From: an uncultured Verrucomicrobiae bacterium
Lineage (GTDB): Bacteria; Verrucomicrobiota; Verrucomicrobiia; Chthoniobacterales; Chthoniobacteraceae
Assembly (NCBI GenBank): GCA_963836755.1
Contig: CAWIKF010000002.1
Span: 864,001 to 928,000 of the forward strand
Length of the DNA stretch: 64,000 nucleotides
Reading direction: 5' to 3'
The notes under the pieces are model-generated. The model was not told where the DNA came from. It did no database searches and saw nothing but the letters and a program-made list of their open reading frames with translations. This document shows, piece after piece, positions 1-64,000 of this stretch (position 1 is the stretch's first letter; each line of letters starts with the position of its first letter). A program made the position numbers and the translations under genes.

Positions 1-510
1 ATTTCCGCAAGCGAGCGCGAGCGGGAACATCCACATCGGCACCATCGCGGGAAAATTAAACGGCGTGATGCCGACGCATACACCGAGCGGCTGGAGCAGC
101 GTTTCGCAATCCACGCCGCGCGCGAGGTCCGGCAGCGTGTCGCCCATGAGCAGCGCGGGCGCGCCGCACGCGTATTCGATATTTTCGATGCCGCGATAAA
201 CGCTACCGCGGGCCTCGGCCAGTGTCTTGCCATGCTCGCGCGTGACGCTCTGGCAGATGCGTTCAAAGTTTTCCTCGACGAGCTGGCGGTAGCGGAAAAA
301 AAGTCGCGCGCGCTCGACCGGCGGCGTATCGCGCCACGCCGGAAACGCGGTATGCGCGGCTTCGACGGCCTCATTAACGACATCCGCGCCGCACAGCGGA
401 ACTTCGGCGATGACTTCGCCGCGCGAGGGATTAAAAACGGACGTCGTTGCGAAGCCAGTGGATCGGCTCCATTCGCCGGCGATGAAATTTGGAACCAGGG
501 AGGAACTCAT
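1..510 (-). CDS. mmsA: CoA-acylating (methyl)malonate-semialdehyde dehydrogenase, N-terminal part (runs off window start)
   Basis: Not in the ORF track. Manual translation from ATG at 510: MSSSLVPNFIAGEW...VFNPSRGEVIAEVP...AFPAWRDTPPVERAR...EHGKTLAEARG...QPLGVCVGITPFNFPAMVPMWMFPLALACGN. The GITPFNFPAMVPMWM motif is typical of MMSDH. Confidence 0.9.
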   Translation of the reverse strand, partial: MSSSLVPNFIAGEWSRSTGFATTSVFNPSRGEVIAEVPLCGADVVNEAVEAAHTAFPAWRDTPPVERARLFFRYRQLVEENFERICQSVTREHGKTLAEARGSVYRGIENIEYACGAPALLMGDTLPDLARGVDCETLLQPLGVCVGITPFNFPAMVPMWMFPLALACGN

Positions 511-549
511 GGAAAAAGCATCCGCTGCATCACCGTCCGCGACAAGCGC

Positions 550-1167
550 TCAATGCGCGGGCAGTTTATCCCACTGCTCCTCCAGCATGAGCGCCGCGTA
601 GATTCCGACGAGCAGCAGCGCGATGAATAACTCGCCGCGCGCCGCCCGCCATTGGAACGGTTTTCGCACGCCGCCGCGCCACGGCAATAGACGTGGGATG
701 AGGCGCGGCACTTCCTCGCGGTAGCGCAGATATTCGCTGCCGAATTGCTGGAGTAAAAACTCCTCCTCCGCCGGAACGATCGAGACGTAGAGGATCGTAA
801 ATGCCAGCGCGGCGAGGAGAAAAGCAACCGGATCGCCGATCAAAAAGCACATCCCAAAACCAAGGCACATGCTGCCGCCGTAAATCGGATTCCGCACATG
901 CGCGAACGGCCCGCCGGTGATCAGTTCCGGTGCTTGAATCGCTGCGGCGCGCGTGTAATCGCCGGCGGCGCCGGAACCCCACGCGCGGATCGAAAGCCCG
1001 GCCAGAATCATCAGCAGCGCGACGCTTTGCCAGAGCCGATAACCCTGGGCGAGAAACGGTTCCGGTCGCAGCACCTCCAGCCCGATCGCGGTGACGCCGA
1101 GCCCGATCAGCAGACGAAATCCGAAAAACTTCCGGCCGATCGCGGCCAGCCACATTTTTTTGGTCAT
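550..1167 (-). CDS. Isoprenylcysteine carboxyl methyltransferase/PEMT-family membrane protein
   Basis: Hydrophobic segments plus LITGGPFAHVRNPIY and EEEFLLQQFGSEYLRYREEVPRLIP motifs. Confidence 0.85.
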   Translation of the reverse strand: MTKKMWLAAIGRKFFGFRLLIGLGVTAIGLEVLRPEPFLAQGYRLWQSVALLMILAGLSIRAWGSGAAGDYTRAAAIQAPELITGGPFAHVRNPIYGGSMCLGFGMCFLIGDPVAFLLAALAFTILYVSIVPAEEEFLLQQFGSEYLRYREEVPRLIPRLLPWRGGVRKPFQWRAARGELFIALLLVGIYAALMLEEQWDKLPAH

Positions 1168-1220
1168 CCTGAAGTTGGCGAAGAACCGCTAACTATTTTC
1201 GTCCTTGTCGCGCCGCAGCC

Positions 1221-2360
1221 TCATCCGCGCGCCAGCGCGTCGCTCTGCTTCACGAAATCATCGCCGCTCCACTCGTGGTCGGCGCTGACCATCTTCTTTT
1301 GCGCCTCGGCGGCGACCGCGGCTTTCTGCGCAGCTTTGCGCTCGGTTTGCATTCGGACGAGTTCGGCGTGTGTGGTGAAATAGTCGAGCGACTTGCCTTT
1401 GAAATCGGCGAGTGTTTCGAAGCTGTGCTTCGCCATGAAGGCGAGCAGCTCGTCGCACATCGGCTTCACGCATTCGTAGCCAAATTTCATCACGCCCGTG
1501 CAGACCTGCACGGTGTCGGAGCCGAGCAATATGAATTGCGCCGCGTCGCCGCCGCTCTCGATTCCGCCAAGCCCGGAGAGCGTGCGGCCGGGAAATTCTT
1601 TGCGGATTAATTGCGAAATCTCCATGCACATTCGCAGCGCGATCGGCCGCACCGCTTTGCTCGAATACCCGCCCGGCGTCGTCCAGCCTTCCACACTCGG
1701 CTCGGGCCTCAATGTCTCCAGGTTCACGCCGCAGACGCTGCGAATGGTATTGATCGCGCTCACGCCGTGGCATCCCGCACGGAGCGCCGCGCGAGTCGGC
1801 TCCTCGATGTGCGTCACATTCGGCGTCATCTTTGCCCAAACCGGCTTTTTCGCGGCCGACATCACCCATCCGCACACCTCTTCGAGCACGTCAGGGTCCT
1901 GGCCCATTGCCGCGCCCATCTTTCGCTCCGGCAGGCCGTGCGGGCATGAAAAGTTCAGCTCAAACGCATCGACGCCCGCGTCCTGGCAGCGCTCCACAAT
2001 CTCGACCCACGCGTCGCGATTGTATTCTTCCATAACGGATGCAATCAAGACGCCGTCAGGAAATTGATCTTTGCACTTCTTGAATTCCTCGAGCCAAATC
2101 GAAAACTTCCGATCGCTGATCAACTCGATATTTTCCCAGCCGATCACTTCCTTCTGGTCGGCAGACAGCAGCTTCGCGTAGCGCGGGGTCACGTTGACGA
2201 CTTTTGAGGAATCAAGCGACACCGTTTTTGCGATCACCGCGCCCCAGCCTTCCTTGAAAGCCCGGGTGATGACATTCAGATTCGTCCCCGGAGGCCCAGA
2301 GCCTATGATGAAAGGATTTGGTAGCTTGAGGCCGTCGACCGTGGTCTGGAGTGTGGGCAT
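1221..2360 (-). CDS. preA: Dihydropyrimidine dehydrogenase FMN subunit (PreA/PYD1-type)
   Basis: NPFIIGSGPP, GWENIELIS, ELNFSCPHG, WAKMTPN, AINT and VQVCTGVM motifs. Confidence 0.92.
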   Translation of the reverse strand: MPTLQTTVDGLKLPNPFIIGSGPPGTNLNVITRAFKEGWGAVIAKTVSLDSSKVVNVTPRYAKLLSADQKEVIGWENIELISDRKFSIWLEEFKKCKDQFPDGVLIASVMEEYNRDAWVEIVERCQDAGVDAFELNFSCPHGLPERKMGAAMGQDPDVLEEVCGWVMSAAKKPVWAKMTPNVTHIEEPTRAALRAGCHGVSAINTIRSVCGVNLETLRPEPSVEGWTTPGGYSSKAVRPIALRMCMEISQLIRKEFPGRTLSGLGGIESGGDAAQFILLGSDTVQVCTGVMKFGYECVKPMCDELLAFMAKHSFETLADFKGKSLDYFTTHAELVRMQTERKAAQKAAVAAEAQKKMVSADHEWSGDDFVKQSDALARG

Positions 2361-2521
2361 TCTGTGAGATTAGCGCGCACAGCCGCTGTAGGAAAGGGCG
2401 GATTTGTTTCTGGGAAAACGCGGGTTCTCGTTAGCGCGAGTGAAAGTGGGTTGGACGATTGAATAAAAGTCGTTGACACATCGATAATTTTATTCCAAAG
2501 TGTCAGCACCCCATAGAAACC

Positions 2522-2737
2522 GTGAAGACTATCCTCCTAATTTCATCTGCACTTACGATGATCGCGCTTGGTTCAACGAAGGCTGATTTGCTGAGTTCGA
2601 AGACCAAAAGCCATGATCTCCCGGCGAAACTTTCCGGCACCTCAATCGCCGGCATTCCAGAACCGTCTGGGCTCTCTATGGTAGTCGGTTCTTCGTTGAT
2701 GGGCTGCCTATTTCTCGTTAACCGCCGTCGCAGTTAA
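2522..2737 (+). CDS. Very small secreted PEP-CTERM sorting-domain protein
   Basis: N-terminal signal peptide; C-terminal IPEPS, hydrophobic helix and basic RRRS tail. Confidence 0.75.
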   Translation: MKTILLISSALTMIALGSTKADLLSSKTKSHDLPAKLSGTSIAGIPEPSGLSMVVGSSLMGCLFLVNRRRS

Positions 2738-2771
2738 AGAAGCGCCACCGGCAAGCCCGGCTGCGTCGCCC

Positions 2772-3794
2772 TTACCACTGTATCACTGAGCTAGCCCAAG
2801 TCAGGCCGCCGCCAAAGACGATAAGCAAAACATAGTCGCCGATTTTCATTCGGCCCGTGCGATTGGCTTCGTCGAGAGCAATGGCGACAGCGGCGGCGGA
2901 GGTGTTGCCGTATTTGTCGAGATTGATCAGGAAATGATCCAGCGAGAGATTCATCCTATCGGCAATGGCCTCGATGATTCGCATATTCGCCTGGTGCGGA
3001 ATGATGCAGGTCAGATCTTCGATCTTCAAACCCGCCTGCGCCAGCGCGGTGTGAGCAGCAGTTAACATTGCGTTAATGGCCTGCTTGTAAACCTCCTTGC
3101 CACTCATTTTGATCGTGTTGAGGCGCAGGTCGGCATTTTCCTTATTGATCGGGAAACGGCACCCGCCGCCGGGCATCGAAAGAATATCGGTATACTCGCC
3201 ATCACTGCCCATGTAGGTGGAAATGACGCCATGCGCTCCGGCGCGATTCCGCAGGATTGCCGCACCGGCGCCATCGCCGAAAAGCACGCACGTATTTCGA
3301 TCCGTCCAATCCACGATCGAGCTGAGCTTCTCCGCGCCGATGACCAGCACAGTGTTATACGTGTGGCTGGTGATGAATTGCTGCGCGATTTCCAGCGCAT
3401 ATAAAAAGCCGGAACAGGCCGCGGAGAGGTCGAAGCAGGCGGCTCTTTTCGCGCCGAGCGACTTTTGCACGAAACACGCGGTTGCAGGAAAAAACATGTC
3501 CGGCGTCGCCGTCGCGACCAAAATCAAATCGATCTCCTCCGGCAAAATGCCCGCTTGCTCGATCGCCTTCCGCGCGGCTTTCGTCGCCATATCGCTCGTG
3601 AATTCATCGTCGGCCGCGATCCGCCGCTCCCGGATGCCGGTGCGGCTCACGATCCATTCGTCGGACGTGTCCACGATCTTCGCGAGATCCGCGTTGGTGA
3701 CGATCCGCTCAGGCACGTAGCTTCCCGTGCCGATGATCGACACCGTCCGCTTAGGCTTGTGCAGACGCGGCGTGCGCGGTTGCGAGCGAGTCAT
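2772..3794 (-). CDS. fabH: 3-oxoacyl-ACP synthase III
   Basis: GTGSYVPE, AACSGF (catalytic Cys), LFGDGAGA, PHQAN, YGNTSAA. ATG at 3794 chosen; overlaps the plsX 3' end by 44 bp. Confidence 0.95.
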   Translation of the reverse strand: MTRSQPRTPRLHKPKRTVSIIGTGSYVPERIVTNADLAKIVDTSDEWIVSRTGIRERRIAADDEFTSDMATKAARKAIEQAGILPEEIDLILVATATPDMFFPATACFVQKSLGAKRAACFDLSAACSGFLYALEIAQQFITSHTYNTVLVIGAEKLSSIVDWTDRNTCVLFGDGAGAAILRNRAGAHGVISTYMGSDGEYTDILSMPGGGCRFPINKENADLRLNTIKMSGKEVYKQAINAMLTAAHTALAQAGLKIEDLTCIIPHQANMRIIEAIADRMNLSLDHFLINLDKYGNTSAAAVAIALDEANRTGRMKIGDYVLLIVFGGGLTWASSVIQW

Positions 3795-4788
3795 TGTATC
3801 GTTTGATTTCCTCGACGATGTGCGGATTGACCTGTTGTTGAATGGATTCGGCCGCGACACGAATTGCATTTTTGATCGCGAGCGGCGTGCTTGATCCGTG
3901 GGCGATGATGCAAATGCCGTTGACGCCGAGCAAAGGGCTGCCGCCGTATTCCTCGTAATTCGTTTTTTTGTAGATCGCCTTGAATGCGCCTTTCGCCAGC
4001 AGCGCGCCGCCCATCCGCACCGGACTTTTTTTCAACTCGTGCTTGAGCCATTGGAAAATGGCATGCGCAATTGATTCGCAGGTCTTTAACACAACGTTGC
4101 CGACAAATCCATCGCATAAAACCACTTCGGCGGGATTTTCAAAAAGGTCGTGTCCCTCGACATTGCCGCGAAAGTTCAGCGAGCTCGCCTTGAGTAATTT
4201 GAAAACATCCTTCGTAAAATCGCTGCCTTTCACATCCTCGTCGCCGATCGACATCAGTCCGATCGCGGGATTTTGATAACCGAGCACATGGCGCGAATAC
4301 ACCGAGCCCATGATCGCGTATTGCAGCAAATGGACGGGCCGCGCATCAATGTTCGCACCCGCATCAATGAGCACGAAAACATTGCTCTCAGTCGGAATGA
4401 GCGACGCGATTCCTGGCCTTTCGACGCCCGGCAATGTCCTCAGCTTGATCGTCGTCGCAGCGACTGCGGCGCCCGTGTGACCGGCGCTGACGACTGCTTC
4501 CGCCTGTCCGTTTTTGACAAGATCGACCGCACGGCTCACGGAGGAATCTTTTTTCTTCCGCACCGATTCGACCGCGCCATCGGTCATCTCGACGACCTGA
4601 GACGCGTGAACGATCTCGACCCTCGGATCAATGCATTTGTTCGCCGCAAGCTCGGCCTCGAGGCGCGCTTTGTCGCCGACGAGAAACAGCTTCGTGATCT
4701 GCGGGTATTCCTGCAGGGCCATCACCGCGCCGGCGACGATGTTCTTCGGAGCAAAATCGCCACCCATGGCGTCGAGTGCGATCTTCAT
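3751..4788 (-). CDS. plsX: Phosphate acyltransferase PlsX
   Basis: MKIALDAMGGDFAP, SAGHTGA, DAGAN, CDGFVGN, YGGSPLLGVNG; rpmF-plsX-fabH synteny. Confidence 0.97.
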   Translation of the reverse strand: MKIALDAMGGDFAPKNIVAGAVMALQEYPQITKLFLVGDKARLEAELAANKCIDPRVEIVHASQVVEMTDGAVESVRKKKDSSVSRAVDLVKNGQAEAVVSAGHTGAAVAATTIKLRTLPGVERPGIASLIPTESNVFVLIDAGANIDARPVHLLQYAIMGSVYSRHVLGYQNPAIGLMSIGDEDVKGSDFTKDVFKLLKASSLNFRGNVEGHDLFENPAEVVLCDGFVGNVVLKTCESIAHAIFQWLKHELKKSPVRMGGALLAKGAFKAIYKKTNYEEYGGSPLLGVNGICIIAHGSSTPLAIKNAIRVAAESIQQQVNPHIVEEIKRYNDSLATAHAASAQA

Positions 4789-4882
4789 GGCGTTATTCGC
4801 GGACTTCGGGGGGATGCGTGCAAGCGAAAAATCAAAGCCGTCTCACTCGAAAGCGAGACGGCTTCGCAAAGTTTTAAAAAGA

Positions 4883-5065
4883 CTACGCGGCCTCGATCGT
4901 CAGCACCTGCCGGCCTTTGTAATAGCCGCATGAAGGGCAGGCGATGTGTGCGCGGACGCGACTGCCGCACTGCCCGCATTTCACGAGCTGCGGCGCGTGC
5001 CACCGGTTTGCGGCCTTGCGCGTGCGCAGGCGCATCTTTGAAGTTTTACGTTTTGGAACTCCCAT
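4883..5065 (-). CDS. rpmF: 50S ribosomal protein L32
   Basis: MGVPKRKTSK...CGQCG...HIACPSCGYYKGRQV (zinc-ribbon form). Confidence 0.96.
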   Translation of the reverse strand: MGVPKRKTSKMRLRTRKAANRWHAPQLVKCGQCGSRVRAHIACPSCGYYKGRQVLTIEAA

Positions 5066-5066
5066 A

Positions 5067-5525
5067 TTATTTGCGTTGTTTCAGTTTCAATTTATCCAGC
5101 TCATCCCACGCCGGCGATTCGCTCGTCTCACTCGAGACATCAGTGGTGAGCCGCGCCGCCGCCGGGCAGACGCGCTCTCCGCGCCAGTCGCAGTGCGGAT
5201 AGTGCGGAAGGGCGAGCAGGATATCTTCTCGCATGGCGGGCGTCAAGTCCACCGTTTCACTTCCGCCCAATTCCATTTGCAGTGCAAAAGCCTCGACGCG
5301 CAATGCATACCGAAATTTCTCGAGACAGCTCACGCACGTCAATTCCAGCTCGATCGCCAGCGAGCCGGTCGCGAACAGGCCGCCTTCGGAAAGGCCAACC
5401 TCCAGCGAGTAGCGCACCGGGCCGAGCGCGCTCACATCGATCTCCTGCAGATCGAGAAAAGCCGCATCTTCTTCACCCTCGAGATGCAGCCCGTGCGGTG
5501 GAATTTGTTTGAGATGGATTTTCAT
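5067..5525 (-). CDS. yceD: YceD/DUF177 family protein
   Basis: CVSCLE and DLTPAMREDILLALP...C motifs; lies directly upstream of rpmF. Confidence 0.88.
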   Translation of the reverse strand: MKIHLKQIPPHGLHLEGEEDAAFLDLQEIDVSALGPVRYSLEVGLSEGGLFATGSLAIELELTCVSCLEKFRYALRVEAFALQMELGGSETVDLTPAMREDILLALPHYPHCDWRGERVCPAAARLTTDVSSETSESPAWDELDKLKLKQRK

Positions 5526-5542
5526 AAAATCGCTCCGGGAAC

Positions 5543-6034
5543 CTATGTCTTCGCGTCGCCCGCATGAAATTTTCGCTGCAGCGCCGCGGCGATGGAACGT
5601 GGCACAAATGCATCGACCTCGCCACCCAGCCGCGCAATTTCCTTCACAATCCGAGAGCTCAGATACGTGTATTCCTCGCGCGGCATCAAAAAAATCGTCT
5701 CCACCGCGCCTTCCAGTTTCCGGTTCATCAGCGCCATCTGGAACTCAAACTCGAAATCGGAAATCGCGCGCAATCCGCGGATTACCGCGCAAGCTTCGCG
5801 ATCGCGCGCAAACCGCACGAGCAGACCCTCCAGCCGCGCAACCGTCACATTTTCAAAATGCGCGGCCTCGCCGATCAGCGCGATTCTCTCGTCGATAGAA
5901 AACAGCGCCTCTTTCGCTTCATTGACCGCGACCGCCACGATCACTTCATCAAAAAGCCGCGTCGCACGCTCAATCACATCGAGGTGGCCGTTCGTGATCG
6001 GATCGAAACTGCCGGGATAAATCGCGCGCCGCAC
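5543..6034 (-). CDS. coaD: Pantetheine-phosphate adenylyltransferase
   Basis: AIYPGSFDPITNGHLDVI, RGLRAISDFEFE, LSSRIVKE. GTG at 6034 chosen; the ORF extends to 6064. Confidence 0.95.
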   Translation of the reverse strand: MRRAIYPGSFDPITNGHLDVIERATRLFDEVIVAVAVNEAKEALFSIDERIALIGEAAHFENVTVARLEGLLVRFARDREACAVIRGLRAISDFEFEFQMALMNRKLEGAVETIFLMPREEYTYLSSRIVKEIARLGGEVDAFVPRSIAAALQRKFHAGDAKT

Positions 6035-6148
6035 GCCGCGCACCCTGCACAAAAAACCGCGCATCGTAAAGTATCATGGCGTCACTTGTTTTCGCGCCGC
6101 CAGCGAATGCTTTGCGCCGCGCCGCCGCGTCCATTATAACCGTCCGTG

Positions 6149-7102
6149 ATGAAACTTGCCGACCTCCAGCAAATTTACGAGCTGCCCTTTTTTGAACTCA
6201 TCGAGCGCAGCCGACGCGTTTTTCTCGAGCACTGGAAACACGATGAGCTGCAGCTTTGCACGCTGCTTTCCATCAAGACTGGCGGATGCAGCGAAGATTG
6301 CGGCTACTGCGCACAGAGCGCCCGGCACAACGGTGGCGTCAAAGCCGAAAAGCTGCTGGAGACCGGCGAAATCCTCGCCGCCGCCCAGCGCGCCCGGGAC
6401 AACGGCTCCACGCGCTTTTGCATGGGCGCCGCCTGGCGCGGCGTGCGCGACGGCGACGCGAAATTCGAGCAGGTGCTCGGCACCATCCGCGAAGTGAGCA
6501 AACTCGGCATGGAAGTCTGCGTGACGCTCGGCCAGCTCGGCGACGCGGAAGCGCGCAAGCTCAAGGCCGCCGGCGTGACCGCTTACAATCACAACATCGA
6601 TACGTCGCCGGAATTTTACCCCGAAATCGTCACCACGCACACTTTTAACGATCGGTTAAACACCATCGGCGCCGTCCAGCGCGCTGGCATGAGCGTCTGC
6701 TGCGGCGGGATCATCGGCATGGGCGAAAGCGAAATCGACCGCTTGAAAATGCTCGAGATCCTCACGAACTTTGACCCCGCGCCAGAAAGCGTGCCGATCA
6801 ATTGTCTGATGGCGATGCCCGGCACACCGCTCGCGGATCAGCCTCCCGTCGATGTCTTCGCGCTGGTGCGCCTCATCGCGACCACGCGCATCGCCCTTCC
6901 AAATGCGAAAGTCCGACTCTCCGCAGGCCGCACGCGATTGACGCGCGAAGGCCAGGCACTTTGTTTTTTCGCGGGTGCCAATTCTATTTTTTACGGCGAC
7001 AAATTACTCACCGCGAAAAATCCCGGCGTCGATCACGATCGGGAGTTGATGGAAGAGCTCGACCTTGTTCCGCAACCGGTCCGCACTTTTGCACAAGTTT
7101 GA
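6149..7102 (+). CDS. bioB: Biotin synthase
   Basis: IKTGGCSEDCGYCAQS radical-SAM motif, RFCMGAAW, YNHNIDT, VPIN, RLSAGR, GANSIFYGDKLLT. Confidence 0.96.
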   Translation: MKLADLQQIYELPFFELIERSRRVFLEHWKHDELQLCTLLSIKTGGCSEDCGYCAQSARHNGGVKAEKLLETGEILAAAQRARDNGSTRFCMGAAWRGVRDGDAKFEQVLGTIREVSKLGMEVCVTLGQLGDAEARKLKAAGVTAYNHNIDTSPEFYPEIVTTHTFNDRLNTIGAVQRAGMSVCCGGIIGMGESEIDRLKMLEILTNFDPAPESVPINCLMAMPGTPLADQPPVDVFALVRLIATTRIALPNAKVRLSAGRTRLTREGQALCFFAGANSIFYGDKLLTAKNPGVDHDRELMEELDLVPQPVRTFAQV

Positions 7103-7107
7103 CGCCA

Positions 7108-8340
7108 TCAACTAATCGCGACGGCTTGTTGAAAAAGCGGAAACGCGCTTTCCAAACTCGCTTGGCTGCGTGCGTGGATTCGGAAAAGCGGCTCGCCGCG
7201 CTGCACGCGCGCACCAACTTTTAAAATTTCGTCGCAGCCAACCGCGGCATCAATTTTGTCGCTCGCTTGCGCACGACCTGCGCCGAGTTGCACGCACGCG
7301 CGGCCGATGGATTCCGCATCCATCCTCGAAATTATCCCGCTTTTCTCCGCAGCAAATTCGTGCACGACAGGCGCGGAATGGACATCCGCGATATTCTCGA
7401 GCTTGGAAGAATCACCGCCCTGCGCCTCGACCAGAGCCACAAATTTTTTCCACGCGGTCCCATCCTCCAGAAACTTTGCCAGCTCCGAGCGCGGGCTGTC
7501 GCTGACTTTTTCACAAAGATCGAGCGTGAGCTCCACGAGATCGCGCGGACCGCGTCCGTGAAAGGTTTCGACCGCTTCGCGGACTTCCAGCGCATTGCCG
7601 ACCGCACGCCCGAGCGGCTCGTTCATCGGAGAAAAAACATGCGAAACTTTGACGCCAAGTTTCACTCCGATTGTCGTGAGACCGTGCGCGAGGGCTTCTG
7701 CTTCCGGCAGAGTTTTCATGAAAGCGCCGGAGCCAAATTTCACATCGAGCACGAGCCGGTCGAGACTTTCTGCAAGTTTCTTGCACATGATACTCGCTAT
7801 AATTAACGGCGGCGAAGGCACTGTGCCGGTCACGTCGCGAAGCGCGTAAAGCTTTTTGTCGGCGGGACAGATTCCAGCGGTTTGGCCGATCATGAAAGCG
7901 CCGATTTTTTCTAACTGCGCGAGCGCATTTTCCTCGGTGAGATGGATGTTGAATCCGGGAATGCTTTCAAGTTTGTCGAGCGTTCCACCAGTGATTCCGA
8001 GGCCGCGGCCGGAAATCATCGGCACCCAGGCACCGGTGCACGCGAGGAGCGGTGCAAGCACGAGCGAAACTTTGTCGCCAACGCCGCCGGTGCTGTGTTT
8101 ATCGACCTTTGCGGGCGATCCGGCAGGATGGCGCAAAACGCTGCCGCTCTCCATCATCGCGCGCGTGAGGTGCGCAGTTTCGGCGTCCGTCATGCCGCGA
8201 AAGTAGATGGCCATCGCGAGCGCGCTCATCTGATGATCCGGCATCGCGCCGAGCGTGAAAGCGCTGATCAAAAACCCGATTTCCTCCGCCGAGAGCTCGC
8301 GCCCGTCGCGCTTCGCTTCGATGAGCGTCGGGATGTGCAC
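7108..8340 (-). CDS. pdp: Thymidine/pyrimidine-nucleoside phosphorylase
   Basis: DKHSTGGVGDK, SGRGLGITGGTLDKLESIPG, LYALRDVTGTV, LDVKFGSGAFM. Confidence 0.93.
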   Translation of the reverse strand: MHIPTLIEAKRDGRELSAEEIGFLISAFTLGAMPDHQMSALAMAIYFRGMTDAETAHLTRAMMESGSVLRHPAGSPAKVDKHSTGGVGDKVSLVLAPLLACTGAWVPMISGRGLGITGGTLDKLESIPGFNIHLTEENALAQLEKIGAFMIGQTAGICPADKKLYALRDVTGTVPSPPLIIASIMCKKLAESLDRLVLDVKFGSGAFMKTLPEAEALAHGLTTIGVKLGVKVSHVFSPMNEPLGRAVGNALEVREAVETFHGRGPRDLVELTLDLCEKVSDSPRSELAKFLEDGTAWKKFVALVEAQGGDSSKLENIADVHSAPVVHEFAAEKSGIISRMDAESIGRACVQLGAGRAQASDKIDAAVGCDEILKVGARVQRGEPLFRIHARSQASLESAFPLFQQAVAIS

Positions 8341-9522
8341 TTAATGACGCGGATTGAAATGCCGCGGCGCTTTGCGGTTGAAATCGAACAGCGATTTTCC
8401 CGTCGGCCAGCGTTCCTTCAAATGAAAAAAGCGGGCGAGCGTCGCGGCGACGTCGGCAAAACCTTCGCGCAATCCCAACGGCCCGACGCGGCCGTCGCTT
8501 TTCGCGATGAGCGGCACTTCCTCGCGCGTGTGATCGGTGCCGCGAAAAGTCGGATCATTGCCATGGTCGGCGGTGATGATAACCAAATCTTCCGGCTCGA
8601 TTTGTGGTAAAAAATTCCCGAGCCATGCGTCGAATTCGACGAGCGCTTTTGCGTAGCCTTCAACGTCCCGTCGATGGCCGTAAAGTGCGTCAAAGTCAAC
8701 AAGGTTCGCGAAGATCAAGCCTTGATGCGTGCTGTGCCAGAGCCGCTCGATCGTTTTCATTCCTTCGGCGTTGGACTTTGTCGGGTGCGAATGCGTGACG
8801 CCGCTGTGCGCGAAAATATCACCGATTTTGCCAACGCCCTCAACCGCGATGCCGACCTCGGAAATCGCGTTGAGCACTGTGCGCGGCGGGACCATCGCGT
8901 AATCGTGCCGCCCATCGACGCGCTTAAATTTTCCTTTTTCGCCGGCAAAGGGTCGTGCGATGACGCGGCCGATGCGGTGCGGGATGCTGAGCCGGCGCGC
9001 GACGCGGCAGATTTCGTAGAGCCGTTTGCGCGGGATCACATCTTCATGCGCGGCGATTTGCAGGACGGAATCTGCGGACGTGTAAAGGATCGGCTGCCCT
9101 GTTTTACAATGCGTAACGCCCAGTTCATCGAGGATGAGCGTGCCGCTCTGCGCGTAGTTGCCGATGAATTCCACTTTCGCTTCCTGCTCGATCGCTTCCA
9201 CGAGCTGCTTTGGGAATTTTTCAAAAACGGCGAACGGATCGTCGAGAATCGCGCCGGCGATTTCCCAGTGGCCGGTCGTCGTGTCCTTGCCCGCCGAGTG
9301 TTCGCGCATGCGCCCGTAGCTCGCGTCGAATTTTTTTCCGTCGCCGTCAAAGTTCCCGCCGAGGATTTCGCCGAGACCGAGCGAAAAAAGTGTCGGCAGC
9401 GCGAGCGCCGGCAGACGCGCGAAGATGTGACCGAGCGTGTCAGCGCCGCGATCGCCATATTTCGCAGCATCGGGCGCATTCCCGACGCCGACGGAATCGA
9501 GAACGAGCAGCAGCGCGCGCAT
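8341..9522 (-). CDS. deoB: Phosphopentomutase
   Basis: LVLDSVGVG, GKDTTTGHWE, YTSADSVLQIAAHE, NLVDFDALYGHRRD, TADHGNDPT, TDHTRE. Confidence 0.96.
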   Translation of the reverse strand: MRALLLVLDSVGVGNAPDAAKYGDRGADTLGHIFARLPALALPTLFSLGLGEILGGNFDGDGKKFDASYGRMREHSAGKDTTTGHWEIAGAILDDPFAVFEKFPKQLVEAIEQEAKVEFIGNYAQSGTLILDELGVTHCKTGQPILYTSADSVLQIAAHEDVIPRKRLYEICRVARRLSIPHRIGRVIARPFAGEKGKFKRVDGRHDYAMVPPRTVLNAISEVGIAVEGVGKIGDIFAHSGVTHSHPTKSNAEGMKTIERLWHSTHQGLIFANLVDFDALYGHRRDVEGYAKALVEFDAWLGNFLPQIEPEDLVIITADHGNDPTFRGTDHTREEVPLIAKSDGRVGPLGLREGFADVAATLARFFHLKERWPTGKSLFDFNRKAPRHFNPRH

Positions 9523-10407
9523 TTACAGCCCGATCGGATGCCAGGCCGTTTTGAATTCGGCGGTGTCGAGAATCCAATACGGATTTTCGGCCTCTTCGGT
9601 GAACCAATCGCGCGCGGCGAGGTCGCGCTGTGCGTAGCGTTTGAGGTTGATCGCGAGACCGGCTTGGAGCTGGCGCGAAATTTCCGCATCTCCGCCGCCA
9701 TCGACGATTGCGTTCACATCCATGTGGCTCGCGAAATGCGGCGCAAGCTCCGCGCGCGTGCCGGTCAAAATATTGACGACGCCGCCCGGGAGGTCGCTCG
9801 TGGCAAGGATCTCCGCGAAAGTGATCGACGGCAGTGGCATCGTTTCCGATGCGAGAACAATGACGGCATTGCCGCTCAAAATCGCCGGCGCGATCAGCGA
9901 AACGAGCGGCAGCAATGCGGGCGCGTCCGGAGAAATTGCGACGACGACGCCGGTCGGCTCGGGAGTCGTGAAATTAAAATGCGAGCTCGCGACCGGATTC
10001 ACCGCGCTGAAAAGCTGCGAAAATTTGTCGGTCCAACCCGCGTAGTGAACGAGGCGATCGACGGTTTGCTGGACCTCGCGCGCTGCGTCGACGCCACGGC
10101 CGGCGCGGCGTAATTCCTCGATGATTTCCGGCGCGCGATTTTCGAGCATCTCTGCCGCGCGATACAAAATCTGGCCGCGCAAATACGCGCTCGTTTTTGC
10201 CCAGCCCGGCTGCGCCTTCCGCGCGGCGACGACGGCGTCGCGAAAATCTTTTCGCGAGGCATGGCAGTAATTTGCGAGCGCCGTCGCGCCGTCTGCCGCG
10301 CGCGCGGTGAGGTAACGTCCGCTTTCGGTGCGCGGAAATTTGCCCCCGATATAAAGTTTGTAAGTCTTTAAAACCGCGAGGCGCTGTGATTTAACAGGCA
10401 TCGGCAT
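9523..10407 (-). CDS. Short (294 aa) aldehyde-dehydrogenase-family protein lacking the catalytic domain
   Basis: KTYKLYIGGKFPRTESGR, EPTGVV, DLPGGVVNILTG, ends KTAWHPIG; no ELGGK or GQxC segment. Confidence 0.85.
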   Translation of the reverse strand: MPMPVKSQRLAVLKTYKLYIGGKFPRTESGRYLTARAADGATALANYCHASRKDFRDAVVAARKAQPGWAKTSAYLRGQILYRAAEMLENRAPEIIEELRRAGRGVDAAREVQQTVDRLVHYAGWTDKFSQLFSAVNPVASSHFNFTTPEPTGVVVAISPDAPALLPLVSLIAPAILSGNAVIVLASETMPLPSITFAEILATSDLPGGVVNILTGTRAELAPHFASHMDVNAIVDGGGDAEISRQLQAGLAINLKRYAQRDLAARDWFTEEAENPYWILDTAEFKTAWHPIGL

Positions 10408-10501
10408 TTTTTAATGGCTGCGGCAGCTTTTGGCAATGGCTGCGACGAAACGCCGCTCCTGCACGGCAAAAACGAGCCGGGCGCGCGAATACAAACTTGA
10501 G

Positions 10502-12157
10502 TTGAGCGAAAACATTTCACCCGCATCCGCGGTTCGCATCTTGATCGTCGAGGATAACGTCGCCGATGTGCGGCTTCTCACGGAGATGCTCTCCGAGGCG
10601 CAGACGCCGTTCGCGATCGAGCAGGTGTCGCGGCTCGCGCTCGCGCTGGACCGGCTGGCGCAGGGCGGCATCAATCTGGTTTTGACCGACCTGACGCTTC
10701 CTGACAGCCACGGATTGGAAACTTTTCGCCGCCTTCATTTTCACGCGCCGACGGTGCCAGTGATCGTCCTCAGCGGTCTCGATGACGAAGCGCTGGCCGT
10801 GGACACGGTCGAGCTCGGGGCGCAGGATTATCTCGTAAAAGGACGTGTCGATGCGCGGCTGCTGGTGCGCGCGATTCGCTACGCGCTCAAGCGAATCGAG
10901 TCGGAAAAGGAATTGGCCGAGGAGCGAAATCTTCTGCGCAACGTCATCAACAATTTGCTCGACGCGATTTATGTGAAAGATCTGCGCGGCTGCTATCGGC
11001 TCGACAACATCGCGCATCAAATGTCGCTTGGCGTCTCGAGCATGGAGGAAGTGGTCGGCAAGACCGTGTTCGATTTTTTTCCGCACGAAGCGGCCGTGCA
11101 TTTTCAAGCGGACGACAATCTCGTCATTCGCACCGGCAAATCGATCGTCAATCGCCACGAATCCGTCATCGATGAAAACGGAAACAAAACATGGCTGGCC
11201 ACGACGAAAGTGCCGTTGCGCAACCGCGACGGCGAGATCGTCGGGCTCGTCGGCATCGGTCGCGACATCACGGAACGGAAGCGTTCCGAGGAGCAGCTCG
11301 CCCATTATAATGAGCAGTTGCGCTCGAAAAATTTGCAGCTCGAGGATGACCTCGACATGGCGAGCGAAATCCAGCAGGCGTTTTTGCCGCAGCAGTTTCC
11401 GTCGTTCCCGCGCAGCGCTGATGCGGATCAAAGTGCGCTGCAGTTTTTTTCAAAATATTTGCCGACGGGCGCGGTCGGCGGCGATTTTTTTCACGTGCTG
11501 CCGATCTCCGATACGAAGGCCGGCGTGTTCATCTGCGACGTGATGGGCCACGGCGTCCGCGCGGCGCTGGTCACGGCGATTCAGCGCGCGCTGGTCGAGG
11601 AATTGTCGGACGTGGCGGAAGATCCGGGCGAATTTTTGACGCGCATCAATGCGGCGCTCATTTCGATTTTGCGCCGCACGCGCACCCCGATGTTTGCGTC
11701 GGCATTTTATTTGTTCATCGATGTTGGAACGGGCGAGTTGCGCTTTGCAAATGCGGGCCATCCGAAGCCACTGCATGTCCGCCGCGATGAAGACAAAGTG
11801 GTGCCGCTTGCCGCGGAAAAAGTGCGGCCAGGCTCAGCGCTCGGCGTCTTTGCGAATGCGACTTACGAGACGTTGTCCGCGCAAGCCGCGCCGCGCGATC
11901 TCGTGCTGCTTTTTACCGACGGACTTTACGAAGTCGAAAGTGCAGAGGGCGAATATCTCGACCAGCCGCAGCTGCTTGAAATGGTGGAGCGGCGTTTGTC
12001 ACAGCCGACGGGGAAAATTTTCGACGGCCTCATCGAGGATGTGCAGCAACTTTCCGGCGCGCGAGGCTTTCTCGACGATGTATGCCTCGTCGGCGTCGAA
12101 ATCACGCGCTTGATTTCTGCAGCTACGGTGAAAACCTCTGATTCCGTGCAAGATTGA
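10502..12157 (+). CDS. REC-PAS/PAC-PP2C (SpoIIE/RsbU/RsbP-like) phosphatase
   Basis: ILIVEDN...DLTLPD...AQDYLVKG receiver; PAS ending RDITERK; GGDFF, DVMGHG, NAGHP, FTDGLYE and DDVCLV PP2C motifs. Start uncertain (TTG at 10430-10502). Confidence 0.9.
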   Translation: MSENISPASAVRILIVEDNVADVRLLTEMLSEAQTPFAIEQVSRLALALDRLAQGGINLVLTDLTLPDSHGLETFRRLHFHAPTVPVIVLSGLDDEALAVDTVELGAQDYLVKGRVDARLLVRAIRYALKRIESEKELAEERNLLRNVINNLLDAIYVKDLRGCYRLDNIAHQMSLGVSSMEEVVGKTVFDFFPHEAAVHFQADDNLVIRTGKSIVNRHESVIDENGNKTWLATTKVPLRNRDGEIVGLVGIGRDITERKRSEEQLAHYNEQLRSKNLQLEDDLDMASEIQQAFLPQQFPSFPRSADADQSALQFFSKYLPTGAVGGDFFHVLPISDTKAGVFICDVMGHGVRAALVTAIQRALVEELSDVAEDPGEFLTRINAALISILRRTRTPMFASAFYLFIDVGTGELRFANAGHPKPLHVRRDEDKVVPLAAEKVRPGSALGVFANATYETLSAQAAPRDLVLLFTDGLYEVESAEGEYLDQPQLLEMVERRLSQPTGKIFDGLIEDVQQLSGARGFLDDVCLVGVEITRLISAATVKTSDSVQD

Positions 12158-12167
12158 CCCAAGCAAT

Positions 12168-12611
12168 ATGAATTTCGAACGCTCGCGACCGGTGGAAATT
12201 TTAGTGGTGGAAGATAATGCCGGCGATGTCGGGCTTGTTACCGAGGCTTTCGCTTCGTCGCGGATCAAAAATCGTATCACCGCTGTGGCCGACGGCGAGC
12301 AGGCGCTGGAATATTTACACGGCCGCGGAAATTATGCGGGCGTTGCGCGGCCGGATTTGATTTTGCTCGATCTCGCGATGCCGGGCATCAGCGGTCATGA
12401 AGTGCTCGCGGAGATAAAGTCGGACGCAAAGCTCCGCCGCATTCCGGTTATCGTTTGGACAAATTCCAAAACGAGTGAGGACATCGGCCACGCGTATGAT
12501 TTGAAGGTGAATTCCTACATCACGAAACCGGCGGATCATGATCAGCTCATGGAAATGGTGCGCGGCATCGAGGAGTTTTGGATGACGGTGGTGAGGCTCC
12601 CACGGGAATAG
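12168..12611 (+). CDS. Single-domain response regulator (Rcp1-like)
   Basis: ILVVEDN, PDLILLDLAMP, IPVIVWT, NSYITKP, FW...LP tail. Confidence 0.9.
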   Translation: MNFERSRPVEILVVEDNAGDVGLVTEAFASSRIKNRITAVADGEQALEYLHGRGNYAGVARPDLILLDLAMPGISGHEVLAEIKSDAKLRRIPVIVWTNSKTSEDIGHAYDLKVNSYITKPADHDQLMEMVRGIEEFWMTVVRLPRE

Positions 12612-12616
12612 CGGTG

Positions 12617-14311
12617 ATGGATCAGAACGCGATTCACGTCTTGCTCGTCGAGGATAACGAGGAGCACGTGCGCCTTTTGCAGCACATGCTTTTCAGCGCG
12701 GAGGACGCTGCTTTCAAAGTGACGCGCGCCGCCACGATCCGCGAGGCGATCGAGCTTGCAGCGGAGCTCGGGCCGCAGCTCGTGCTGCTCGACCTCACGC
12801 TGCCCGATAGCGATGGCTCTGACACTTTCGCGCAAATGCAAAGCGCCGTTCCGGACACGCCGATCCTGGTGCTGAGCGGAATCGACGACGAAGCGCTCGC
12901 GATCGAAACCGTGCAACGCGGCGCGCAGGATTATCTCGTAAAAGGCCACGTCGACAATCGCTCACTCATCCGCGCGATGCGTTACGCGCTTGAGCGAAAA
13001 CGCTCGCAGCAAGAGTTGCGGCGCGCGCACGGCGAGCTCGAGCGGCGCGTCCATGAGCGCACCGCGGAACTCACCGCGGCCAACACTCTTTTAAACAACG
13101 AAATCGTCGAGCGCCGGCGGGCCGAGGAGGCGTTGCGCGAGAGCAATCGCCAGCTCGCGGAGGCAATGGGGAAACTGCGCGAGCAGCAGGAACACGCAAT
13201 CCAGCGCGAGCGTCTTCACGCGCTGGGCCGCATGGCCAGTGGCATCGCGCATGATTTCAACAACGCGCTCGCGCCGATCCTCGGCTTTAGCGAATTGCTT
13301 TTGATGCGGCCGGATGCGCTGCGAGATGTCGAGAAAACGAAAAACTATCTCGAGATGATCCACAGCGCCGCGGAAGAAAGCGCGAAGGTTGTCGGCCGAC
13401 TTCGCGAATTTTACCGCTACCGCGAAGAAGCCGAAATCTTCGCGCCGGTTTCGCTCAATGATTTGATCAATCAGGTGATTTCGCTGACGCAGCCGAGATG
13501 GCGCGACCAGGCGCTTGCGGCCGGCATCAACATCCGCGTCAAAACTGATCTGCAAAACATTCCCACGGTTTTCGGCAACGAAGCCGACCTGCGGGAAATG
13601 CTCACGAACATTCTTTTCAATTCCGTCGATGCAATCGCCCGCAGCGGCACCATCACGTTTCGAACTTTTGCGCGCGGGACGTCTGCGATTTTACAGATCA
13701 TCGACACCGGCGCCGGCATGAGCGACGACGTGCGCGCGCGCTGCCTCGAACCTTTTTTTTCCACCAAAGAAGAGCACGGCACCGGGCTCGGCCTCGGCAT
13801 TGTCTACGGAATCATTCGCCGGCATGACGGCAAAATCGAGATCGAGAGCGCGCTCGGCCGCGGGACCACCGTCAGCATCTCACTGCCGCTTTACACCGAG
13901 CCGGAAGCGCCCGAGCGAATCCGTGCCGAGGCGACGACAACTTCGCTGCGCATCCTCGTTGTCGAGGATGAACCGCTCGTGCGTGAGGTCATCGGCGTTT
14001 ATTTGATCGAAGATAATCACTTCGTCGAAACCGCGGTGAACGGGCGTGAAGGATTGGAGAAATTTCGCGCGGGCAACTTTGATCTCGTCCTCACCGATCG
14101 CGCGATGCCCGAAATGAACGGCGATGCGCTGGCTGTGGAAATTAAAAAAATCGCGCCGCAAATTCCTGTGATTTTGCTTACCGGTTTTGGTGATTTGATG
14201 AGCGGCGCCGCCGAGCGCCCGGCGGGCATCGATCTCGTAGTCAGCAAACCTTTCACGCTCAATGTGCTGCGAGACGCGATCACGCGCGGTCTGCACCGCA
14301 CTGTTAAATAA
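12617..14311 (+). CDS. Hybrid histidine kinase (REC-coiled coil-HisKA-HATPase-REC)
   Basis: GIAHDFNN H-box, NILFNSVDA N-box, DTGAGM, EPFFSTK, GTGLGL; receiver domains at both ends. Confidence 0.92.
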   Translation: MDQNAIHVLLVEDNEEHVRLLQHMLFSAEDAAFKVTRAATIREAIELAAELGPQLVLLDLTLPDSDGSDTFAQMQSAVPDTPILVLSGIDDEALAIETVQRGAQDYLVKGHVDNRSLIRAMRYALERKRSQQELRRAHGELERRVHERTAELTAANTLLNNEIVERRRAEEALRESNRQLAEAMGKLREQQEHAIQRERLHALGRMASGIAHDFNNALAPILGFSELLLMRPDALRDVEKTKNYLEMIHSAAEESAKVVGRLREFYRYREEAEIFAPVSLNDLINQVISLTQPRWRDQALAAGINIRVKTDLQNIPTVFGNEADLREMLTNILFNSVDAIARSGTITFRTFARGTSAILQIIDTGAGMSDDVRARCLEPFFSTKEEHGTGLGLGIVYGIIRRHDGKIEIESALGRGTTVSISLPLYTEPEAPERIRAEATTTSLRILVVEDEPLVREVIGVYLIEDNHFVETAVNGREGLEKFRAGNFDLVLTDRAMPEMNGDALAVEIKKIAPQIPVILLTGFGDLMSGAAERPAGIDLVVSKPFTLNVLRDAITRGLHRTVK

Positions 14312-14341
14312 CCGTTTTTAGCGTCGCCGGGTCACTCGCGC

Positions 14342-15628
14342 TCAACTCGCGACCGTCGCACTTTTCTCACCAAAGACTGCGAGCTTGCTTTGCAACGCAG
14401 GCGGCACATGCGCCCGAACGTTTACGAAATCGCCGTCGTAGCGAAGTTCGAGCACGTGCCCCACGCGATGAATCTCCGCGATCAATCCCGATTCGCGCGC
14501 CGGAATGCAATAGCTGACGCTGAGTCGCCAGGCGCTCAGCTGGTGCTCCAGCTCCTCCAGAAAAACGTCGATTCCTTCGCCCGTGGCCGCGGCGATTGCA
14601 ACGCTGTCCGGCACTTTGCGCAGCTGCGCCACGACGGCGTCGCGATTTGGAAGCGCATCCACTTTGTTAAATACGGTTAAAGTTTGTTTGCCATGCGCGT
14701 CGAGCTCTCGGACGACCGCATTCACCGCCGCGATTTGCTCCTCGAAACGCGCGTGGCTCAAGTCCACCACATGAATCAGCAGGTCGGCCTCGCGCACCTC
14801 TTCGAGCGTCGCCTTGAATGATTCGATGACGGTGTGGGGCAGCTTGCGAATGAAACCGACGGTGTCGGTGAGCAGCACTTTTTGCTTGTTCGGCAGCACG
14901 AGCTGTCGCGTGGTCGGATCAAGCGTGGCAAAAAGTTTGTCCTCCACCACCACGTCCGCGCCGGTCAGCCGATTCAGCAGCGTCGATTTTCCCGCATTGG
15001 TGTAGCCGACCAGCGCCGCGACGGGCCAATGATGCCGCCGTCGGCCTTCGCGCTGGATCGAGCGATGTTTGCGGACTTCGGTGAGGTCGCGCTCGAGCCG
15101 CGCGATGCGCTCCTGCACGCGCCGCCGATCCACTTCCAGCTGCGTCTCGCCGGGGCCGCGTGTGCCGATGCCACCGGTCTGCCGCGAAAGGTGATTCCAC
15201 ATGCGCGTAAGCCGCGGCAGCAAATATTGCAATTGCGCGAGCTCGATCTGCAGCCGCCCTTCGCGGCTGCGCGCGCGCTGTGCGAAAATGTCGAGAATGA
15301 GCTGCGTGCGATCCAGGATTTTTCGCGACGTTAGATTTTCCAGATTCCGTCCCTGCGCCGGCGAAAGTTCATCGTCAAAAATCACTGACGTCACATCGTC
15401 CCGCCGACATTGCTCCGCGACCTGCTCGGCTTTTCCTTTGCCAATGTAAAACGGCGCCGTCGGCTGCTCCAGCCGCTGCGTGATTTGCCCGACCACTTCC
15501 GCGCCGGCCGTAAACGCCAGCTCCGCCAGCTCGTCGAGCGATTCCTTTAGGTCCCATTTACTCACGCCGTCGCGCTCGAGCCCGATCAGGAGCGCCTTCT
15601 CCTTCCGCTGCGGATGCGTGTCAAACAT
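14342..15628 (-). CDS. hflX: GTPase HflX
   Basis: GIGTRGPGETQLEVDRR, GYTNAGKST, LFATLDPT, DTVGFI, NKVD. Confidence 0.97.
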   Translation of the reverse strand: MFDTHPQRKEKALLIGLERDGVSKWDLKESLDELAELAFTAGAEVVGQITQRLEQPTAPFYIGKGKAEQVAEQCRRDDVTSVIFDDELSPAQGRNLENLTSRKILDRTQLILDIFAQRARSREGRLQIELAQLQYLLPRLTRMWNHLSRQTGGIGTRGPGETQLEVDRRRVQERIARLERDLTEVRKHRSIQREGRRRHHWPVAALVGYTNAGKSTLLNRLTGADVVVEDKLFATLDPTTRQLVLPNKQKVLLTDTVGFIRKLPHTVIESFKATLEEVREADLLIHVVDLSHARFEEQIAAVNAVVRELDAHGKQTLTVFNKVDALPNRDAVVAQLRKVPDSVAIAAATGEGIDVFLEELEHQLSAWRLSVSYCIPARESGLIAEIHRVGHVLELRYDGDFVNVRAHVPPALQSKLAVFGEKSATVAS

Positions 15629-16526
15629 CGGCCAGCGCTGGGCGCGCGCGCACCCTGCGCACGATGGCTTCGATCGCGGATTCGGGGGAGAGCGTGGACA
15701 AATTCAGCGGCTCGAACATGGACTCGCGACGGAACCAGGTCAATTGGCGTTTCGCGTAGCGCCGCGTCGCCTGCGCGATTTCTGCGATCGCCTCGGCTTC
15801 CGAAATCTCGCTGCGCAAACAAGCTCGCGCCTCGCGCAAACCCAGAACCTGTGCGGCTGTGACGCCGATTTCGTGGATGCCGGTTACTTCGTTGAGTAAA
15901 CCATTCTCAAACATCTGTTGAACGCGCGTTTCGATCCGCTGGTTCAAATCATCGCGCTCGCGCTTAAGAAAAAATCCAACAGACGGCGCGGGACTTTGAT
16001 TCCATTCCTTGCGAAACGAGGAAGAGGGCTTTCCGGTCAGCAGACAAATTTCGAGCGCGCGCACGAGACGCCGTTTGTTTTTCAAATCGATCAAGTTTGC
16101 GCCGTTCGGATCCAGCGCCGCGTAACGCATTTGTAAATCTGTCAGCGACTGATCTTCCAGTTCAGCCCGCACCCGCGCGTCCGCTCGTGGCAAATCCGAA
16201 AGCCCGTGCGTGAGAGCGCGCACGTAAAGTCCCGTGCCGCCGACGACCAGCACATGGCGACCGCGTGCAGCGATTTCCGCCGCGTGCAATTTTGCCTGCG
16301 CCGCAAACTGCGCCACATCGAAGCTCCGCGTGATCGGAATGTCGCCGATCAAGTGGTGGCGCGCCTTTTCGAGCGTTCGCCGGTTCGGCTTTGCCGTCAA
16401 AATTTCAAGCCCCGCATAAACTTGAAACGCGTCGGCGCCAATAATCTCCGCGTCGATCCGCGACGCGACCTCGGCGGCGATCTCGGATTTTCCCACGGCA
16501 GTCGGCCCGACGATGAAAAGCATCAT
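15621..16526 (-). CDS. miaA: tRNA dimethylallyltransferase
   Basis: GPTAVGKS, DAFQVY, TAKP, VGGTGLY, TRRYAKRQLTWFR; overlaps the hflX start by 8 bp. Confidence 0.95.
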   Translation of the reverse strand: MMLFIVGPTAVGKSEIAAEVASRIDAEIIGADAFQVYAGLEILTAKPNRRTLEKARHHLIGDIPITRSFDVAQFAAQAKLHAAEIAARGRHVLVVGGTGLYVRALTHGLSDLPRADARVRAELEDQSLTDLQMRYAALDPNGANLIDLKNKRRLVRALEICLLTGKPSSSFRKEWNQSPAPSVGFFLKRERDDLNQRIETRVQQMFENGLLNEVTGIHEIGVTAAQVLGLREARACLRSEISEAEAIAEIAQATRRYAKRQLTWFRRESMFEPLNLSTLSPESAIEAIVRRVRARPALADV

Positions 16527-16621
16527 GCACGATTCTCCGACATCCATTCGTCGGCGGCAAAGTTCCAGATGGAATTTGCCGATTGGCAACTTTTCCGCCG
16601 CATTCTAACCTCGCAGTGATT

Positions 16622-16822
16622 ATGAAATTCCTGAGTTTGTTTTTGCTCTCCGCCTGCGCGTTTCTCGGTGCCGCTTGCGAGCAGCACCGTCCCGCCGAGC
16701 TGGAGCAAATCGCGGAACGACCGGAGCCGGGTGAAAACGTAAAAGAGGGAAATGCGAAAACGGCGGATCGTTCCGTGAAGAGCCAGCCAGACGCATCGGC
16801 GCCAAAATATTTCCAGCGTTAG
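16622..16822 (+). CDS. Small putative lipoprotein
   Basis: MKFLSLFLLSACAFLGAAC signal peptide with lipobox-like Cys; fills the gap between genes. Confidence 0.6.
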   Translation: MKFLSLFLLSACAFLGAACEQHRPAELEQIAERPEPGENVKEGNAKTADRSVKSQPDASAPKYFQR

Positions 16823-17880
16823 CACACCGCTTCTCCCATCACTTTTGCGGTCAAAAAGCGCAGCGCAGGCGGATGCCACCGCAGCACATCGAGCGCGAAA
16901 CTGCCGAGCCGCGGTTCGAGCACCGCGCATCGCGCGACTCGATTGACCCACAATCTTCCCCGGTAAAGTTGCGCATGTTCCATCGCATAAACTTGCGCGG
17001 CTGATTCCGCGCGAAGGTGCTTTGCAGCAAGCTCCCCGGACGCCATCGCGTAATAAATTCCCTCGCCGGTGAATGGCTCCACCACGCGCGCCGCGTCGCC
17101 GATTACGAGTAAGTTTTGACTCCATGGCGCGATTGCAGCGCGCGACAGCGGAGCGATCGTGCGCCATGCGTGCCGCGCCGGAATGGAAAAAGATTTCTCC
17201 GCGAAAGCCTTCAACGCCGCGATTTCACGCGGGCGGCTCACGAGGCAAAGATTGAGCCGCCCGTTTCCAACGCTCGCGATGCCGCAATAGCCTTCGGGCA
17301 GAAATCGCAGCACGACGCGTTCGCCAAAATCGTCCGGCGCTGCAATGTGCGTTTGCAATGCGACGCGATCCGTGAGCGATGGCGGCATCAAGCCGAGAAG
17401 GCGCATCGCGGTTGAGTTTCGACCGTCGGCGGCGACGAGCGAGCGGCATTCAAAAAACCGATCGCTGGTGTGAATTTTCCAGCCGCGTTCGATCGAAGTC
17501 ACCGCGGCGCTTTGCAAAAATTCTACGCCACATTCGACGGCGCGCTCGCGCAGCAACTCGTCAAACAACGCACGCGGGATGGCGATTTCGCCGCGCGAGG
17601 ATTTCGTCAGCGGAAATTTGATCGAGCGTCCGCGAAGGCCGATGAATTCGACTTCCTCGAGCTTTGAATGCGGGAGCGACAGCAGGCGCTCGGCGATTTC
17701 GAGACGTTCTAAGATCGGCCAGCAGCTTGGATTGATGCAATCGCCGCAAACTTTGTCGCGCGGAAATGAAGCCTTCTCGAGCACGAGTGTTTTGAAACCG
17801 AGCTGCGCACAAAATGCCGCGCAAGTCGCGCCAGCCGGTCCGCCGCCGACGATGATGACGTCGTAAAAATCGCGCGGCAC
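16819..17880 (-). CDS. FAD-dependent oxidoreductase, geranylgeranyl-reductase family
   Basis: YDVIIVGGGPAG, FPRDKVCGD, AADGRNS, IGDAARVVEPFTGEGIYYA. GTG at 17880 chosen. Confidence 0.88.
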   Translation of the reverse strand: MPRDFYDVIIVGGGPAGATCAAFCAQLGFKTLVLEKASFPRDKVCGDCINPSCWPILERLEIAERLLSLPHSKLEEVEFIGLRGRSIKFPLTKSSRGEIAIPRALFDELLRERAVECGVEFLQSAAVTSIERGWKIHTSDRFFECRSLVAADGRNSTAMRLLGLMPPSLTDRVALQTHIAAPDDFGERVVLRFLPEGYCGIASVGNGRLNLCLVSRPREIAALKAFAEKSFSIPARHAWRTIAPLSRAAIAPWSQNLLVIGDAARVVEPFTGEGIYYAMASGELAAKHLRAESAAQVYAMEHAQLYRGRLWVNRVARCAVLEPRLGSFALDVLRWHPPALRFLTAKVMGEAVC

Positions 17881-17885
17881 AGAGT

Positions 17886-19016
17886 TTAAACAAAGACCTC
17901 TGCGATCGCGTCCGCCATCAATCGGCCTTTGCGCGTGAGCACCACACGCTCGCCGGAATCTTCCAGGAATCCGAGCTCGCGAAAGCCGCGAATTTGCTCG
18001 CTCCAAGGTTCCAGCGCGGCGCGCGCAAGTCCGCGATTTGTGCGCAGACCGAACGCCATGCGCTCGCTGAGTTGTGTCGCCGGCGAAAGGCTTTCTTCAA
18101 AGGCTCGCGGGGATCGGCCGTCGAAAAGCGCATCGGAGTAGGCGACGGAATCGCGAACATTTTCCCAGCGGTGATCGGCAACGGTCGAAAACGCGCCGGG
18201 GCCGATGCCGAGATAATCCGCGCCATTCCAATACGCGAAATTGTGCGCGGATTCGTATGCGGGTTTGGCGTAGTTCGAGATCTCGTAATGCGCGTATCCG
18301 GCGGATTCGAGCGCATCCATCGTCATCTCGAAAAAGTCGGCGCCGAGTTCGTCATCGCGATGAAATTCGCGGGACTGCAGTTTCTGAAAATAAGCCGTGT
18401 CTTCCTCGTAAGTCAGGCAATAGGCGGAGATGTGTTCGGGAGAAAACTCGATCAATTTTTCGAGATCGCGTTGCAGTTGAGCGGCTGTCTGCCCGGGCAC
18501 GGCGAACATGAGATCGAAATTGATGTTCGCGAAACCGGCTTCGCGCAATGTGTGAAAAGTTCGCTGCGAATGTTCAGCAGTGTGTGAGCGGCCGAGTTTC
18601 TGCAACGTCTCGTCATTCCAAGATTGAACACCAATGCTCGCGCGGTCGACGCCGAGCGTGTGGAGCAGCCGCGCTTTATCGGGCGAGACTGTGGCGGGAT
18701 TCATTTCAAACGTGAATTCCGTGAGCCGCGACAAGTCGAGACGAGCTCGCAGGCCGTTTAGCAAAAAATCGATCTGCGAGAGTGAGAGCGAAGTGGGCGT
18801 GCCGCCGCCGAAGTAAATTGTCTCGGGCTGAATTGCGAATGCGGCAGACTGTTTTTCGATTTCCAAAAGCAACGCGTCGAGGAATCGCGCCGATTTATTT
18901 CGCATCGTCGTCTCCACGTGAAAGCTGCAATACGGGCAGAGCTTCGCGCAAAACGGGATGTGGAAATAAAGATGGCGGATCGGATTTTCCGCCGCCGCTG
19001 GACTGGAATTAGTCAC
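17886..19016 (-). CDS. hemW: Radical SAM heme chaperone HemW (HemN-like)
   Basis: LYFHIPFCAKLCPYCSF, YFGGGTP, HYEISNYA, HNFAYW, YLGIGPGA. Start uncertain (19016-19058). Confidence 0.9.
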   Translation of the reverse strand: MTNSSPAAAENPIRHLYFHIPFCAKLCPYCSFHVETTMRNKSARFLDALLLEIEKQSAAFAIQPETIYFGGGTPTSLSLSQIDFLLNGLRARLDLSRLTEFTFEMNPATVSPDKARLLHTLGVDRASIGVQSWNDETLQKLGRSHTAEHSQRTFHTLREAGFANINFDLMFAVPGQTAAQLQRDLEKLIEFSPEHISAYCLTYEEDTAYFQKLQSREFHRDDELGADFFEMTMDALESAGYAHYEISNYAKPAYESAHNFAYWNGADYLGIGPGAFSTVADHRWENVRDSVAYSDALFDGRSPRAFEESLSPATQLSERMAFGLRTNRGLARAALEPWSEQIRGFRELGFLEDSGERVVLTRKGRLMADAIAEVFV

Positions 19017-19070
19017 GGATGGATTTCGATTCCCTAATCCGTGATTGATGCTTGTCAATCGGTCGCTTGC

Positions 19071-20711
19071 TTAATGCGCGGTCGCTTTTTCGGAACCGAG
19101 GCCGGTGTTGGCGCGGACGGTGAGTTCCGTGAAACGTGCTTCAGCACTGGGTTCGCGGGTGACGAGCGTGCCGATGATCGCGGCGAGGAAGCCGAGCGGG
19201 ATGCTGATCAAACCGGGGTTCGAAAGCGAAAATAATGGCGCCCGCTGGATGAGATGGCGTGCGCTGGCCGCGACGGCTGGACCATCGATCCCCATGATCG
19301 TCGGGCTGATCAAAATGAGGCCGATGGAAGCGACGAGGCCGACGAGAAGACCAGAAACGGCGCCGGCGGTGTTGAAGCGTTTCCAGAAAATGGAGAACAA
19401 AATCACCGGCAGATTTGCGCTGGCCGCTACGGCAAAGGCGAGGCCGACGAGGAACGCGACGTTCGCATTGGGGCCGAGCGCGATGGCGAGCGAAATCGAA
19501 ACCGCGCCGACGATGAAGGCCGTGATCCGCGCGACGCGGACTTCCTGCCCCGGCGCTTGTTCTTTGCCGTGGTGGATGACGTTCGTGAAAAAGTCGTGGG
19601 CGAACGACGAGCTCGCGCTGATCGTGAGGCCGGCGACGACTGCGAGGATCGTGGCGAACGCTACGGCGCTGATGAACGCGAAGAAAACATTGCCGCCAAC
19701 GGCTTGCGCGAGCAGGGGAGCGGCCATGTTGCCGCCGCCGTTTTTCGTGATGAAATCCGGTCCGAGCAAGCTCGCGGCGCCGAAGCCGAAGAACGTCGTC
19801 ATGATATAAAAGATGCCGATGAGCACCATCGCCCACACCACGGAAGCGCGCGCGGTTTTTGCATCGGGCACGGTGTAAAAGCGGATGAGAATGTGCGGCA
19901 GGCCCGCTGTGCCGGCGACGAGCGCGAGGCAGAGCGAAATGAAATCGAGCGGGTTTTTAAATTTCATCCCGGGCGAAAGAAAATCCTGTGTCAGCGTCGC
20001 GCCGGCTTTGTGCGAGACGATGTGCGAGAGGGAATTGAAAAATTCCGCGAAGCTGAAATGGAACTTTGCCATCACGAGCACGCTCAGAAAAACGCTTCCG
20101 CTCATGAGCAGAATCGCTTTCACGATTTGCACCCACGTCGTCGCGATCATCCCGCCGAAGACGACGTAAACAATCATCAGCGCGCCGACGATGCAGACGG
20201 CTTCGTTGTAGGAAATCATGCTGCCGATCAGCGTCTTCACGAGATCGCCGGCGCCGACCATCTGCGCGATCATGTAGAAAATGGAAACGGTGATTGTGCT
20301 CAGCGACGCCGCGGCGCGGACCGGGCGCGGGTTGAGGCGATAGGCGAGCACATCGGCCATCGTGTATTTGCCGGCGTTGCGCAGCGGCTCGGCCACGAGC
20401 AATAGCACGGTGAGATACGCAACGAGGAAACCGACCGAGTAAAGAAACCCGTCGTAGCCAGAGAGCGCGATCATTCCGGCGATGCCGAGAAAGCTCGCCG
20501 CGCTCATGTAATCGCCCGCGACTGCGAGGCCGTTCTGCCATCCGGTGATGCGGCGTCCCGCGGCGAAATACGCGTTCGAGCCGGTCGCCTTTCGCGCGCT
20601 GAACCATGTGATGACCAGCGTCGCGGCGACGAAGCCGACGAACATGAAGAGCGCGGTGTAGTTGACCGGCGAGGCCGCGGCGGCAACGGCGAGGAACGGA
20701 GAAAAGTTCAT
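19071..20711 (-). CDS. actP: Cation/acetate (monocarboxylate) symporter, SSS family
   Basis: [49 protein letters not shown]; coupled to an upstream DUF485 gene. Confidence 0.9.
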
Positions 20712-20713
20712 GC

Positions 20714-21127
20714 TCAACGTTTGCTAAACTTCGCGAGAATGGCTGCAGCCGACTTGTCCCAGCCGCCCGCTTTTTTGACGTAAAGCGCGGCGACGATCCA
20801 CGCCATCAGGAACTGCGAGAGCGCAAAGATGTAGCCAATGTTCACGCTGCCGACTTTGGTTTTCATGAAGTCGGGGAACCAGCCGACCAGCACCGGAAGC
20901 GCAAAATAATAGACGAGGAAAAAAATCGTGGTTGGCGCGATGAACGCGATCTTCGCCGCGAGCAACTTTTTAAAGTCCGCGTCGGCGGCGATTTCGTCCC
21001 AGTTGATGTTGCCGCGCTCCTCGTCGGCGGTGAGTTCGTGCGCGGGTTTCGTGCCGCGGCCGAGCGGGGCGATGTCCGTTTGCGAGCCGACGATCGGCGT
21101 CGGGTCGCTCGACTCCGGGGTGTTCAT
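20714..21127 (-). CDS. DUF485 (YjcH-like) small membrane partner of ActP
   Basis: [12 protein letters not shown]...YYFALPVL...FALSQF with two TM helices; immediately upstream of actP. ATG at 21127. Confidence 0.85.
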
Positions 21128-21227
21128 GCGCGCGACGTTAGCATGCGACAATTGTGCAACAAGGAGAAACGCGCAGGAAACGCTTGGGAATCGCGCCGAA
21201 TCTTCGTTAAAGTTTTGATCCCATATT

Positions 21228-23009
21228 ATGGCCGCGACCCGTTCCCAAAAATCACTGAAGACAAAGTCCGACAAAGCCGCGCAGCGCGAGCATTCGCGCA
21301 TCGTGGTCGATGGCGTAGAGCGCGCGCCGAGCCGCGCGATGCTGCATGCGGTCGGATTCACGGCGGCGGATTTTAAAAAATCGCAGATCGGCGTCGCGTC
21401 GCTCTGGAGCATGGTCACGCCGTGCAACATGCACATCGACAAGCTCGCGATCGAGGCGCAGAACGGCGTGAACATGGCCGGCGGAAAGGCCGTCATCTTT
21501 GGCGCCATCACGATCTCCGACGGCATCTCGATGGGCACCGAAGGGATGAAATATTCGCTCGTTTCGCGCGAGGTCATTGCCGATTCCATCGAAACCGTCG
21601 TCGGCTGCGAAGGCTTTGACGGCCTCGTCGCGATCGGCGGTTGCGACAAAAATATGCCAGGTTGTTTGATCGGCATCGCGCGGATGAATCGCCCGTCGGT
21701 CTTCGTTTACGGCGGCACCATTTTGCCCGGCTGCATCACCGGCCAGATCGTCTCGCAGCGGCTCGGGCGCAAAGTCGACACCGCTGGCGCACCCGAGCGG
21801 CTGCTCGATCTAGTCTCGGTCTTCGAGGCAGTCGGCGCGCATGCGAATGGCCGCATCGGCGAGGACGAGCTGCAGCAAATCGAGGCCGCGGCCATCCCCG
21901 GCGCCGGCTCGTGCGGCGGCATGTATACCGCGAACACCATGGCATCGGCGATCGAAGCGCTCGGCATGAGTTTGCCGAATAGCTCCGCACAGACGGCCAT
22001 CTCCGCGGCGAAAATCGAGGATTGCCGCAACGCCGGAGCCGCCGTCATGCATCTGCTCCAACGCGGCATCCGCCCGCTCGACATCATGACGCGCGAGGCT
22101 TTTGAAAATGCGATCACCGTCGTCATCGCGCTCGGCGGCTCGACAAACGCTGTGTTACATCTGCTGGCAATGGCGCACGCCGCTGGCGTCAAACTTACGA
22201 TCGATGACTTCACGCGCGTCGGCAAACGCGTGCCCGTGCTCGCCGATTTGAAACCGAGCGGCCGCTATTTGATGTCCGAGCTCGTCGCAATCGGCGGCCA
22301 GACGCCGCTGATGAAAACTTTGCTCAATGAAGGGCTGCTCCACGGCGACTGCCTCACCGTCACCGGCAAGACCGTGAAACAAAACCTCGCGGGCGTGAAA
22401 CCGTATCCCGCCGGCCAGCAGATCGTGCGGCCCTTTCGCGATCCGATCAAAAAAGAAAGCCACCTCGTCATCCTGCGCGGCAACCTCGCCCCCGACGGCG
22501 CCGTTGCGAAAATCTCCGGCAAGGAAGGGCTCAGCTTCACCGGCAGCGCCCGCGTTTTTGAGTCGGAGGAAACCGCGCTCGCCGCCATCCTCGACGGCAC
22601 AGTCCGCGCGGGCGACGTCGTCGTCATCCGCTACGAAGGCCCGCGCGGCGGTCCCGGCATGCGCGAGATGCTTTCGCCCACCTCCGCCATTATGGGCAAA
22701 GGTCTCGGCAAAGACGTCGCGCTGATCACCGACGGTCGATTTTCCGGCGGCAGCCACGGCTTCGTCGTCGGCCACATCACGCCCGAGGCGTATTGCGGCG
22801 GCCTGCTCGCCGTCGTCAAAAACGGCGACCGCATCACCATCGACGCCAGCAAACGTGCGATCACCCTCGTGGTCCCGAAAGCCGAGCTCGCCGCGCGATT
22901 GAAAAAATGGCGTGCGCCGAAGCCGCGCTACACCCGCGGCGTCCTGGCGAAATACGCAAAGCTCGTCAGCACCGCCAGTGACGGTGCCGTGACCGACAAG
23001 ACCTTGTAG
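21228..23009 (+). CDS. ilvD: Dihydroxy-acid dehydratase
   Basis: [57 protein letters not shown]. Confidence 0.97.
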
Positions 23010-23073
23010 CAAAGTTTGACGCCGCGCATGCGCGCCCGCGACTCAGCTTTCACCGATCCCGCACACGCAAAGA

Positions 23074-23101
23074 GCGGCAGCCCGATCCAAAAGGCTGCCG
23101 C
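23074..23101. repeat. GC-rich palindrome (REP-like or terminator-like hairpin) downstream of ilvD
   Basis: GCGGCAGCC-cgatccaaaa-GGCTGCCGC, perfect 9-bp stem, no U-tract. Confidence 0.5.
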
Positions 23102-23181
23102 GCCACTCATCATGGGAAAAGTGAGGAACGCGCTACCTCCAGCAGGCAGCAACTGTGCCACGCCGTCCTCTTTTCGTGTAA

Positions 23182-23427
23182 ATGGGACTGCAAAGGGCCA
23201 GAAAAACTTTTTCCGGCCCAGTTGAGACTTCAAACCCTCCGGAAAAACTTCGTCTGGCCATGTTGAAGCTTCACATCGTCCGGAAAAACTTCATCTGTGA
23301 GAAAAAAGGCCTCAACTCTCTCAGAATTGTTTCGTCCGGCCCTCCTGAAGCTTCAAACCCTCTGGAAAAACTTTTTCCAGCCTACTTGAAGCTTCAAACA
23401 CCCCGGAAAAACTTCGTCAAGCCTTCT
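23182..23427. repeat. Degenerate non-coding tandem array, 6 x 41 bp
   Basis: Units start at 23182, 23223, 23264, 23305, 23346 and 23387; consensus TGAAGCTTC-N8-CGGAAAAACTTC-N12. Confidence 0.85.
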
Positions 23428-23550
23428 ACAGCTGTAAAAACCCGCCTGGAGATTCCAGATGCCTTTCTGGAGCCTCGGATTCCCTCCAAGGCGAGGGCAT
23501 ATATTAATGTAAGCCGACATCATGATGCCTTCGTTAGCACCTATCCCTCA

Positions 23551-23578
23551 TTGACAAGATAAACCCGTCCGCCATTCT
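23551..23578 (+). promoter_or_regulatory. Putative sigma70 promoter (Pc-like) upstream of the attI-like site
   Basis: Perfect TTGACA (23551-23556), 16-bp spacer, weak -10 CATTCT. Confidence 0.45.
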
Positions 23579-23626
23579 CCAGCTTATGCCGACACAGACC
23601 TTGGGGCATTAGGCCGAGACCAGTCG

Positions 23627-23645
23627 GCCCAATAGGATGTTAGGC
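23627..23645 (+). mobile_element. attI-like integron simple site
   Basis: GCCCAAT (L box) + 5-bp AGGAT + GTTAGGC (GTTRRRY core), 22 bp before the ATG of a small gene. Confidence 0.6.
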
Positions 23646-23667
23646 GTTTCCTCGCGTTCATCCAAAT

Positions 23668-24000
23668 ATGATTACACTCATCGTTTTCGCTAGAGTAAAG
23701 CCGGGGACACGCGAAGAGTTGCTGGAAACCGGACGCGTGCTTTTCGATGAACTCTCAAAAGAGCCAACCTTCCTCGACGCATGGCTTCACACAACCGAAG
23801 ACGATCCCGATTTGATCGTCGTCTACGAGCGATGGAATGAGACGCAGGAGTCGTTTATTCGCGACCTGTTGCCGAAGCCCTTTTACAAACCATATCTCGA
23901 AGTTCTCGAACGAATCGGCCTTAGTCGTGAGATTCACTTCCTTGATGAGCGTCATGCGTGGCACGCACCAACAACGCAAGGACCAAAATCAAACCCATGA
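23668..24000 (+). CDS. Antibiotic-biosynthesis monooxygenase (ABM)/quinol monooxygenase-family protein
   Basis: ARVKPG...EPTF...DPDLIVVYERW pattern, 110 aa. Confidence 0.75.
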   Translation: MITLIVFARVKPGTREELLETGRVLFDELSKEPTFLDAWLHTTEDDPDLIVVYERWNETQESFIRDLLPKPFYKPYLEVLERIGLSREIHFLDERHAWHAPTTQGPKSNP

Positions 24001-24272
24001 AAGAATACATCATGATCAATCACGGAGTAGGTTCTCCCGCAAGCTGGGACGAATATTTCAAGATGCTCCACGATGAGGGACACATGATGGGAGGCTCGGC
24101 TTTGGATCACGGAATCTCTGTGAGAGACGGCAAGTTTTCAGATGCTCAGTCTCAAACCATTACTGGCTATATCGTGATACAAGCGGAAGACCTGGATGCA
24201 GCACGGAAGATTATGTTGCAGAGCCCGATCCACCAAGCGGGAGGAACAGTGGAGCTATTCACGTTGGTATGA
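23997..24272 (+). CDS. YCII-related protein
   Basis: GHMMGGSAL...ITGYIVIQAEDLDAA...SPI..GGTVE; ATGA overlap with the upstream stop. Confidence 0.7.
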   Translation: MKEYIMINHGVGSPASWDEYFKMLHDEGHMMGGSALDHGISVRDGKFSDAQSQTITGYIVIQAEDLDAARKIMLQSPIHQAGGTVELFTLV

Positions 24273-24315
24273 CAGGTCGCTCAGTGTCCCTCGGCTCGCT
24301 CTTCCCTATTTCAAT

Positions 24316-24540
24316 ATGAAACTCGTCCTGCTGCTGGTTATCCTACTCGCTGTGCTACCTATCGCCCTATGTCGGAGCATCGTGCGGCGTGTGTTACTCG
24401 CCGTGTCTGTGCTCGTGCTTGGCGCGCTGTGCGTTCACGTCCTCGCTGTTGCTTGTATATTCACCTACTCCCTCGTCCATGAGCGGGGCTCGGGAGGGTT
24501 TGCTCCCGTGGCGGTTCCCGCAACTCAAGGCTATCGCTAA
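24316..24540 (+). CDS. Small hydrophobic hypothetical protein (possibly truncated)
   Basis: 74 aa with two hydrophobic segments; ends 11 bp before the attC-like remnant. Confidence 0.45.
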   Translation: MKLVLLLVILLAVLPIALCRSIVRRVLLAVSVLVLGALCVHVLAVACIFTYSLVHERGSGGFAPVAVPATQGYR

Positions 24541-24551
24541 TCCTGTCCGCC

Positions 24552-24594
24552 GCCTAATCACGCGCGCCAGCGAGCAGAGGCGCGATTAAAGGCG
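24552..24594 (+). mobile_element. Degenerate attC-like remnant
   Basis: GCCTAAT-CACGC-GCGCCAGC (R''-5 bp-L'' layout) closing an imperfect hairpin with CGCGATTAAAGGCG. Confidence 0.4.
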
Positions 24595-24629
24595 ACAACT
24601 GAGATACACCTGTATTAATACGCTATTTT

Positions 24630-25040
24630 ATGCCGGCCGATTTTTTGATCGATGAGGAACAGCAGATGGTTTTCAGCTATGGATGGGGCACGCTTAGCTT
24701 TGCGGATGTGAAGGATCATCGGACCCGGTTGTTCGCCGATCCGAAATACAATTCTCGCTTCCGACAAGTCGCGAATCTCCTGGATGTGACAGAGATGAAC
24801 TTTACCAGCGATCAAATCTGGACGCTCGCAATCGAGACGGTCCTTTCGCCGTGGTCTCCTCGTGCAATCGTGGCTCCTCAGAAACATTTCGGTTTGGCCA
24901 GGATGTTTCATGGCCATTCTGAACGTCAAAATATTCTGGTCTTCCGCGAGCTGGAGAAAGCGGTGGAATGGGTGAAAATACCCTTCGATGCTGCGGTGAA
25001 GGCCTTTGACAAGATCCGTCAGAAGCACGCCTTGGCATAG
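24630..25040 (+). CDS. Hypothetical protein, SpoIIAA/STAS-SEC14-like fold
   Basis: RAIVA...FGLARMF...VFRELEKAVEW C-terminal pattern typical of this family. Confidence 0.6.
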   Translation: MPADFLIDEEQQMVFSYGWGTLSFADVKDHRTRLFADPKYNSRFRQVANLLDVTEMNFTSDQIWTLAIETVLSPWSPRAIVAPQKHFGLARMFHGHSERQNILVFRELEKAVEWVKIPFDAAVKAFDKIRQKHALA

Positions 25041-25125
25041 CGTCGTCGAATTCTTTTGGAGACTTAGGTCCAAAGCCGGGGCGCCCAAGCAGCCGTGTCC
25101 GCCGCTGGAAACGAACGTAGATGGA

Positions 25126-25329
25126 ATGAAAACTTTCCGAATCCCTTTGGCTGTGGCTTCCGTCTTGCTGGTCGCGGGATTTTCCGCGTGTCAAACCCAC
25201 CCCGCTTCATCGGCTCACGAGGAAGGCCGAAGCTTTCAACAGCAGACCAATCAGACGATGAATCCGATCACGCGGACTTATGAGCAGGAGCCGCCGTTTG
25301 GGCCGCGCTCGAACAAGAGTTACGACTAG
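25126..25329 (+). CDS. Small putative lipoprotein
   Basis: MKTFRIPLAVASVLLVAGFSAC signal peptide with lipobox. Confidence 0.6.
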   Translation: MKTFRIPLAVASVLLVAGFSACQTHPASSAHEEGRSFQQQTNQTMNPITRTYEQEPPFGPRSNKSYD

Positions 25330-25330
25330 C

Positions 25331-26455
25331 TCAATCCGCCGGTTGCATGGCCGGCGCGAAGACGAAGTCTCCGAGCCGCGCTTTGAGCGCATCGAGGCCC
25401 AACTCTTTTTCGGCTGAAACGGGAATGACTTCGCGCTTCCGAAAGCGGCGCTTGAAAGCGGCAAGATTTTCCTCGGCGCCGGGCAGGTCCATTTTGTTCG
25501 CAACCACGATCCACGGCCGGTCGGCAAGGGTCGGGTCGTAAAGTTTCAACTCTTCGCGCAGCTTGCCGAGATCATCGAGCGGGTTGCGTCCTTCGCTGCC
25601 GGCCATGTCGAGGACGAAAAGCAGAAGCTTGCAGCGGACGATGTGCCGGAGAAATTCGTGGCCGAGCCCGACGTTCAAGTGTGCGCCTTCGATCAAGCCC
25701 GGAATGTCTGCGACCGTGGCGCGCGCGTAGCCGGGAAAGTCCACGACCCCGATGACCGGGTGCAGCGTGGTGAAAGGATACGCAGCGACCTTCGGATGCG
25801 CTGCCGAGATGCTGCTGAGCAACGTGGACTTTCCCGCGTTTGGATAACCGACGAGGCCGGCATCCGCAATCGTGCGGAGTTCAAACAAAAATTCGCCTTC
25901 CTCGCCCGCTTCGCCCGGCGTGTATTCGCGCGGCACGCGGTTGCGCGAGCTTTTGAAATGGACGTTGCCTTTGCCGCCATCGCCGCCGCGGCAGAGCACA
26001 AATTCCTGCCCGTCCTGCGTGAGGTCGGCGAGCAATTCCAGGTTTTCCTGCGGGCGCGTGCCGGCCCCGGGCGCGGGCTCTTCATCGATCTCGCGCTCCA
26101 GATTGATCGCGCGCCCGATCATGCTGACCGGCGTCCCTTTCTCGCCCGTCTCCTTCTTCGGCATCCGATAAACGAGGGTGCCGACCGGCACGGCGACGAT
26201 CTTCGGTTTCGCCGCGCGGCCGTAGCAGTTTTTACTGCCGCCGTGCTCGCCGTCTTTCGCCTTGATGATCGGCTCGTAGAAAAAATTCGCTAGATTGTCC
26301 GTGTGCGAGCTCGCATGCAGAATGATATCGCCGCCACGTCCGCCGTCGCCGCCGTTCGGGCCGCCCTTCGGCACGAACTTCTCGCGCCGAAAGCTGACCA
26401 TGCCGCTGCCTCCGTCGCCGGCTTTGGCGCTGACTTTGATGTGATCGACGAACAT
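25331..26455 (-). CDS. obgE: GTPase ObgE/CgtA
   Basis: MFVD...AGDGG...FRREKFVPKGGPNGGDGG, GYPNAGKST, YPFTTL, DIPGLIEGA, NKMD. Confidence 0.97.
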   Translation of the reverse strand: MFVDHIKVSAKAGDGGSGMVSFRREKFVPKGGPNGGDGGRGGDIILHASSHTDNLANFFYEPIIKAKDGEHGGSKNCYGRAAKPKIVAVPVGTLVYRMPKKETGEKGTPVSMIGRAINLEREIDEEPAPGAGTRPQENLELLADLTQDGQEFVLCRGGDGGKGNVHFKSSRNRVPREYTPGEAGEEGEFLFELRTIADAGLVGYPNAGKSTLLSSISAAHPKVAAYPFTTLHPVIGVVDFPGYARATVADIPGLIEGAHLNVGLGHEFLRHIVRCKLLLFVLDMAGSEGRNPLDDLGKLREELKLYDPTLADRPWIVVANKMDLPGAEENLAAFKRRFRKREVIPVSAEKELGLDALKARLGDFVFAPAMQPAD

Positions 26456-26550
26456 GCGCCGGAATGTCGATGGGCGGCGCGTGCTTGTCGAATGCGGAAA
26501 TCAACTCGTCACTCGACACCCCGCGTGCGCCGCTTCTATCTTTTCGCCCG

Positions 26551-27585
26551 ATGAATCTCGTCAAAGTCGCCGTGCTCGGCGCGACAGGCTATTCCGGCGA
26601 AGAGCTGATTCGCATCCTGCTGCGGCATTCCGGCGTGGAATTGTGCGCAGTGACCTCGCGCACGCACGCGGGCAAAACGCTCGCGGAGATTTTTCCGCGA
26701 TTCGCCGCGAGGCAGTTCTCGGATCTAAAATTCATCGCATCCGAAGTGGCGGGCGTCGTCGCCAGCGGTGCGCAAATCGCGATTCTCGCGCTTCCACACG
26801 GCGCGGCGGCAGAATTCGCGAAGCCGCTCCTCGCCGCCAAACTGCGCGTGATCGATCTCTCCGCGGACTTCCGAATCAAAGACGCGCAAGTTTACGCCGA
26901 TTATTATGGCGCGCCGCATCCGGCGCCGGAGCTGCTCGCGCAAAGTGTCTACGGTTTGCCCGAACTTTATCGCGATGAAATTCGCGGCGCGCAGATCGTC
27001 GCTTCGCCCGGCTGCTATCCGACCAGCATTATTTTGCCGCTGCACCCGCTTTTGAAAAATCGGCTGCTCGATCCGCGCAGCATTTGCGTGACGAGTTTGA
27101 GCGGCGTCAGCGGCGCCGGACGCAAAGCCGAAGTCAACCTGCTCTTTGCCGAGTGCAATGAAAGTGTGCGCGCTTACGGCGTGCCGAAGCATCGGCATCT
27201 CGCCGAGATCGAGCAGGAACTCAGCGCCGCGGCCGATGAAACGGTCGTGATTAATTTCACGCCGCATCTCGTGCCGATCACGCGCGGCATCGTCTCCACG
27301 ATTTACGCGCAGCCGGCGCCAAACGTTGACGCGCAGGCCATTTTCAAAACGTTGACGGAAGTTTATAAAGCCGAAGCTTTTGTCCGCTTGCGAGGCGGAG
27401 AGGGCGAGGCCGACACGAAGAATGTGGCGAACACCAATTTCATCGACATCGCGTGGCGGCACGACCCGCGCACCGGCCGCGTCATTTTAATGAGTGCCGA
27501 GGATAATCTCGTCAAAGGCGCTTCGGGACAGGCCGTGCAAAGTTTGAACCTGATGTGCGGCTGGCCGGAGGAAACCGCGCTTTAA
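26551..27585 (+). CDS. argC: N-acetyl-gamma-glutamyl-phosphate reductase
   Basis: GATGYSG, ALPHG, IDLSADFR, PGCYPT, SGVSGAG, DNLVKGASGQA. Confidence 0.96.
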   Translation: MNLVKVAVLGATGYSGEELIRILLRHSGVELCAVTSRTHAGKTLAEIFPRFAARQFSDLKFIASEVAGVVASGAQIAILALPHGAAAEFAKPLLAAKLRVIDLSADFRIKDAQVYADYYGAPHPAPELLAQSVYGLPELYRDEIRGAQIVASPGCYPTSIILPLHPLLKNRLLDPRSICVTSLSGVSGAGRKAEVNLLFAECNESVRAYGVPKHRHLAEIEQELSAAADETVVINFTPHLVPITRGIVSTIYAQPAPNVDAQAIFKTLTEVYKAEAFVRLRGGEGEADTKNVANTNFIDIAWRHDPRTGRVILMSAEDNLVKGASGQAVQSLNLMCGWPEETAL

Positions 27586-27588
27586 AAA

Positions 27589-28800
27589 ATGTCGCACTTC
27601 ATCGAAATCTGCGGCGGCGTGACCGCGCCCGATGGCTTCATCGCCGGCAGCGCGTTTTGTGGAATCAAAACTTCCAACAAAGAAAAGCCGGACATCGCGC
27701 TGATTTTTTCATCGGCGCCCGCCGTTGCCGCGGCAACTTTTACGACGAACAAAGTCAAGGCCGCTCCGGTGCGCGTTTCGATGGCGCACATGCGCGGCGC
27801 TGACATTCGCGCGATCCTCGCGAACAGCGGCAACGCCAATGCCTGCACCGGCGTGAAAGGCATCCAGCACGCGAAGCGGATGGCGCTCGCGGCGGCGCGC
27901 GCGCTCGACCTGCGCGAGCGGCAGGTGCTGGTTTGTTCCACTGGGCGCATCGGCGTGGAATTGCCGATCGCGAAAATGGAGGAAACAATTTCGCGGATGC
28001 CAAAAGCGCTGCAAAAAGACGGCAGTCTCAAGGCCGCGCACGCGATCATGACGAGCGATACTTTTGCAAAGGAAGTCGCCGTCGAATTCAACCTTGATGG
28101 CAAGCGCGTGCGCATCGGCGCGATCGCGAAAGGCGCGGGCATGATCGATCCAAACATGGCGACGATGCTCTGTTTCATCACCACCGACGCGGCGATTGGC
28201 AAAAAAGATTTGCAGCGCGCGGTCTCAATCGCTGTCGAGCAATCGTTTAACCGAATCACAATCGATGGCGACATGAGCACGAATGACACCGTCATTGCGC
28301 TGGCGAATGGATTGGCCCGGAATCCTTTATTGAAAAGCGTCGGCGCCGATTCGAAAAAATTTCAGTGCGCACTCAACTACGTGACCGGCAAGCTTGCGCG
28401 AATGATCGTGGAAGATGGCGAGGGCGTGACGAAATTCATCGAACTGGCCGTGAAAGGCGCTGCGACTTACGAAGGCGCGCGCAAGGCGGCAGAGGCTGTC
28501 GCAAATTCCACACTCGTCAAATGCGCCTGGTTCGGCGGCGATCCGAACTGGGGCCGGATCATGGACGCGATCGGCTACTCGAGCGCGCGGATCCGCGAGG
28601 AGCTGGTCGATATTTATTACGATGGATTGATCGCCGTGAAAAATGGCCTCGCGAGCAAAACCCCATTTGCGGAGCTCGAGAAAATCGTGCGGCAGCCGAA
28701 GTTTACGATCACGATTGACCTGCACCTCGGCGCGGCAGATTACTGGGTTTTTACGACCGATTTGAGCACGCGTTACGTGGAGTTAAACATGGGCGAATAA
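27589..28800 (+). CDS. argJ: Bifunctional ornithine acetyltransferase
   Basis: NSGNANACTG, STGRIG, KGAGMIDPNMATML, DGDMSTND, DGEG, DPNWGR. Confidence 0.96.
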   Translation: MSHFIEICGGVTAPDGFIAGSAFCGIKTSNKEKPDIALIFSSAPAVAAATFTTNKVKAAPVRVSMAHMRGADIRAILANSGNANACTGVKGIQHAKRMALAAARALDLRERQVLVCSTGRIGVELPIAKMEETISRMPKALQKDGSLKAAHAIMTSDTFAKEVAVEFNLDGKRVRIGAIAKGAGMIDPNMATMLCFITTDAAIGKKDLQRAVSIAVEQSFNRITIDGDMSTNDTVIALANGLARNPLLKSVGADSKKFQCALNYVTGKLARMIVEDGEGVTKFIELAVKGAATYEGARKAAEAVANSTLVKCAWFGGDPNWGRIMDAIGYSSARIREELVDIYYDGLIAVKNGLASKTPFAELEKIVRQPKFTITIDLHLGAADYWVFTTDLSTRYVELNMGE

Positions 28801-28820
28801 TCGCGCAGGATCTTTTTTAC

Positions 28821-29699
28821 ATGTCTCAAGTCCCATTGCTGCATCGTGTCGAGGCGCTCGTCGAAGCGCTGCCTTACATCCAGAAATATCGCGGCCAGCT
28901 CGTCGTCATCAAATACGGCGGCAGCGCGATGGAGGATGAGCAAACGGTCGAGCGGCTGCTGCGTGACATCGTTTTTCTCGAGGCTGTCGGCATCAATCCC
29001 GTGCTCGTCCACGGCGGCGGAAAGGCGATCACCGACAAAATGCGCGAAGCGGGACTGAAGGCAAAGTTTGTGAATGGCCTGCGCGTGACTGATGAACAGA
29101 CGATACGCATCGTTGAACACGTGCTCGATGACGAGGTGAACCCGAAAATCGTCGAGAAACTCAACGAGTTCGGTGCGCACGCCGTCGGATTTTCCGGCCG
29201 GCGTATTTTTCGCGCGAGGAAATTGCCGCCGCAGTCCGACGCGCATCATGCTGCGGTCGATCTCGGCTTTACAGGCGAGGTGATCAGTTTGACAGTAGAT
29301 GAAGTGCGCGCGGCGGTGGCGCAGGAAAAAGTTCCCGTCATTTCGCCGATTTCGCAAGGCGAAGACGGCGCGACTTACAACGTGAATGCCGATCTCGCCG
29401 CCGGCGCGATTGCGGGCGCGCTGCAAGCTGCGAAGCTGGTTTACCTGAGCGACGTGCCCGGCATCATGCGCGACCCGGAGGAAAAAGATTCGCTGATTCC
29501 GTCGGTGAATCGCGAGATGATCGAGACGCTCATCGAGGACGAAGTGATCCAGGGTGGAATGGTGCCGAAGGTGAAATCGGCGCAGCTGGCGATTGAACAA
29601 GGCGTTAACAAAGTGCATTTGGTGGACGGGCGCGTGCCGCATTCGCTGCTGCTGGAAATTTTTACAAACGCCGGCATCGGCACGGAAATCATCGCCTGA
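28821..29699 (+). CDS. argB: Acetylglutamate kinase
   Basis: IKYGGSAM, VHGGG, GLRVTD, NVNAD, GGMVPKV, EIFTNAGIGT. Confidence 0.96.
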   Translation: MSQVPLLHRVEALVEALPYIQKYRGQLVVIKYGGSAMEDEQTVERLLRDIVFLEAVGINPVLVHGGGKAITDKMREAGLKAKFVNGLRVTDEQTIRIVEHVLDDEVNPKIVEKLNEFGAHAVGFSGRRIFRARKLPPQSDAHHAAVDLGFTGEVISLTVDEVRAAVAQEKVPVISPISQGEDGATYNVNADLAAGAIAGALQAAKLVYLSDVPGIMRDPEEKDSLIPSVNREMIETLIEDEVIQGGMVPKVKSAQLAIEQGVNKVHLVDGRVPHSLLLEIFTNAGIGTEIIA

Positions 29700-31012
29700 T
29701 GGACTTTGATTCCGCGGGAAAAACGCGCGCGCTGTTCGATCGCTTCGTCCTCCCGAATTATGGCCGATTTCCGCTCGAACTCGCGCGTGGCGCCGGTTGC
29801 CGCGTCTGGGATGAAGCAGGAAATGAGTATCTCGACTTTGGTGCGGGCATCGCCGTCTGCTCCATTGGTCACTGTCATCCGCGCGTGCTGGAGGCAATGT
29901 CGCAGCAGCTCGGCACGCTCGTTCACACCTCGAATTTATATTACACGCGGCCGCAGGGATTGCTCGCGAAGCGTCTGGTGGAGCTGGTTGGCGAGCCGGG
30001 AAAGATTTTTTTCTGCAACAGCGGTGCGGAGGCGAATGAAGCGCTTTACAAGCTCGCGCGGAAGTTTGGCAACGAAGGCGCTCCGCCCGCGCCGATTCAT
30101 ACCGTGGGCGAAGAAGTCGCGCCTGAGCAGAACCGCTTCGGCGTCATTTCATTCGACGGCTCATTTCATGGGCGCACGCTCGCGGGCATCGCGGCAACGG
30201 GTCAGGAAAAAGTAAAACGCGGGTTCGAGCCGATGGTCACCGGCTTTTCGCAAGTGCCATTCAATGACGCTCCTGCGCTGCTCGCCGCGATCCGGCCGGA
30301 CACCGCAGCCGTGCTGCTCGAGCCGATCCAGGGAGAAATCGGCGTCCGCCCGGCGACAGCACATTTTTTAACGACCGTTCGCTCGATTTGCGACGACCAC
30401 GGACTGCTTTTGCTCTTTGACGAAATCCAATGCGGGCTCGGCCGGACGGGCGATTGGTGCGGCTGGCGCAGCATCGCGCCCGACGTGGTGCCGGATGCTG
30501 TGAGCTGGGCGAAAGGCATCGCGGGCGGGTTTCCGCTCGGCGCGATCTGGGTGCGCGACAAAAAGATCGCTCTGAAAAATGGCGCGGAAATCTCGCTCGC
30601 AGATTTGCTCGGTCCGGGCTCGCACGGCACGACTTTCGGCGGCACGCCGCTCGTTTGCACCGGCGCGCTGGCGGTGCTCGACGTGATTGAAAAGGAAGGG
30701 CTGCTCGAAAATGCGCGCAACCTTGGCGCGCTTGCGCGAGAGCTGCTCGCGGAAATTGGCTCGCCGCTGATCCGTGAAATCCGCGGCGTCGGGCTCATGC
30801 TCGGCATCGAGTTGAGCGAAGGTTTTTCGGAAGAAACGAGCACGGGCGATCGCGCGCCGAGCTTGTGGCTGGTCGAGCGCTTGCACGCAGCGCGGCTGCT
30901 CACCGTCCCAAGCGGCACGCACGCGATTCGATGGCTGCCGCCACTGAATGTCTCGCGCCGCGAGATTGAGGAGGCCGTGGAGATTTTGCGCCGCGTGCTG
31001 TTTCAGGATTAG
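29699..31012 (+). CDS. argD: Acetylornithine aminotransferase
   Basis: NSGAEANE, SFHGRT, EPIQGE, DEIQCGLGRTG, AKGIAGG, HGTTFGG; arg operon context. Confidence 0.92.
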   Translation: MDFDSAGKTRALFDRFVLPNYGRFPLELARGAGCRVWDEAGNEYLDFGAGIAVCSIGHCHPRVLEAMSQQLGTLVHTSNLYYTRPQGLLAKRLVELVGEPGKIFFCNSGAEANEALYKLARKFGNEGAPPAPIHTVGEEVAPEQNRFGVISFDGSFHGRTLAGIAATGQEKVKRGFEPMVTGFSQVPFNDAPALLAAIRPDTAAVLLEPIQGEIGVRPATAHFLTTVRSICDDHGLLLLFDEIQCGLGRTGDWCGWRSIAPDVVPDAVSWAKGIAGGFPLGAIWVRDKKIALKNGAEISLADLLGPGSHGTTFGGTPLVCTGALAVLDVIEKEGLLENARNLGALARELLAEIGSPLIREIRGVGLMLGIELSEGFSEETSTGDRAPSLWLVERLHAARLLTVPSGTHAIRWLPPLNVSRREIEEAVEILRRVLFQD

Positions 31013-31056
31013 CGTTCGCTCGGCGTCAAAGTTTCTCCAAACGCGCGCGAGATTTG

Positions 31057-31479
31057 ATGATTGATCCGGTTTCAAAATATCAGGCGATCCGCGACGAGAT
31101 TCGCGCGGAACACAATCTCATCGCCAATCGGCTGACGTGGTTTGTCACGTCGCAATCCTTTCTCGTTTCGGCTTTCGCAATCTCGCGCGGCAACAACTTC
31201 ACCTGGTTTCACTGGTTCTCGACGACGCTGTTGCCACTGCTCGGGTTCGTTTCTGCGGCGCTCGTTCTTCCATCGATTCTCGGCGCCATCGCGACCATCA
31301 AATTGTGGCACGAAAAGCTGCATCGATTTTTTGAAATGCATCCCGACTTGAAAGCCGCGCTCGCGCTGAAGCGCCCGCCATGGATTGAAAATCGCGGGCT
31401 ACTTTTTCCGAAGATGATGCCGCTGCTCTTCGCCACGTTCTGGCTGGTCATCGGAATCGCGAGCCGTTTTTTGCCATGA
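31057..31479 (+). CDS. Hypothetical multi-TM membrane protein inserted in the arg operon
   Basis: EIRAEHNLIANRLTWFVTSQSFLVSAF followed by 2-3 hydrophobic helices. Confidence 0.7.
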   Translation: MIDPVSKYQAIRDEIRAEHNLIANRLTWFVTSQSFLVSAFAISRGNNFTWFHWFSTTLLPLLGFVSAALVLPSILGAIATIKLWHEKLHRFFEMHPDLKAALALKRPPWIENRGLLFPKMMPLLFATFWLVIGIASRFLP

Positions 31480-31585
31480 CTGCCCTGCATTCCTTTGCCA
31501 GCGTGGCTTCGCGAGCGCATCGCGTTTGGCGCAAACTTCGCTTGTCAATCGCCGCCGCACGCGCAAACTTCGCGGCTTTTAGAAA

Positions 31586-32485
31586 ATGAAACATCTGCTT
31601 TCCATCGAGGCGCTCGACGCGCGCGAGATTGCGCGGATCGTCGAGCTCGGCGGCGAGATGAAGGCGACGCGCGGCCGGCACGCGGCGCATCCGCTACGGC
31701 ATCAATGTTGGGCGCTGATGTTTTCAAAAAGCTCCACGCGGACGCGCGTGAGTTTTGAGGTCGGCATTCGCGAGCTCGGCGGCGACGTGATGTTTTTGTC
31801 CGCAGCCGACATTCAGCTCGGGCGCGGCGAGCCGATCAAGGACACGGCGCGCGTGATGGGTCGGATGTTGCACGGCGCGGTCATCCGAACTTTTGCGCAA
31901 AGCGACGTCGAGCAGTTCGCGAAATTTTCCGGCATTCCGACGATCAATGCGCTCACCGATGATGAGCATCCGTGCCAGATCCTCGCGGATCTTTTGACGA
32001 TCAAGGAAAAACTGGGCGTCTACGAAGGTAAAACAGTTTGTTTCGTCGGCGATGGCGCGTGCAACGTCGCGCAATCGTGGATGTGGGCGGCGGCGATATG
32101 CGACTTCAAGCTGCACATTGCCGCGCCGCCGAATTTCCAGCCGCCAGCCGCGCTGCTCGACGCGCTCGACAGCGACAACGTTCACATTTTCGAAAACCTC
32201 GAGGCGGCGGCGCGCGGCGCGGATGTTCTTTACACCGATGTCTGGGTGAGCATGGGCCGGGAGGATGAAACAGCGTTCCGCCTCGCGCAGCTCGGCAGCT
32301 ACCAGATCAATGCGGAGCTGCTGCGGCACGCCCCGAACGCGCTGGTGATGCATTGCCTGCCGGCGTATCGCGGGAAAGAAATCACGGACGACGTTTTCGA
32401 GCGGCACGCGCAGACGATTTTCGACCAGGCGGAAAATCGGCTGCACGCGCAGAAGGCCGTGCTGAGCCTGCTGGCGGGCGATTGA
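31586..32485 (+). CDS. argF: Ornithine carbamoyltransferase
   Basis: STRTRVSFE, HPCQILAD, DVWVSMG, MHCLP, QAENRLH. Confidence 0.96.
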   Translation: MKHLLSIEALDAREIARIVELGGEMKATRGRHAAHPLRHQCWALMFSKSSTRTRVSFEVGIRELGGDVMFLSAADIQLGRGEPIKDTARVMGRMLHGAVIRTFAQSDVEQFAKFSGIPTINALTDDEHPCQILADLLTIKEKLGVYEGKTVCFVGDGACNVAQSWMWAAAICDFKLHIAAPPNFQPPAALLDALDSDNVHIFENLEAAARGADVLYTDVWVSMGREDETAFRLAQLGSYQINAELLRHAPNALVMHCLPAYRGKEITDDVFERHAQTIFDQAENRLHAQKAVLSLLAGD

Positions 32486-32557
32486 CGCGGCAATTTAAAG
32501 CATTGCCAGTCGCGCGGAAGCCATTAGACTCACCGCTCTTTTTCCCCTTAAAAAAAT

Positions 32558-34657
32558 ATGGTTTTTGCCGCCGATCTCCTCCTCGACCACGGGATTACGC
32601 TCGCGCTTTTCTGCGCCGTGGCCGGGCTCGTATTCGCAATTTATTTGATCAAAAAAATCGTCAGCTCATCGCCCGGAAACGCGCGGATGCAGCAGATCGC
32701 GAGCGCGATCGAGGAAGGCGCGAAGGCTTATCTCAACCGGCAGGTGCTGACCATTTCCGTGATCGCGGCGGTCATCGTGGTGTTGCTGCTGATTTTTAAA
32801 GACGTCTCGACGGCGATCGGTTTTGTCATCGGCGCGGCGTGCTCGTTGTCGGCCGGTTTTATCGGAATGCGCATCGCGGTGCTCGCGAATACGCGCACGA
32901 CGCAGGCGGCGACCGTTTCGCGGCATAGCGCGATGCGTGTGGCGTTCAACGGCGGCGCTGTCACGGGACTGCTGGTGGTCGGGCTCGCGCTGCTCGCTGT
33001 CGGAATTTTTTACGTGATCGCAGCAAAAATGATCGGTGCGGATGCCGCGATTAAAAGTCTCGTCGGCCTCGCGCTCGGCTCGAGTTTGATCAGCGTCTTT
33101 GCGCGATTGGGCGGCGGCATTTACACAAAAGCCGCGGATGTCGGCGCTGATCTTGTCGGCAAAATCGAAAGCAATCTCGACGAAGATGATCCGCGCAATC
33201 CGGCGACGATTGCGGACAACGTCGGCGACAATGTCGGCGATTGCGCGGGCATGGCCGCGGACGTTTTTGAAACTTATGCAGTCAGCTTGATCGGCGCGAT
33301 TTTGCTCGGCTCGCTCACGCTCGGCGGCAACCACGCAGCGGTCGTTTATCCATTTGTGCTCGGCGGTATTTCCGTGCTCGGCGCGATCGTCGGCATCCTG
33401 TTTGTCAATTTCAGCAAAGGCCATCCGGGCGCGGTGCTGATGGGCGCGGTGCTCGCGAGCGGCATCGTCTCGGCCATTTTATATTGGCCGGCCACGCATG
33501 AACTTTTTCCCGTCGCGATGAAAATCGGCGGCGTCATGCACGGACCGACTGACCTTTATTTCGCATCGCTCGTCGGCCTCGTCATGACCGGCGTCGTCGT
33601 GATCATCACGAATTACTACACGTCCACTGCCTATTCGCCGGTGCGAAAAATTGCGAAGGCTTCCGAGACCGGCCACGCGACCAATATCATCGCCGGCCTC
33701 GCGATCGGCCAGCACGCGACTGCGTTGCCGGTCGGTTTCATCGGCATCGCGATTCTGCTTTCATTCCATTTTGCCGGTCTTTACGGAATCGCAATCGCGG
33801 TTACGAGCATGCTTTCAATGGCGGGCGTCATCATCTCGCTCGACGCGTTCGGTCCGATCACCGACAACGCCGGCGGCATCGCCGTCATGAGCGGTTTGCC
33901 GAAGGAAGTGCGGCACGTCACCGACGAACTCGACGCCGTCGGCAACACGATGAAGGCCGTGACGAAAGGCTACGCGATCGCATCGGCTGGTCTCGCGGCG
34001 CTGGTTTTATTCGGCTCGTATGTTGAGGAATTGAAAGCGCACATGGCCGGTCATCCCGGCGTCGATCTGCATTTTCTCGAATTTTCGCTCACCGAGCCAA
34101 AGGTGATTATCGGACTCTTCATCGGCGGTCTGTTACCGTTTGTTTTCACCGCATTCAGCATGGACGCGGTCGGCAAAGCGGCGGGCGCAGTCGTCCGCGA
34201 AGTGCGCCGGCAGCTCGCGGCGAAGCCCGGAATCTTACGCGGTGAGGAAACGCCGGATTACGGCACGTGCGTGGACATTGTCACAAAAGCTGCGCTGCGC
34301 GAAATGATCGTGCCGGCGCTTTTGCCAGTAGTTTTCGTCCTCGCCGTCGCCGCGATTCCCGCTCTCGGCCCAGTCGTTTTGGGCGGTGTGCTTGTCGGAA
34401 CAATCGTTACCGGTTTGTTTGTGGCGATCGCGATGACTTCGAGCGGCGGCGCATGGGACAATGCGAAAAAGTTCATCGAGGAAGGGAATCACGGCGGCAA
34501 AGGTTCGCCCGCGCACGCAGCCTCGGTTACTGGCGATACCGTCGGTGATCCTTACAAAGACACTGCCGGGCCGGCGATCAATCCGATGATCAAAGTCGTC
34601 AACATTCTCGCGATTTTAATCATCCCGATTTTCCTGAAACTCTGGTTCGGAAAGTAG
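32558..34657 (+). CDS. hppA: Membrane-bound ion-translocating pyrophosphatase (K+-independent signature)
   Basis: [56 protein letters not shown]. Confidence 0.96.
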
Positions 34658-34666
34658 CCGCGCGGC

Positions 34667-36787
34667 TCAGTGGTGGAACACGTTTTTGAGCGTGTTGCCG
34701 ATTTTATCCCACGCAGTCGGCGGCGGAGCGACGTGGCGCGCATGGTGCACGCCAGAACTTGAGCGCATGGCGAACTGCACTTTTTGCGCCTCACCTTTCG
34801 CGAGTGAAATTGTTTTTTTGCGGTCTGGGTAATCCTCGAGCCGGGCGAGCACTTCGTGCTTGCCGAGAGGGGCCTCGAAGGTCAAAGGCGTGACGCCGAT
34901 GCTGTTGCCATCGAGCAAAATCTCGGCGCCGGCCGGGGTGCTGGAAAAGTAGAGCGTGCCGGTGGTTTGATGGAGCGGGACAGTTTCCGGCGAAGTCGTT
35001 TGATCGGTTTCCACCACTGCCGAAACGGAAGCTGTGTCGTATCCGTCCAATGCCAGTTGGACGCCGTCATATTTTCCAGCGGGCAACGGAATGTTTAACG
35101 GAGTTTTCCCCAGCTCGCGATTTCCCACGGAGACAGTTGCGCCCACCGGATCGCTGTTTAGAACGAGCGTTCCCTGGCCGAACTTCCACTCGATGACGTC
35201 CGTTGCTCCACGTTTGATTTCAATCGTGCGCGTAAAATCCGGCCAGCCAGCGCGAGCAATTTTTACCGCGTAAGTTCCAGTCGGCAGATCGCGGATCGTC
35301 TGCGGCGATTGGCCAGTCACCGGCTTTGTGTCCGGGCGCGAGATCTCGAAATCGCAACCTTCGGGCGTCGTCATGATTTGCAGTCCGCCGACGCTGCGCG
35401 TGAGCGCGACCGTGCCGAGATCGTTGAACCGATTTGCGGAAATCTCCGCTTGTAGATCCACCGGTTCGTAACCTTCGAGAACAATGTGGACCGGATAATC
35501 TCCGGTTTGGATCCCCTTGAAAGTCGCAGGCGTTGTCTCGACGGCATCTCCGCCGAGCGAGACGGTCGCGCCGGGCGGCGAAGTTTTGACCATCAATCCT
35601 CCGTGCAGAATCGGCGCGACGGCGGCGGGGGCGGTGACGACCACCGCTTGCGGAACGTTGACGGCTTGTTGATGCTCAGGTTTGTGGTGAAAAAGGATTG
35701 CGGCCGATATTAAAAATACAGCGCCGACTGCCAGGTAGACCCAATTTAAAAACTGAACACCTCGTTCTGGCGCGGGCGTTTGCGGAATGAGCGCCGCGCT
35801 GCGACTCGTCAACATTTCCAAAGGCGCGGTGGGCGCGCCGATGCCAAGAAGCTGCAACAATGCTCCCGCGCTTTGCGGACGCTGCGCAGGGTTTTTCGCG
35901 AGACAGGCTGCGATCGCATTCTCCCAGACTTCCGGAACGGGCTCGCCGGTGACGTCGAGCAGCGCGCGGCGTTTCGCGATCGGGTCGGGCACGACTTCGC
36001 GGACTTGGAGCGTGAGATTTCCCGAGTGGAACGGCGGCTTGCTCGTGAACAATTCGTAAAGCGTCGCGCCGAGCGCATAAATATCGTCGAGCGCGGAGGG
36101 CTGCTCGCCCTGCATTTGCTGCGGGCTCATGTAAGCGAGGGTGCCGCCGGAGCCGCCCCACATGCTCACGCGATTCACGGAGTTCATGAGGCTGCACGCG
36201 ATGCCGAAGTCGGCGATTTTTAAAATGCCGCGCGAGGTGACCATGATGTTCGCGGCCTTCAAATCGCGATGCACGAGCCGCGCGCTTTCGTGCGCGTAGC
36301 CGAGCGCAGCGCAGAGCGCGGGCATCCACGCGGTGAGCTCGGCGGGCTCGAAAATCTTATTCGTTTTCTCGATCCGCAAATGCGAAAGCGTCGCGCCGTC
36401 GATGTATTCCATCGAAATCGCCGCAGCCTGCTCATCCTCCACGAAATCATAAATGCGGATGATGTTTGGATGCGTGAGGTCGAGGCTTTTGCGTGTCTCG
36501 CGCTTGAGGTCGTCACGCGCGGCTGAGTCGAGAAAAAGCATCTCGGGCAAAAGTTTTAGCGCCACATCGCGCTCGAGCCGCTCATCGAGCGCGAGCCAGA
36601 CGATGCCCATGCCGCCGCGGCCGAGCATTTTTTTCAAGCGGTAGCGCTTGAAGACCGACATGCCGGGCGAAAGCGAGCGCACGGTCTGGCCGAGATCGAT
36701 CGGCTCGCGCGATTCGTCCCCAATCTCTGCACATATGAAAGCCGCTGATGAATGCATCGTTGTGGTAGAGAGAATGTTTCGTGCCAC
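34667..36787 (-). CDS. Transmembrane Ser/Thr protein kinase with C-terminal PEGA domains
   Basis: GRGGMGIV, VALK, HRDLK, DFG, one TM helix, four repeats of S/T-x-P-x-G-A/C PEGA-like modules. Start uncertain. Confidence 0.9.
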   Translation of the reverse strand: MARNILSTTTMHSSAAFICAEIGDESREPIDLGQTVRSLSPGMSVFKRYRLKKMLGRGGMGIVWLALDERLERDVALKLLPEMLFLDSAARDDLKRETRKSLDLTHPNIIRIYDFVEDEQAAAISMEYIDGATLSHLRIEKTNKIFEPAELTAWMPALCAALGYAHESARLVHRDLKAANIMVTSRGILKIADFGIACSLMNSVNRVSMWGGSGGTLAYMSPQQMQGEQPSALDDIYALGATLYELFTSKPPFHSGNLTLQVREVVPDPIAKRRALLDVTGEPVPEVWENAIAACLAKNPAQRPQSAGALLQLLGIGAPTAPLEMLTSRSAALIPQTPAPERGVQFLNWVYLAVGAVFLISAAILFHHKPEHQQAVNVPQAVVVTAPAAVAPILHGGLMVKTSPPGATVSLGGDAVETTPATFKGIQTGDYPVHIVLEGYEPVDLQAEISANRFNDLGTVALTRSVGGLQIMTTPEGCDFEISRPDTKPVTGQSPQTIRDLPTGTYAVKIARAGWPDFTRTIEIKRGATDVIEWKFGQGTLVLNSDPVGATVSVGNRELGKTPLNIPLPAGKYDGVQLALDGYDTASVSAVVETDQTTSPETVPLHQTTGTLYFSSTPAGAEILLDGNSIGVTPLTFEAPLGKHEVLARLEDYPDRKKTISLAKGEAQKVQFAMRSSSGVHHARHVAPPPTAWDKIGNTLKNVFHH

Positions 36788-36844
36788 TCGCGCTGCGTTT
36801 TTCTTTTGACAGCCACGGCGGTTTTCATCACCGAATTAGTCGGG

Positions 36845-37699
36845 ATGGAAGTTGCTCCGGCTGCATGGCTCGAAACAAAACTCGGTGTGCGCTTTCCGAT
36901 TTCCGGCACCTGCTCGATCGGCCGCGCGCAGTCGAACGCGTTTGTGATCCCGTCCAAGCGCGTCTCGCGCCGCCACGCGCTGCTGCATCAGCACGGCGAC
37001 GGCGAATATCTTTTGGTCGATCTCGGCAGCAGCAACGGCACGATCCTGAACGGCCGCCGCATCGATCACATGACGGTGCTGCACGATGGCGACATGATTG
37101 AGATCGGCTCCGCGCGGCTGCTTTTTCGCAGCAGCAGCGCCGGCGAATCGGTGCTGGAAATTCCGACCGAAGATTCGTCGACATCCGCGGTGCCGTGCTG
37201 GTTGCTCGTTGCCGGAACCGAAAACGCGCAAGCTGCGAAACACGAGGAACCGGCGGATGAAAGTTTTAAAACCGTCGCCTCATGGTCGCTGCAATGCGAG
37301 CAGGTCATCCGCCGCTGCGGCGGAGAAGTCGCGCGGCAATCGACGGAGGAAATTTTTGCCTATTGGCGCAATGACAATGGCAACGGCGGCACCACGCGCA
37401 AAATCGTCGACGCGCTGAAACAGTTGCGCGCGCTGCAGGAAAAAGAGCGGCATCGCTTCCGCGTCTCGCTTCATTTCGCAAAAGTCGTCATCGAGCCCGC
37501 GCGCGGAAATGGCTGCGAATCGCTCGAGGGAAGCGGCGTGACTTTCGCCTTTCATTTGCACCGGCTCATCTGGCGTTTCGACGCGCCGTGCCTCATGAGC
37601 AAAGCCGCCGCGGACGCGCTTGGGGCGCTGCATCCCGCGCGGCCGCTCGATCTCGGCGAAAACATCAGCGAGACAAACCACCCACTTTTCACCTGCTGA
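36845..37699 (+). CDS. FHA domain fused to a degenerate class III nucleotidyl-cyclase-like domain
   Basis: SIGR...VSRRHA...DLGSSNGT (FHA); CWLLVAGTEN...GGEVARQSTEEIFAYW...FRVSLHF cyclase-like fold. Confidence 0.8.
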   Translation: MEVAPAAWLETKLGVRFPISGTCSIGRAQSNAFVIPSKRVSRRHALLHQHGDGEYLLVDLGSSNGTILNGRRIDHMTVLHDGDMIEIGSARLLFRSSSAGESVLEIPTEDSSTSAVPCWLLVAGTENAQAAKHEEPADESFKTVASWSLQCEQVIRRCGGEVARQSTEEIFAYWRNDNGNGGTTRKIVDALKQLRALQEKERHRFRVSLHFAKVVIEPARGNGCESLEGSGVTFAFHLHRLIWRFDAPCLMSKAAADALGALHPARPLDLGENISETNHPLFTC

Positions 37700-37756
37700 A
37701 AAAGGTTGCGCGCACTGTTGCGGCTGCACGCGGCACGGCGTAAAACATTTTCGCAA

Positions 37757-39592
37757 ATGGAAAATTTCCTGCTTCAGGACGAGCCGTCAACGCCGCGCCA
37801 GATCCCGGCTCGTGATCAAATCCCGATCTCGGACACGTGGGATTTGACGCAACTTTACGCGACGTCCGATGCGTGGGCGAAGGAGCTGGCGAAATTGCAG
37901 CGCGAATATGGAAAGCTCGCGGAGTTCAAAGGCCGCGTCGGCGCGTCGGCGCAGGCGTTGCGAGATTGCCTCGAGTTCGACAAGGCGCTGAGCCTCACGA
38001 TCGAGCGGCTGCACCATTACTCGAGCTTGAAAACTTCCGAGGACAGCTCGGATGCGGAGAATTTAAAACGCGAAGGCGAGCTCCAAAATCTGCTGACGAA
38101 AGTCGCGGAGACGAGTGCGTTTTTGATTCCGGAAATCCAGGCGATCGATGACGAAAACTTTGAAAATTTTGTAAACGATCCGCTGCTCGGCGACTGGAAA
38201 ATTTTCCTGCAAAAAATCCGCCGCATGCGCCCGCACACGCTCAGCGAGCGCGAGGAGCGGCTTCTGGCGCTCGGCGCGAGCGCGCTCGGCGGCCACCACG
38301 AAACTTTTTCGCAACTCACCAATGTCGACATGAAATTCGGCTCGCTGCGCGATGAGCGCGGCGAAGAGCGGCCGCTGTCGCAAAGTTCGTTTTCTTCATT
38401 TTTGGTCAATCGCGATCCCGAGGTGCGCCGGCGCGCGTTCCATCAATTTTACGCCGAGTTCAAGGATCACGAATTCACGCTCGCGTCCGGCCTCGCGCAT
38501 TCCGTGCGCACGGATGTTTTTTACGCGCGAGCGAGAAATTATCCGTCGGCGCGCGACGCCGCGCTGTTTCGCGACGACATGCCGGCCGCGGTTTACGACA
38601 ACTTGATCGCGAGCGTCCGCGCGAATCTTGCGCCGCTGCATCATTATTATGAGCTGCGCCGTCGCGTGCTGCAGCTCGACGAGATTCATCATTACGACAC
38701 CTACGTGCCGATGGTCGGCGACATTGAAACGCGCGTCAGTTTTGACGAGGCGACCGAGCAGGTGCTGGCCGCGCTCGCACCGCTCGGCGACGAATATGCC
38801 GGCGCGCTTGCGGACGGGCTGCGAACGCGGCGCTGGTGCGATCGCTACGAAAGCAAAGGCAAACGCAGCGGCGCATTTTCATCGTCGAGCTACGGGAATC
38901 CTCCGTTCATTCTGATGAATTACAAAAGCGATGTGTTCTCGGATGTTTACACACTTGCGCACGAGGCTGGACATTCGATGCACACGTGGTTCTCGCAGAA
39001 ATCGCAGCACTTTCAAAACTACGATTACCCGATTTTCCTCGCGGAAGTCGCGAGCACTTTCAACGAGGAATTGCTCACGCATCATCTCCTCGAAAAAACC
39101 GATGATCCGAAAATGCGCGCCTATTTGCTCAACCGCCAGATCGACGACATTCGGGGCACGGTTTATCGGCAGACGATGTTTGCGGAGTTTGAAAAAATCA
39201 CGCACGAGCTCGAGGAAGCGGGCGAGGCACTGACGCTCGATGTCTTCCGCCAAAAGTATCGCGAGCTGCTCGATGTTTATTTCGGGAAAAATTTCGCGCT
39301 CGATGCAGAGCTCGATTTGGAATGCCTGCGCATCCCGCATTTTTACAGCGCGTTTTATGTTTATAAATATGCGACTGGCATGTCGGCCGCGGTCAGTCTC
39401 GCGCAAAAAGTTTTGCACGGCTCGGCCGAAGACACGGAGGCATATCTCGGTTTTCTAAAATCGGGCGGTTCGAAATTTCCGCTGCCGACGCTACTCGCAG
39501 CGGGCGTCGACATGTCGAACGCCGCGCCGATCGAGCGCACGCTGAAACTTTTCGCCGATCGCGTTTCGGAATTGGAAACGCTGCTCGCCTGA
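37757..39592 (+). CDS. pepF: Oligoendopeptidase F (M3B)
   Basis: TWDLTQLY, GKRSGAFS, TLAHEAGHSMH (HExxH), AEVASTFNE, IPHFY, YKYATG. Confidence 0.95.
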   Translation: MENFLLQDEPSTPRQIPARDQIPISDTWDLTQLYATSDAWAKELAKLQREYGKLAEFKGRVGASAQALRDCLEFDKALSLTIERLHHYSSLKTSEDSSDAENLKREGELQNLLTKVAETSAFLIPEIQAIDDENFENFVNDPLLGDWKIFLQKIRRMRPHTLSEREERLLALGASALGGHHETFSQLTNVDMKFGSLRDERGEERPLSQSSFSSFLVNRDPEVRRRAFHQFYAEFKDHEFTLASGLAHSVRTDVFYARARNYPSARDAALFRDDMPAAVYDNLIASVRANLAPLHHYYELRRRVLQLDEIHHYDTYVPMVGDIETRVSFDEATEQVLAALAPLGDEYAGALADGLRTRRWCDRYESKGKRSGAFSSSSYGNPPFILMNYKSDVFSDVYTLAHEAGHSMHTWFSQKSQHFQNYDYPIFLAEVASTFNEELLTHHLLEKTDDPKMRAYLLNRQIDDIRGTVYRQTMFAEFEKITHELEEAGEALTLDVFRQKYRELLDVYFGKNFALDAELDLECLRIPHFYSAFYVYKYATGMSAAVSLAQKVLHGSAEDTEAYLGFLKSGGSKFPLPTLLAAGVDMSNAAPIERTLKLFADRVSELETLLA

Positions 39593-39624
39593 AACGAGCA
39601 AGCTTGTTTTCAAAAAAAGGCGGA

Positions 39625-40656
39625 ATGCGCGGAAGCCGCTTCACACCTTGCTTCGCGCTGATTCTTTTCGCGGCTTCAGCGAGCGCTGCGCCCTTTCGAT
39701 GGACAGTCGGCGGCGATGTTGCCGCGCCTCAATTTAATTCCGCTGATGCCGAACCCGGCGTGGTGCATGATGGAAAAAACCTGCGCGTTCAAATTGCACT
39801 TTGGCCAAACTGGCGGCGCTTTTCGGGAAAAGATTTCGATCATCTGACGCCGCTGCCGGATGCGCAGCGCGATGATTCGTTCGACCAGCCACACGGCGAC
39901 GATGCGTATTGGACGACGGGAATTTGGAACGATGCAGTGGGCAAGTTTTACGCCATCGTGCACGTGGAATATGATTACGCGAAACCGCGGCGCGCATTTC
40001 TTTGGCGTCGGCGAATCGGGCTCGCGACGTCAACGGATCTGGGTGCGCACTGGAATTACGAGGGCGACATCTTGCGCACGAATCCCGCGCGGCGCGGAAA
40101 ACCGAGTGCGCAGTTTTTTGATTTTGGTTGCGGCGACACTTATTTGTTCCCCGATCGCCGCAGCGGATTTTTCTACATTTTCTACATGACGGCGTGGGTG
40201 AAAACCGGGAGCGGCGAGCGGATCGCGCAGGCGATGAATGTCGCGCGAAGCCCGATGAGTAAAGGAATGGCGGCTGGTTCATGGAAAAAATGGAATGGAA
40301 ATGGCTGGACTGAACCGGGCTTGGGCGGCGCTGAAACTCCCGTCTTTCGGGGCGCGGACAGCGCGTCGGTTCATTTCAATTCCTACCTCGGCGCATTCGT
40401 CGCGCTTGGCCGCGATTCGGATGCGCGCTGCTGGATCGCGACGTGTCCGAGCCTCGCCGCAGAGCGCTGGACGCGGCGCGACTACGCATTTCCGCAGCGA
40501 TTTTATTGGTATAATTGGGCGGTCGATTCGGCGACGAATGAGTGCTGCGAGATTGGACAAACTTTTCGCGTTTACTCGTCGCAAGCGGCCACGGCGGGAG
40601 TGGGATCAAAGTTCATGGAAGTGAAATTTTTGGAATCGCAGGCGAGGTCAAAATGA
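39625..40656 (+). CDS. Secreted beta-propeller glycoside-hydrolase-like protein
   Basis: Signal peptide; Asp-box STDLGAHW; Trp/aromatic-rich. Confidence 0.6.
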   Translation: MRGSRFTPCFALILFAASASAAPFRWTVGGDVAAPQFNSADAEPGVVHDGKNLRVQIALWPNWRRFSGKDFDHLTPLPDAQRDDSFDQPHGDDAYWTTGIWNDAVGKFYAIVHVEYDYAKPRRAFLWRRRIGLATSTDLGAHWNYEGDILRTNPARRGKPSAQFFDFGCGDTYLFPDRRSGFFYIFYMTAWVKTGSGERIAQAMNVARSPMSKGMAAGSWKKWNGNGWTEPGLGGAETPVFRGADSASVHFNSYLGAFVALGRDSDARCWIATCPSLAAERWTRRDYAFPQRFYWYNWAVDSATNECCEIGQTFRVYSSQAATAGVGSKFMEVKFLESQARSK

Positions 40657-40711
40657 AGAATCTGCGAATTTTCCATTTGGAAAAAGTGAGAGCCGGAAAA
40701 ATAATAAAACT

Positions 40712-41185
40712 GTGCAAGATTTTGAACGAAAGGTGAGTGCGGCGCAGGGTTATTCCGAGCTCGGGATGCATCGCGAGGCGCTGGCGGAATTGAATGCGCT
40801 CGATGAATCGGCTCAGGAGCAGCCGGAGATTCTGGAAATGCGGCTGCTGATTTTGATGCATGCGAAAAAGTGGAAGGAGGCGCTGGCGATCAGCCGCCGG
40901 CTCTGCAAATCTGCGCCGGAGTCGCACGCGGGATTCGTGCATGCGGCTTTTTGTTTGCACGAACTTGGCAAAACCGATGAGGCAAAAACTGTTCTTCTCG
41001 GCGGGCCGGCATCGCTGAGCAATGAACCGACTTATCATTACAATCTCGCGTGCTACGAATGCGCGCTGGGGAATCTCGAGGCTGCGCGCGCTCATCTGGA
41101 TGTGAGTTTTTCGATGGACAAAAAGTTCCGCGAGTTTGCGAGGACGGATCCGGATTTGGCGCCGCTGCGTCGCGAGGAGTCGTAG
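40712..41185 (+). CDS. TPR-repeat protein
   Basis: AQGYSELGM, AFCLHELG, YHYNLACYEC...ARTDPDLAPL (TPR-end type). Confidence 0.8.
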   Translation: MQDFERKVSAAQGYSELGMHREALAELNALDESAQEQPEILEMRLLILMHAKKWKEALAISRRLCKSAPESHAGFVHAAFCLHELGKTDEAKTVLLGGPASLSNEPTYHYNLACYECALGNLEAARAHLDVSFSMDKKFREFARTDPDLAPLRREES

Positions 41186-41343
41186 GGACAACACCAACAT
41201 TTTGTTGACAGCGGCGTAAAGATTTGGAAATTTGCGCAACGTTAGTCCGCGCTAAACGGCAGTTCGCCTCTCGGCTGAAACTTCCTTCGCTACCGAAAGC
41301 TGGCGCATTCCTTTTTATTTTACCGGAAATCCAATTCCCCGAT

Positions 41344-42099
41344 ATGGCGGGTCATAGCAAGTGGTCGAAAGTCAAGCGCTTCAAAGGCGCTCTCGATGTG
41401 AAGCGTGGAAAGCTTTTTTCAAAACTTTCCAAGGAAATCACTGTCGCCACGAAGCTGGGCGGCGGCGATGCCGGCGCAAATCCGCGGCTCCGCAGCGCAA
41501 TCCTCGCGGCGCGCGCGCAGTCGATGCCGAATGAAAATATCGAGCGCGCGATCAAGCGCGGGACGGGCGAGGGTGCGGACGCGCCGAATTTTGAGGAGTT
41601 GATTTATGAGGGTTATGCGCCGGGCGGCGTGGCGGTGATCGTCGAGGTGGCGACGGATAACAAAAACCGCGCGGCCGCGGATTTGCGGCTCATTTTTACC
41701 AAGCATCACGGCCATCTCGCATCGAGCAGGAGCGTTTCCTACATGTTTCACCGCAAGGGGATGATCACGCTGCGGCGCGAGCAAATCGCGGAGGATCGAC
41801 TGCTGGAAATTGTGCTCGAAGCCGGCGCGGAAGAGTTGACAAGCGATGATGAACATTATGTCATCAGGACCGCGCACGACCGGCTTTACGCGGTCGCGGA
41901 GGTGCTGAAGAACGCGGGCTTGGCTGCGGATTCGCAAAAACTGACCTACATCCCTGAATCCACTGTGCCGGTGGCGGACGAATCAACGGCAGCAGAAGTG
42001 ATTGGCCTCTGCGACGCGCTCGAGGACAACGACGACGTGCAGAACGTGTATTCGAATTTTGACGTGCCGGAAGAAGGTCTGGCCAAGATTTCCGCTTAA
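41344..42099 (+). CDS. yebC: YebC/PmpR family protein
   Basis: MAGHSKW, NPRLR, YEGYAPGG, TDNKNR, LEDNDDVQNVYSN. Confidence 0.95.
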   Translation: MAGHSKWSKVKRFKGALDVKRGKLFSKLSKEITVATKLGGGDAGANPRLRSAILAARAQSMPNENIERAIKRGTGEGADAPNFEELIYEGYAPGGVAVIVEVATDNKNRAAADLRLIFTKHHGHLASSRSVSYMFHRKGMITLRREQIAEDRLLEIVLEAGAEELTSDDEHYVIRTAHDRLYAVAEVLKNAGLAADSQKLTYIPESTVPVADESTAAEVIGLCDALEDNDDVQNVYSNFDVPEEGLAKISA

Positions 42100-42153
42100 A
42101 TTTTTCACTCATTTTGAAGTGCGGATTCCGAGCCGACTTCGCACCCAGATTAC

Positions 42154-43734
42154 ATGCCCATTATGACAGACCCGACCGAAAACCAGCCGACGGTGGAGGA
42201 GCCTAAAAAGCCCGTGCGCCGCAGGACTACTCGTGCCAAAAGCACCACTGCGGCAAAACCTGGGAAAGCGAAAGCGCCCGACGAAACACCACACGACGCC
42301 GCTCCTGCCGCGGAAGAAAGTTCTGTGGCGCACGTTGAAAATGTTTCCGATGGAAATGGCGACGTTGCGCCTGAGGCAAAGACAGAAGTTCAGGAAACTG
42401 CGCCGCCGGTTGCTGAAAAAGTGGTTGCTTCTCCGGTCGAAAACCGTTCGCCGGTTGATGCGCTCGCTTCCTTGCGTGCCGCCGCGGCTGCCGCGCGCCC
42501 GCCCACGCAGCGCCCGCCAGTTTCTTATGACTCGTCCGCTTCCGCAGTGGAAACGCTACGCGCCGCCGCGCGTGCGGAGCGCACAGTTCCCGCGTCGCCG
42601 CCGGAACCGCGCGAGCCCGAGGTGCCGGCCGAAATTGTCTACGGCGAAGGGATTGTCGAAATTTCCGGCAAGGGCTTCGGCTTTATCCGCGATCAAAAAC
42701 GCGGCTTCGCGCAGAGCCCGCTCGATATTTTCGTGACGCCGGAAGTGGTGCGTCGCTTCAATCTGCGCGACGGCCAATGGATCAAAGGCGAGATCCGCCG
42801 CGGCAGTCGCGGCCCCCAATTACACCGGCTGCTGGAAGTGAACGGCGACGCGCCGGAGAGCGTGGTCAACCTGCCAGTCTTTGAGGAATTGACCGTCATC
42901 AGCCCGACGGAACGCATCCGGCTCGAGACAGTCCCGGATCGTTACACGACGCGCGTGATGGACATGATGACGCCGATCGGCAAAGGCCAGCGCGGCCTCA
43001 TCGTTGCTCCGCCGCGCACCGGCAAGACGACGCTGCTCCAGCATATTGCAGACGCTGTCGCGAAAAATCATCCGGAGACAAAGTTGATCATTTTGCTCGT
43101 CGATGAGCGGCCGGAGGAAGTGACGGAAATTCGCCGCACCTGCCCGACGGCCGAGATCATGGCGAGCTCGAACGACAGCGATTTGAAAAGTCACACCCGC
43201 ATCGCGCAACTCGCGATTGAGCGCTCGAAGCGGCTCGTCGAGCAAAACCAGGATGTCTTTGTGTTGTTGGACTCGATTACACGTGTTGGTCGCGCGTTTA
43301 ACAACTCGATGGGCGGCGGCGGTCGCACAATGTCGGGCGGCATCGACGCGCGCGCGCTCGAAATCCCGCGCAAACTTTTCGCCGCGGCGCGCAATACCGA
43401 GGAAGCCGGCTCACTCACCATCATCGCGACCGCGCTCATCGAAACGGGCTCGCGCATGGACGAGCTGATTTTCCAAGAGTTCAAGGGAACGGGCAACATG
43501 GAGATGGTGCTCGACCGAAAAGTCAGCGACCTGCGCATCTATCCGGCGATCGATATTTTCAAAAGCGGCACACGGCGCGAGGAACTGCTCCTGCCCGCCG
43601 AGCAGCTTCATAAAATCAACGTCATTCGGCGCGGATTGAGCGGGCATAAGCCCGAGGAGGCGATTGAGCGGCTGCTGATGTTCGTGCGGAAGTTCCCGAC
43701 GAACGCGCAGATGCTGAAAGAAATTCCGGGCTAG
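42154..43734 (+). CDS. rho: Transcription termination factor Rho with N-terminal low-complexity extension
   Basis: GFGFIR, PIGKGQRGLIVAPPRTGKT, DERPEEVT, LDSITR, EFKGTGNME, SGTRREE. Confidence 0.97.
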   Translation: MPIMTDPTENQPTVEEPKKPVRRRTTRAKSTTAAKPGKAKAPDETPHDAAPAAEESSVAHVENVSDGNGDVAPEAKTEVQETAPPVAEKVVASPVENRSPVDALASLRAAAAAARPPTQRPPVSYDSSASAVETLRAAARAERTVPASPPEPREPEVPAEIVYGEGIVEISGKGFGFIRDQKRGFAQSPLDIFVTPEVVRRFNLRDGQWIKGEIRRGSRGPQLHRLLEVNGDAPESVVNLPVFEELTVISPTERIRLETVPDRYTTRVMDMMTPIGKGQRGLIVAPPRTGKTTLLQHIADAVAKNHPETKLIILLVDERPEEVTEIRRTCPTAEIMASSNDSDLKSHTRIAQLAIERSKRLVEQNQDVFVLLDSITRVGRAFNNSMGGGGRTMSGGIDARALEIPRKLFAAARNTEEAGSLTIIATALIETGSRMDELIFQEFKGTGNMEMVLDRKVSDLRIYPAIDIFKSGTRREELLLPAEQLHKINVIRRGLSGHKPEEAIERLLMFVRKFPTNAQMLKEIPG

Positions 43735-44027
43735 GCCTGGAATTTTTTGAAAACCGCCGAGGCCGGGGGCGTCGGGCGATTCGCCGCCGTCGCATCAAAG
43801 GTTGCTTGCAGCGCTTGCTGAAAGCTTTGCAGCAGCGTCACAATTTTCGGCCCGCGCTCGAGCACAGACACTGCGAGTTTTTCGTAATAAGCCGGATTGC
43901 GCTGACCCAACTCCGCCTGTGCCATGATCACGGCGAGATCGTTGTTGATCGCGTGCTTTACGTCTTTGCGGAAACGCTCGTAAAGCTCAGCGATCTCGCT
44001 GCTCGGGATGAGGTCAGGATTTTCCAT
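43731..44027 (-). CDS. Small hypothetical protein with HisKA-like H-box
   Basis: KHAINNDLAVIMAQAEL motif; no ATPase domain; fills the gap between rho and uvrA. Confidence 0.6.
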   Translation of the reverse strand: MENPDLIPSSEIAELYERFRKDVKHAINNDLAVIMAQAELGQRNPAYYEKLAVSVLERGPKIVTLLQSFQQALQATFDATAANRPTPPASAVFKKFQA

Positions 44028-44156
44028 GGCGTCGGAATGTAAAGCTCTATTCGTGCCAGAACAGTTGTGATTTTTGTTTTAGCGAAAATCGCGGTGCGAA
44101 CACTGGCCGGGGAGCGGGGGATGTGCTTTGCTTGAGGGTTCACGTAATCGCGAGAA

Positions 44157-47036
44157 ATGCCAGCACAAACGATCAAGATTGCGGGAGCGCGGCAGCACAA
44201 TCTCAAGAACCTCACGCTCGAGATTCCGCGCGAAAAGCTCGTCGTCATCACCGGCCTCAGCGGTTCGGGTAAAAGTTCGCTCGCGTTTGACACACTCTAC
44301 GCCGAGGGCCAGCGCCGCTACGTCGAGAGCCTCTCCGCCTATGCGCGGCAATTTCTCGATCAAATGCAAAAGCCCGATGTGGATTTCATCGAGGGTCTTT
44401 CTCCGGCGATCGCCATCGAGCAGCGCAGCTCCGCGACGAATCCTCGCTCGACCATCGCGACGACCACGGAAATTTACGATTATCTCCGGCTCCTTTTTGC
44501 GAGCGTCGGGCAGCCGCACGATCCCGCCACCGGCGCGCCCGTGTTTAAACAAACGCCGCAGCAGATCGTCGATCAAATCCTCGCGTGGCAGCCGGAGACG
44601 AAAATTGTCGTCCTCGCGCCGGTCGTGCGCGGGCAGAGCGGGGAGTTCCGCGACGTGCTGGAAAAAATCAAGCGCGAAGGTTTCGTCCGCGCGCGAATCG
44701 ATGGCGAAATCCTCGAGCTCGCGCAGCCCGAGCCGATCAAGCTCAAGCCGAAACGTCACAGCATTGAGGTCGTCGTCGATCGCCTCGTCATCCGCGACGG
44801 CGTCCGCCAACGCCTCGCCGACAGCATTGAAACTGCGCTGAAATGGGGCGGCGCGCGGCTTATCGTTCTCCGCCAGGAGCGCGCGCTGGCGGGCGAAGAA
44901 CTTTGGAGCGAGCAGCGTTTCTCGACCGAATTTTGTAATCCCGAGACCGACTTCACGCTCCCGCAGTTCACGCCGAAACATTTTTCCTTTAACAGCCACC
45001 TCGGCGCCTGCCCTGCCTGCCACGGCCTCGGCACCGAACTCGTGTGCGACGCCGAGCTGATGATCCCGGACCCGGGAAAGTCGCTGGACGAGGGCGCCGT
45101 CGCGCCATGGCGGAAAGTCAACAAACGGATGCAAGGCTACTACGCCGGCCTCCTCGTCTCGCTCGCCCGCCATTTTCACGCGCCGACCGACGTCGCTTTC
45201 GCGGACCTGCCGCAGACTTTCAAGGACGCGCTTTTCTTCGGCACCGGCGACCGCGCGATCGACATTTCGTGGGGTAAAACCAAGCGAGCTGCGGTGAGCA
45301 AAAGTTTCGAGGGACTCGTCGCGCACCTCCAGCACCTTTACGACACCACCGAGAGCGAGTTCACGAAAAACCGCATCCGCGCCTACATGAGCCGCCGCGA
45401 ATGCTCCGTCTGCCACGGCGCGCGGCTGCGTCCGGAAATCCTCGCAGTAACTGTGAAAACTTTTACCGACGGCGCCGAACGAAACATCCAGCAGCTTTGC
45501 CAGCTCAGCGTCGCGCAGGCGAAGATCTTTCTCGAAAATCTCGAGCTTACCGAGCAGCAGCGCTTCATCGTCACCGAAGTCCTTCGGGAAATTCTCGCGC
45601 GGCTCGGTTTTTTAAACGAAGTCGGCCTCGGTTACCTCACGCTCGACCGCGAAAGCGGCACGCTCTCCGGCGGTGAAGCGCAACGCATCCGGCTCGCCAG
45701 CCAGATCGGCAGCGGCCTTGCCGGCGTGCTTTACGTGCTCGACGAGCCAAGCATCGGCCTGCACCAGCGCGATAACGACCGCCTCATCGGCACGCTTCGC
45801 CGCTTGCGCGATCTCGGCAACTCCGTCGTCGTGGTCGAGCACGATGAAGACACGATCCGCGCCGCAGACCACGTGCTCGATCTCGGCCCCGGCGCGGGCG
45901 CGCGCGGCGGCGAATTGATCGCGCAAGGGACACTCGCGGATATTTTACAAAATCAAACATCCGCGACTGCGGCGTATTTGTCGGGGCGGCTGAAAATTCC
46001 GGTTCCGAAGCAGCGCGTGCTCCCTGCCGGAAAGTCTGCGCGCGACGGCTGGCTCACGATCAGCGGCGCGACTGAGAACAATCTCCAGAACGTTACCGCC
46101 GCGTTTCCACTTGGCTGTTTTACTTGCGTCACCGGCGTCTCGGGCAGCGGCAAATCGACGCTCGTCGATGACATCCTCCGGCGCGCACTTTTTCGCCATT
46201 TTTACGGAAACAAAGATCGCCCCGGCGCGTATGCGGCGTTGCACGGCCTCGACCAAATCGACAAAGCCATCGTCATCGATCAAAGCCCGATTGGCCGCAC
46301 ACCGCGCTCGAATCCGGTGACCTACACCGGCGCGTTCGCACCGATCCGCGCCCTCTTCGCACAGCTCCCGACGGCGCGCGTGCGCGGCTACGATGCCGGC
46401 CGATTTTCGTTCAACGTCAAGGGCGGCCGCTGCGAGAATTGCGAGGGCGGCGGCCTCATTAAAATCGAGATGCACTTTCTCGCCGACGTCTATGTCGAGT
46501 GCGAAATCTGCCGCGGCCGGCGCTACAATCGCGAGACGCTGGAGATCACTTACAAAGGCCGCAACATCGCGGATGTCCTAGATTTGACCGTCGACGAAGC
46601 CGCGCGATTTTTTCGTAACGTGCCCACAATTTCCGACAAACTCATCGCACTGGAAGATGTCGGGCTCGGCTACGTCCGGCTCGGCCAAAGCGCCACGACG
46701 CTCAGCGGCGGCGAAGCGCAGCGCATCAAACTTGCGACCGAGCTCGCGAAAAAAGCGACCGGGCGCACCGTTTACATCTTGGACGAACCGACGACCGGCT
46801 TGCACTTTGCCGACATCCACAAGCTGCTGGAAGTTTTGATGAAATTGCGCGACGCCGGCAACACGCTCATCGTGATCGAGCACAACCTTGAAGTGATCAA
46901 ATGCGCCGATTGGGTCATCGATCTCGGCCCCGAGGGCGGCGACGGCGGCGGCCGGATCATCGGCGAAGGCACGCCTGAAATCATCGCGGGCCTTGCCGCG
47001 AGCCACACCGGGCGGTATTTGAAACGCGTGCTGTGA
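44157..47036 (+). CDS. uvrA: Excinuclease ABC subunit A
   Basis: GARQHNLK, GLSGSGKSS, LSGGEAQRIRLA, second Walker A GVSGSGKST, C-terminal Zn finger. Confidence 0.98.
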   Translation: MPAQTIKIAGARQHNLKNLTLEIPREKLVVITGLSGSGKSSLAFDTLYAEGQRRYVESLSAYARQFLDQMQKPDVDFIEGLSPAIAIEQRSSATNPRSTIATTTEIYDYLRLLFASVGQPHDPATGAPVFKQTPQQIVDQILAWQPETKIVVLAPVVRGQSGEFRDVLEKIKREGFVRARIDGEILELAQPEPIKLKPKRHSIEVVVDRLVIRDGVRQRLADSIETALKWGGARLIVLRQERALAGEELWSEQRFSTEFCNPETDFTLPQFTPKHFSFNSHLGACPACHGLGTELVCDAELMIPDPGKSLDEGAVAPWRKVNKRMQGYYAGLLVSLARHFHAPTDVAFADLPQTFKDALFFGTGDRAIDISWGKTKRAAVSKSFEGLVAHLQHLYDTTESEFTKNRIRAYMSRRECSVCHGARLRPEILAVTVKTFTDGAERNIQQLCQLSVAQAKIFLENLELTEQQRFIVTEVLREILARLGFLNEVGLGYLTLDRESGTLSGGEAQRIRLASQIGSGLAGVLYVLDEPSIGLHQRDNDRLIGTLRRLRDLGNSVVVVEHDEDTIRAADHVLDLGPGAGARGGELIAQGTLADILQNQTSATAAYLSGRLKIPVPKQRVLPAGKSARDGWLTISGATENNLQNVTAAFPLGCFTCVTGVSGSGKSTLVDDILRRALFRHFYGNKDRPGAYAALHGLDQIDKAIVIDQSPIGRTPRSNPVTYTGAFAPIRALFAQLPTARVRGYDAGRFSFNVKGGRCENCEGGGLIKIEMHFLADVYVECEICRGRRYNRETLEITYKGRNIADVLDLTVDEAARFFRNVPTISDKLIALEDVGLGYVRLGQSATTLSGGEAQRIKLATELAKKATGRTVYILDEPTTGLHFADIHKLLEVLMKLRDAGNTLIVIEHNLEVIKCADWVIDLGPEGGDGGGRIIGEGTPEIIAGLAASHTGRYLKRVL

Positions 47037-49459
47037 AGAAGCTATTTTTTTCCATCACGCTCGCCGCTGCTCCGCTCGCGGGTGCAATCGCCGCGCAACC
47101 CGGGCACAGCGCGACGCTTGCTGAGGCCGCGCGAGCGACTCGCGAAAAAGTTCCGCAGGTCGCGGTGGAAAAATTGCGCGCATTGCTCGGGGAAAATCTT
47201 TCTTCGGACGAGCGCGCCGAAGCGACGCGCGAGCTGGGGCGCGCGCTCGTCGCGCTCGGCCGCGCACGCGATGCGCTCGCGGTGCTTGGAACCGCCGATG
47301 ATGAATCGCGCTTTCTCCGCGCCGAAGCTTTTGCGGCGCTCGGCCAATGGGCGCAGGCGGAGCCGATTTTTCAAGCGCTGGCCGAAAGCGAATGTCGCTT
47401 TGCGGAAAGCGCTGCGCGCGGCTGGGCTGAATCCTTGCATGCGCGAGGCGAGACCGATGCGGCCGCCAAAGTGCTTGAAAATTTAGTTCAGAAAAAGCCG
47501 GTGGCTGAAAATCAATTGCTCCTCGCGCAATGGAAACTCGAGGAAAACTCGGCTGGAGACGCGGCGAAAATTTTGACGGCAGTGAAGACGGAAAACGCGT
47601 TCGCGGCGAAGTGGAAACAGGTGCTCGAAGGCCGCGTGCTGCTCGCGCACGAGCAGGCCGCTCCAGCGCTGGCAAAATTCGAAGAGGCGACACGCGACCG
47701 CCGCGACCTCACGGAAAACCTTTACGCCAGCGCGACAATCGGCGCGGCGGAAGCGCGCATCGTCCTCAACGGACTCGAGGCCGCGGACAACGTGATCGAG
47801 GATTACATCTGGCAGCAGCCGGAAAGTTCGCACCTCGAAATCATGTTCGCGCGGCTCGATCGGATTTACGACGGCGAGGAAAATCCGTCGTCCTCGGAGC
47901 TGCAAAAATGGATGCAGAAACCGCCGCGCCGGCGTGCTGCGTTCGCGACTTTTTATTATGCGAAGGCGGAAATCCGCGAAAAGAGAACCGAGAAGGCGTT
48001 GCGCACGCTGGGCAGTTTTGTGAGCGATTACCCCGGCGATCCGCTCGTGTCACAAGCGTGGCTGCTGCAAGGCCAGCTGCTGCTCTCGGAGAAGCCGGCG
48101 GAGGCGATTGCGGCATTCGAGGCGGCGCTCCGGACTTGCGGCGACGATGCCGAGCGGGCCGCGGTCGAACTGGAACTCGGCAACGCGCATTTCAAGCAGC
48201 GCGAATTTTTGCTCGCGGCAAATTTTTTCCGCTCGGCCGCCGCGCATTCGCCGCAGCTTTGGAGCGAGGCCACATACGATGCGGCCCTCGCGTGGCTCAA
48301 TCTCGGGAACTACGAACAATTTTTTGAGGACTACAAAAAGCTGAGCGCCCGCTTTCCGGAGAGCAGTTTGCGACAGGATTTGCTGCTCGAGGAAGGGTTG
48401 TTGCAGGCGCGCAGCGGGGACCCGCGAGCGGCGACTTCGCTACGACTTTTTCTGCGCGACTTTCCGAGCCACGCTCGCGCGCAGGAGGCGCGCATCGCGC
48501 TCGCGGAAATCGCGTATCTCGCGTCTGACGCTGCTGGCGCGGAGCAGTGGCTGCGGGTCGCAAACAAAGCAACGGCGGATGGCGGAAGCGAGCGCGGCGA
48601 CTATCTGGCGATCTTCGCAGCCGATGCCGAGCAGTCGCGTGATGATTCAAAAGTGATCGCGCGGTGCGAAAAATTTGCTAGCGACTATCCCAATTCAACC
48701 TTGCTGCCGGATGTGCGGATGAAACTTGGCCAGATTTACTTTCGACGCGAAGATTACGCGAACGCGGAGACCGAGTTTGAAAATCTCGCGCAGGAAGTTT
48801 CCGGGACGCCGCTCGCGCAGACGTGCCTTTTTTTGGCGGGCCAATCGGCAATGCGCAGCATGAGCAGCCACGGCCTCGATCACGCGATTGACCTCTTTGG
48901 GCAGGTGGCAAAACTCAACGGATCGTTAAAACTCTACGCGCGGCAGGAACAGGCGATTGCGAAATCCCGCGGCGGTCAGGAAGCGGAGGCCGTCGACATT
49001 TACGACTCGATTCTGCACGACAATCCCACGGGCGGACTTCGTTTCGCAGCGTTGTGCGGCAAGGCGGACAACCTCCTCGCGACCAATGGCAAGGACGCCA
49101 AAACCGCGGCTGAAGCGCTCGCTCTTTACGATCAAATCGCCGGCGATCCCGAGGTGACGCATCACTGGCGCGACCAAGCCCTTTATAAAAAAGCGAAGTT
49201 TCTCGAGAAAAACGGGGAGACCGATCATGCAATCACAGCGTTTTACGATGTTTTGCAACCGTCAGGTTCGAGCGAGCCGGAATTTTTCTGGTATTTCAAG
49301 GCCGGTTTCGACGCCGCGCGGCTGCTCGAGGCGCAGGAAAAATTCGCGGCGGCGATCGGCATCTACGAAAAGATGGCTGCGACCGATGGCCCCCGCGCCG
49401 AGGAAGCGCAAGCGCGCGCCAACCAATTGCGGCTGGAACATTTCATCTGGAACGAATAG
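47033..49459 (+). CDS. Secreted large TPR-repeat protein (BamD/CpoB-like repeats)
   Basis: Signal peptide; repeated helical units with YPGDP/FPES/FPSH/YPNS turns; GTGA overlap with uvrA. Confidence 0.8.
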   Translation: MKKLFFSITLAAAPLAGAIAAQPGHSATLAEAARATREKVPQVAVEKLRALLGENLSSDERAEATRELGRALVALGRARDALAVLGTADDESRFLRAEAFAALGQWAQAEPIFQALAESECRFAESAARGWAESLHARGETDAAAKVLENLVQKKPVAENQLLLAQWKLEENSAGDAAKILTAVKTENAFAAKWKQVLEGRVLLAHEQAAPALAKFEEATRDRRDLTENLYASATIGAAEARIVLNGLEAADNVIEDYIWQQPESSHLEIMFARLDRIYDGEENPSSSELQKWMQKPPRRRAAFATFYYAKAEIREKRTEKALRTLGSFVSDYPGDPLVSQAWLLQGQLLLSEKPAEAIAAFEAALRTCGDDAERAAVELELGNAHFKQREFLLAANFFRSAAAHSPQLWSEATYDAALAWLNLGNYEQFFEDYKKLSARFPESSLRQDLLLEEGLLQARSGDPRAATSLRLFLRDFPSHARAQEARIALAEIAYLASDAAGAEQWLRVANKATADGGSERGDYLAIFAADAEQSRDDSKVIARCEKFASDYPNSTLLPDVRMKLGQIYFRREDYANAETEFENLAQEVSGTPLAQTCLFLAGQSAMRSMSSHGLDHAIDLFGQVAKLNGSLKLYARQEQAIAKSRGGQEAEAVDIYDSILHDNPTGGLRFAALCGKADNLLATNGKDAKTAAEALALYDQIAGDPEVTHHWRDQALYKKAKFLEKNGETDHAITAFYDVLQPSGSSEPEFFWYFKAGFDAARLLEAQEKFAAAIGIYEKMAATDGPRAEEAQARANQLRLEHFIWNE

Positions 49460-49486
49460 GTGAATGCGCTCTCAAGCTTAAAAAAA

Positions 49487-50563
49487 ATGCCTCACACCAA
49501 ACTCTTCATTCCTGGCCCAGTCGAAGTTTCCGACAAAACTTTCCATGCTTTCCGCAAGCCGCTTTTCGGACATCGCAGCGGAGATTTTAAAAAGCTTTAC
49601 GCGGCGATTCAACCGCAGCTGCAGCAGCTGTTCAACACGAAGCAGCCGGTGTTTTTGTCCACCTCATCGGCATGGGGCGTGATGGAGGGATCGATCCGCA
49701 ACCTTGTCGGCAAGCGCGTGCTCAACTGCATGTGCGGTGCTTTTTCCGACAAGTGGCTCGATGTCAGCAAGCGTTGCGGCAAGCAGGCGGACGGGCTGCA
49801 GGTCGAATGGGGCCAGCCGGTCCTCGCCGCACAGGTCGAGGAAAAGTTGGCGAGCGGCAATTACGACGCGATGACTTTGATCCACAACGAAACGTCGACG
49901 GGCGTGATGAGTCCGCTGCGCGAAATCTGCGAGGTCATGCGAAAATTTCCTGATGTCATGCTGATCGTGGACAGCGTCTCCTCGTTTTCCGCCGTGCCGA
50001 TTCCGATGGATGAACTCGGTATCGATGTGCTGCTGACCGGCTCGCAAAAGGCGCTCGCGCTGCCGCCGGGTCTGGCCCTTTTTGCGATTTCCGAAAAAGC
50101 GTTCGCTCGCGCAGCGACGATTTCGGATCGCGGTTACTACTTCGACTTTCTCGAGTTCAAAAAAAATCAGGAGCAGGACATGACGCCGAGCACGCCATCG
50201 ATCTCACACATCTTCGCGCTGCAATCGAAACTCGATGACATTTTCTCGGAAGGCATCGACGCGCGCCACGCCCGGCATGCGCGGCTTAACGACCTCGTCG
50301 CGGAGTGGGTGAAGAAGCGTGGCTTTGAATTTTTCGCCGCAGAAGGTTATCGCTCAAAAACTTTGACCTGCGTGAGCAATAATCGCGGGATCGATATCGC
50401 TGCGCTGATCGCAAAGTTAAAGGAGCGTTATCACTGTGTCATCGACGGCGGCTACGGAAAATTAAAGGGAAAAACGTTCCGCATCTCCAATATGGGCGAC
50501 GAGACCGAGGAAACGATCAGCCAGTTGCTCGGCTGGCTCGATGACTGCCTTGCGCAGCTTTAA
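49487..50563 (+). CDS. Class V PLP aminotransferase (alanine-glyoxylate/serine-pyruvate family)
   Basis: LFIPGPVEV, HRSGDF, HNETSTGV, VDSVSS, GSQKALALPPG, TPSTP, FRISNMG. Confidence 0.9.
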   Translation: MPHTKLFIPGPVEVSDKTFHAFRKPLFGHRSGDFKKLYAAIQPQLQQLFNTKQPVFLSTSSAWGVMEGSIRNLVGKRVLNCMCGAFSDKWLDVSKRCGKQADGLQVEWGQPVLAAQVEEKLASGNYDAMTLIHNETSTGVMSPLREICEVMRKFPDVMLIVDSVSSFSAVPIPMDELGIDVLLTGSQKALALPPGLALFAISEKAFARAATISDRGYYFDFLEFKKNQEQDMTPSTPSISHIFALQSKLDDIFSEGIDARHARHARLNDLVAEWVKKRGFEFFAAEGYRSKTLTCVSNNRGIDIAALIAKLKERYHCVIDGGYGKLKGKTFRISNMGDETEETISQLLGWLDDCLAQL

Positions 50564-51201
50564 AAGAAACAGCTGACGCCGACCAGACCGCCGACCGAGT
50601 TGAGGCCGAGGTTGCGTGCGGCGGTGTCGGCGTTCGAAATGTGGCGGTAGCCGCCCTCGAGCACCAGCGCGCATTTGTCCGTGAGCATGAAGCGCAGACC
50701 GAGGCTCCCCTGCAGATTGAATTCAAATTCGCTGCCGATGACGCGCTGCGTTTTGTCTTTGTAGACGTCGTTGTAAAGGCCGCCCGCGCCGATCTGGAAA
50801 TAGGGCACCAGTCTCGCGTTCGGCTGCACGAAGTTTCGCCGTGCGATCAAAGTAGCGCCACTGAAAACACCGTTGGAATTTTGGAAAACGCCCGACGCAA
50901 AAGCCTCGAGGAGCAGTTCATAGTTGCCGCGAAACCAGCTGCTGCCGGCTGGTGAGTTTAGCATCCGGCCGAGGCGAAAGTTCGCGCCAGCGTCGCCGAT
51001 GTTCGGCCGCTTTTTCGTGCCATCTTCCAATCCGAAGTAGGCGCCGCCGAGCGCTTGGAATTCCCAATCGCCTTTTTCAAAAGGAAATTCGCTGACGACA
51101 GATTTCGAGAAATCCTTGTGCGCAGGCTCGCCAGCCTGAATGGCGGAAATTCCGAACGAAAAGAGCATTACGCTGAAGAAACGAAGTAAGAATTTTTGCA
51201 T
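50560..51201 (-). CDS. PagL-like (lipid A deacylase/acyloxyacyl hydrolase family) outer-membrane beta-barrel
   Basis: Signal peptide, PYFQIGAG, YRHISNA...NLGLN, C-terminal Phe. Confidence 0.75.
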   Translation of the reverse strand: MQKFLLRFFSVMLFSFGISAIQAGEPAHKDFSKSVVSEFPFEKGDWEFQALGGAYFGLEDGTKKRPNIGDAGANFRLGRMLNSPAGSSWFRGNYELLLEAFASGVFQNSNGVFSGATLIARRNFVQPNARLVPYFQIGAGGLYNDVYKDKTQRVIGSEFEFNLQGSLGLRFMLTDKCALVLEGGYRHISNADTAARNLGLNSVGGLVGVSCFF

Positions 51202-51369
51202 CGAGATATTTTGATTCGCGCTAAGGCAGCAGTCTTTCGCTCTCGAGACAAGCTCAAATCAATCGGGCATTTACCTTACGAGGAGGAGAGGGATAAAACA
51301 GGCTGCCCGCATGTCAACGCGTTGCGAAAATTGACCCTTGTCGGCGCGGCTGCTAGCTTCCGCGTTCCC

Positions 51370-54105
51370 ATGGCCAAGAATTACAAGGAGACGCTGAATC
51401 TTCCGCGCACGGATTTCCCGATGAAAGCGGACCTCGTGCAGCGCGAGCCGCAGCGGTTGGAAAAGTGGGAGCGCGAAACCCTTTACCAGCAGATCCAGGC
51501 AGAGCGCCGCGATGCGCCTCAGTTCGTGTTGCACGACGGGCCGCCCTTCGCCAATGGCGATGTCCACATGGGCACGGCGTTAAACAAGATTTTAAAAGAT
51601 GTCATCGTCAAATCGCGGACGATGCTCGGATTTTCTGCGCCGTTCGTGCCGGGTTGGGATTGTCACGGGCTGCCGATTGAGTTCAAAGTCGTCAAGGAAT
51701 CGCGCGGTCTCACGCCGATCGAAGTGCGCCGCCGCTGCGCGGAATATGCGCTGAGCTTTGTCGACATTCAGCGCCGGCAATTCAAGCGGCTCGGCGTTTT
51801 TGGCGATTGGGAAAATCCGTATTTGACGCTAGCGCCGGGTTACGAGGCGGAGATTTTGCGCGTCTTCGCGAGCTTCGTGGAGCAAGGCCTCGTCTATCGC
51901 AGCAAGAAGCCCGTTTATTGGAGCACCGGCGCGCAAACCGCACTGGCAGAGGCGGAAATCGAATATGCGGATCGCGATGATCCCGCGATTTTTGTAAAAT
52001 TTCCGATCGTCTCCGGTCCGCTCGCGCACAAAGCGAGCATGGCGATTTGGACGACGACGCCGTGGACTTTGCCGGCGAATGTCGCGATCGCTGTTCATCC
52101 GCGGCACGGTTACGTTGTTGAAAATTTTCGCCATCGCGAAAGCGGCGAACGCGCTGCGTTTGTTGTCGCAAAAGCACTCGTCGGCGCTTTCACGCTCGCG
52201 ACGAAATGGGAGGTCGATGCAGATGCGGCCGCGACCGCAATCAGCGGCGCGGATCTGGTCGGGACGCAGACGCAACATCCGTTTTTGGAACGCACTGCGC
52301 GCGTTATCGCTGCGGATTTTGTGACGCTGGAAAGCGGGACGGGCCAGGTGCACATCGCGCCGGGGCACGGTGCTGATGACTACCTCGCAGGCGTGGAAAA
52401 CGGTCTTCCAATTTTGTCGCCAGTGGATGAGCACGGCCGTTTCACGGAGGAGGTTGGCGTGCCGGTTTGGGCGGGAAAGTATGTTTTCGATGCGAACAAG
52501 GATGTCATCGAGCATCTGCGAAAACGCGGCGCGCTGCTGGGTGAAAACATTCACAAACATTCGTATCCACATTGCTGGCGGTCGAAAACGCCTGTTGTCT
52601 TCCGGGCGGTTGAACAATTTTTCATAAAGATCGATCGACTGCGCGACGCGGCCTTGGCTGCGATCGACAAAGTCGAATGGATTCCGCAGTGGGGCCGCAA
52701 CCGCATTTACGGAACGGTCGAATCGCGGCCCGATTGGTGCATTTCGCGCCAGCGCTCATGGGGAGTGCCTTTGCCGGCTTTTTTCGATGAAAAAGGTGCG
52801 CCGATTTTGGACGCGAAGCTCGTGCGCAAACTCGCGGACTTGGTGGAGCGCGATGGAACAAATCTCTGGTTTGAAAAAGACGACGCGTGGTGGGCACAGA
52901 CGTTGAGTTTGCCTGCTGGCACGAGCCGCCGAAACGACACACTCGACGTCTGGATCGACTCCGGCGTTTCGCATGAAGCTGTTTTGCGCAAACGGATGGA
53001 GGTGGAAAAAGCGGACGTTTACATCGAGGCGACGGATCAGCACCGGGGCTGGTTTCAATCGTCGCTAATGACGGGCGTCGCGCTGCGCGGCGAAGCGCCT
53101 TACAAAACCTGTATCACTCACGGCTTCGTCGTCGACGTGGACACGCGAAAAAAAATCTCGAAGTCAGCCCAGGACGCTTATGCGAAGCCGATGGATGCTG
53201 AGCATTTCGTCAACAAATTCGGCGCGGACATCGTGCGACTTTGGGTTAGCAGCGTGAATTTCACCGATGAGGTTCCGTTCTCGGAGGAAATGTTTACGCG
53301 CCTCGCGGACACGTATCGCCGCATTCGGAACACGCTTCGCATCCTGCTCGCGAACATTGGCGATTTTCAATGCGGCGAAGACAGCGTGCCCGCATCGTGG
53401 TTCACGCTGATCGATTGCTGGATGATGGGACGGTTGCAGGAAGTCATCGCGACGTGCCGCGACGCGTATGAAAAGTTCGAATTTCACCGCGTCTATCACA
53501 CGCTCAACCAATTTTGCGCGGTCGATCTCAGCAGTCTTTACATCGACGTGACGAAGGACCGGCTCTATTGCGACAGCATCGATTCCGCGCGGCGCCGCGC
53601 GACGCAGACCGTGATGTGCGCGGTGCTCGACGCGCTCACGAAATTGCTCGCCCCGATCCTCGCATTTACCGCCGACGAAGCGTGGGAATTTGCAAAAAAA
53701 ACGCGCTCCGTGCATTTGGAAAAATGTCCGGAGCCAGACGCGGAGTGGATCAATCCGGCTGTGCAAAAGCGCATGGAGTTATTGCTGAATCTGCGCGGTA
53801 TAGTCGCTCAAAAAATCGAGGAAGCGCGGCAAGCGAAGCTGATTGGAAATTCGCTCGAAGCATCAGTGACGATTGAAACGGACGATGCGCTGCGAGATGA
53901 ATTTGCGGGTCTGGAAACTATGATGGAGGAATTTTTCATCGTGAGCGAAATCAAGCTGGCTGCTGGCGCGGAAACGCGCGCGATTGTCACGTGCACGCCG
54001 CATGAAAAATGCCCCCGCTGCTGGCGTCACCGGCCGTTCGTGAGAACGGAAAATCCGGATTGTGAATTGTGCGACCGTTGTGCCGAGGTGGTTGGCTGCG
54101 CATGA
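51370..54105 (+). CDS. ileS: Isoleucine-tRNA ligase (type 1)
   Basis: YKETLNLP, LHDGPPFANG, GWDCHGLP, WTTTPWT, DWCISRQR, DQHRGWF, C-terminal CPRC...CDRC; followed by lspA. Confidence 0.97.
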   Translation: MAKNYKETLNLPRTDFPMKADLVQREPQRLEKWERETLYQQIQAERRDAPQFVLHDGPPFANGDVHMGTALNKILKDVIVKSRTMLGFSAPFVPGWDCHGLPIEFKVVKESRGLTPIEVRRRCAEYALSFVDIQRRQFKRLGVFGDWENPYLTLAPGYEAEILRVFASFVEQGLVYRSKKPVYWSTGAQTALAEAEIEYADRDDPAIFVKFPIVSGPLAHKASMAIWTTTPWTLPANVAIAVHPRHGYVVENFRHRESGERAAFVVAKALVGAFTLATKWEVDADAAATAISGADLVGTQTQHPFLERTARVIAADFVTLESGTGQVHIAPGHGADDYLAGVENGLPILSPVDEHGRFTEEVGVPVWAGKYVFDANKDVIEHLRKRGALLGENIHKHSYPHCWRSKTPVVFRAVEQFFIKIDRLRDAALAAIDKVEWIPQWGRNRIYGTVESRPDWCISRQRSWGVPLPAFFDEKGAPILDAKLVRKLADLVERDGTNLWFEKDDAWWAQTLSLPAGTSRRNDTLDVWIDSGVSHEAVLRKRMEVEKADVYIEATDQHRGWFQSSLMTGVALRGEAPYKTCITHGFVVDVDTRKKISKSAQDAYAKPMDAEHFVNKFGADIVRLWVSSVNFTDEVPFSEEMFTRLADTYRRIRNTLRILLANIGDFQCGEDSVPASWFTLIDCWMMGRLQEVIATCRDAYEKFEFHRVYHTLNQFCAVDLSSLYIDVTKDRLYCDSIDSARRRATQTVMCAVLDALTKLLAPILAFTADEAWEFAKKTRSVHLEKCPEPDAEWINPAVQKRMELLLNLRGIVAQKIEEARQAKLIGNSLEASVTIETDDALRDEFAGLETMMEEFFIVSEIKLAAGAETRAIVTCTPHEKCPRCWRHRPFVRTENPDCELCDRCAEVVGCA

Positions 54106-54572
54106 AGCTGCTGTTTTTGGTCACGCTGCCGCTTTACACGCTCGATCAAATCACGAAGTGGCTCGTCGTGCATTCGATACCATACGAATCCGGCCGCACA
54201 GTCTTCCCGGATTTTTTCGTGCTCGTCTATTTTGGAAACACCGGCGCGGCGTTCAGCTCGTTCACCAACAGCAACACGTTTTTCATTGTTTTATCAATGT
54301 TCGCACTGTGCGTGGTATCCGTTTATGCGTGGCGCGGAGCTTTTAGCGCATTCTGGACTCGCTTGGGAGTGGCGCTTCTGTGCGCGGGCGTGCTTGGAAA
54401 TTTGACCGACCGCATCGTCCGTCATCACGTCGTCGATTTTTTGCTGTTCGACCTGCACGTTCCGTTTGCGCACCCGTGGCCCGCTTTTAATGTCGCCGAT
54501 TCCTGCATCTGCATCGCGACCGTGTTGTTCATCATCACGTCGCTGCACACGCCCGATCGGCGGTCTCGCTAG
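54102..54572 (+). CDS. lspA: Signal peptidase II
   Basis: DQITK, NTGAAFS, GNLTDR, VVDF, FNVADS; ATGA overlap with ileS. Confidence 0.95.
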   Translation: MKLLFLVTLPLYTLDQITKWLVVHSIPYESGRTVFPDFFVLVYFGNTGAAFSSFTNSNTFFIVLSMFALCVVSVYAWRGAFSAFWTRLGVALLCAGVLGNLTDRIVRHHVVDFLLFDLHVPFAHPWPAFNVADSCICIATVLFIITSLHTPDRRSR

Positions 54573-54662
54573 GAGAACAATTTGGCGTGAATCACGCGCA
54601 GAGTCGGTTCGCTTCCCGATTCTAATATAGAACACAGATAATCGCTGGGAGGTGAAACTAAC

Positions 54663-54833
54663 ATGCTATCTTGGGCACTTACATTTCTAGTCATCGCTCT
54701 GATTGCGGGACTTTTGGGCTTCGTCGGCATTGCGGGAACCGCGGCATATATCGCAAAGGTATTGTTCGTAGTTTTCCTCGTGCTGTTCCTAGTCTCGTTG
54801 GTCATGGGGCGCAGAAGTCCGCCGCTGACTTAA
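54663..54833 (+). CDS. DUF1328 (YtjA-like) small membrane protein
   Basis: Not in the ORF track (56 aa): [56 protein letters not shown]; strong GGAGGTG Shine-Dalgarno. Confidence 0.9.
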
Positions 54834-54852
54834 CAAAAAATCGCATGAATTG

Positions 54853-54885
54853 AGCGGGCCGGAGAAATCCGGCTCGCTTTTTTTT
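54853..54885 (+). terminator. Intrinsic terminator
   Basis: AGCGGGCCGGA-GAAA-TCCGGCTCGCT stem-loop followed by a T-tract, between convergent DUF1328 and smc. Confidence 0.85.
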
Positions 54886-57800
54886 AGCCAACGGCGTGCT
54901 CGCTGTGGAGATTACCGGTTTTTCCAAAACTCTCTGCCAGGCTCAGCACCGGCGAAAAGTTCGCCGTGCCGATGATGTCTGACGATCCAATCGATTCTTC
55001 CCGCTTTGCAAAACGGACGCCGACAAGCTTTGAAATCCCATGCTCCTCCATCGTAACACCGTAGAGCGCGTCGGCTTTCGCGATGGTCCGCTTGTTGTGC
55101 GAGATGACGACGAACTGGCTCTGCGAGACGAATCGGTCGAGGATTTTGATGAACCGGTTGATGTTCGATTCATCGAGCGGCGCATCCATTTCATCGAGCA
55201 CGCAAAACGGACTCGGCTTGACCATGTAGATGGAAAAAAGCAGCGCCACAGCGGTCATCGTTTTTTCGCCGCCTGAGAGCAGCGAGATCGATTGCAACTG
55301 CTTGCCCGGCGGTTTCGCGATGATGTCGATGCCGCTTTCCAGCGGATCGCTTTCGTCGAGCAGGAGGAGATTCGCGTGCCCGCCGCCGAAAATCTCGAGA
55401 AACATTTCTTTGAAATTTACGCGCACCTGCTCAAACGTTTCCGCGAACATCTTCTTCGTCGTCGAATTGATTTTCGCGATGACGTCGAGCAGCTCGTTTT
55501 TTGAGTTGGTCAAATCCGTGAATTGTTGCTCGAGAAAAGTATGACGCTGCTCGAGCTCGTCGTATTCCTGAATCGCGTCAAGGTTGATAGGCCCCATCGC
55601 GTCGAGCCGCTGATTCATTTCCGCGACGATGGCTTCGATTTTTTCCCAATCGATGCGCACTTCTTCTGGAGGTTCATTCTCATTTTCCGAAATCGACTGC
55701 GCGTCCGCTTCCGCAGTTTCCGCGGACTGCCGCGCACGTTTGCTTTGTTCGCGCAGAGTGCAGTGCAGCGCGTAGTGGTCCGCCTTGAATTCGTGGAGCT
55801 CAATTTGGTAGCGCCGCATGATGTGCGCGGACAAATTTTCGAGCCGCAGTTGAAGTTGCGTTTGTTTAACTTCCCGTTGTCCGCGCTGATCGTGGCATTC
55901 GGTCAATTGCCGGCGCAGAATGCGAAGCGTCGCATCCAGCGATTCAATCTCGGATGCAAAGCCGCTTCGCTCTGCAATCAAAGTTCCGACGCGTAAATCC
56001 GCCTCAGCCGATTTTGCCCGCGTGCTCTCGATTTCCTGTTTAATTCTCGCCGATTCTGCGGCCAAAGTTTCCGATTTCTCGCGGTAGTTTTTGATTTCAT
56101 CCATCCGCTGCTCGACCAAATCGCGTAACTCCTGCAAACGCGCCGCCATCGGTTGACGCTGGTTGTTTAAACTCGCGTAGCGTTGCTTTTCCGTTGCGAC
56201 TTTGATGCGCAAATCATTCATCTCAGCGCTGCGGACCGATTCCTTTGCACGCAATCCGTCGAGTTCCGTTTGCAGAGAAGCTTGCCGCGACTGCAACTCC
56301 TCGAGGCTTGCCGCAGCTTGCGCGAGTTCACTTTCGCGCCCGCTCAAATGATCAACGGCTTCGGAGTGGCGGTTTTCAATGTTCTGGCGTTCCCGCTGCA
56401 AGTTTTCCGATTTGCCCGCAGTCTCTCTCGTTTCCCGCTCAATCGCCTCCAGCTGGCCGCACAAGGTCGAGACGCGCAGCGTGAGTTTCTGCATTTCCTC
56501 GCGGACCGCCTCGAGCCGTGCTTTGCCTGCCTCAAGCTCCTCGCAAACTTTGATGCGCTCAGCAACTTTGCCCGCGATGGATTTCTCGAGCGCCTCGACT
56601 TCAGTAGCGAGAGAGGTGATTTGGTTTTTGCGCTCGAGCATCGACGCGCCTGCCTCGCCCGTCGCGCCGCCGCTCAAGATACCGTCACGCGAAAAGCGTT
56701 CACCTGCCAGCGTGACGAGATGAAAGCCGTGCGCGCGCAGTCGGAACGCATCCTCGAGATTTTCCACAATTAAAACCCCGCGGAGCAGATGGAAAACAAG
56801 CGGTTCCACTTCAGAATCTGCCTTCACCCGATCCGCCGCCCATGCAATCGCTCCTTCTGGAAGCTCCGCCGAAATGTTTTCAGGCGCGGGAAAAAATTCG
56901 CGCAAAGCCAGCGATGCGCGTCCGAGTTTTTTGGCCGCGAGCGTTTTCAAGACGGATTCGGCGACCGCTTTGTCTTTCATAACGATCGTCTGCAGATTTT
57001 GTCCCAAGGCTGCCTCGATCGCTGGGATGAACTTTGGTTCCACCACGATGTGCGCCGCAAGCGCGCCGAGAATCGATGGCTTGAAAAAATCGCGATTGTC
57101 CAGCCCACGCAGCACAGCCTGCGTTCCTTCCGCAAAGCCCTGGCCGCTTTCATTCAATTGCCGCAGCACTTCGAGTCGCGATCCTTTTTCAGCAAGCGAG
57201 CGATTTTCCGCGGCCAGGATCTTGTCGATTTCCGCGACCTCCGCCGAGACCGTCTGCGTCTGTGTTTCCGCTTGCTGTGCCTGCTCCTGCTGCGAATGCA
57301 ACACGTTGGTCGCTTGTAAAACTTCTGCTGAAACCTCGTCGTGCTGTTGCGCCAGTCGCGCCGCGGTGCCGGCGAGCATTTCGATTTCGCCCTGCAAAAT
57401 TCCCATCCGCGTTTCGCTCCCATCGCGCAAATTCACGAGGCTCGAAATTTCGCCGCGCAAGCTGTGCAGGCGGCTTTCGAGTTTTGCGATCGAACCAAAG
57501 GCTTCCTTCACGGCGTTTTCGCGGTCCACCCGCTGAGCGCTGAGCGCGTTGACCTCGCGCATTTTTTCATCAAACCGTTCCTGTTCGCCGCGCAGCGTGT
57601 CGGAGATTTGCTCCAGCTCGAGATCGGTGTTTTCGATCTGCGTTTGCTGCACCGAAAGTTTCTCCTGAGCCGCGGCGATGTCGCGGCCGTAGCGATCCAT
57701 CAAAGTCGCAAACTCCGTGATTCGCTCGGTGTTGAAACCGATCCGGTTTTCCGCGTTCGCGATGTGATTCTTTAAATCCTGCACAGCCTGGCGCGCCGCA

Positions 57801-58651
57801 TTGAGAGCGGCTTCCAATCCCTCCAGTTGCCGTCGGCGACCTGCGATTTCCGATTCCTGATTCTCGATCTCGCTCTCGTGATTCGCCTGCACTTCGCGCA
57901 AACGCTCGATCTCCGCCTCGGTTTCGTGCCGCGCAGCCTCGTGCGTCTCAAATTGCTGGCGCGCATGATGCGTCTCCAAAGTCCTCAAATCCGCGAGCAG
58001 CACCTGATAGCGTCGCGCCTTCCCCGCCTGCCGTTGCAGCGAACCGATCTGGCGCTTCACCTCGCGGATCACATCCGTCACGCGCAGCAAATTCGCCTCG
58101 GTCGCCTCCAGTTTGCGCAGTGCTTCCCGGCGCTGGGATTTAAACTTTGTGATGCCAGCCGCTTCCTCGAAGATCGCGCGCCGATCCTCCGGCTTCGAGC
58201 TCAGGATCAAATCGATCTTCCCTTGTTCCATGATCGAGTAGGCGCTCCGGCCGATGCCGGTATCCATGAAAAGATTGTGGATATCGCGCAACCGGCACGG
58301 CGTTTTGTTGAGCAAATATTCCGACGCGCCGTCGCGGAAGACCCGCCGCGTGATTCGCACCTCATTATAATCGACGCCGAGTTCCTTTTCGCATTCCGCG
58401 AAAGTCAGCGACACCTCCGCCATTCCCAGCGCCGGCCGCGCATCGGTGCCGGAAAAGATGACATCCGACATCTCGCCGCCTCGCAAAGCCTTGGCAGATT
58501 GCTCGCCGAGCACCCATCGCATCGCATCGAGCACGTTGGATTTTCCGCAGCCGTTTGGCCCGACGATCGCCGTCACCCCCGGGTGAAAGTTGAGGACAGT
58601 CTTTGACGCGAAAGACTTAAAACCGACAAGTTCGAGGGAGTGGAGATACAT
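54884..58651 (-). CDS. smc: Chromosome segregation protein SMC
   Basis: GFKSFA, GPNGCGKSN, long coiled coils, hinge, LSGGEK, LDEMDAPLD. Confidence 0.97.
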   Translation of the reverse strand: MYLHSLELVGFKSFASKTVLNFHPGVTAIVGPNGCGKSNVLDAMRWVLGEQSAKALRGGEMSDVIFSGTDARPALGMAEVSLTFAECEKELGVDYNEVRITRRVFRDGASEYLLNKTPCRLRDIHNLFMDTGIGRSAYSIMEQGKIDLILSSKPEDRRAIFEEAAGITKFKSQRREALRKLEATEANLLRVTDVIREVKRQIGSLQRQAGKARRYQVLLADLRTLETHHARQQFETHEAARHETEAEIERLREVQANHESEIENQESEIAGRRRQLEGLEAALNAARQAVQDLKNHIANAENRIGFNTERITEFATLMDRYGRDIAAAQEKLSVQQTQIENTDLELEQISDTLRGEQERFDEKMREVNALSAQRVDRENAVKEAFGSIAKLESRLHSLRGEISSLVNLRDGSETRMGILQGEIEMLAGTAARLAQQHDEVSAEVLQATNVLHSQQEQAQQAETQTQTVSAEVAEIDKILAAENRSLAEKGSRLEVLRQLNESGQGFAEGTQAVLRGLDNRDFFKPSILGALAAHIVVEPKFIPAIEAALGQNLQTIVMKDKAVAESVLKTLAAKKLGRASLALREFFPAPENISAELPEGAIAWAADRVKADSEVEPLVFHLLRGVLIVENLEDAFRLRAHGFHLVTLAGERFSRDGILSGGATGEAGASMLERKNQITSLATEVEALEKSIAGKVAERIKVCEELEAGKARLEAVREEMQKLTLRVSTLCGQLEAIERETRETAGKSENLQRERQNIENRHSEAVDHLSGRESELAQAAASLEELQSRQASLQTELDGLRAKESVRSAEMNDLRIKVATEKQRYASLNNQRQPMAARLQELRDLVEQRMDEIKNYREKSETLAAESARIKQEIESTRAKSAEADLRVGTLIAERSGFASEIESLDATLRILRRQLTECHDQRGQREVKQTQLQLRLENLSAHIMRRYQIELHEFKADHYALHCTLREQSKRARQSAETAEADAQSISENENEPPEEVRIDWEKIEAIVAEMNQRLDAMGPINLDAIQEYDELEQRHTFLEQQFTDLTNSKNELLDVIAKINSTTKKMFAETFEQVRVNFKEMFLEIFGGGHANLLLLDESDPLESGIDIIAKPPGKQLQSISLLSGGEKTMTAVALLFSIYMVKPSPFCVLDEMDAPLDESNINRFIKILDRFVSQSQFVVISHNKRTIAKADALYGVTMEEHGISKLVGVRFAKREESIGSSDIIGTANFSPVLSLAESFGKTGNLHSEHAVG

Positions 58652-58689
58652 TTGCGCGTCAGGCTAAACGCGCGCCGAAAACGGCGCAA

Positions 58690-58737
58690 GCACAATATCT
58701 TGTGCTTTGCGGAACGGGGACGCACTACATAGCGGCA
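58690..58737. promoter_or_regulatory. Tandem NrdR-box-like operators upstream of smc
   Basis: GCACAATATCTTGTGC (58690-58705) and GCACTACATAGCGGCA (58722-58737), starts 32 bp apart; compared with consensus acaCwAtATaTwGtgt. Confidence 0.6.
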
Positions 58738-58792
58738 ACGCGCCGAATGCGGCAACCGCTCTTCCGAGCAACCAGATCAGCGCCGGGCGTGG

Positions 58793-59341
58793 CTACGCTT
58801 TGGTAAAAGTCAGCACGAGCACGAACTTTCTCCCCACCCATTTCGTTACCTCCGGCTTCCCCTCAAAACGGATGATTTGATGCCCAGCCGAAACGGGGAA
58901 CGCAAACGTAACCGCCTTGTCAAAGTCGGCCACCCCGTCCATTCCGATGATCTTGCAGGTCTCGAGCACCGGCGAATTCGTCGCGGAGTGCTCCGCGAAG
59001 CCGAGGAACTGCGTCTGGTCGAAATCCATTGTGTAGCGGACACGATTCCCCTCCTGAGTCGGCAAAACCGAAAGCGTCACACCGATGGGGAACGTCCCCT
59101 TGCCCGGCACCTCCAGAATGCGCGTCATCTCGATCTTGCACCGCACGCCAGAGCGCGTCGTCAGCGATGGGGGAGAGAGGACATCCACACCGCGCTGGTT
59201 GTAAAGCTTCGTGATGTCGCTTGGCACCTTGATCGTGGCCGGGACTTCAATCATTCGAGCGTGCACCGATACGGAAGGTTCCGCGGCCATGGCCCACCCT
59301 GGCAATGCCAGCGCGAGTAGGAGTGGGAGATTAATGTTCAT
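58793..59341 (-). CDS. Secreted hypothetical protein with secretin C-terminal-like segment
   Basis: Signal peptide; GVDVLSPPSLTTRSG..KIE...GVTLSVLP resembles the secretin core motif; only 182 aa. Confidence 0.6.
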   Translation of the reverse strand: MNINLPLLLALALPGWAMAAEPSVSVHARMIEVPATIKVPSDITKLYNQRGVDVLSPPSLTTRSGVRCKIEMTRILEVPGKGTFPIGVTLSVLPTQEGNRVRYTMDFDQTQFLGFAEHSATNSPVLETCKIIGMDGVADFDKAVTFAFPVSAGHQIIRFEGKPEVTKWVGRKFVLVLTFTKA

Positions 59342-59601
59342 GGGAGTAATGGATTAAAGGAACGATGAGTTTGACCTGACATCTCGAGACGCAGCAACAG
59401 GCTGGCGAAGTCAAGCGACGGTTGATTCATTGTCGCGTTTGATGAGCTTGGTTGCGGAACTTGCGGCCGTTGAAGATAAGTGCCGGTCCTAGGATTAGCT
59501 TCGCGCGGTATTTGAATAGCGTGTAAAAGTTATAACGATCTCGCGGAGGTGCGTGGGACTGCTTGGTTCTTGCATTGTTTGGACTAAAGGTTCGCGCAGT
59601 C

Positions 59602-59661
59602 GCCTAACGAGAACAAGCTTAACTACAGGCTGAGCTTATTAGCTGCATCGCATGGTTACTA
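59602..59661 (-). mobile_element. Degenerate integron attC site
   Basis: Minus strand: TAGTAAC-CATGC-GATGCAGC...GTTAAGC-TTGTTCTC-GTTAGGC (R''-5-L''...L'-8-R'), 60 bp. Confidence 0.6.
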
Positions 59662-59662
59662 C

Positions 59663-59818
59663 TCATCGGATATGTCGCGACATGAACTGATAGTGGCTCG
59701 ACGATGGGAGGGGGGTGATGTTGTCTTCGACTGCCTGATCGATAAAGCCGCGTTTGGCTCGTTTTGATGCGGGCGTCGGGGTTGGCGTGGGGTCTGGTGC
59801 TGGTGTTGAATTGCTCAT
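59663..59818 (-). pseudogene. Short 51-aa ORF, probable truncated gene ending at the attC
   Basis: Not in the ORF track: MSNSTPAPDPTPTPTPASKRAKRGFIDQAVEDNITPLPSSSHYQFMSRHIR; the stop is 1 bp from R''. Confidence 0.4.
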
Positions 59819-59925
59819 TTTGTTGGTTTTTTTGGTGGTTTGCGGGAGATTTTGCCGAATGAAGGCTGGAGTGACCTTTAAAGTGTCCGATTTCTGCTGG
59901 GATCGACCCCGAATTGGATTAAATG

Positions 59926-60135
59926 GATGTCCGATATCGTTTCCTGGACGTCCGATAGCCCTAAACAGGTATCTTTTCCCGTTTCCTCGATGTCCGTTCC
60001 GGTTTCAGCGGCGCCGGGTCCGGCTTCATCGACGGCCGTTGCGGCATAGGCGATGCCGGTTCCGGTCTCCACGATGTCGGTTCCGGCCCCATCGGCGGCC
60101 GATCCGGGGTGCGAGACGGGTCGGCGAATCGCTCG
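59926..60135. repeat. Degenerate tandem array, about 10 x 21 bp
   Basis: Units start at 59926, 59947, 59968, 59989, 60010, 60031, 60052, 60073, 60094 and 60115; consensus approx GAYGTCCGTTCCGGTTTCNNC. Confidence 0.8.
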
Positions 60136-60418
60136 CGCCGCGTGATTGGGTCCGCTCGGGTCCGTTGGGTTGGGTGTCATCTTCGCCGCCTGCCTCGGGA
60201 TCACGTGCGGGAATTCCATGCGGAGTGGCGAGTTCTTTTTGAGAAATTGTCTGCCCAGTTTGAAAAAGTTTGCGCAATCGGATGCGCGAGGGGTTGCTGA
60301 GGCGACAGGCGTTCATTCGAAAAGTGCGATCAATGGCGCGCACGCTGCCAATGTTAAGATTGTGCGACGGGTCGTCCGGCGGATTGCATGCGGGACGGGT
60401 TGCGATGTAAGGTGCGCG

Positions 60419-62563
60419 ATGAATTTTGGAGCGCCGGAGCATTTCATCAACCGCGAGTTGAGCTGGCTGGAGTTCAATCGCCGGGTGCTGGAGGAGGCGC
60501 AGGATGCGAGTCAGCCGTTGATGGAGCGGGTGAAGTTCCTGAGCATCTTCAGCTCGAATCTGGACGAGTTTTTCGAGATCCGCGTGGCGGGGATCAAGCA
60601 GCAGATCGAGAGCGGCGCGAATGACGCAGGGCCCGATGACATCCCGCCGCTGGAGCTTTTCGAGAGAATCCAAAAGCTGACGCACGAGCTGGTGGCGAGG
60701 GAATACGCGCTCTGGAACGATGAGCTGGTGCCGCAGCTGGCGCAGCAGCGGATCGTGATTCACGAGATCGCGTCCTTGAGTGAGGAGAACGCGAAATGGG
60801 CGAATGATTATTTCCGCAAGGAGGTTTTCCCGGTGCTGACGCCGCTGGCGGTCGATGCGAGCCATCCGTTCCCGCAGGTGTTGAATAAAAGTCACAACAT
60901 CATCGTGCGCGCGCGGCGGCCGGCGGCGGAGGAGCCGCTGTATGCGATCGTGCAGGTGCCGCGCGTGGTGCCGCGGTTGATCTCGCTGCCGCGCGGGAAA
61001 GGGGAGACGGAGCCGTGGGGCTACATTTATCTCGCGTCGCTCATCAAGCATCATGTGGATGAACTTTTTCCCGGTCTCGTGCTCGATGGCGTGCACGCCT
61101 TTCGCAGCACGCGCAACAGCGATCTCTACATCGACGATGAAGAAGCGGAAAATTTGCTGCGAATGATCGAGCAGGAATTGCGGCGGACGAACAAGGGGCG
61201 CGTGGTGCGGCTGGAGCTCGAGGATGATTGCCCGGCGGAGCTCGAGCGGCTGTTGCGGGAAACTTTCGGGCTCGGCGAGGCGGATGTCTATCGAGTGAAT
61301 GGCCCGCTCTCGATGACGCATCTCGCGCCGCTGATCTTTTCCGATGCTTTTGCAAAGCTGCGCGACCGGCCATTCATCCCGGCGCACGATCCGACGCTGC
61401 CGGCGCATGCGGATGTGCTCGAGGTGATGCGGAAGCAGGATGTTTTACTCCATCATCCGTATGAAAGTTTCGACGATGTGGTGCATCTCATCGAGCGGGC
61501 TGCCACGGACCCGCAGGTGCTGGCGATCAAGATGACGCTTTATCGCACGAGCGGAGATTCGCCGATCGTGAAGGCGCTCAGCGATGCGGCGATGGCGGGG
61601 AAACAGGTGACCACGATTGTCGAGGTGAAGGCGCGCTTCGACGAGGCGAACAACATCCAATGGGCGAAGCAACTGGAGGAGGCCGGTGTGCACGTTGTTT
61701 ACGGAGTGCTGGGGCTGAAGACGCATTGCAAGCTGCTGCTGATCGTGCGGCGGGACGAGGACAGGATTCGGCATTACGCGCACCTCGGCACCGGGAACTA
61801 TCACCCGCGCACGGCGCGCATTTACACGGACCTGAGCCTGCTGACGACGAACGACGACCTGACGCAGGAAGTGGCGACATTGTTTAACACGCTGACGGGG
61901 CTCGCGGAGTATCCCGGTTTTCAAAAGTTGCTCGTCGCGCCGTTCGATCTCTGCCGCCGTTTCAAGGAAATGATCGAACGCGAACGCGCGCACGCGGAGG
62001 CGGGACGGCCGGGGCACATCATTCTCAAGCTGAACTCGCTCGTCGATGAGGACATCATCGTCGCGCTCTACGAGGCGTCGGCTGCCGGGGTGAAGATCGA
62101 CTTGATCGTGCGCGGGATTTGCTGTCTGCGACCCGGGCTGCCGGGCGTGAGCGAAAATATTCGCGTCATCAGCATCGTCGGCCGCTTCCTCGAACACAGC
62201 CGGATTTACTACTTCGCCAATAACGGTTCGCCCGACCTTTATCTCGGCAGCGCAGACTGGATGCCGCGGAACTTTTACCGCCGCGTCGAGGTCGCCTTCC
62301 CAATTCTCGACCCGAAGCTTCGCAATGAAATCATCACCGGCATGCTCCCGGCGTTTTTAAACGACCGCGTGAAGGCGCGGCAGTTGCAATCCGATGGCTC
62401 CTACATCCGGCTGCATCCGGCGGAGGGCGAGCAGCCATCGCAGGCGCAACTTTATTTCCGCAAACGCGCGCGCAGCAGTGCTTCGAGTCCGGCTGACCCG
62501 GCTGCGGCGCCTCGGCTGGTTCCGATTCAGCGGCCGACGGAAACCGCGCGCATCACGACTTGA
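60419..62563 (+). CDS. ppk1: Polyphosphate kinase 1
   Basis: FINRELSWLEFNRRVL, SNLDEFF, HHPYESF, KARFDE, GLKTHCK, GRFLEHSR, SADWMPRN. Confidence 0.97.
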   Translation: MNFGAPEHFINRELSWLEFNRRVLEEAQDASQPLMERVKFLSIFSSNLDEFFEIRVAGIKQQIESGANDAGPDDIPPLELFERIQKLTHELVAREYALWNDELVPQLAQQRIVIHEIASLSEENAKWANDYFRKEVFPVLTPLAVDASHPFPQVLNKSHNIIVRARRPAAEEPLYAIVQVPRVVPRLISLPRGKGETEPWGYIYLASLIKHHVDELFPGLVLDGVHAFRSTRNSDLYIDDEEAENLLRMIEQELRRTNKGRVVRLELEDDCPAELERLLRETFGLGEADVYRVNGPLSMTHLAPLIFSDAFAKLRDRPFIPAHDPTLPAHADVLEVMRKQDVLLHHPYESFDDVVHLIERAATDPQVLAIKMTLYRTSGDSPIVKALSDAAMAGKQVTTIVEVKARFDEANNIQWAKQLEEAGVHVVYGVLGLKTHCKLLLIVRRDEDRIRHYAHLGTGNYHPRTARIYTDLSLLTTNDDLTQEVATLFNTLTGLAEYPGFQKLLVAPFDLCRRFKEMIERERAHAEAGRPGHIILKLNSLVDEDIIVALYEASAAGVKIDLIVRGICCLRPGLPGVSENIRVISIVGRFLEHSRIYYFANNGSPDLYLGSADWMPRNFYRRVEVAFPILDPKLRNEIITGMLPAFLNDRVKARQLQSDGSYIRLHPAEGEQPSQAQLYFRKRARSSASSPADPAAAPRLVPIQRPTETARITT

Positions 62564-63269
62564 CGGCGCGGGTCGCGGTCCTTTTGGTCGGGCGTTTTTT
62601 TAAACCCGCATCGACCGGATTGACATCCCAAAGGCGCAAGCCGCCGAGCATCGCATTTTCATTGATGCCGCGGCGGACGCCGGCGGGCAGCACTTCGATT
62701 TTTTTCACGTTGCCGCCGCCGAGCATGACGTAATCCGCCATGAAGGCGCTTTTCAAATTTCCCACGACGTCGAAGACCGCGGTCTCCCATTTCGATTGTC
62801 CCACTTTTTTTAACGTCCGTTTGCTCACGCGATCCTCATAAGTCTGGCCGCCTGTGTAGTGCAGCTCGCTCAATTCCAGCGGAATCACCGTCCCTTCCCA
62901 AACGAGCGCCGAGCCGAGGCCAGTCCCGAGGCCAAGGAAAAGCATGCGCCCTCCCTCATAGCTGCCGAGCGCCTGCATCGCTGCATCGTTCATGACTTTG
63001 ACCGGTTTTTTGAAAGCCTTTTCGAAATCAAAATTGAACCAGCCAGTGCCGAGATTGTGCGGCGGCTTTGCGGGTTTGTTGTTCACGATCGGCGCGGGAA
63101 AGCCGATGGATACTGCATCGAACGTCCAATCCGTCGTCAACTCATTCACCGCGCGAACAAGCTGGCGCGGTGTAAACTTTTCGCCGGAATCAAATCTGCG
63201 GCGCTCTTTCGAGCCGGAGAACATCAATTTCACGTGGCTGCCGCCGATGTCGATGACGAGGATTTTCAT
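62553..63269 (-). CDS. ROK-family (polyphosphate) glucokinase-like protein
   Basis: IDIGGSHVK, SIGFPAP, NDAAMQALG, GLGTGLGSA, LGGGN; convergent 11-bp overlap with ppk1. Confidence 0.8.
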   Translation of the reverse strand: MKILVIDIGGSHVKLMFSGSKERRRFDSGEKFTPRQLVRAVNELTTDWTFDAVSIGFPAPIVNNKPAKPPHNLGTGWFNFDFEKAFKKPVKVMNDAAMQALGSYEGGRMLFLGLGTGLGSALVWEGTVIPLELSELHYTGGQTYEDRVSKRTLKKVGQSKWETAVFDVVGNLKSAFMADYVMLGGGNVKKIEVLPAGVRRGINENAMLGGLRLWDVNPVDAGLKKRPTKRTATRAVKS

Positions 63270-63305
63270 TCGAAAAATTTTTCCTTCGCGCGTGAACCGG
63301 CGGAG

Positions 63306-64000
63306 TTAAAGGATCGCGAGTTTGTCGAATTTCCGGCCGAGCACCAGTTCGCTTTTGGTGCCGAGCCACTGCTCGAGCACGCTCGCGTAAACCTGCCGGA
63401 AATCGATGTGATGGCGCACGTCGCCATCGAGCAGGTTTTTTAAATCGGGCGCGTCGCCGTGCAGGCCGCCCTTCAGTTTTTCGCCAAACAAAAACATCGG
63501 CGCCGCCGCGCCATGATCGGTGCCTTGGCTGCCGTTCTCCGCCGTGCGCCTTCCGAATTCGCTGAAGGCGAGCATGACGACGCGATCGGCGTTTTTTTGC
63601 GCGCGCAAATCTTCGTTAAACGCGCGAACACTTGTGGCAACATCCCGTAAAAGCCGCGCGTGCGTGCCTATCTGGTTTGCGTGCGTGTCGAATCCGCCCT
63701 GGACGACGTAATAAACGCGCGTCGGGAAATTCCCGGCAATGAGTTTGCTGATCATCCGAAGCTGATTGGCGAGCTGAGAATCCGGATAGTTCGCGTGCTC
63801 CTTCGTCTTGCCGAGAATCGTGCGGATGCGGTCGCCGGCGAGCACGGCATTCATCGCGGTGTGTTTTAAAAAATCGATCGTCTCCGGCTCGTTGCCCATG
63901 ATGCCGCCGAGGTTTGCCATGTTCATCACACCGCCCTGTGGCGTGCCAGGTTGGTTCAATTTGGCGAAGATCGCGTTTTGCGCTTTCGCGAGACCGAGGG
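63306..64000 (-). CDS. DUF1501 domain protein (C-terminal part; start beyond window end)
   Basis: GGFDTHANQ, FSEFGRR, GTDHG, DFRQVYA. Confidence 0.88.
   Translation of the reverse strand, partial: LGLAKAQNAIFAKLNQPGTPQGGVMNMANLGGIMGNEPETIDFLKHTAMNAVLAGDRIRTILGKTKEHANYPDSQLANQLRMISKLIAGNFPTRVYYVVQGGFDTHANQIGTHARLLRDVATSVRAFNEDLRAQKNADRVVMLAFSEFGRRTAENGSQGTDHGAAAPMFLFGEKLKGGLHGDAPDLKNLLDGDVRHHIDFRQVYASVLEQWLGTKSELVLGRKFDKLAIL

Follow-up and report, generated by a model that had tools for sequence, protein, structure and literature searches.

The window, a stretch of 64,000 nt of bacterial DNA, contains two places at which a phased tandem array lies beside integron-type sites and small genes, and the question these islands raise is whether such arrays are a part of cassette-capture loci, as the initial annotation proposed, or belong to something else. 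The origin and expression of integrase-less cassette clusters are treated as open questions in the passages of PMC4889954 used here, which define a CALIN by the presence of two or more attC sites with no intI close by; these passages and parts of 10.1101/2022.09.11.507474 discuss how such clusters might come about through deletion, rearrangement or insertion at secondary sites.

Both islands are flanked by housekeeping genes, identified by Pfam as ilvD and obgE for island 1 and smc and ppk1 for island 2, and both are lower in G+C, as had been claimed (0.50–0.53 at 23001–25000 and 0.50 at 59501–60000, against approximately 0.6 in the surroundings; Table 1). They lack intI locally, but the genome, which is Chthoniobacterales-like, does hold one: a search prompted by the same annotation found a single intI above the NCBIfam cut-off, at C2:765056-766015 (474.5 bits), intact and about 120 kb away. 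The layout of a complete integron, with intI beside attI and cassettes, is seen in neither island, and the two-attC rule keeps both out of the CALIN class, since each has at most one attC, and that one decayed. Island 2 is a SALIN, having a single attC with a coding sequence and no integrase nearby, as judged by a genome-trained matrix and a covariance model. A first regular-expression scan for attC was uninformative (73 matches versus 69 in shuffled DNA), and matrices were therefore used in its place. Rfam, which lists described families only, gave no match at gathering score in the 64,000 nt, none of 13 proteins was matched by PADLOC (library of 2023) at E ≤ 0.01, and in an empty-site comparison with two genomes of the same genus neither island junction was syntenic.

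Table 1. Coordinates of features in and around the two islands (positions within the window).
Feature	Position	Strand	Remarks
ilvD, dihydroxy-acid dehydratase gene flanking island 1 on the left	21228..23009 (putative start)	+	Pfam ILVD_EDD_N, ILV_EDD_C
G+C-rich hairpin	23069..23109	-	Kind found behind 41-bp-type helical+FN3 genes
Sigma-54-type (-24/-12) promoter motif	23145..23160	-	Score 18.5 of 19.5; points away from array 1
Array 1	23198..23427	- (orientation inferred from sigma-54 motif)	41-bp period, ~5.5 units
Putative cassette promoter (TTGACA, 16 nt, CATTCT)	23551..23578	+	Kept in copies C2:1310k, 1315k, 1774k
attI-like site	23608..23645	+	Inverted repeat, L box, GTTAGGC; predicted crossover 23639/23640
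Cassette-like gene, ABM family	23668..24000	+	Pfam PF03992, E 2.7e-8
Cassette-like gene, YCII family	23997..24272	+	Pfam PF03795, E 3.6e-6
Small hydrophobic ORF, ending just before attC remnant	24316..24540	+	Read from sequence; frame without Pfam match
attC remnant, 5' half only	24552..24575	+	PWM 17.6, without 3' half
136-aa ORF	24630..25040	+	Unmatched in Pfam and PADLOC
obgE, flanking island 1 on the right	25331..26455	-	Pfam GTP1_OBG
smc, flank of island 2	54884..58651	-	Pfam SMC_N, SMC_hinge
182-aa gene, signal-peptide-like start (by eye)	58793..59341	-	Downstream of attC; no Pfam or PADLOC match
Decayed attC, genome's 60-bp family	59602..59661	-	PWM, covariance model, fold
First 36 codons of 250-aa all-helical family gene	59711..59818	-	Twin comparison
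Array 2	59924..60107 (trimmed core)	-	21-bp period, ~8 units; upstream of truncated gene
ppk1, divergent flank of island 2	60419..62563	+	Pfam PP_kinase domains; start from simple gene model

Both arrays are real. TRF places array 1 at 23201–23418 (period 41, 5.3 copies, 64% matches; lag-41 identity 0.56) and array 2 at 59976–60086 (period 21, 5.3 copies; identity 0.53, 0.55 and 0.56 at lags 21, 42 and 63). The period of 41 stands for array 1, but the 20+21 sub-period ascribed to it is weak as sequence identity (0.35 and 0.33 at lags 20 and 21); the unit is made of two different palindromes. The genome-wide periodicity scan that had been proposed returned 67 arrays after filtering, all with periods of 21, 42 or 41 and with both window arrays among them. 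The period spectrum contains 63, 60, 52 and 49 regions at lags 21, 42, 63 and 84, 15 at lag 41 and 8–9 at the related lags 82 and 83, and at most 8 at all remaining lags within 8–89. Array density is about 2 per 100 kb in the source genome and 2–4 in three relatives. The arrays do share phasing and not sequence; the 67 fall into 37 sequence families, with all gene orientations represented. Dyads are modestly enriched (4.9 versus 4.35), and A/T tracts occur in 27 of the 67 array units against 7.7 expected. A 10.5-bp curvature signal was sought and rejected, pooled identity being 0.24 at lags 10–11 with no 10–11-bp sub-period. Coding heptad repeats were likewise rejected, codon-position variation in the 58 arrays of period 21 or 42 equalling the column-shuffled null; several arrays have no stop-free frame at all, and a period of 41 breaks the frame.

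What the arrays do accompany is a gene family. Signal-less genes for helical or helical+FN3 proteins follow 21 of the 67 arrays, and the other 46 have no family gene alongside; relatives contribute 26 non-own loci with the island-2 gene type, 17 of them preceded by a 21-, 42- or 63-bp array, and at 14 of 31 loci with the 41-bp gene type the DNA upstream is best matched by a lag of 41. With -24/-12 (GG/GC), the sigma-54 promoter consensus, used for scoring, a motif of at least 18 was found at 15 of 32 loci of the 41-bp gene type versus none of 32 antisense, and the genome holds rpoN and four strong sigma-54 activator genes. As a general feature of arrays the motif was ruled out: scores of at least 18.5 occur at only 4 of the 67, all of the 41-bp type and all pointing outward, and the 21/42-bp arrays are without it. 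The sigma-54 layout, -24 GG/-12 GC upstream of a gene in a genome with rpoN, is thus found for the 41-bp type only, and the period is tied to the subfamily. Close paralogues (74% protein identity) carry unrelated arrays (unit identity 0.48), and two different genes are served by a single array, which together argue against strict self-recognition.

The model of a 348-aa family protein, searched as a whole, has an FN3 fold as its last domain (Z 14.3, rmsd 1.8, 91 residues), alike in structure to fn3 (PF00041). Fold searches with the 250-aa helical protein gave no specific solved structure (best Z 10.0, generic bundles), and a cluster containing DUF6261 (PF19775) is a distant Atlas neighbour of it (0.87, 32% of members); a literature search on DUF6261 found nothing relevant. 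None of the nine family proteins scanned has a Pfam match at cut-off. Neither Pfam nor fold searches of the family proteins listed a Rep- or ParR-type family, a result compatible with DNA binding. Conserved arginines are present in both subfamilies.

Island 2 retains a remnant of this family. Its array lies inside a 496-bp block (59713–60208) that is 96% identical to C2:661368-661863, and the "short ORF" noted behind it, although present, is a truncated family gene whose residues 1–36 have 97% protein identity to an intact twin at C2:660721-661473. The truncated gene is joined to unrelated DNA before the decayed attC, and since the junction is not a GTT site, cassette insertion was ruled out as the cause of the truncation. 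The attC itself belongs by sequence to the genome's 60-bp family (the halves score 21.1 and 34.5 under a matrix built from other sites, where the shuffled genome gave nothing ≥16; covariance model 53.4 bits, next match in the window 14.2), but is decayed in structure: the bottom-strand fold of 59602–59664 has z +0.82, versus -2.78 for an intact family copy, the covariance model marks 10 of 21 pairs as non-standard, and the bottom-strand fold with R box, L box and extrahelical bases is not formed. The site is a family member by sequence that is probably no longer a good substrate.

Island 1 has no gene of this family. Left of array 1 stand a sigma-54-type motif and a hairpin typical of the family, with no gene between the two. 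The hairpin matches C2:763428-763469 and C2:1340295-1340336 (85.7% over 42 nt, E 8e-5), both just behind 41-bp-type helical+FN3 genes, with no further copy at E < 0.1, and, to judge from its sequence, it is likely the terminator of a deleted gene of this kind. The pairing first described stands, but its geometry needs correcting: array 1 most likely faces the minus strand, away from the attI. Its unit weakly resembles that of the C2:1315k array (0.54, p 0.007 uncorrected for 8 comparisons); a plain copy of the intact integron's array (C2:764k) was ruled out, unit identity being 0.44 and not significant.

On the other side of array 1, the proposed attI-like site is laid out like the genome's intI-linked attI, in its L-box/GTT geometry as in the inverted copy upstream, with a hairpin z of -2.44 in the fold test, and its L box and GTTRRRY head co-oriented cassettes, the CNAA–GTT gap being 6 bases and not 5. 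By sequence layout it is an attI, with recombination by IntI putative. The TTGACA promoter proposed ahead of it fails a consensus scan, its sole support being the conserved spacing to a CATTCT-like box in copies of the block. Four more copies of the TTGACA+attI block (76–82% identity) occur in the genome; attI copies of this type lie at the head of an attC cluster at C2:1310k and inside one at 1774k, and one at C2:1426k runs through an intI start codon. Elsewhere the block had no exact motif match in metagenome contigs and only 24–31-nt matches, in 5 of 400 genomes of the order, none within 1.5 kb of an intI or an array. Of the attC-like remnant at 24552 only the 5' half-site was recovered, scoring 17.6 with the retrained matrix and falling below the threshold of 17 with the first. 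A GGNPRL stretch, taken by eye for an intI N-terminal remnant, had no match to protein or DNA profiles of nine intI starts; with no remnant detected, descent of island 1 from a complete integron is conjectural.

The pairing extends well beyond the two cases for which the initial annotation had allowed coincidence. Four genomes of two families were compared, a sample that is not independent and in which some source-genome loci are mutual copies. Of their 54 attC clusters, 28 have an array in the 3 kb upstream and 2 in the 3 kb downstream, with approximately 3.7 expected per side; the three relatives alone give 16 upstream and 0 downstream. Enrichment beside att clusters is therefore almost solely on the 5' (attI) side. 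The co-location test suggested earlier, with arrays placed at random in intergenic gaps, was positive at 3 kb (12 of 20, versus 7.0–7.9 expected, p 0.011–0.024) but not significant at 1 kb (6 of 20, versus 5.4–6.5 expected). Where a complete integron has an array, it lies behind intI, about 1.1 kb from attI; among relatives the module, the array or both stand directly behind intI at 4 of 29 intI loci, and intI or an intI fragment lies upstream of the 41-bp gene type at 6 of 44 loci, scattered over the tree. Literature searches, covering sources outside subscription papers and bioRxiv supplements, found no description of this polar array–integron link.

The period of the arrays, their lack of codon bias, their tie to the gene family and their polar position beside cassette clusters are observations, as are the truncated gene of island 2 and the motif and hairpin without a gene in island 1. 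We suggest, with somewhat more confidence than doubt, that the array is a non-coding, fixed-period element of the helical/helical+FN3 family, used for phased multi-site protein binding at the gene's promoter, that such modules sit at integron heads, and that deletions left the window arrays geneless. Proteins would bind along one side of the helix, once per two turns where the period is 21 bp and once per four where it is 41/42 bp. Sigma-54 activators normally bind upstream of the -24/-12 promoter, and in the 41-bp type the array would take that place. Modules and integron heads, either intI–attI or a solo promoter+attI block, would have met repeatedly and not once. In line with this, genome G002 has one attI type behind unrelated arrays, and the source genome has another attI type behind both a 21-bp module and a 41-bp array. 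Island 1 may once have read gene, sigma-54 promoter and array leftward, back to back with promoter–attI and cassettes rightward, the gene then being lost; island 2 may have read array, gene and cassettes in one direction, losing the 3' part of the gene and most of the first cassette. The single intI at C2:765-766k could serve these att sites in trans, and the target of the array would be the gene it belongs with and not attI. As formulated, the model states the polarity and leaves out what draws modules to integron heads.

An unlikely alternative is that the array is itself a working part of integrase-less heads, with phased proteins helping a distant IntI at attI, or silencing or activating the cassette promoter, and with the gene dispensable. 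The polarity of 28 versus 2 would follow, an att site is no more than 3 kb away from 6 of the 9 41-bp arrays, array and attI are kept without gene or intI at several loci (window island 1, C1:703k, and L177 and L182 of genome G002), and solo promoter+attI blocks recur behind unrelated arrays. Against it, an att site is found at 3 kb or less from only 14 of the 67 source-genome arrays and not from the other 53, and 23 of the 54 clusters, some cut by contig ends, have no array inside or within 3 kb on either side. The array-to-attI distance is not fixed, varying from ~200 bp to >1 kb with a gene or intI between at many loci, and array 1 faces away from its attI. A cis-element specific to cassette-capture loci, as first proposed, is not supported either, given the 53 arrays without a nearby att site, the arrays' habit of preceding a separate gene family, the orientation of array 1 and the place of the array behind intI in complete integrons.

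It is decidedly unlikely that IntI inserts cassettes or promoter+attI blocks at secondary chromosomal sites (the attG route) and that expression preserves those landing behind array-driven promoters. The parts of 10.1101/2022.09.11.507474 consulted report that cassettes insert outside att sites and are expressed beside resident promoters, the genome has its intI, and many modules are co-oriented with cassettes; however, divergent modules are common too (island 1, C2:764k, 1340k, 1471k, L180, L189, L193, L198), many sites carry attI-like sequences matching the intI-linked attI and are not arbitrary genomic sites, and the island-2 junction is not a GTT crossover.

It is highly doubtful that the arrays are RNA scaffolds or selfish or mobile repeats, spreading as autonomous copies with the gene and non-autonomous ones lacking it, perhaps moved by the family protein, and targeting integron heads. 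In favour of this, one gene-bearing member is accompanied in several of the 37 array families by orphan copies that match it over the array alone, which weakens our preferred reading, since a plain promoter element should not persist so. A border motif, CAGAGTAA, adjoins 16 of the 67 arrays and occurs 4 times in 280 kb of intergenic DNA elsewhere, and the arginines conserved in both subfamilies could also fit; but the motif is absent from most arrays and was not seen at either window array, no target duplication or fixed ends were seen by eye in five array families, and neither the 348-aa nor the 250-aa protein model showed a recognisable nuclease, recombinase or polymerase fold. Other mobile elements do target att sites. 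Finally, it is extremely improbable that arrays and att sites merely gather together in long intergenic, horizontally acquired stretches, for although unsigned proximity is only modestly enriched at 3 kb and not significant at 1 kb, shared hotspots predict equal sides, whereas the downstream count stays at background.

Several known systems resemble parts of this picture. CALIN, SALIN and sedentary chromosomal integrons likewise hold attC-bounded small genes without an adjoining intI, with intI elsewhere in the genome; unlike them as described in the accounts drawn on here, whose passages mention no such element, the present loci have in many cases retained a promoter with an attI-like site, and an array or module stands at their head. 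Plasmid iterons and ParR/parC-type operators are direct repeats about two helical turns apart beside a gene. The arrays share this spacing (21, 42, 41) and position and a probable role in protein binding, but they are chromosomal, number about 67 per genome, change freely in sequence while keeping the period, are not shared by paralogues and have no recognised Rep, ParR or helix-turn-helix protein alongside. Sigma-54 enhancers typically have one to three activator sites. The 41-bp arrays likewise lie just upstream of a -24/-12 motif, in a genome with rpoN and activators, but they have five to nine units of a sequence not common to loci (mean unit identity 0.44, versus 0.42 for shuffled units), and the 21/42-bp arrays are motif-less. 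REP/BIME-type repeats are dispersed, intergenic, partly palindromic and present in many copies, as are the arrays, which occur in all gene orientations in a genome with a Y1 transposase gene; unlike REP/BIME, the arrays have no genome-wide consensus, run head-to-tail with a strict period and are tied to a gene family.

The integrase-less clusters studied here are headed, with strong polarity, by an element that detection software does not seek, which makes the array a marker for integron heads and offers a direct test of their origin. A widespread and unstudied array–gene module is now placed in a defined genetic context, and it is unusual, whatever the role, for non-coding DNA to turn over completely in sequence and yet hold its period exact to the base. 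It is conceivable, if unlikely, that Chthoniobacterales run a distributed integron, with one intI serving about ten solo promoter+attI heads that are scattered over the chromosome and marked by arrays bound by the helical/FN3 proteins, which would direct docking or control recombination or expression; the integron platform would then have, in the array–gene module, a fourth component that has gone unrecognised.

Across the genome under study (G000; 3.18 Mb in four contigs, the window being C2:864001-928000; the names of homologues suggest Chthoniobacterales, Verrucomicrobiota), a period scan at lags 8 to 89, counting every region with 55% or more identity over 105 nt, gave 63, 60, 52 and 49 regions at lags 21, 42, 63 and 84, and 15, 9 and 8 at lags 41, 82 and 83; each remaining lag gave 8 or fewer. 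Once weak and low-complexity candidates were removed, 8 borderline ones among them, 67 arrays were kept, of period 21 (44 arrays), 42 (14) or 41 bp (9), with a median length of 239 bp and 37 sequence families among them. The set showed no codon-position bias, and no 10.5-bp sub-period was found in the units; dyads are modestly in excess, and A/T tracts are found in 27 of the 67 units, where 7.7 would be expected. Both arrays of the initial annotation belong to this class, with lag identities of 0.56 (array 1) and 0.53-0.56 (array 2), and the reduced GC of both islands and their housekeeping flanks (ilvD/obgE around island 1, smc/ppk1 around island 2) were likewise borne out. A border motif, CAGAGTAA(A), lies beside 16 of the 67 arrays, themselves of unrelated sequence, and occurs 4 times in 280 kb of intergenic DNA elsewhere; some arrays seemingly have it at both ends, inverted.

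Directly downstream of 21 of the 67 arrays lies a gene of one family (186-348 aa; all-helical or helical with a beta domain; without a signal peptide, as judged by eye), and we call array and gene together a module. AlphaFold models of two family proteins are confident (pLDDT 90.9 and 87.9): one has long helical hairpins and an FN3 domain (Z 14.3), and for the other, a helical protein, a fold search gave no specific match. Pfam gave one sub-threshold fn3 match among nine members, PADLOC gave no match to the family proteins, and their Atlas neighbours are unnamed clusters. Array period tracks gene subfamily. The 250-aa type of island 2 has a 21-, 42- or 63-bp array upstream in 17 of 26 loci other than its own, several of the remaining 9 ending at contig borders, and for the 348-aa type, which had a usable start in 32 of 44 loci, 41 is the best upstream lag in 14 of 31; 20 units of its arrays are nearly without common sequence (identity 0.44 vs 0.42 when shuffled). 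Two different family genes are each preceded by a copy of a single array, the copies matching at 89% identity over the array and some 280 bp beyond, and two paralogues 74% identical have unrelated arrays. Three near-identical 21-bp arrays have no common flanking sequence; the C4 copy alone has a family gene, and the other two precede small unrelated genes. Another 21-bp array lies directly 3' of the stop codon, not in front, of a 159-aa gene whose family was not recognised.

The proposed co-location of arrays with att sites, checked against random placement, proved only modest as unsigned proximity and strongly one-sided as signed position. In this genome an array was present within 3 kb of 12 of the 20 attC loci; random placement predicts 3.7 for any junction, 7.0 for gaps of at least 150 bp (p 0.011) and 7.9 for gaps of at least 300 bp (p 0.024), and at 1 kb the gap nulls are not exceeded. 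An att site lies no more than 3 kb from just 14 of the 67 arrays, namely 6 of 9 with period 41 vs 8 of 58 with period 21 or 42, or, by gene, 7 of 21 gene-bearing vs 7 of 46 orphan arrays. Counted by side, an array lies within 3 kb upstream (on the attI side) of 12 clusters and downstream of 2, of 25 in this genome, and the corresponding counts in three relatives are 9 vs 0 of 13, 4 vs 0 of 10 and 3 vs 0 of 6, in total 28 vs 2 where 3.7 and 3.5 are expected; three further clusters have an array inside. The p values computed for these counts are too strong, kin and duplicated loci not being independent. What carries the link is the side. For the relatives, attC sites were located by pattern, 7 isolated two-mismatch matches were excluded, and the loci used were 25 new ones and three at integrons; the control was 1.1 Mb chosen from large contigs (32 arrays, 2.25-4.0 per 100 kb), from which one stretch with an attC half was reassigned to the att loci.

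The attC of island 2 is a member of the genome's 60-bp attC family, both by matrices trained on 20 other sites (scores 21.1 and 34.5; nothing at 16 or above in the shuffled genome) and by a covariance model derived from 14 further sites (53.4 bits), but it is decayed rather than intact (fold z +0.82 vs -2.78 for an intact copy). The attC-like remnant of island 1 amounts to a 5' half and no more, while the attI-like site matches the geometry of intI-linked attI sites, and its promoter+attI block has copies at four other places in the genome. The absence of intI holds for the islands and fails genome-wide: among 8 matches one is above cut-off, about 120 kb from island 1 and accompanied by attI and cassettes. 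By the definitions in PMC4889954 and 10.1101/2022.09.11.507474, the att side is already known in kind: island 2 is a remnant of the SALIN type, island 1 is an orphan attI head, and the genome's intI lies at a distance from both.

The genome has some eleven attI-like sites, falling into four sequence types, and one intI. At C2:1426k the integron's attI is present as a copy that extends past the start codon of intI before ending abruptly; a run of short 7- and 14-bp repeats upstream of it bears no relation to the phased arrays. In cassette clusters, hybrid sites have the island-1 promoter+attI block fused behind an attC 5' half. One relative (G015) has five intI matches, each at the head of a short cassette run, four of them inside about 50 kb of its contig C5.

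Coordinates of features (window positions counted from its start; all others by contig)
Feature	Genome	Position
Array 1, period 41	window	23201-23418
Sigma-54-type motif, - strand	window	23160-23145
attI-like site, island 1	window	23608-23645
attC-like remnant, island 1	window	24552
Array 2, period 21	window	59976-60086
attC, island 2	window	59602-59661
Block with array 2 and the truncated gene	window	59713-60208
Its 96%-identical counterpart	G000	C2:661368-661863
Border-motif examples	G000	C1:29994, C1:228983, C1:630455, C2:713758, C2:751974
attI-like sites	G000	C2:766k, 887k, 1052k, 1267k, 1310k, 1340k, 1426k, 1471k, 1698k, 1774k; C1:703k
Hybrid attC-half/promoter+attI sites	G000	C2:1052818-1052751, C2:1774672-1774509
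7-/14-bp repeats (L058)	G000	C2, about 1426000-1426250
Single array before two family genes	G000	C1:273583-274243, C1:615768-616415
Paralogues with unrelated arrays	G000	C1:228k, C2:1903k
Near-identical 21-bp arrays	G000	C1:645609, C2:1007292, C4:55943
Array 3' of 159-aa gene	G000	C2:1045896-1046542
Relic of island-1 array end	G000	C2:1524605-1524970
Period-22 array (L040)	G024	C1:2048-2551
intI matches (L024, L026)	G015	C5:168000-221078
intI match (L023)	G015	

Beside array 1 lies a sigma-54-type motif, scored against the sigma-54 consensus. Scores of at least 18.5 occur at just 4 of the 67 arrays, all of the 41-bp type, the other three preceding 348-aa-type genes or a remnant, and in relatives 15 of 32 loci reach 18 vs 0 of 32 antisense; the genome encodes rpoN and four sigma-54 activators. 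A hairpin 36 bases past the island-1 motif has its sole other copies behind 348-aa-type genes. As the motif is on the - strand and the hairpin is typical of these genes, array 1 most likely faces left, away from attI and towards a gene that has been deleted. This arrangement is found with its gene intact at C2:1471k, without intI, and at C2:764k, where intI lies between array and attI. Array 1 is similar to the C2:1315k array only, and weakly (0.54), and a search for an intI remnant in island 1 detected none, so that simple descent of the island from the intact integron is disfavoured. Elsewhere in the genome, 79 nt of the end of the island-1 array survive as a relic (82% identity) accompanied by a degenerate sigma-54-like motif; the relic lies ahead of a solitary attC that follows a pyruvate-kinase-like gene (named by eye).

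The stretch containing array 2 is 96% identical to one that has the 250-aa gene intact downstream of its array. In island 2 only 36 codons of the gene are left; the junction where it breaks off is no GTT crossover, and the DNA from there to the decayed attC is unrelated. The simplest reading is a deletion that took away the 3' portion of the gene together with most of a first cassette.

A module lies behind intI at this genome's complete integron and in 4 of 29 relatives' loci (31 of 33 intI matches, 60 relatives; many loci end at contig borders). Of the 348-aa type's 44 loci, six carry intI or part of it upstream and four others have attC halves, and on a quick tree, in which two of nine labelled rows are duplicates, such loci cluster no more than shuffled labels. 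Since the position at the integron head is filled by different subfamilies in both orientations, and since in the relative G002 one promoter+attI block (about 130-150 bp) follows three arrays or modules that are unrelated to each other, and in this genome one attI type follows a 21-bp module at one place and a 41-bp array at another, we infer repeated juxtaposition of arrays or modules with integron heads, not a single ancestral platform.

From these sequence patterns we lean towards a model in which the array is a putative binding element: proteins would bind it at phased multiple sites and act on the promoter of its own gene, the module would lodge at integron heads, and deletions would yield the layouts of islands 1 and 2. 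The 46 orphan arrays and the swapping of arrays among paralogues speak against it, and it leaves the polarity without a cause. Iteron and enhancer arrays are the comparison systems here, and the module may be likened to them in its way of working by spacing and sigma-54 motif only. Conceivable, if rather unlikely, is a distributed integron, in which one intI would serve scattered attI heads marked by protein-bound arrays, with the module as an integron component. It is unlikely that the array itself has a direct role at integrase-less heads, and quite unlikely that secondary-site insertion (a route described in 10.1101/2022.09.11.507474) followed by selection for expression accounts for the pairing. 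That arrays are mobile elements or RNA is improbable, even with the border motif at 16 of the 67 in its favor, and the one-sided array-att pairing is very improbable as a coincidence. A search of the non-subscription literature returned no description of the module or its integron link; this link is what is new here.

In the relative G024, intI and an FN3-type family gene are separated by an array of period 22 (0.99 identity), the only one among loci scanned for that lag.
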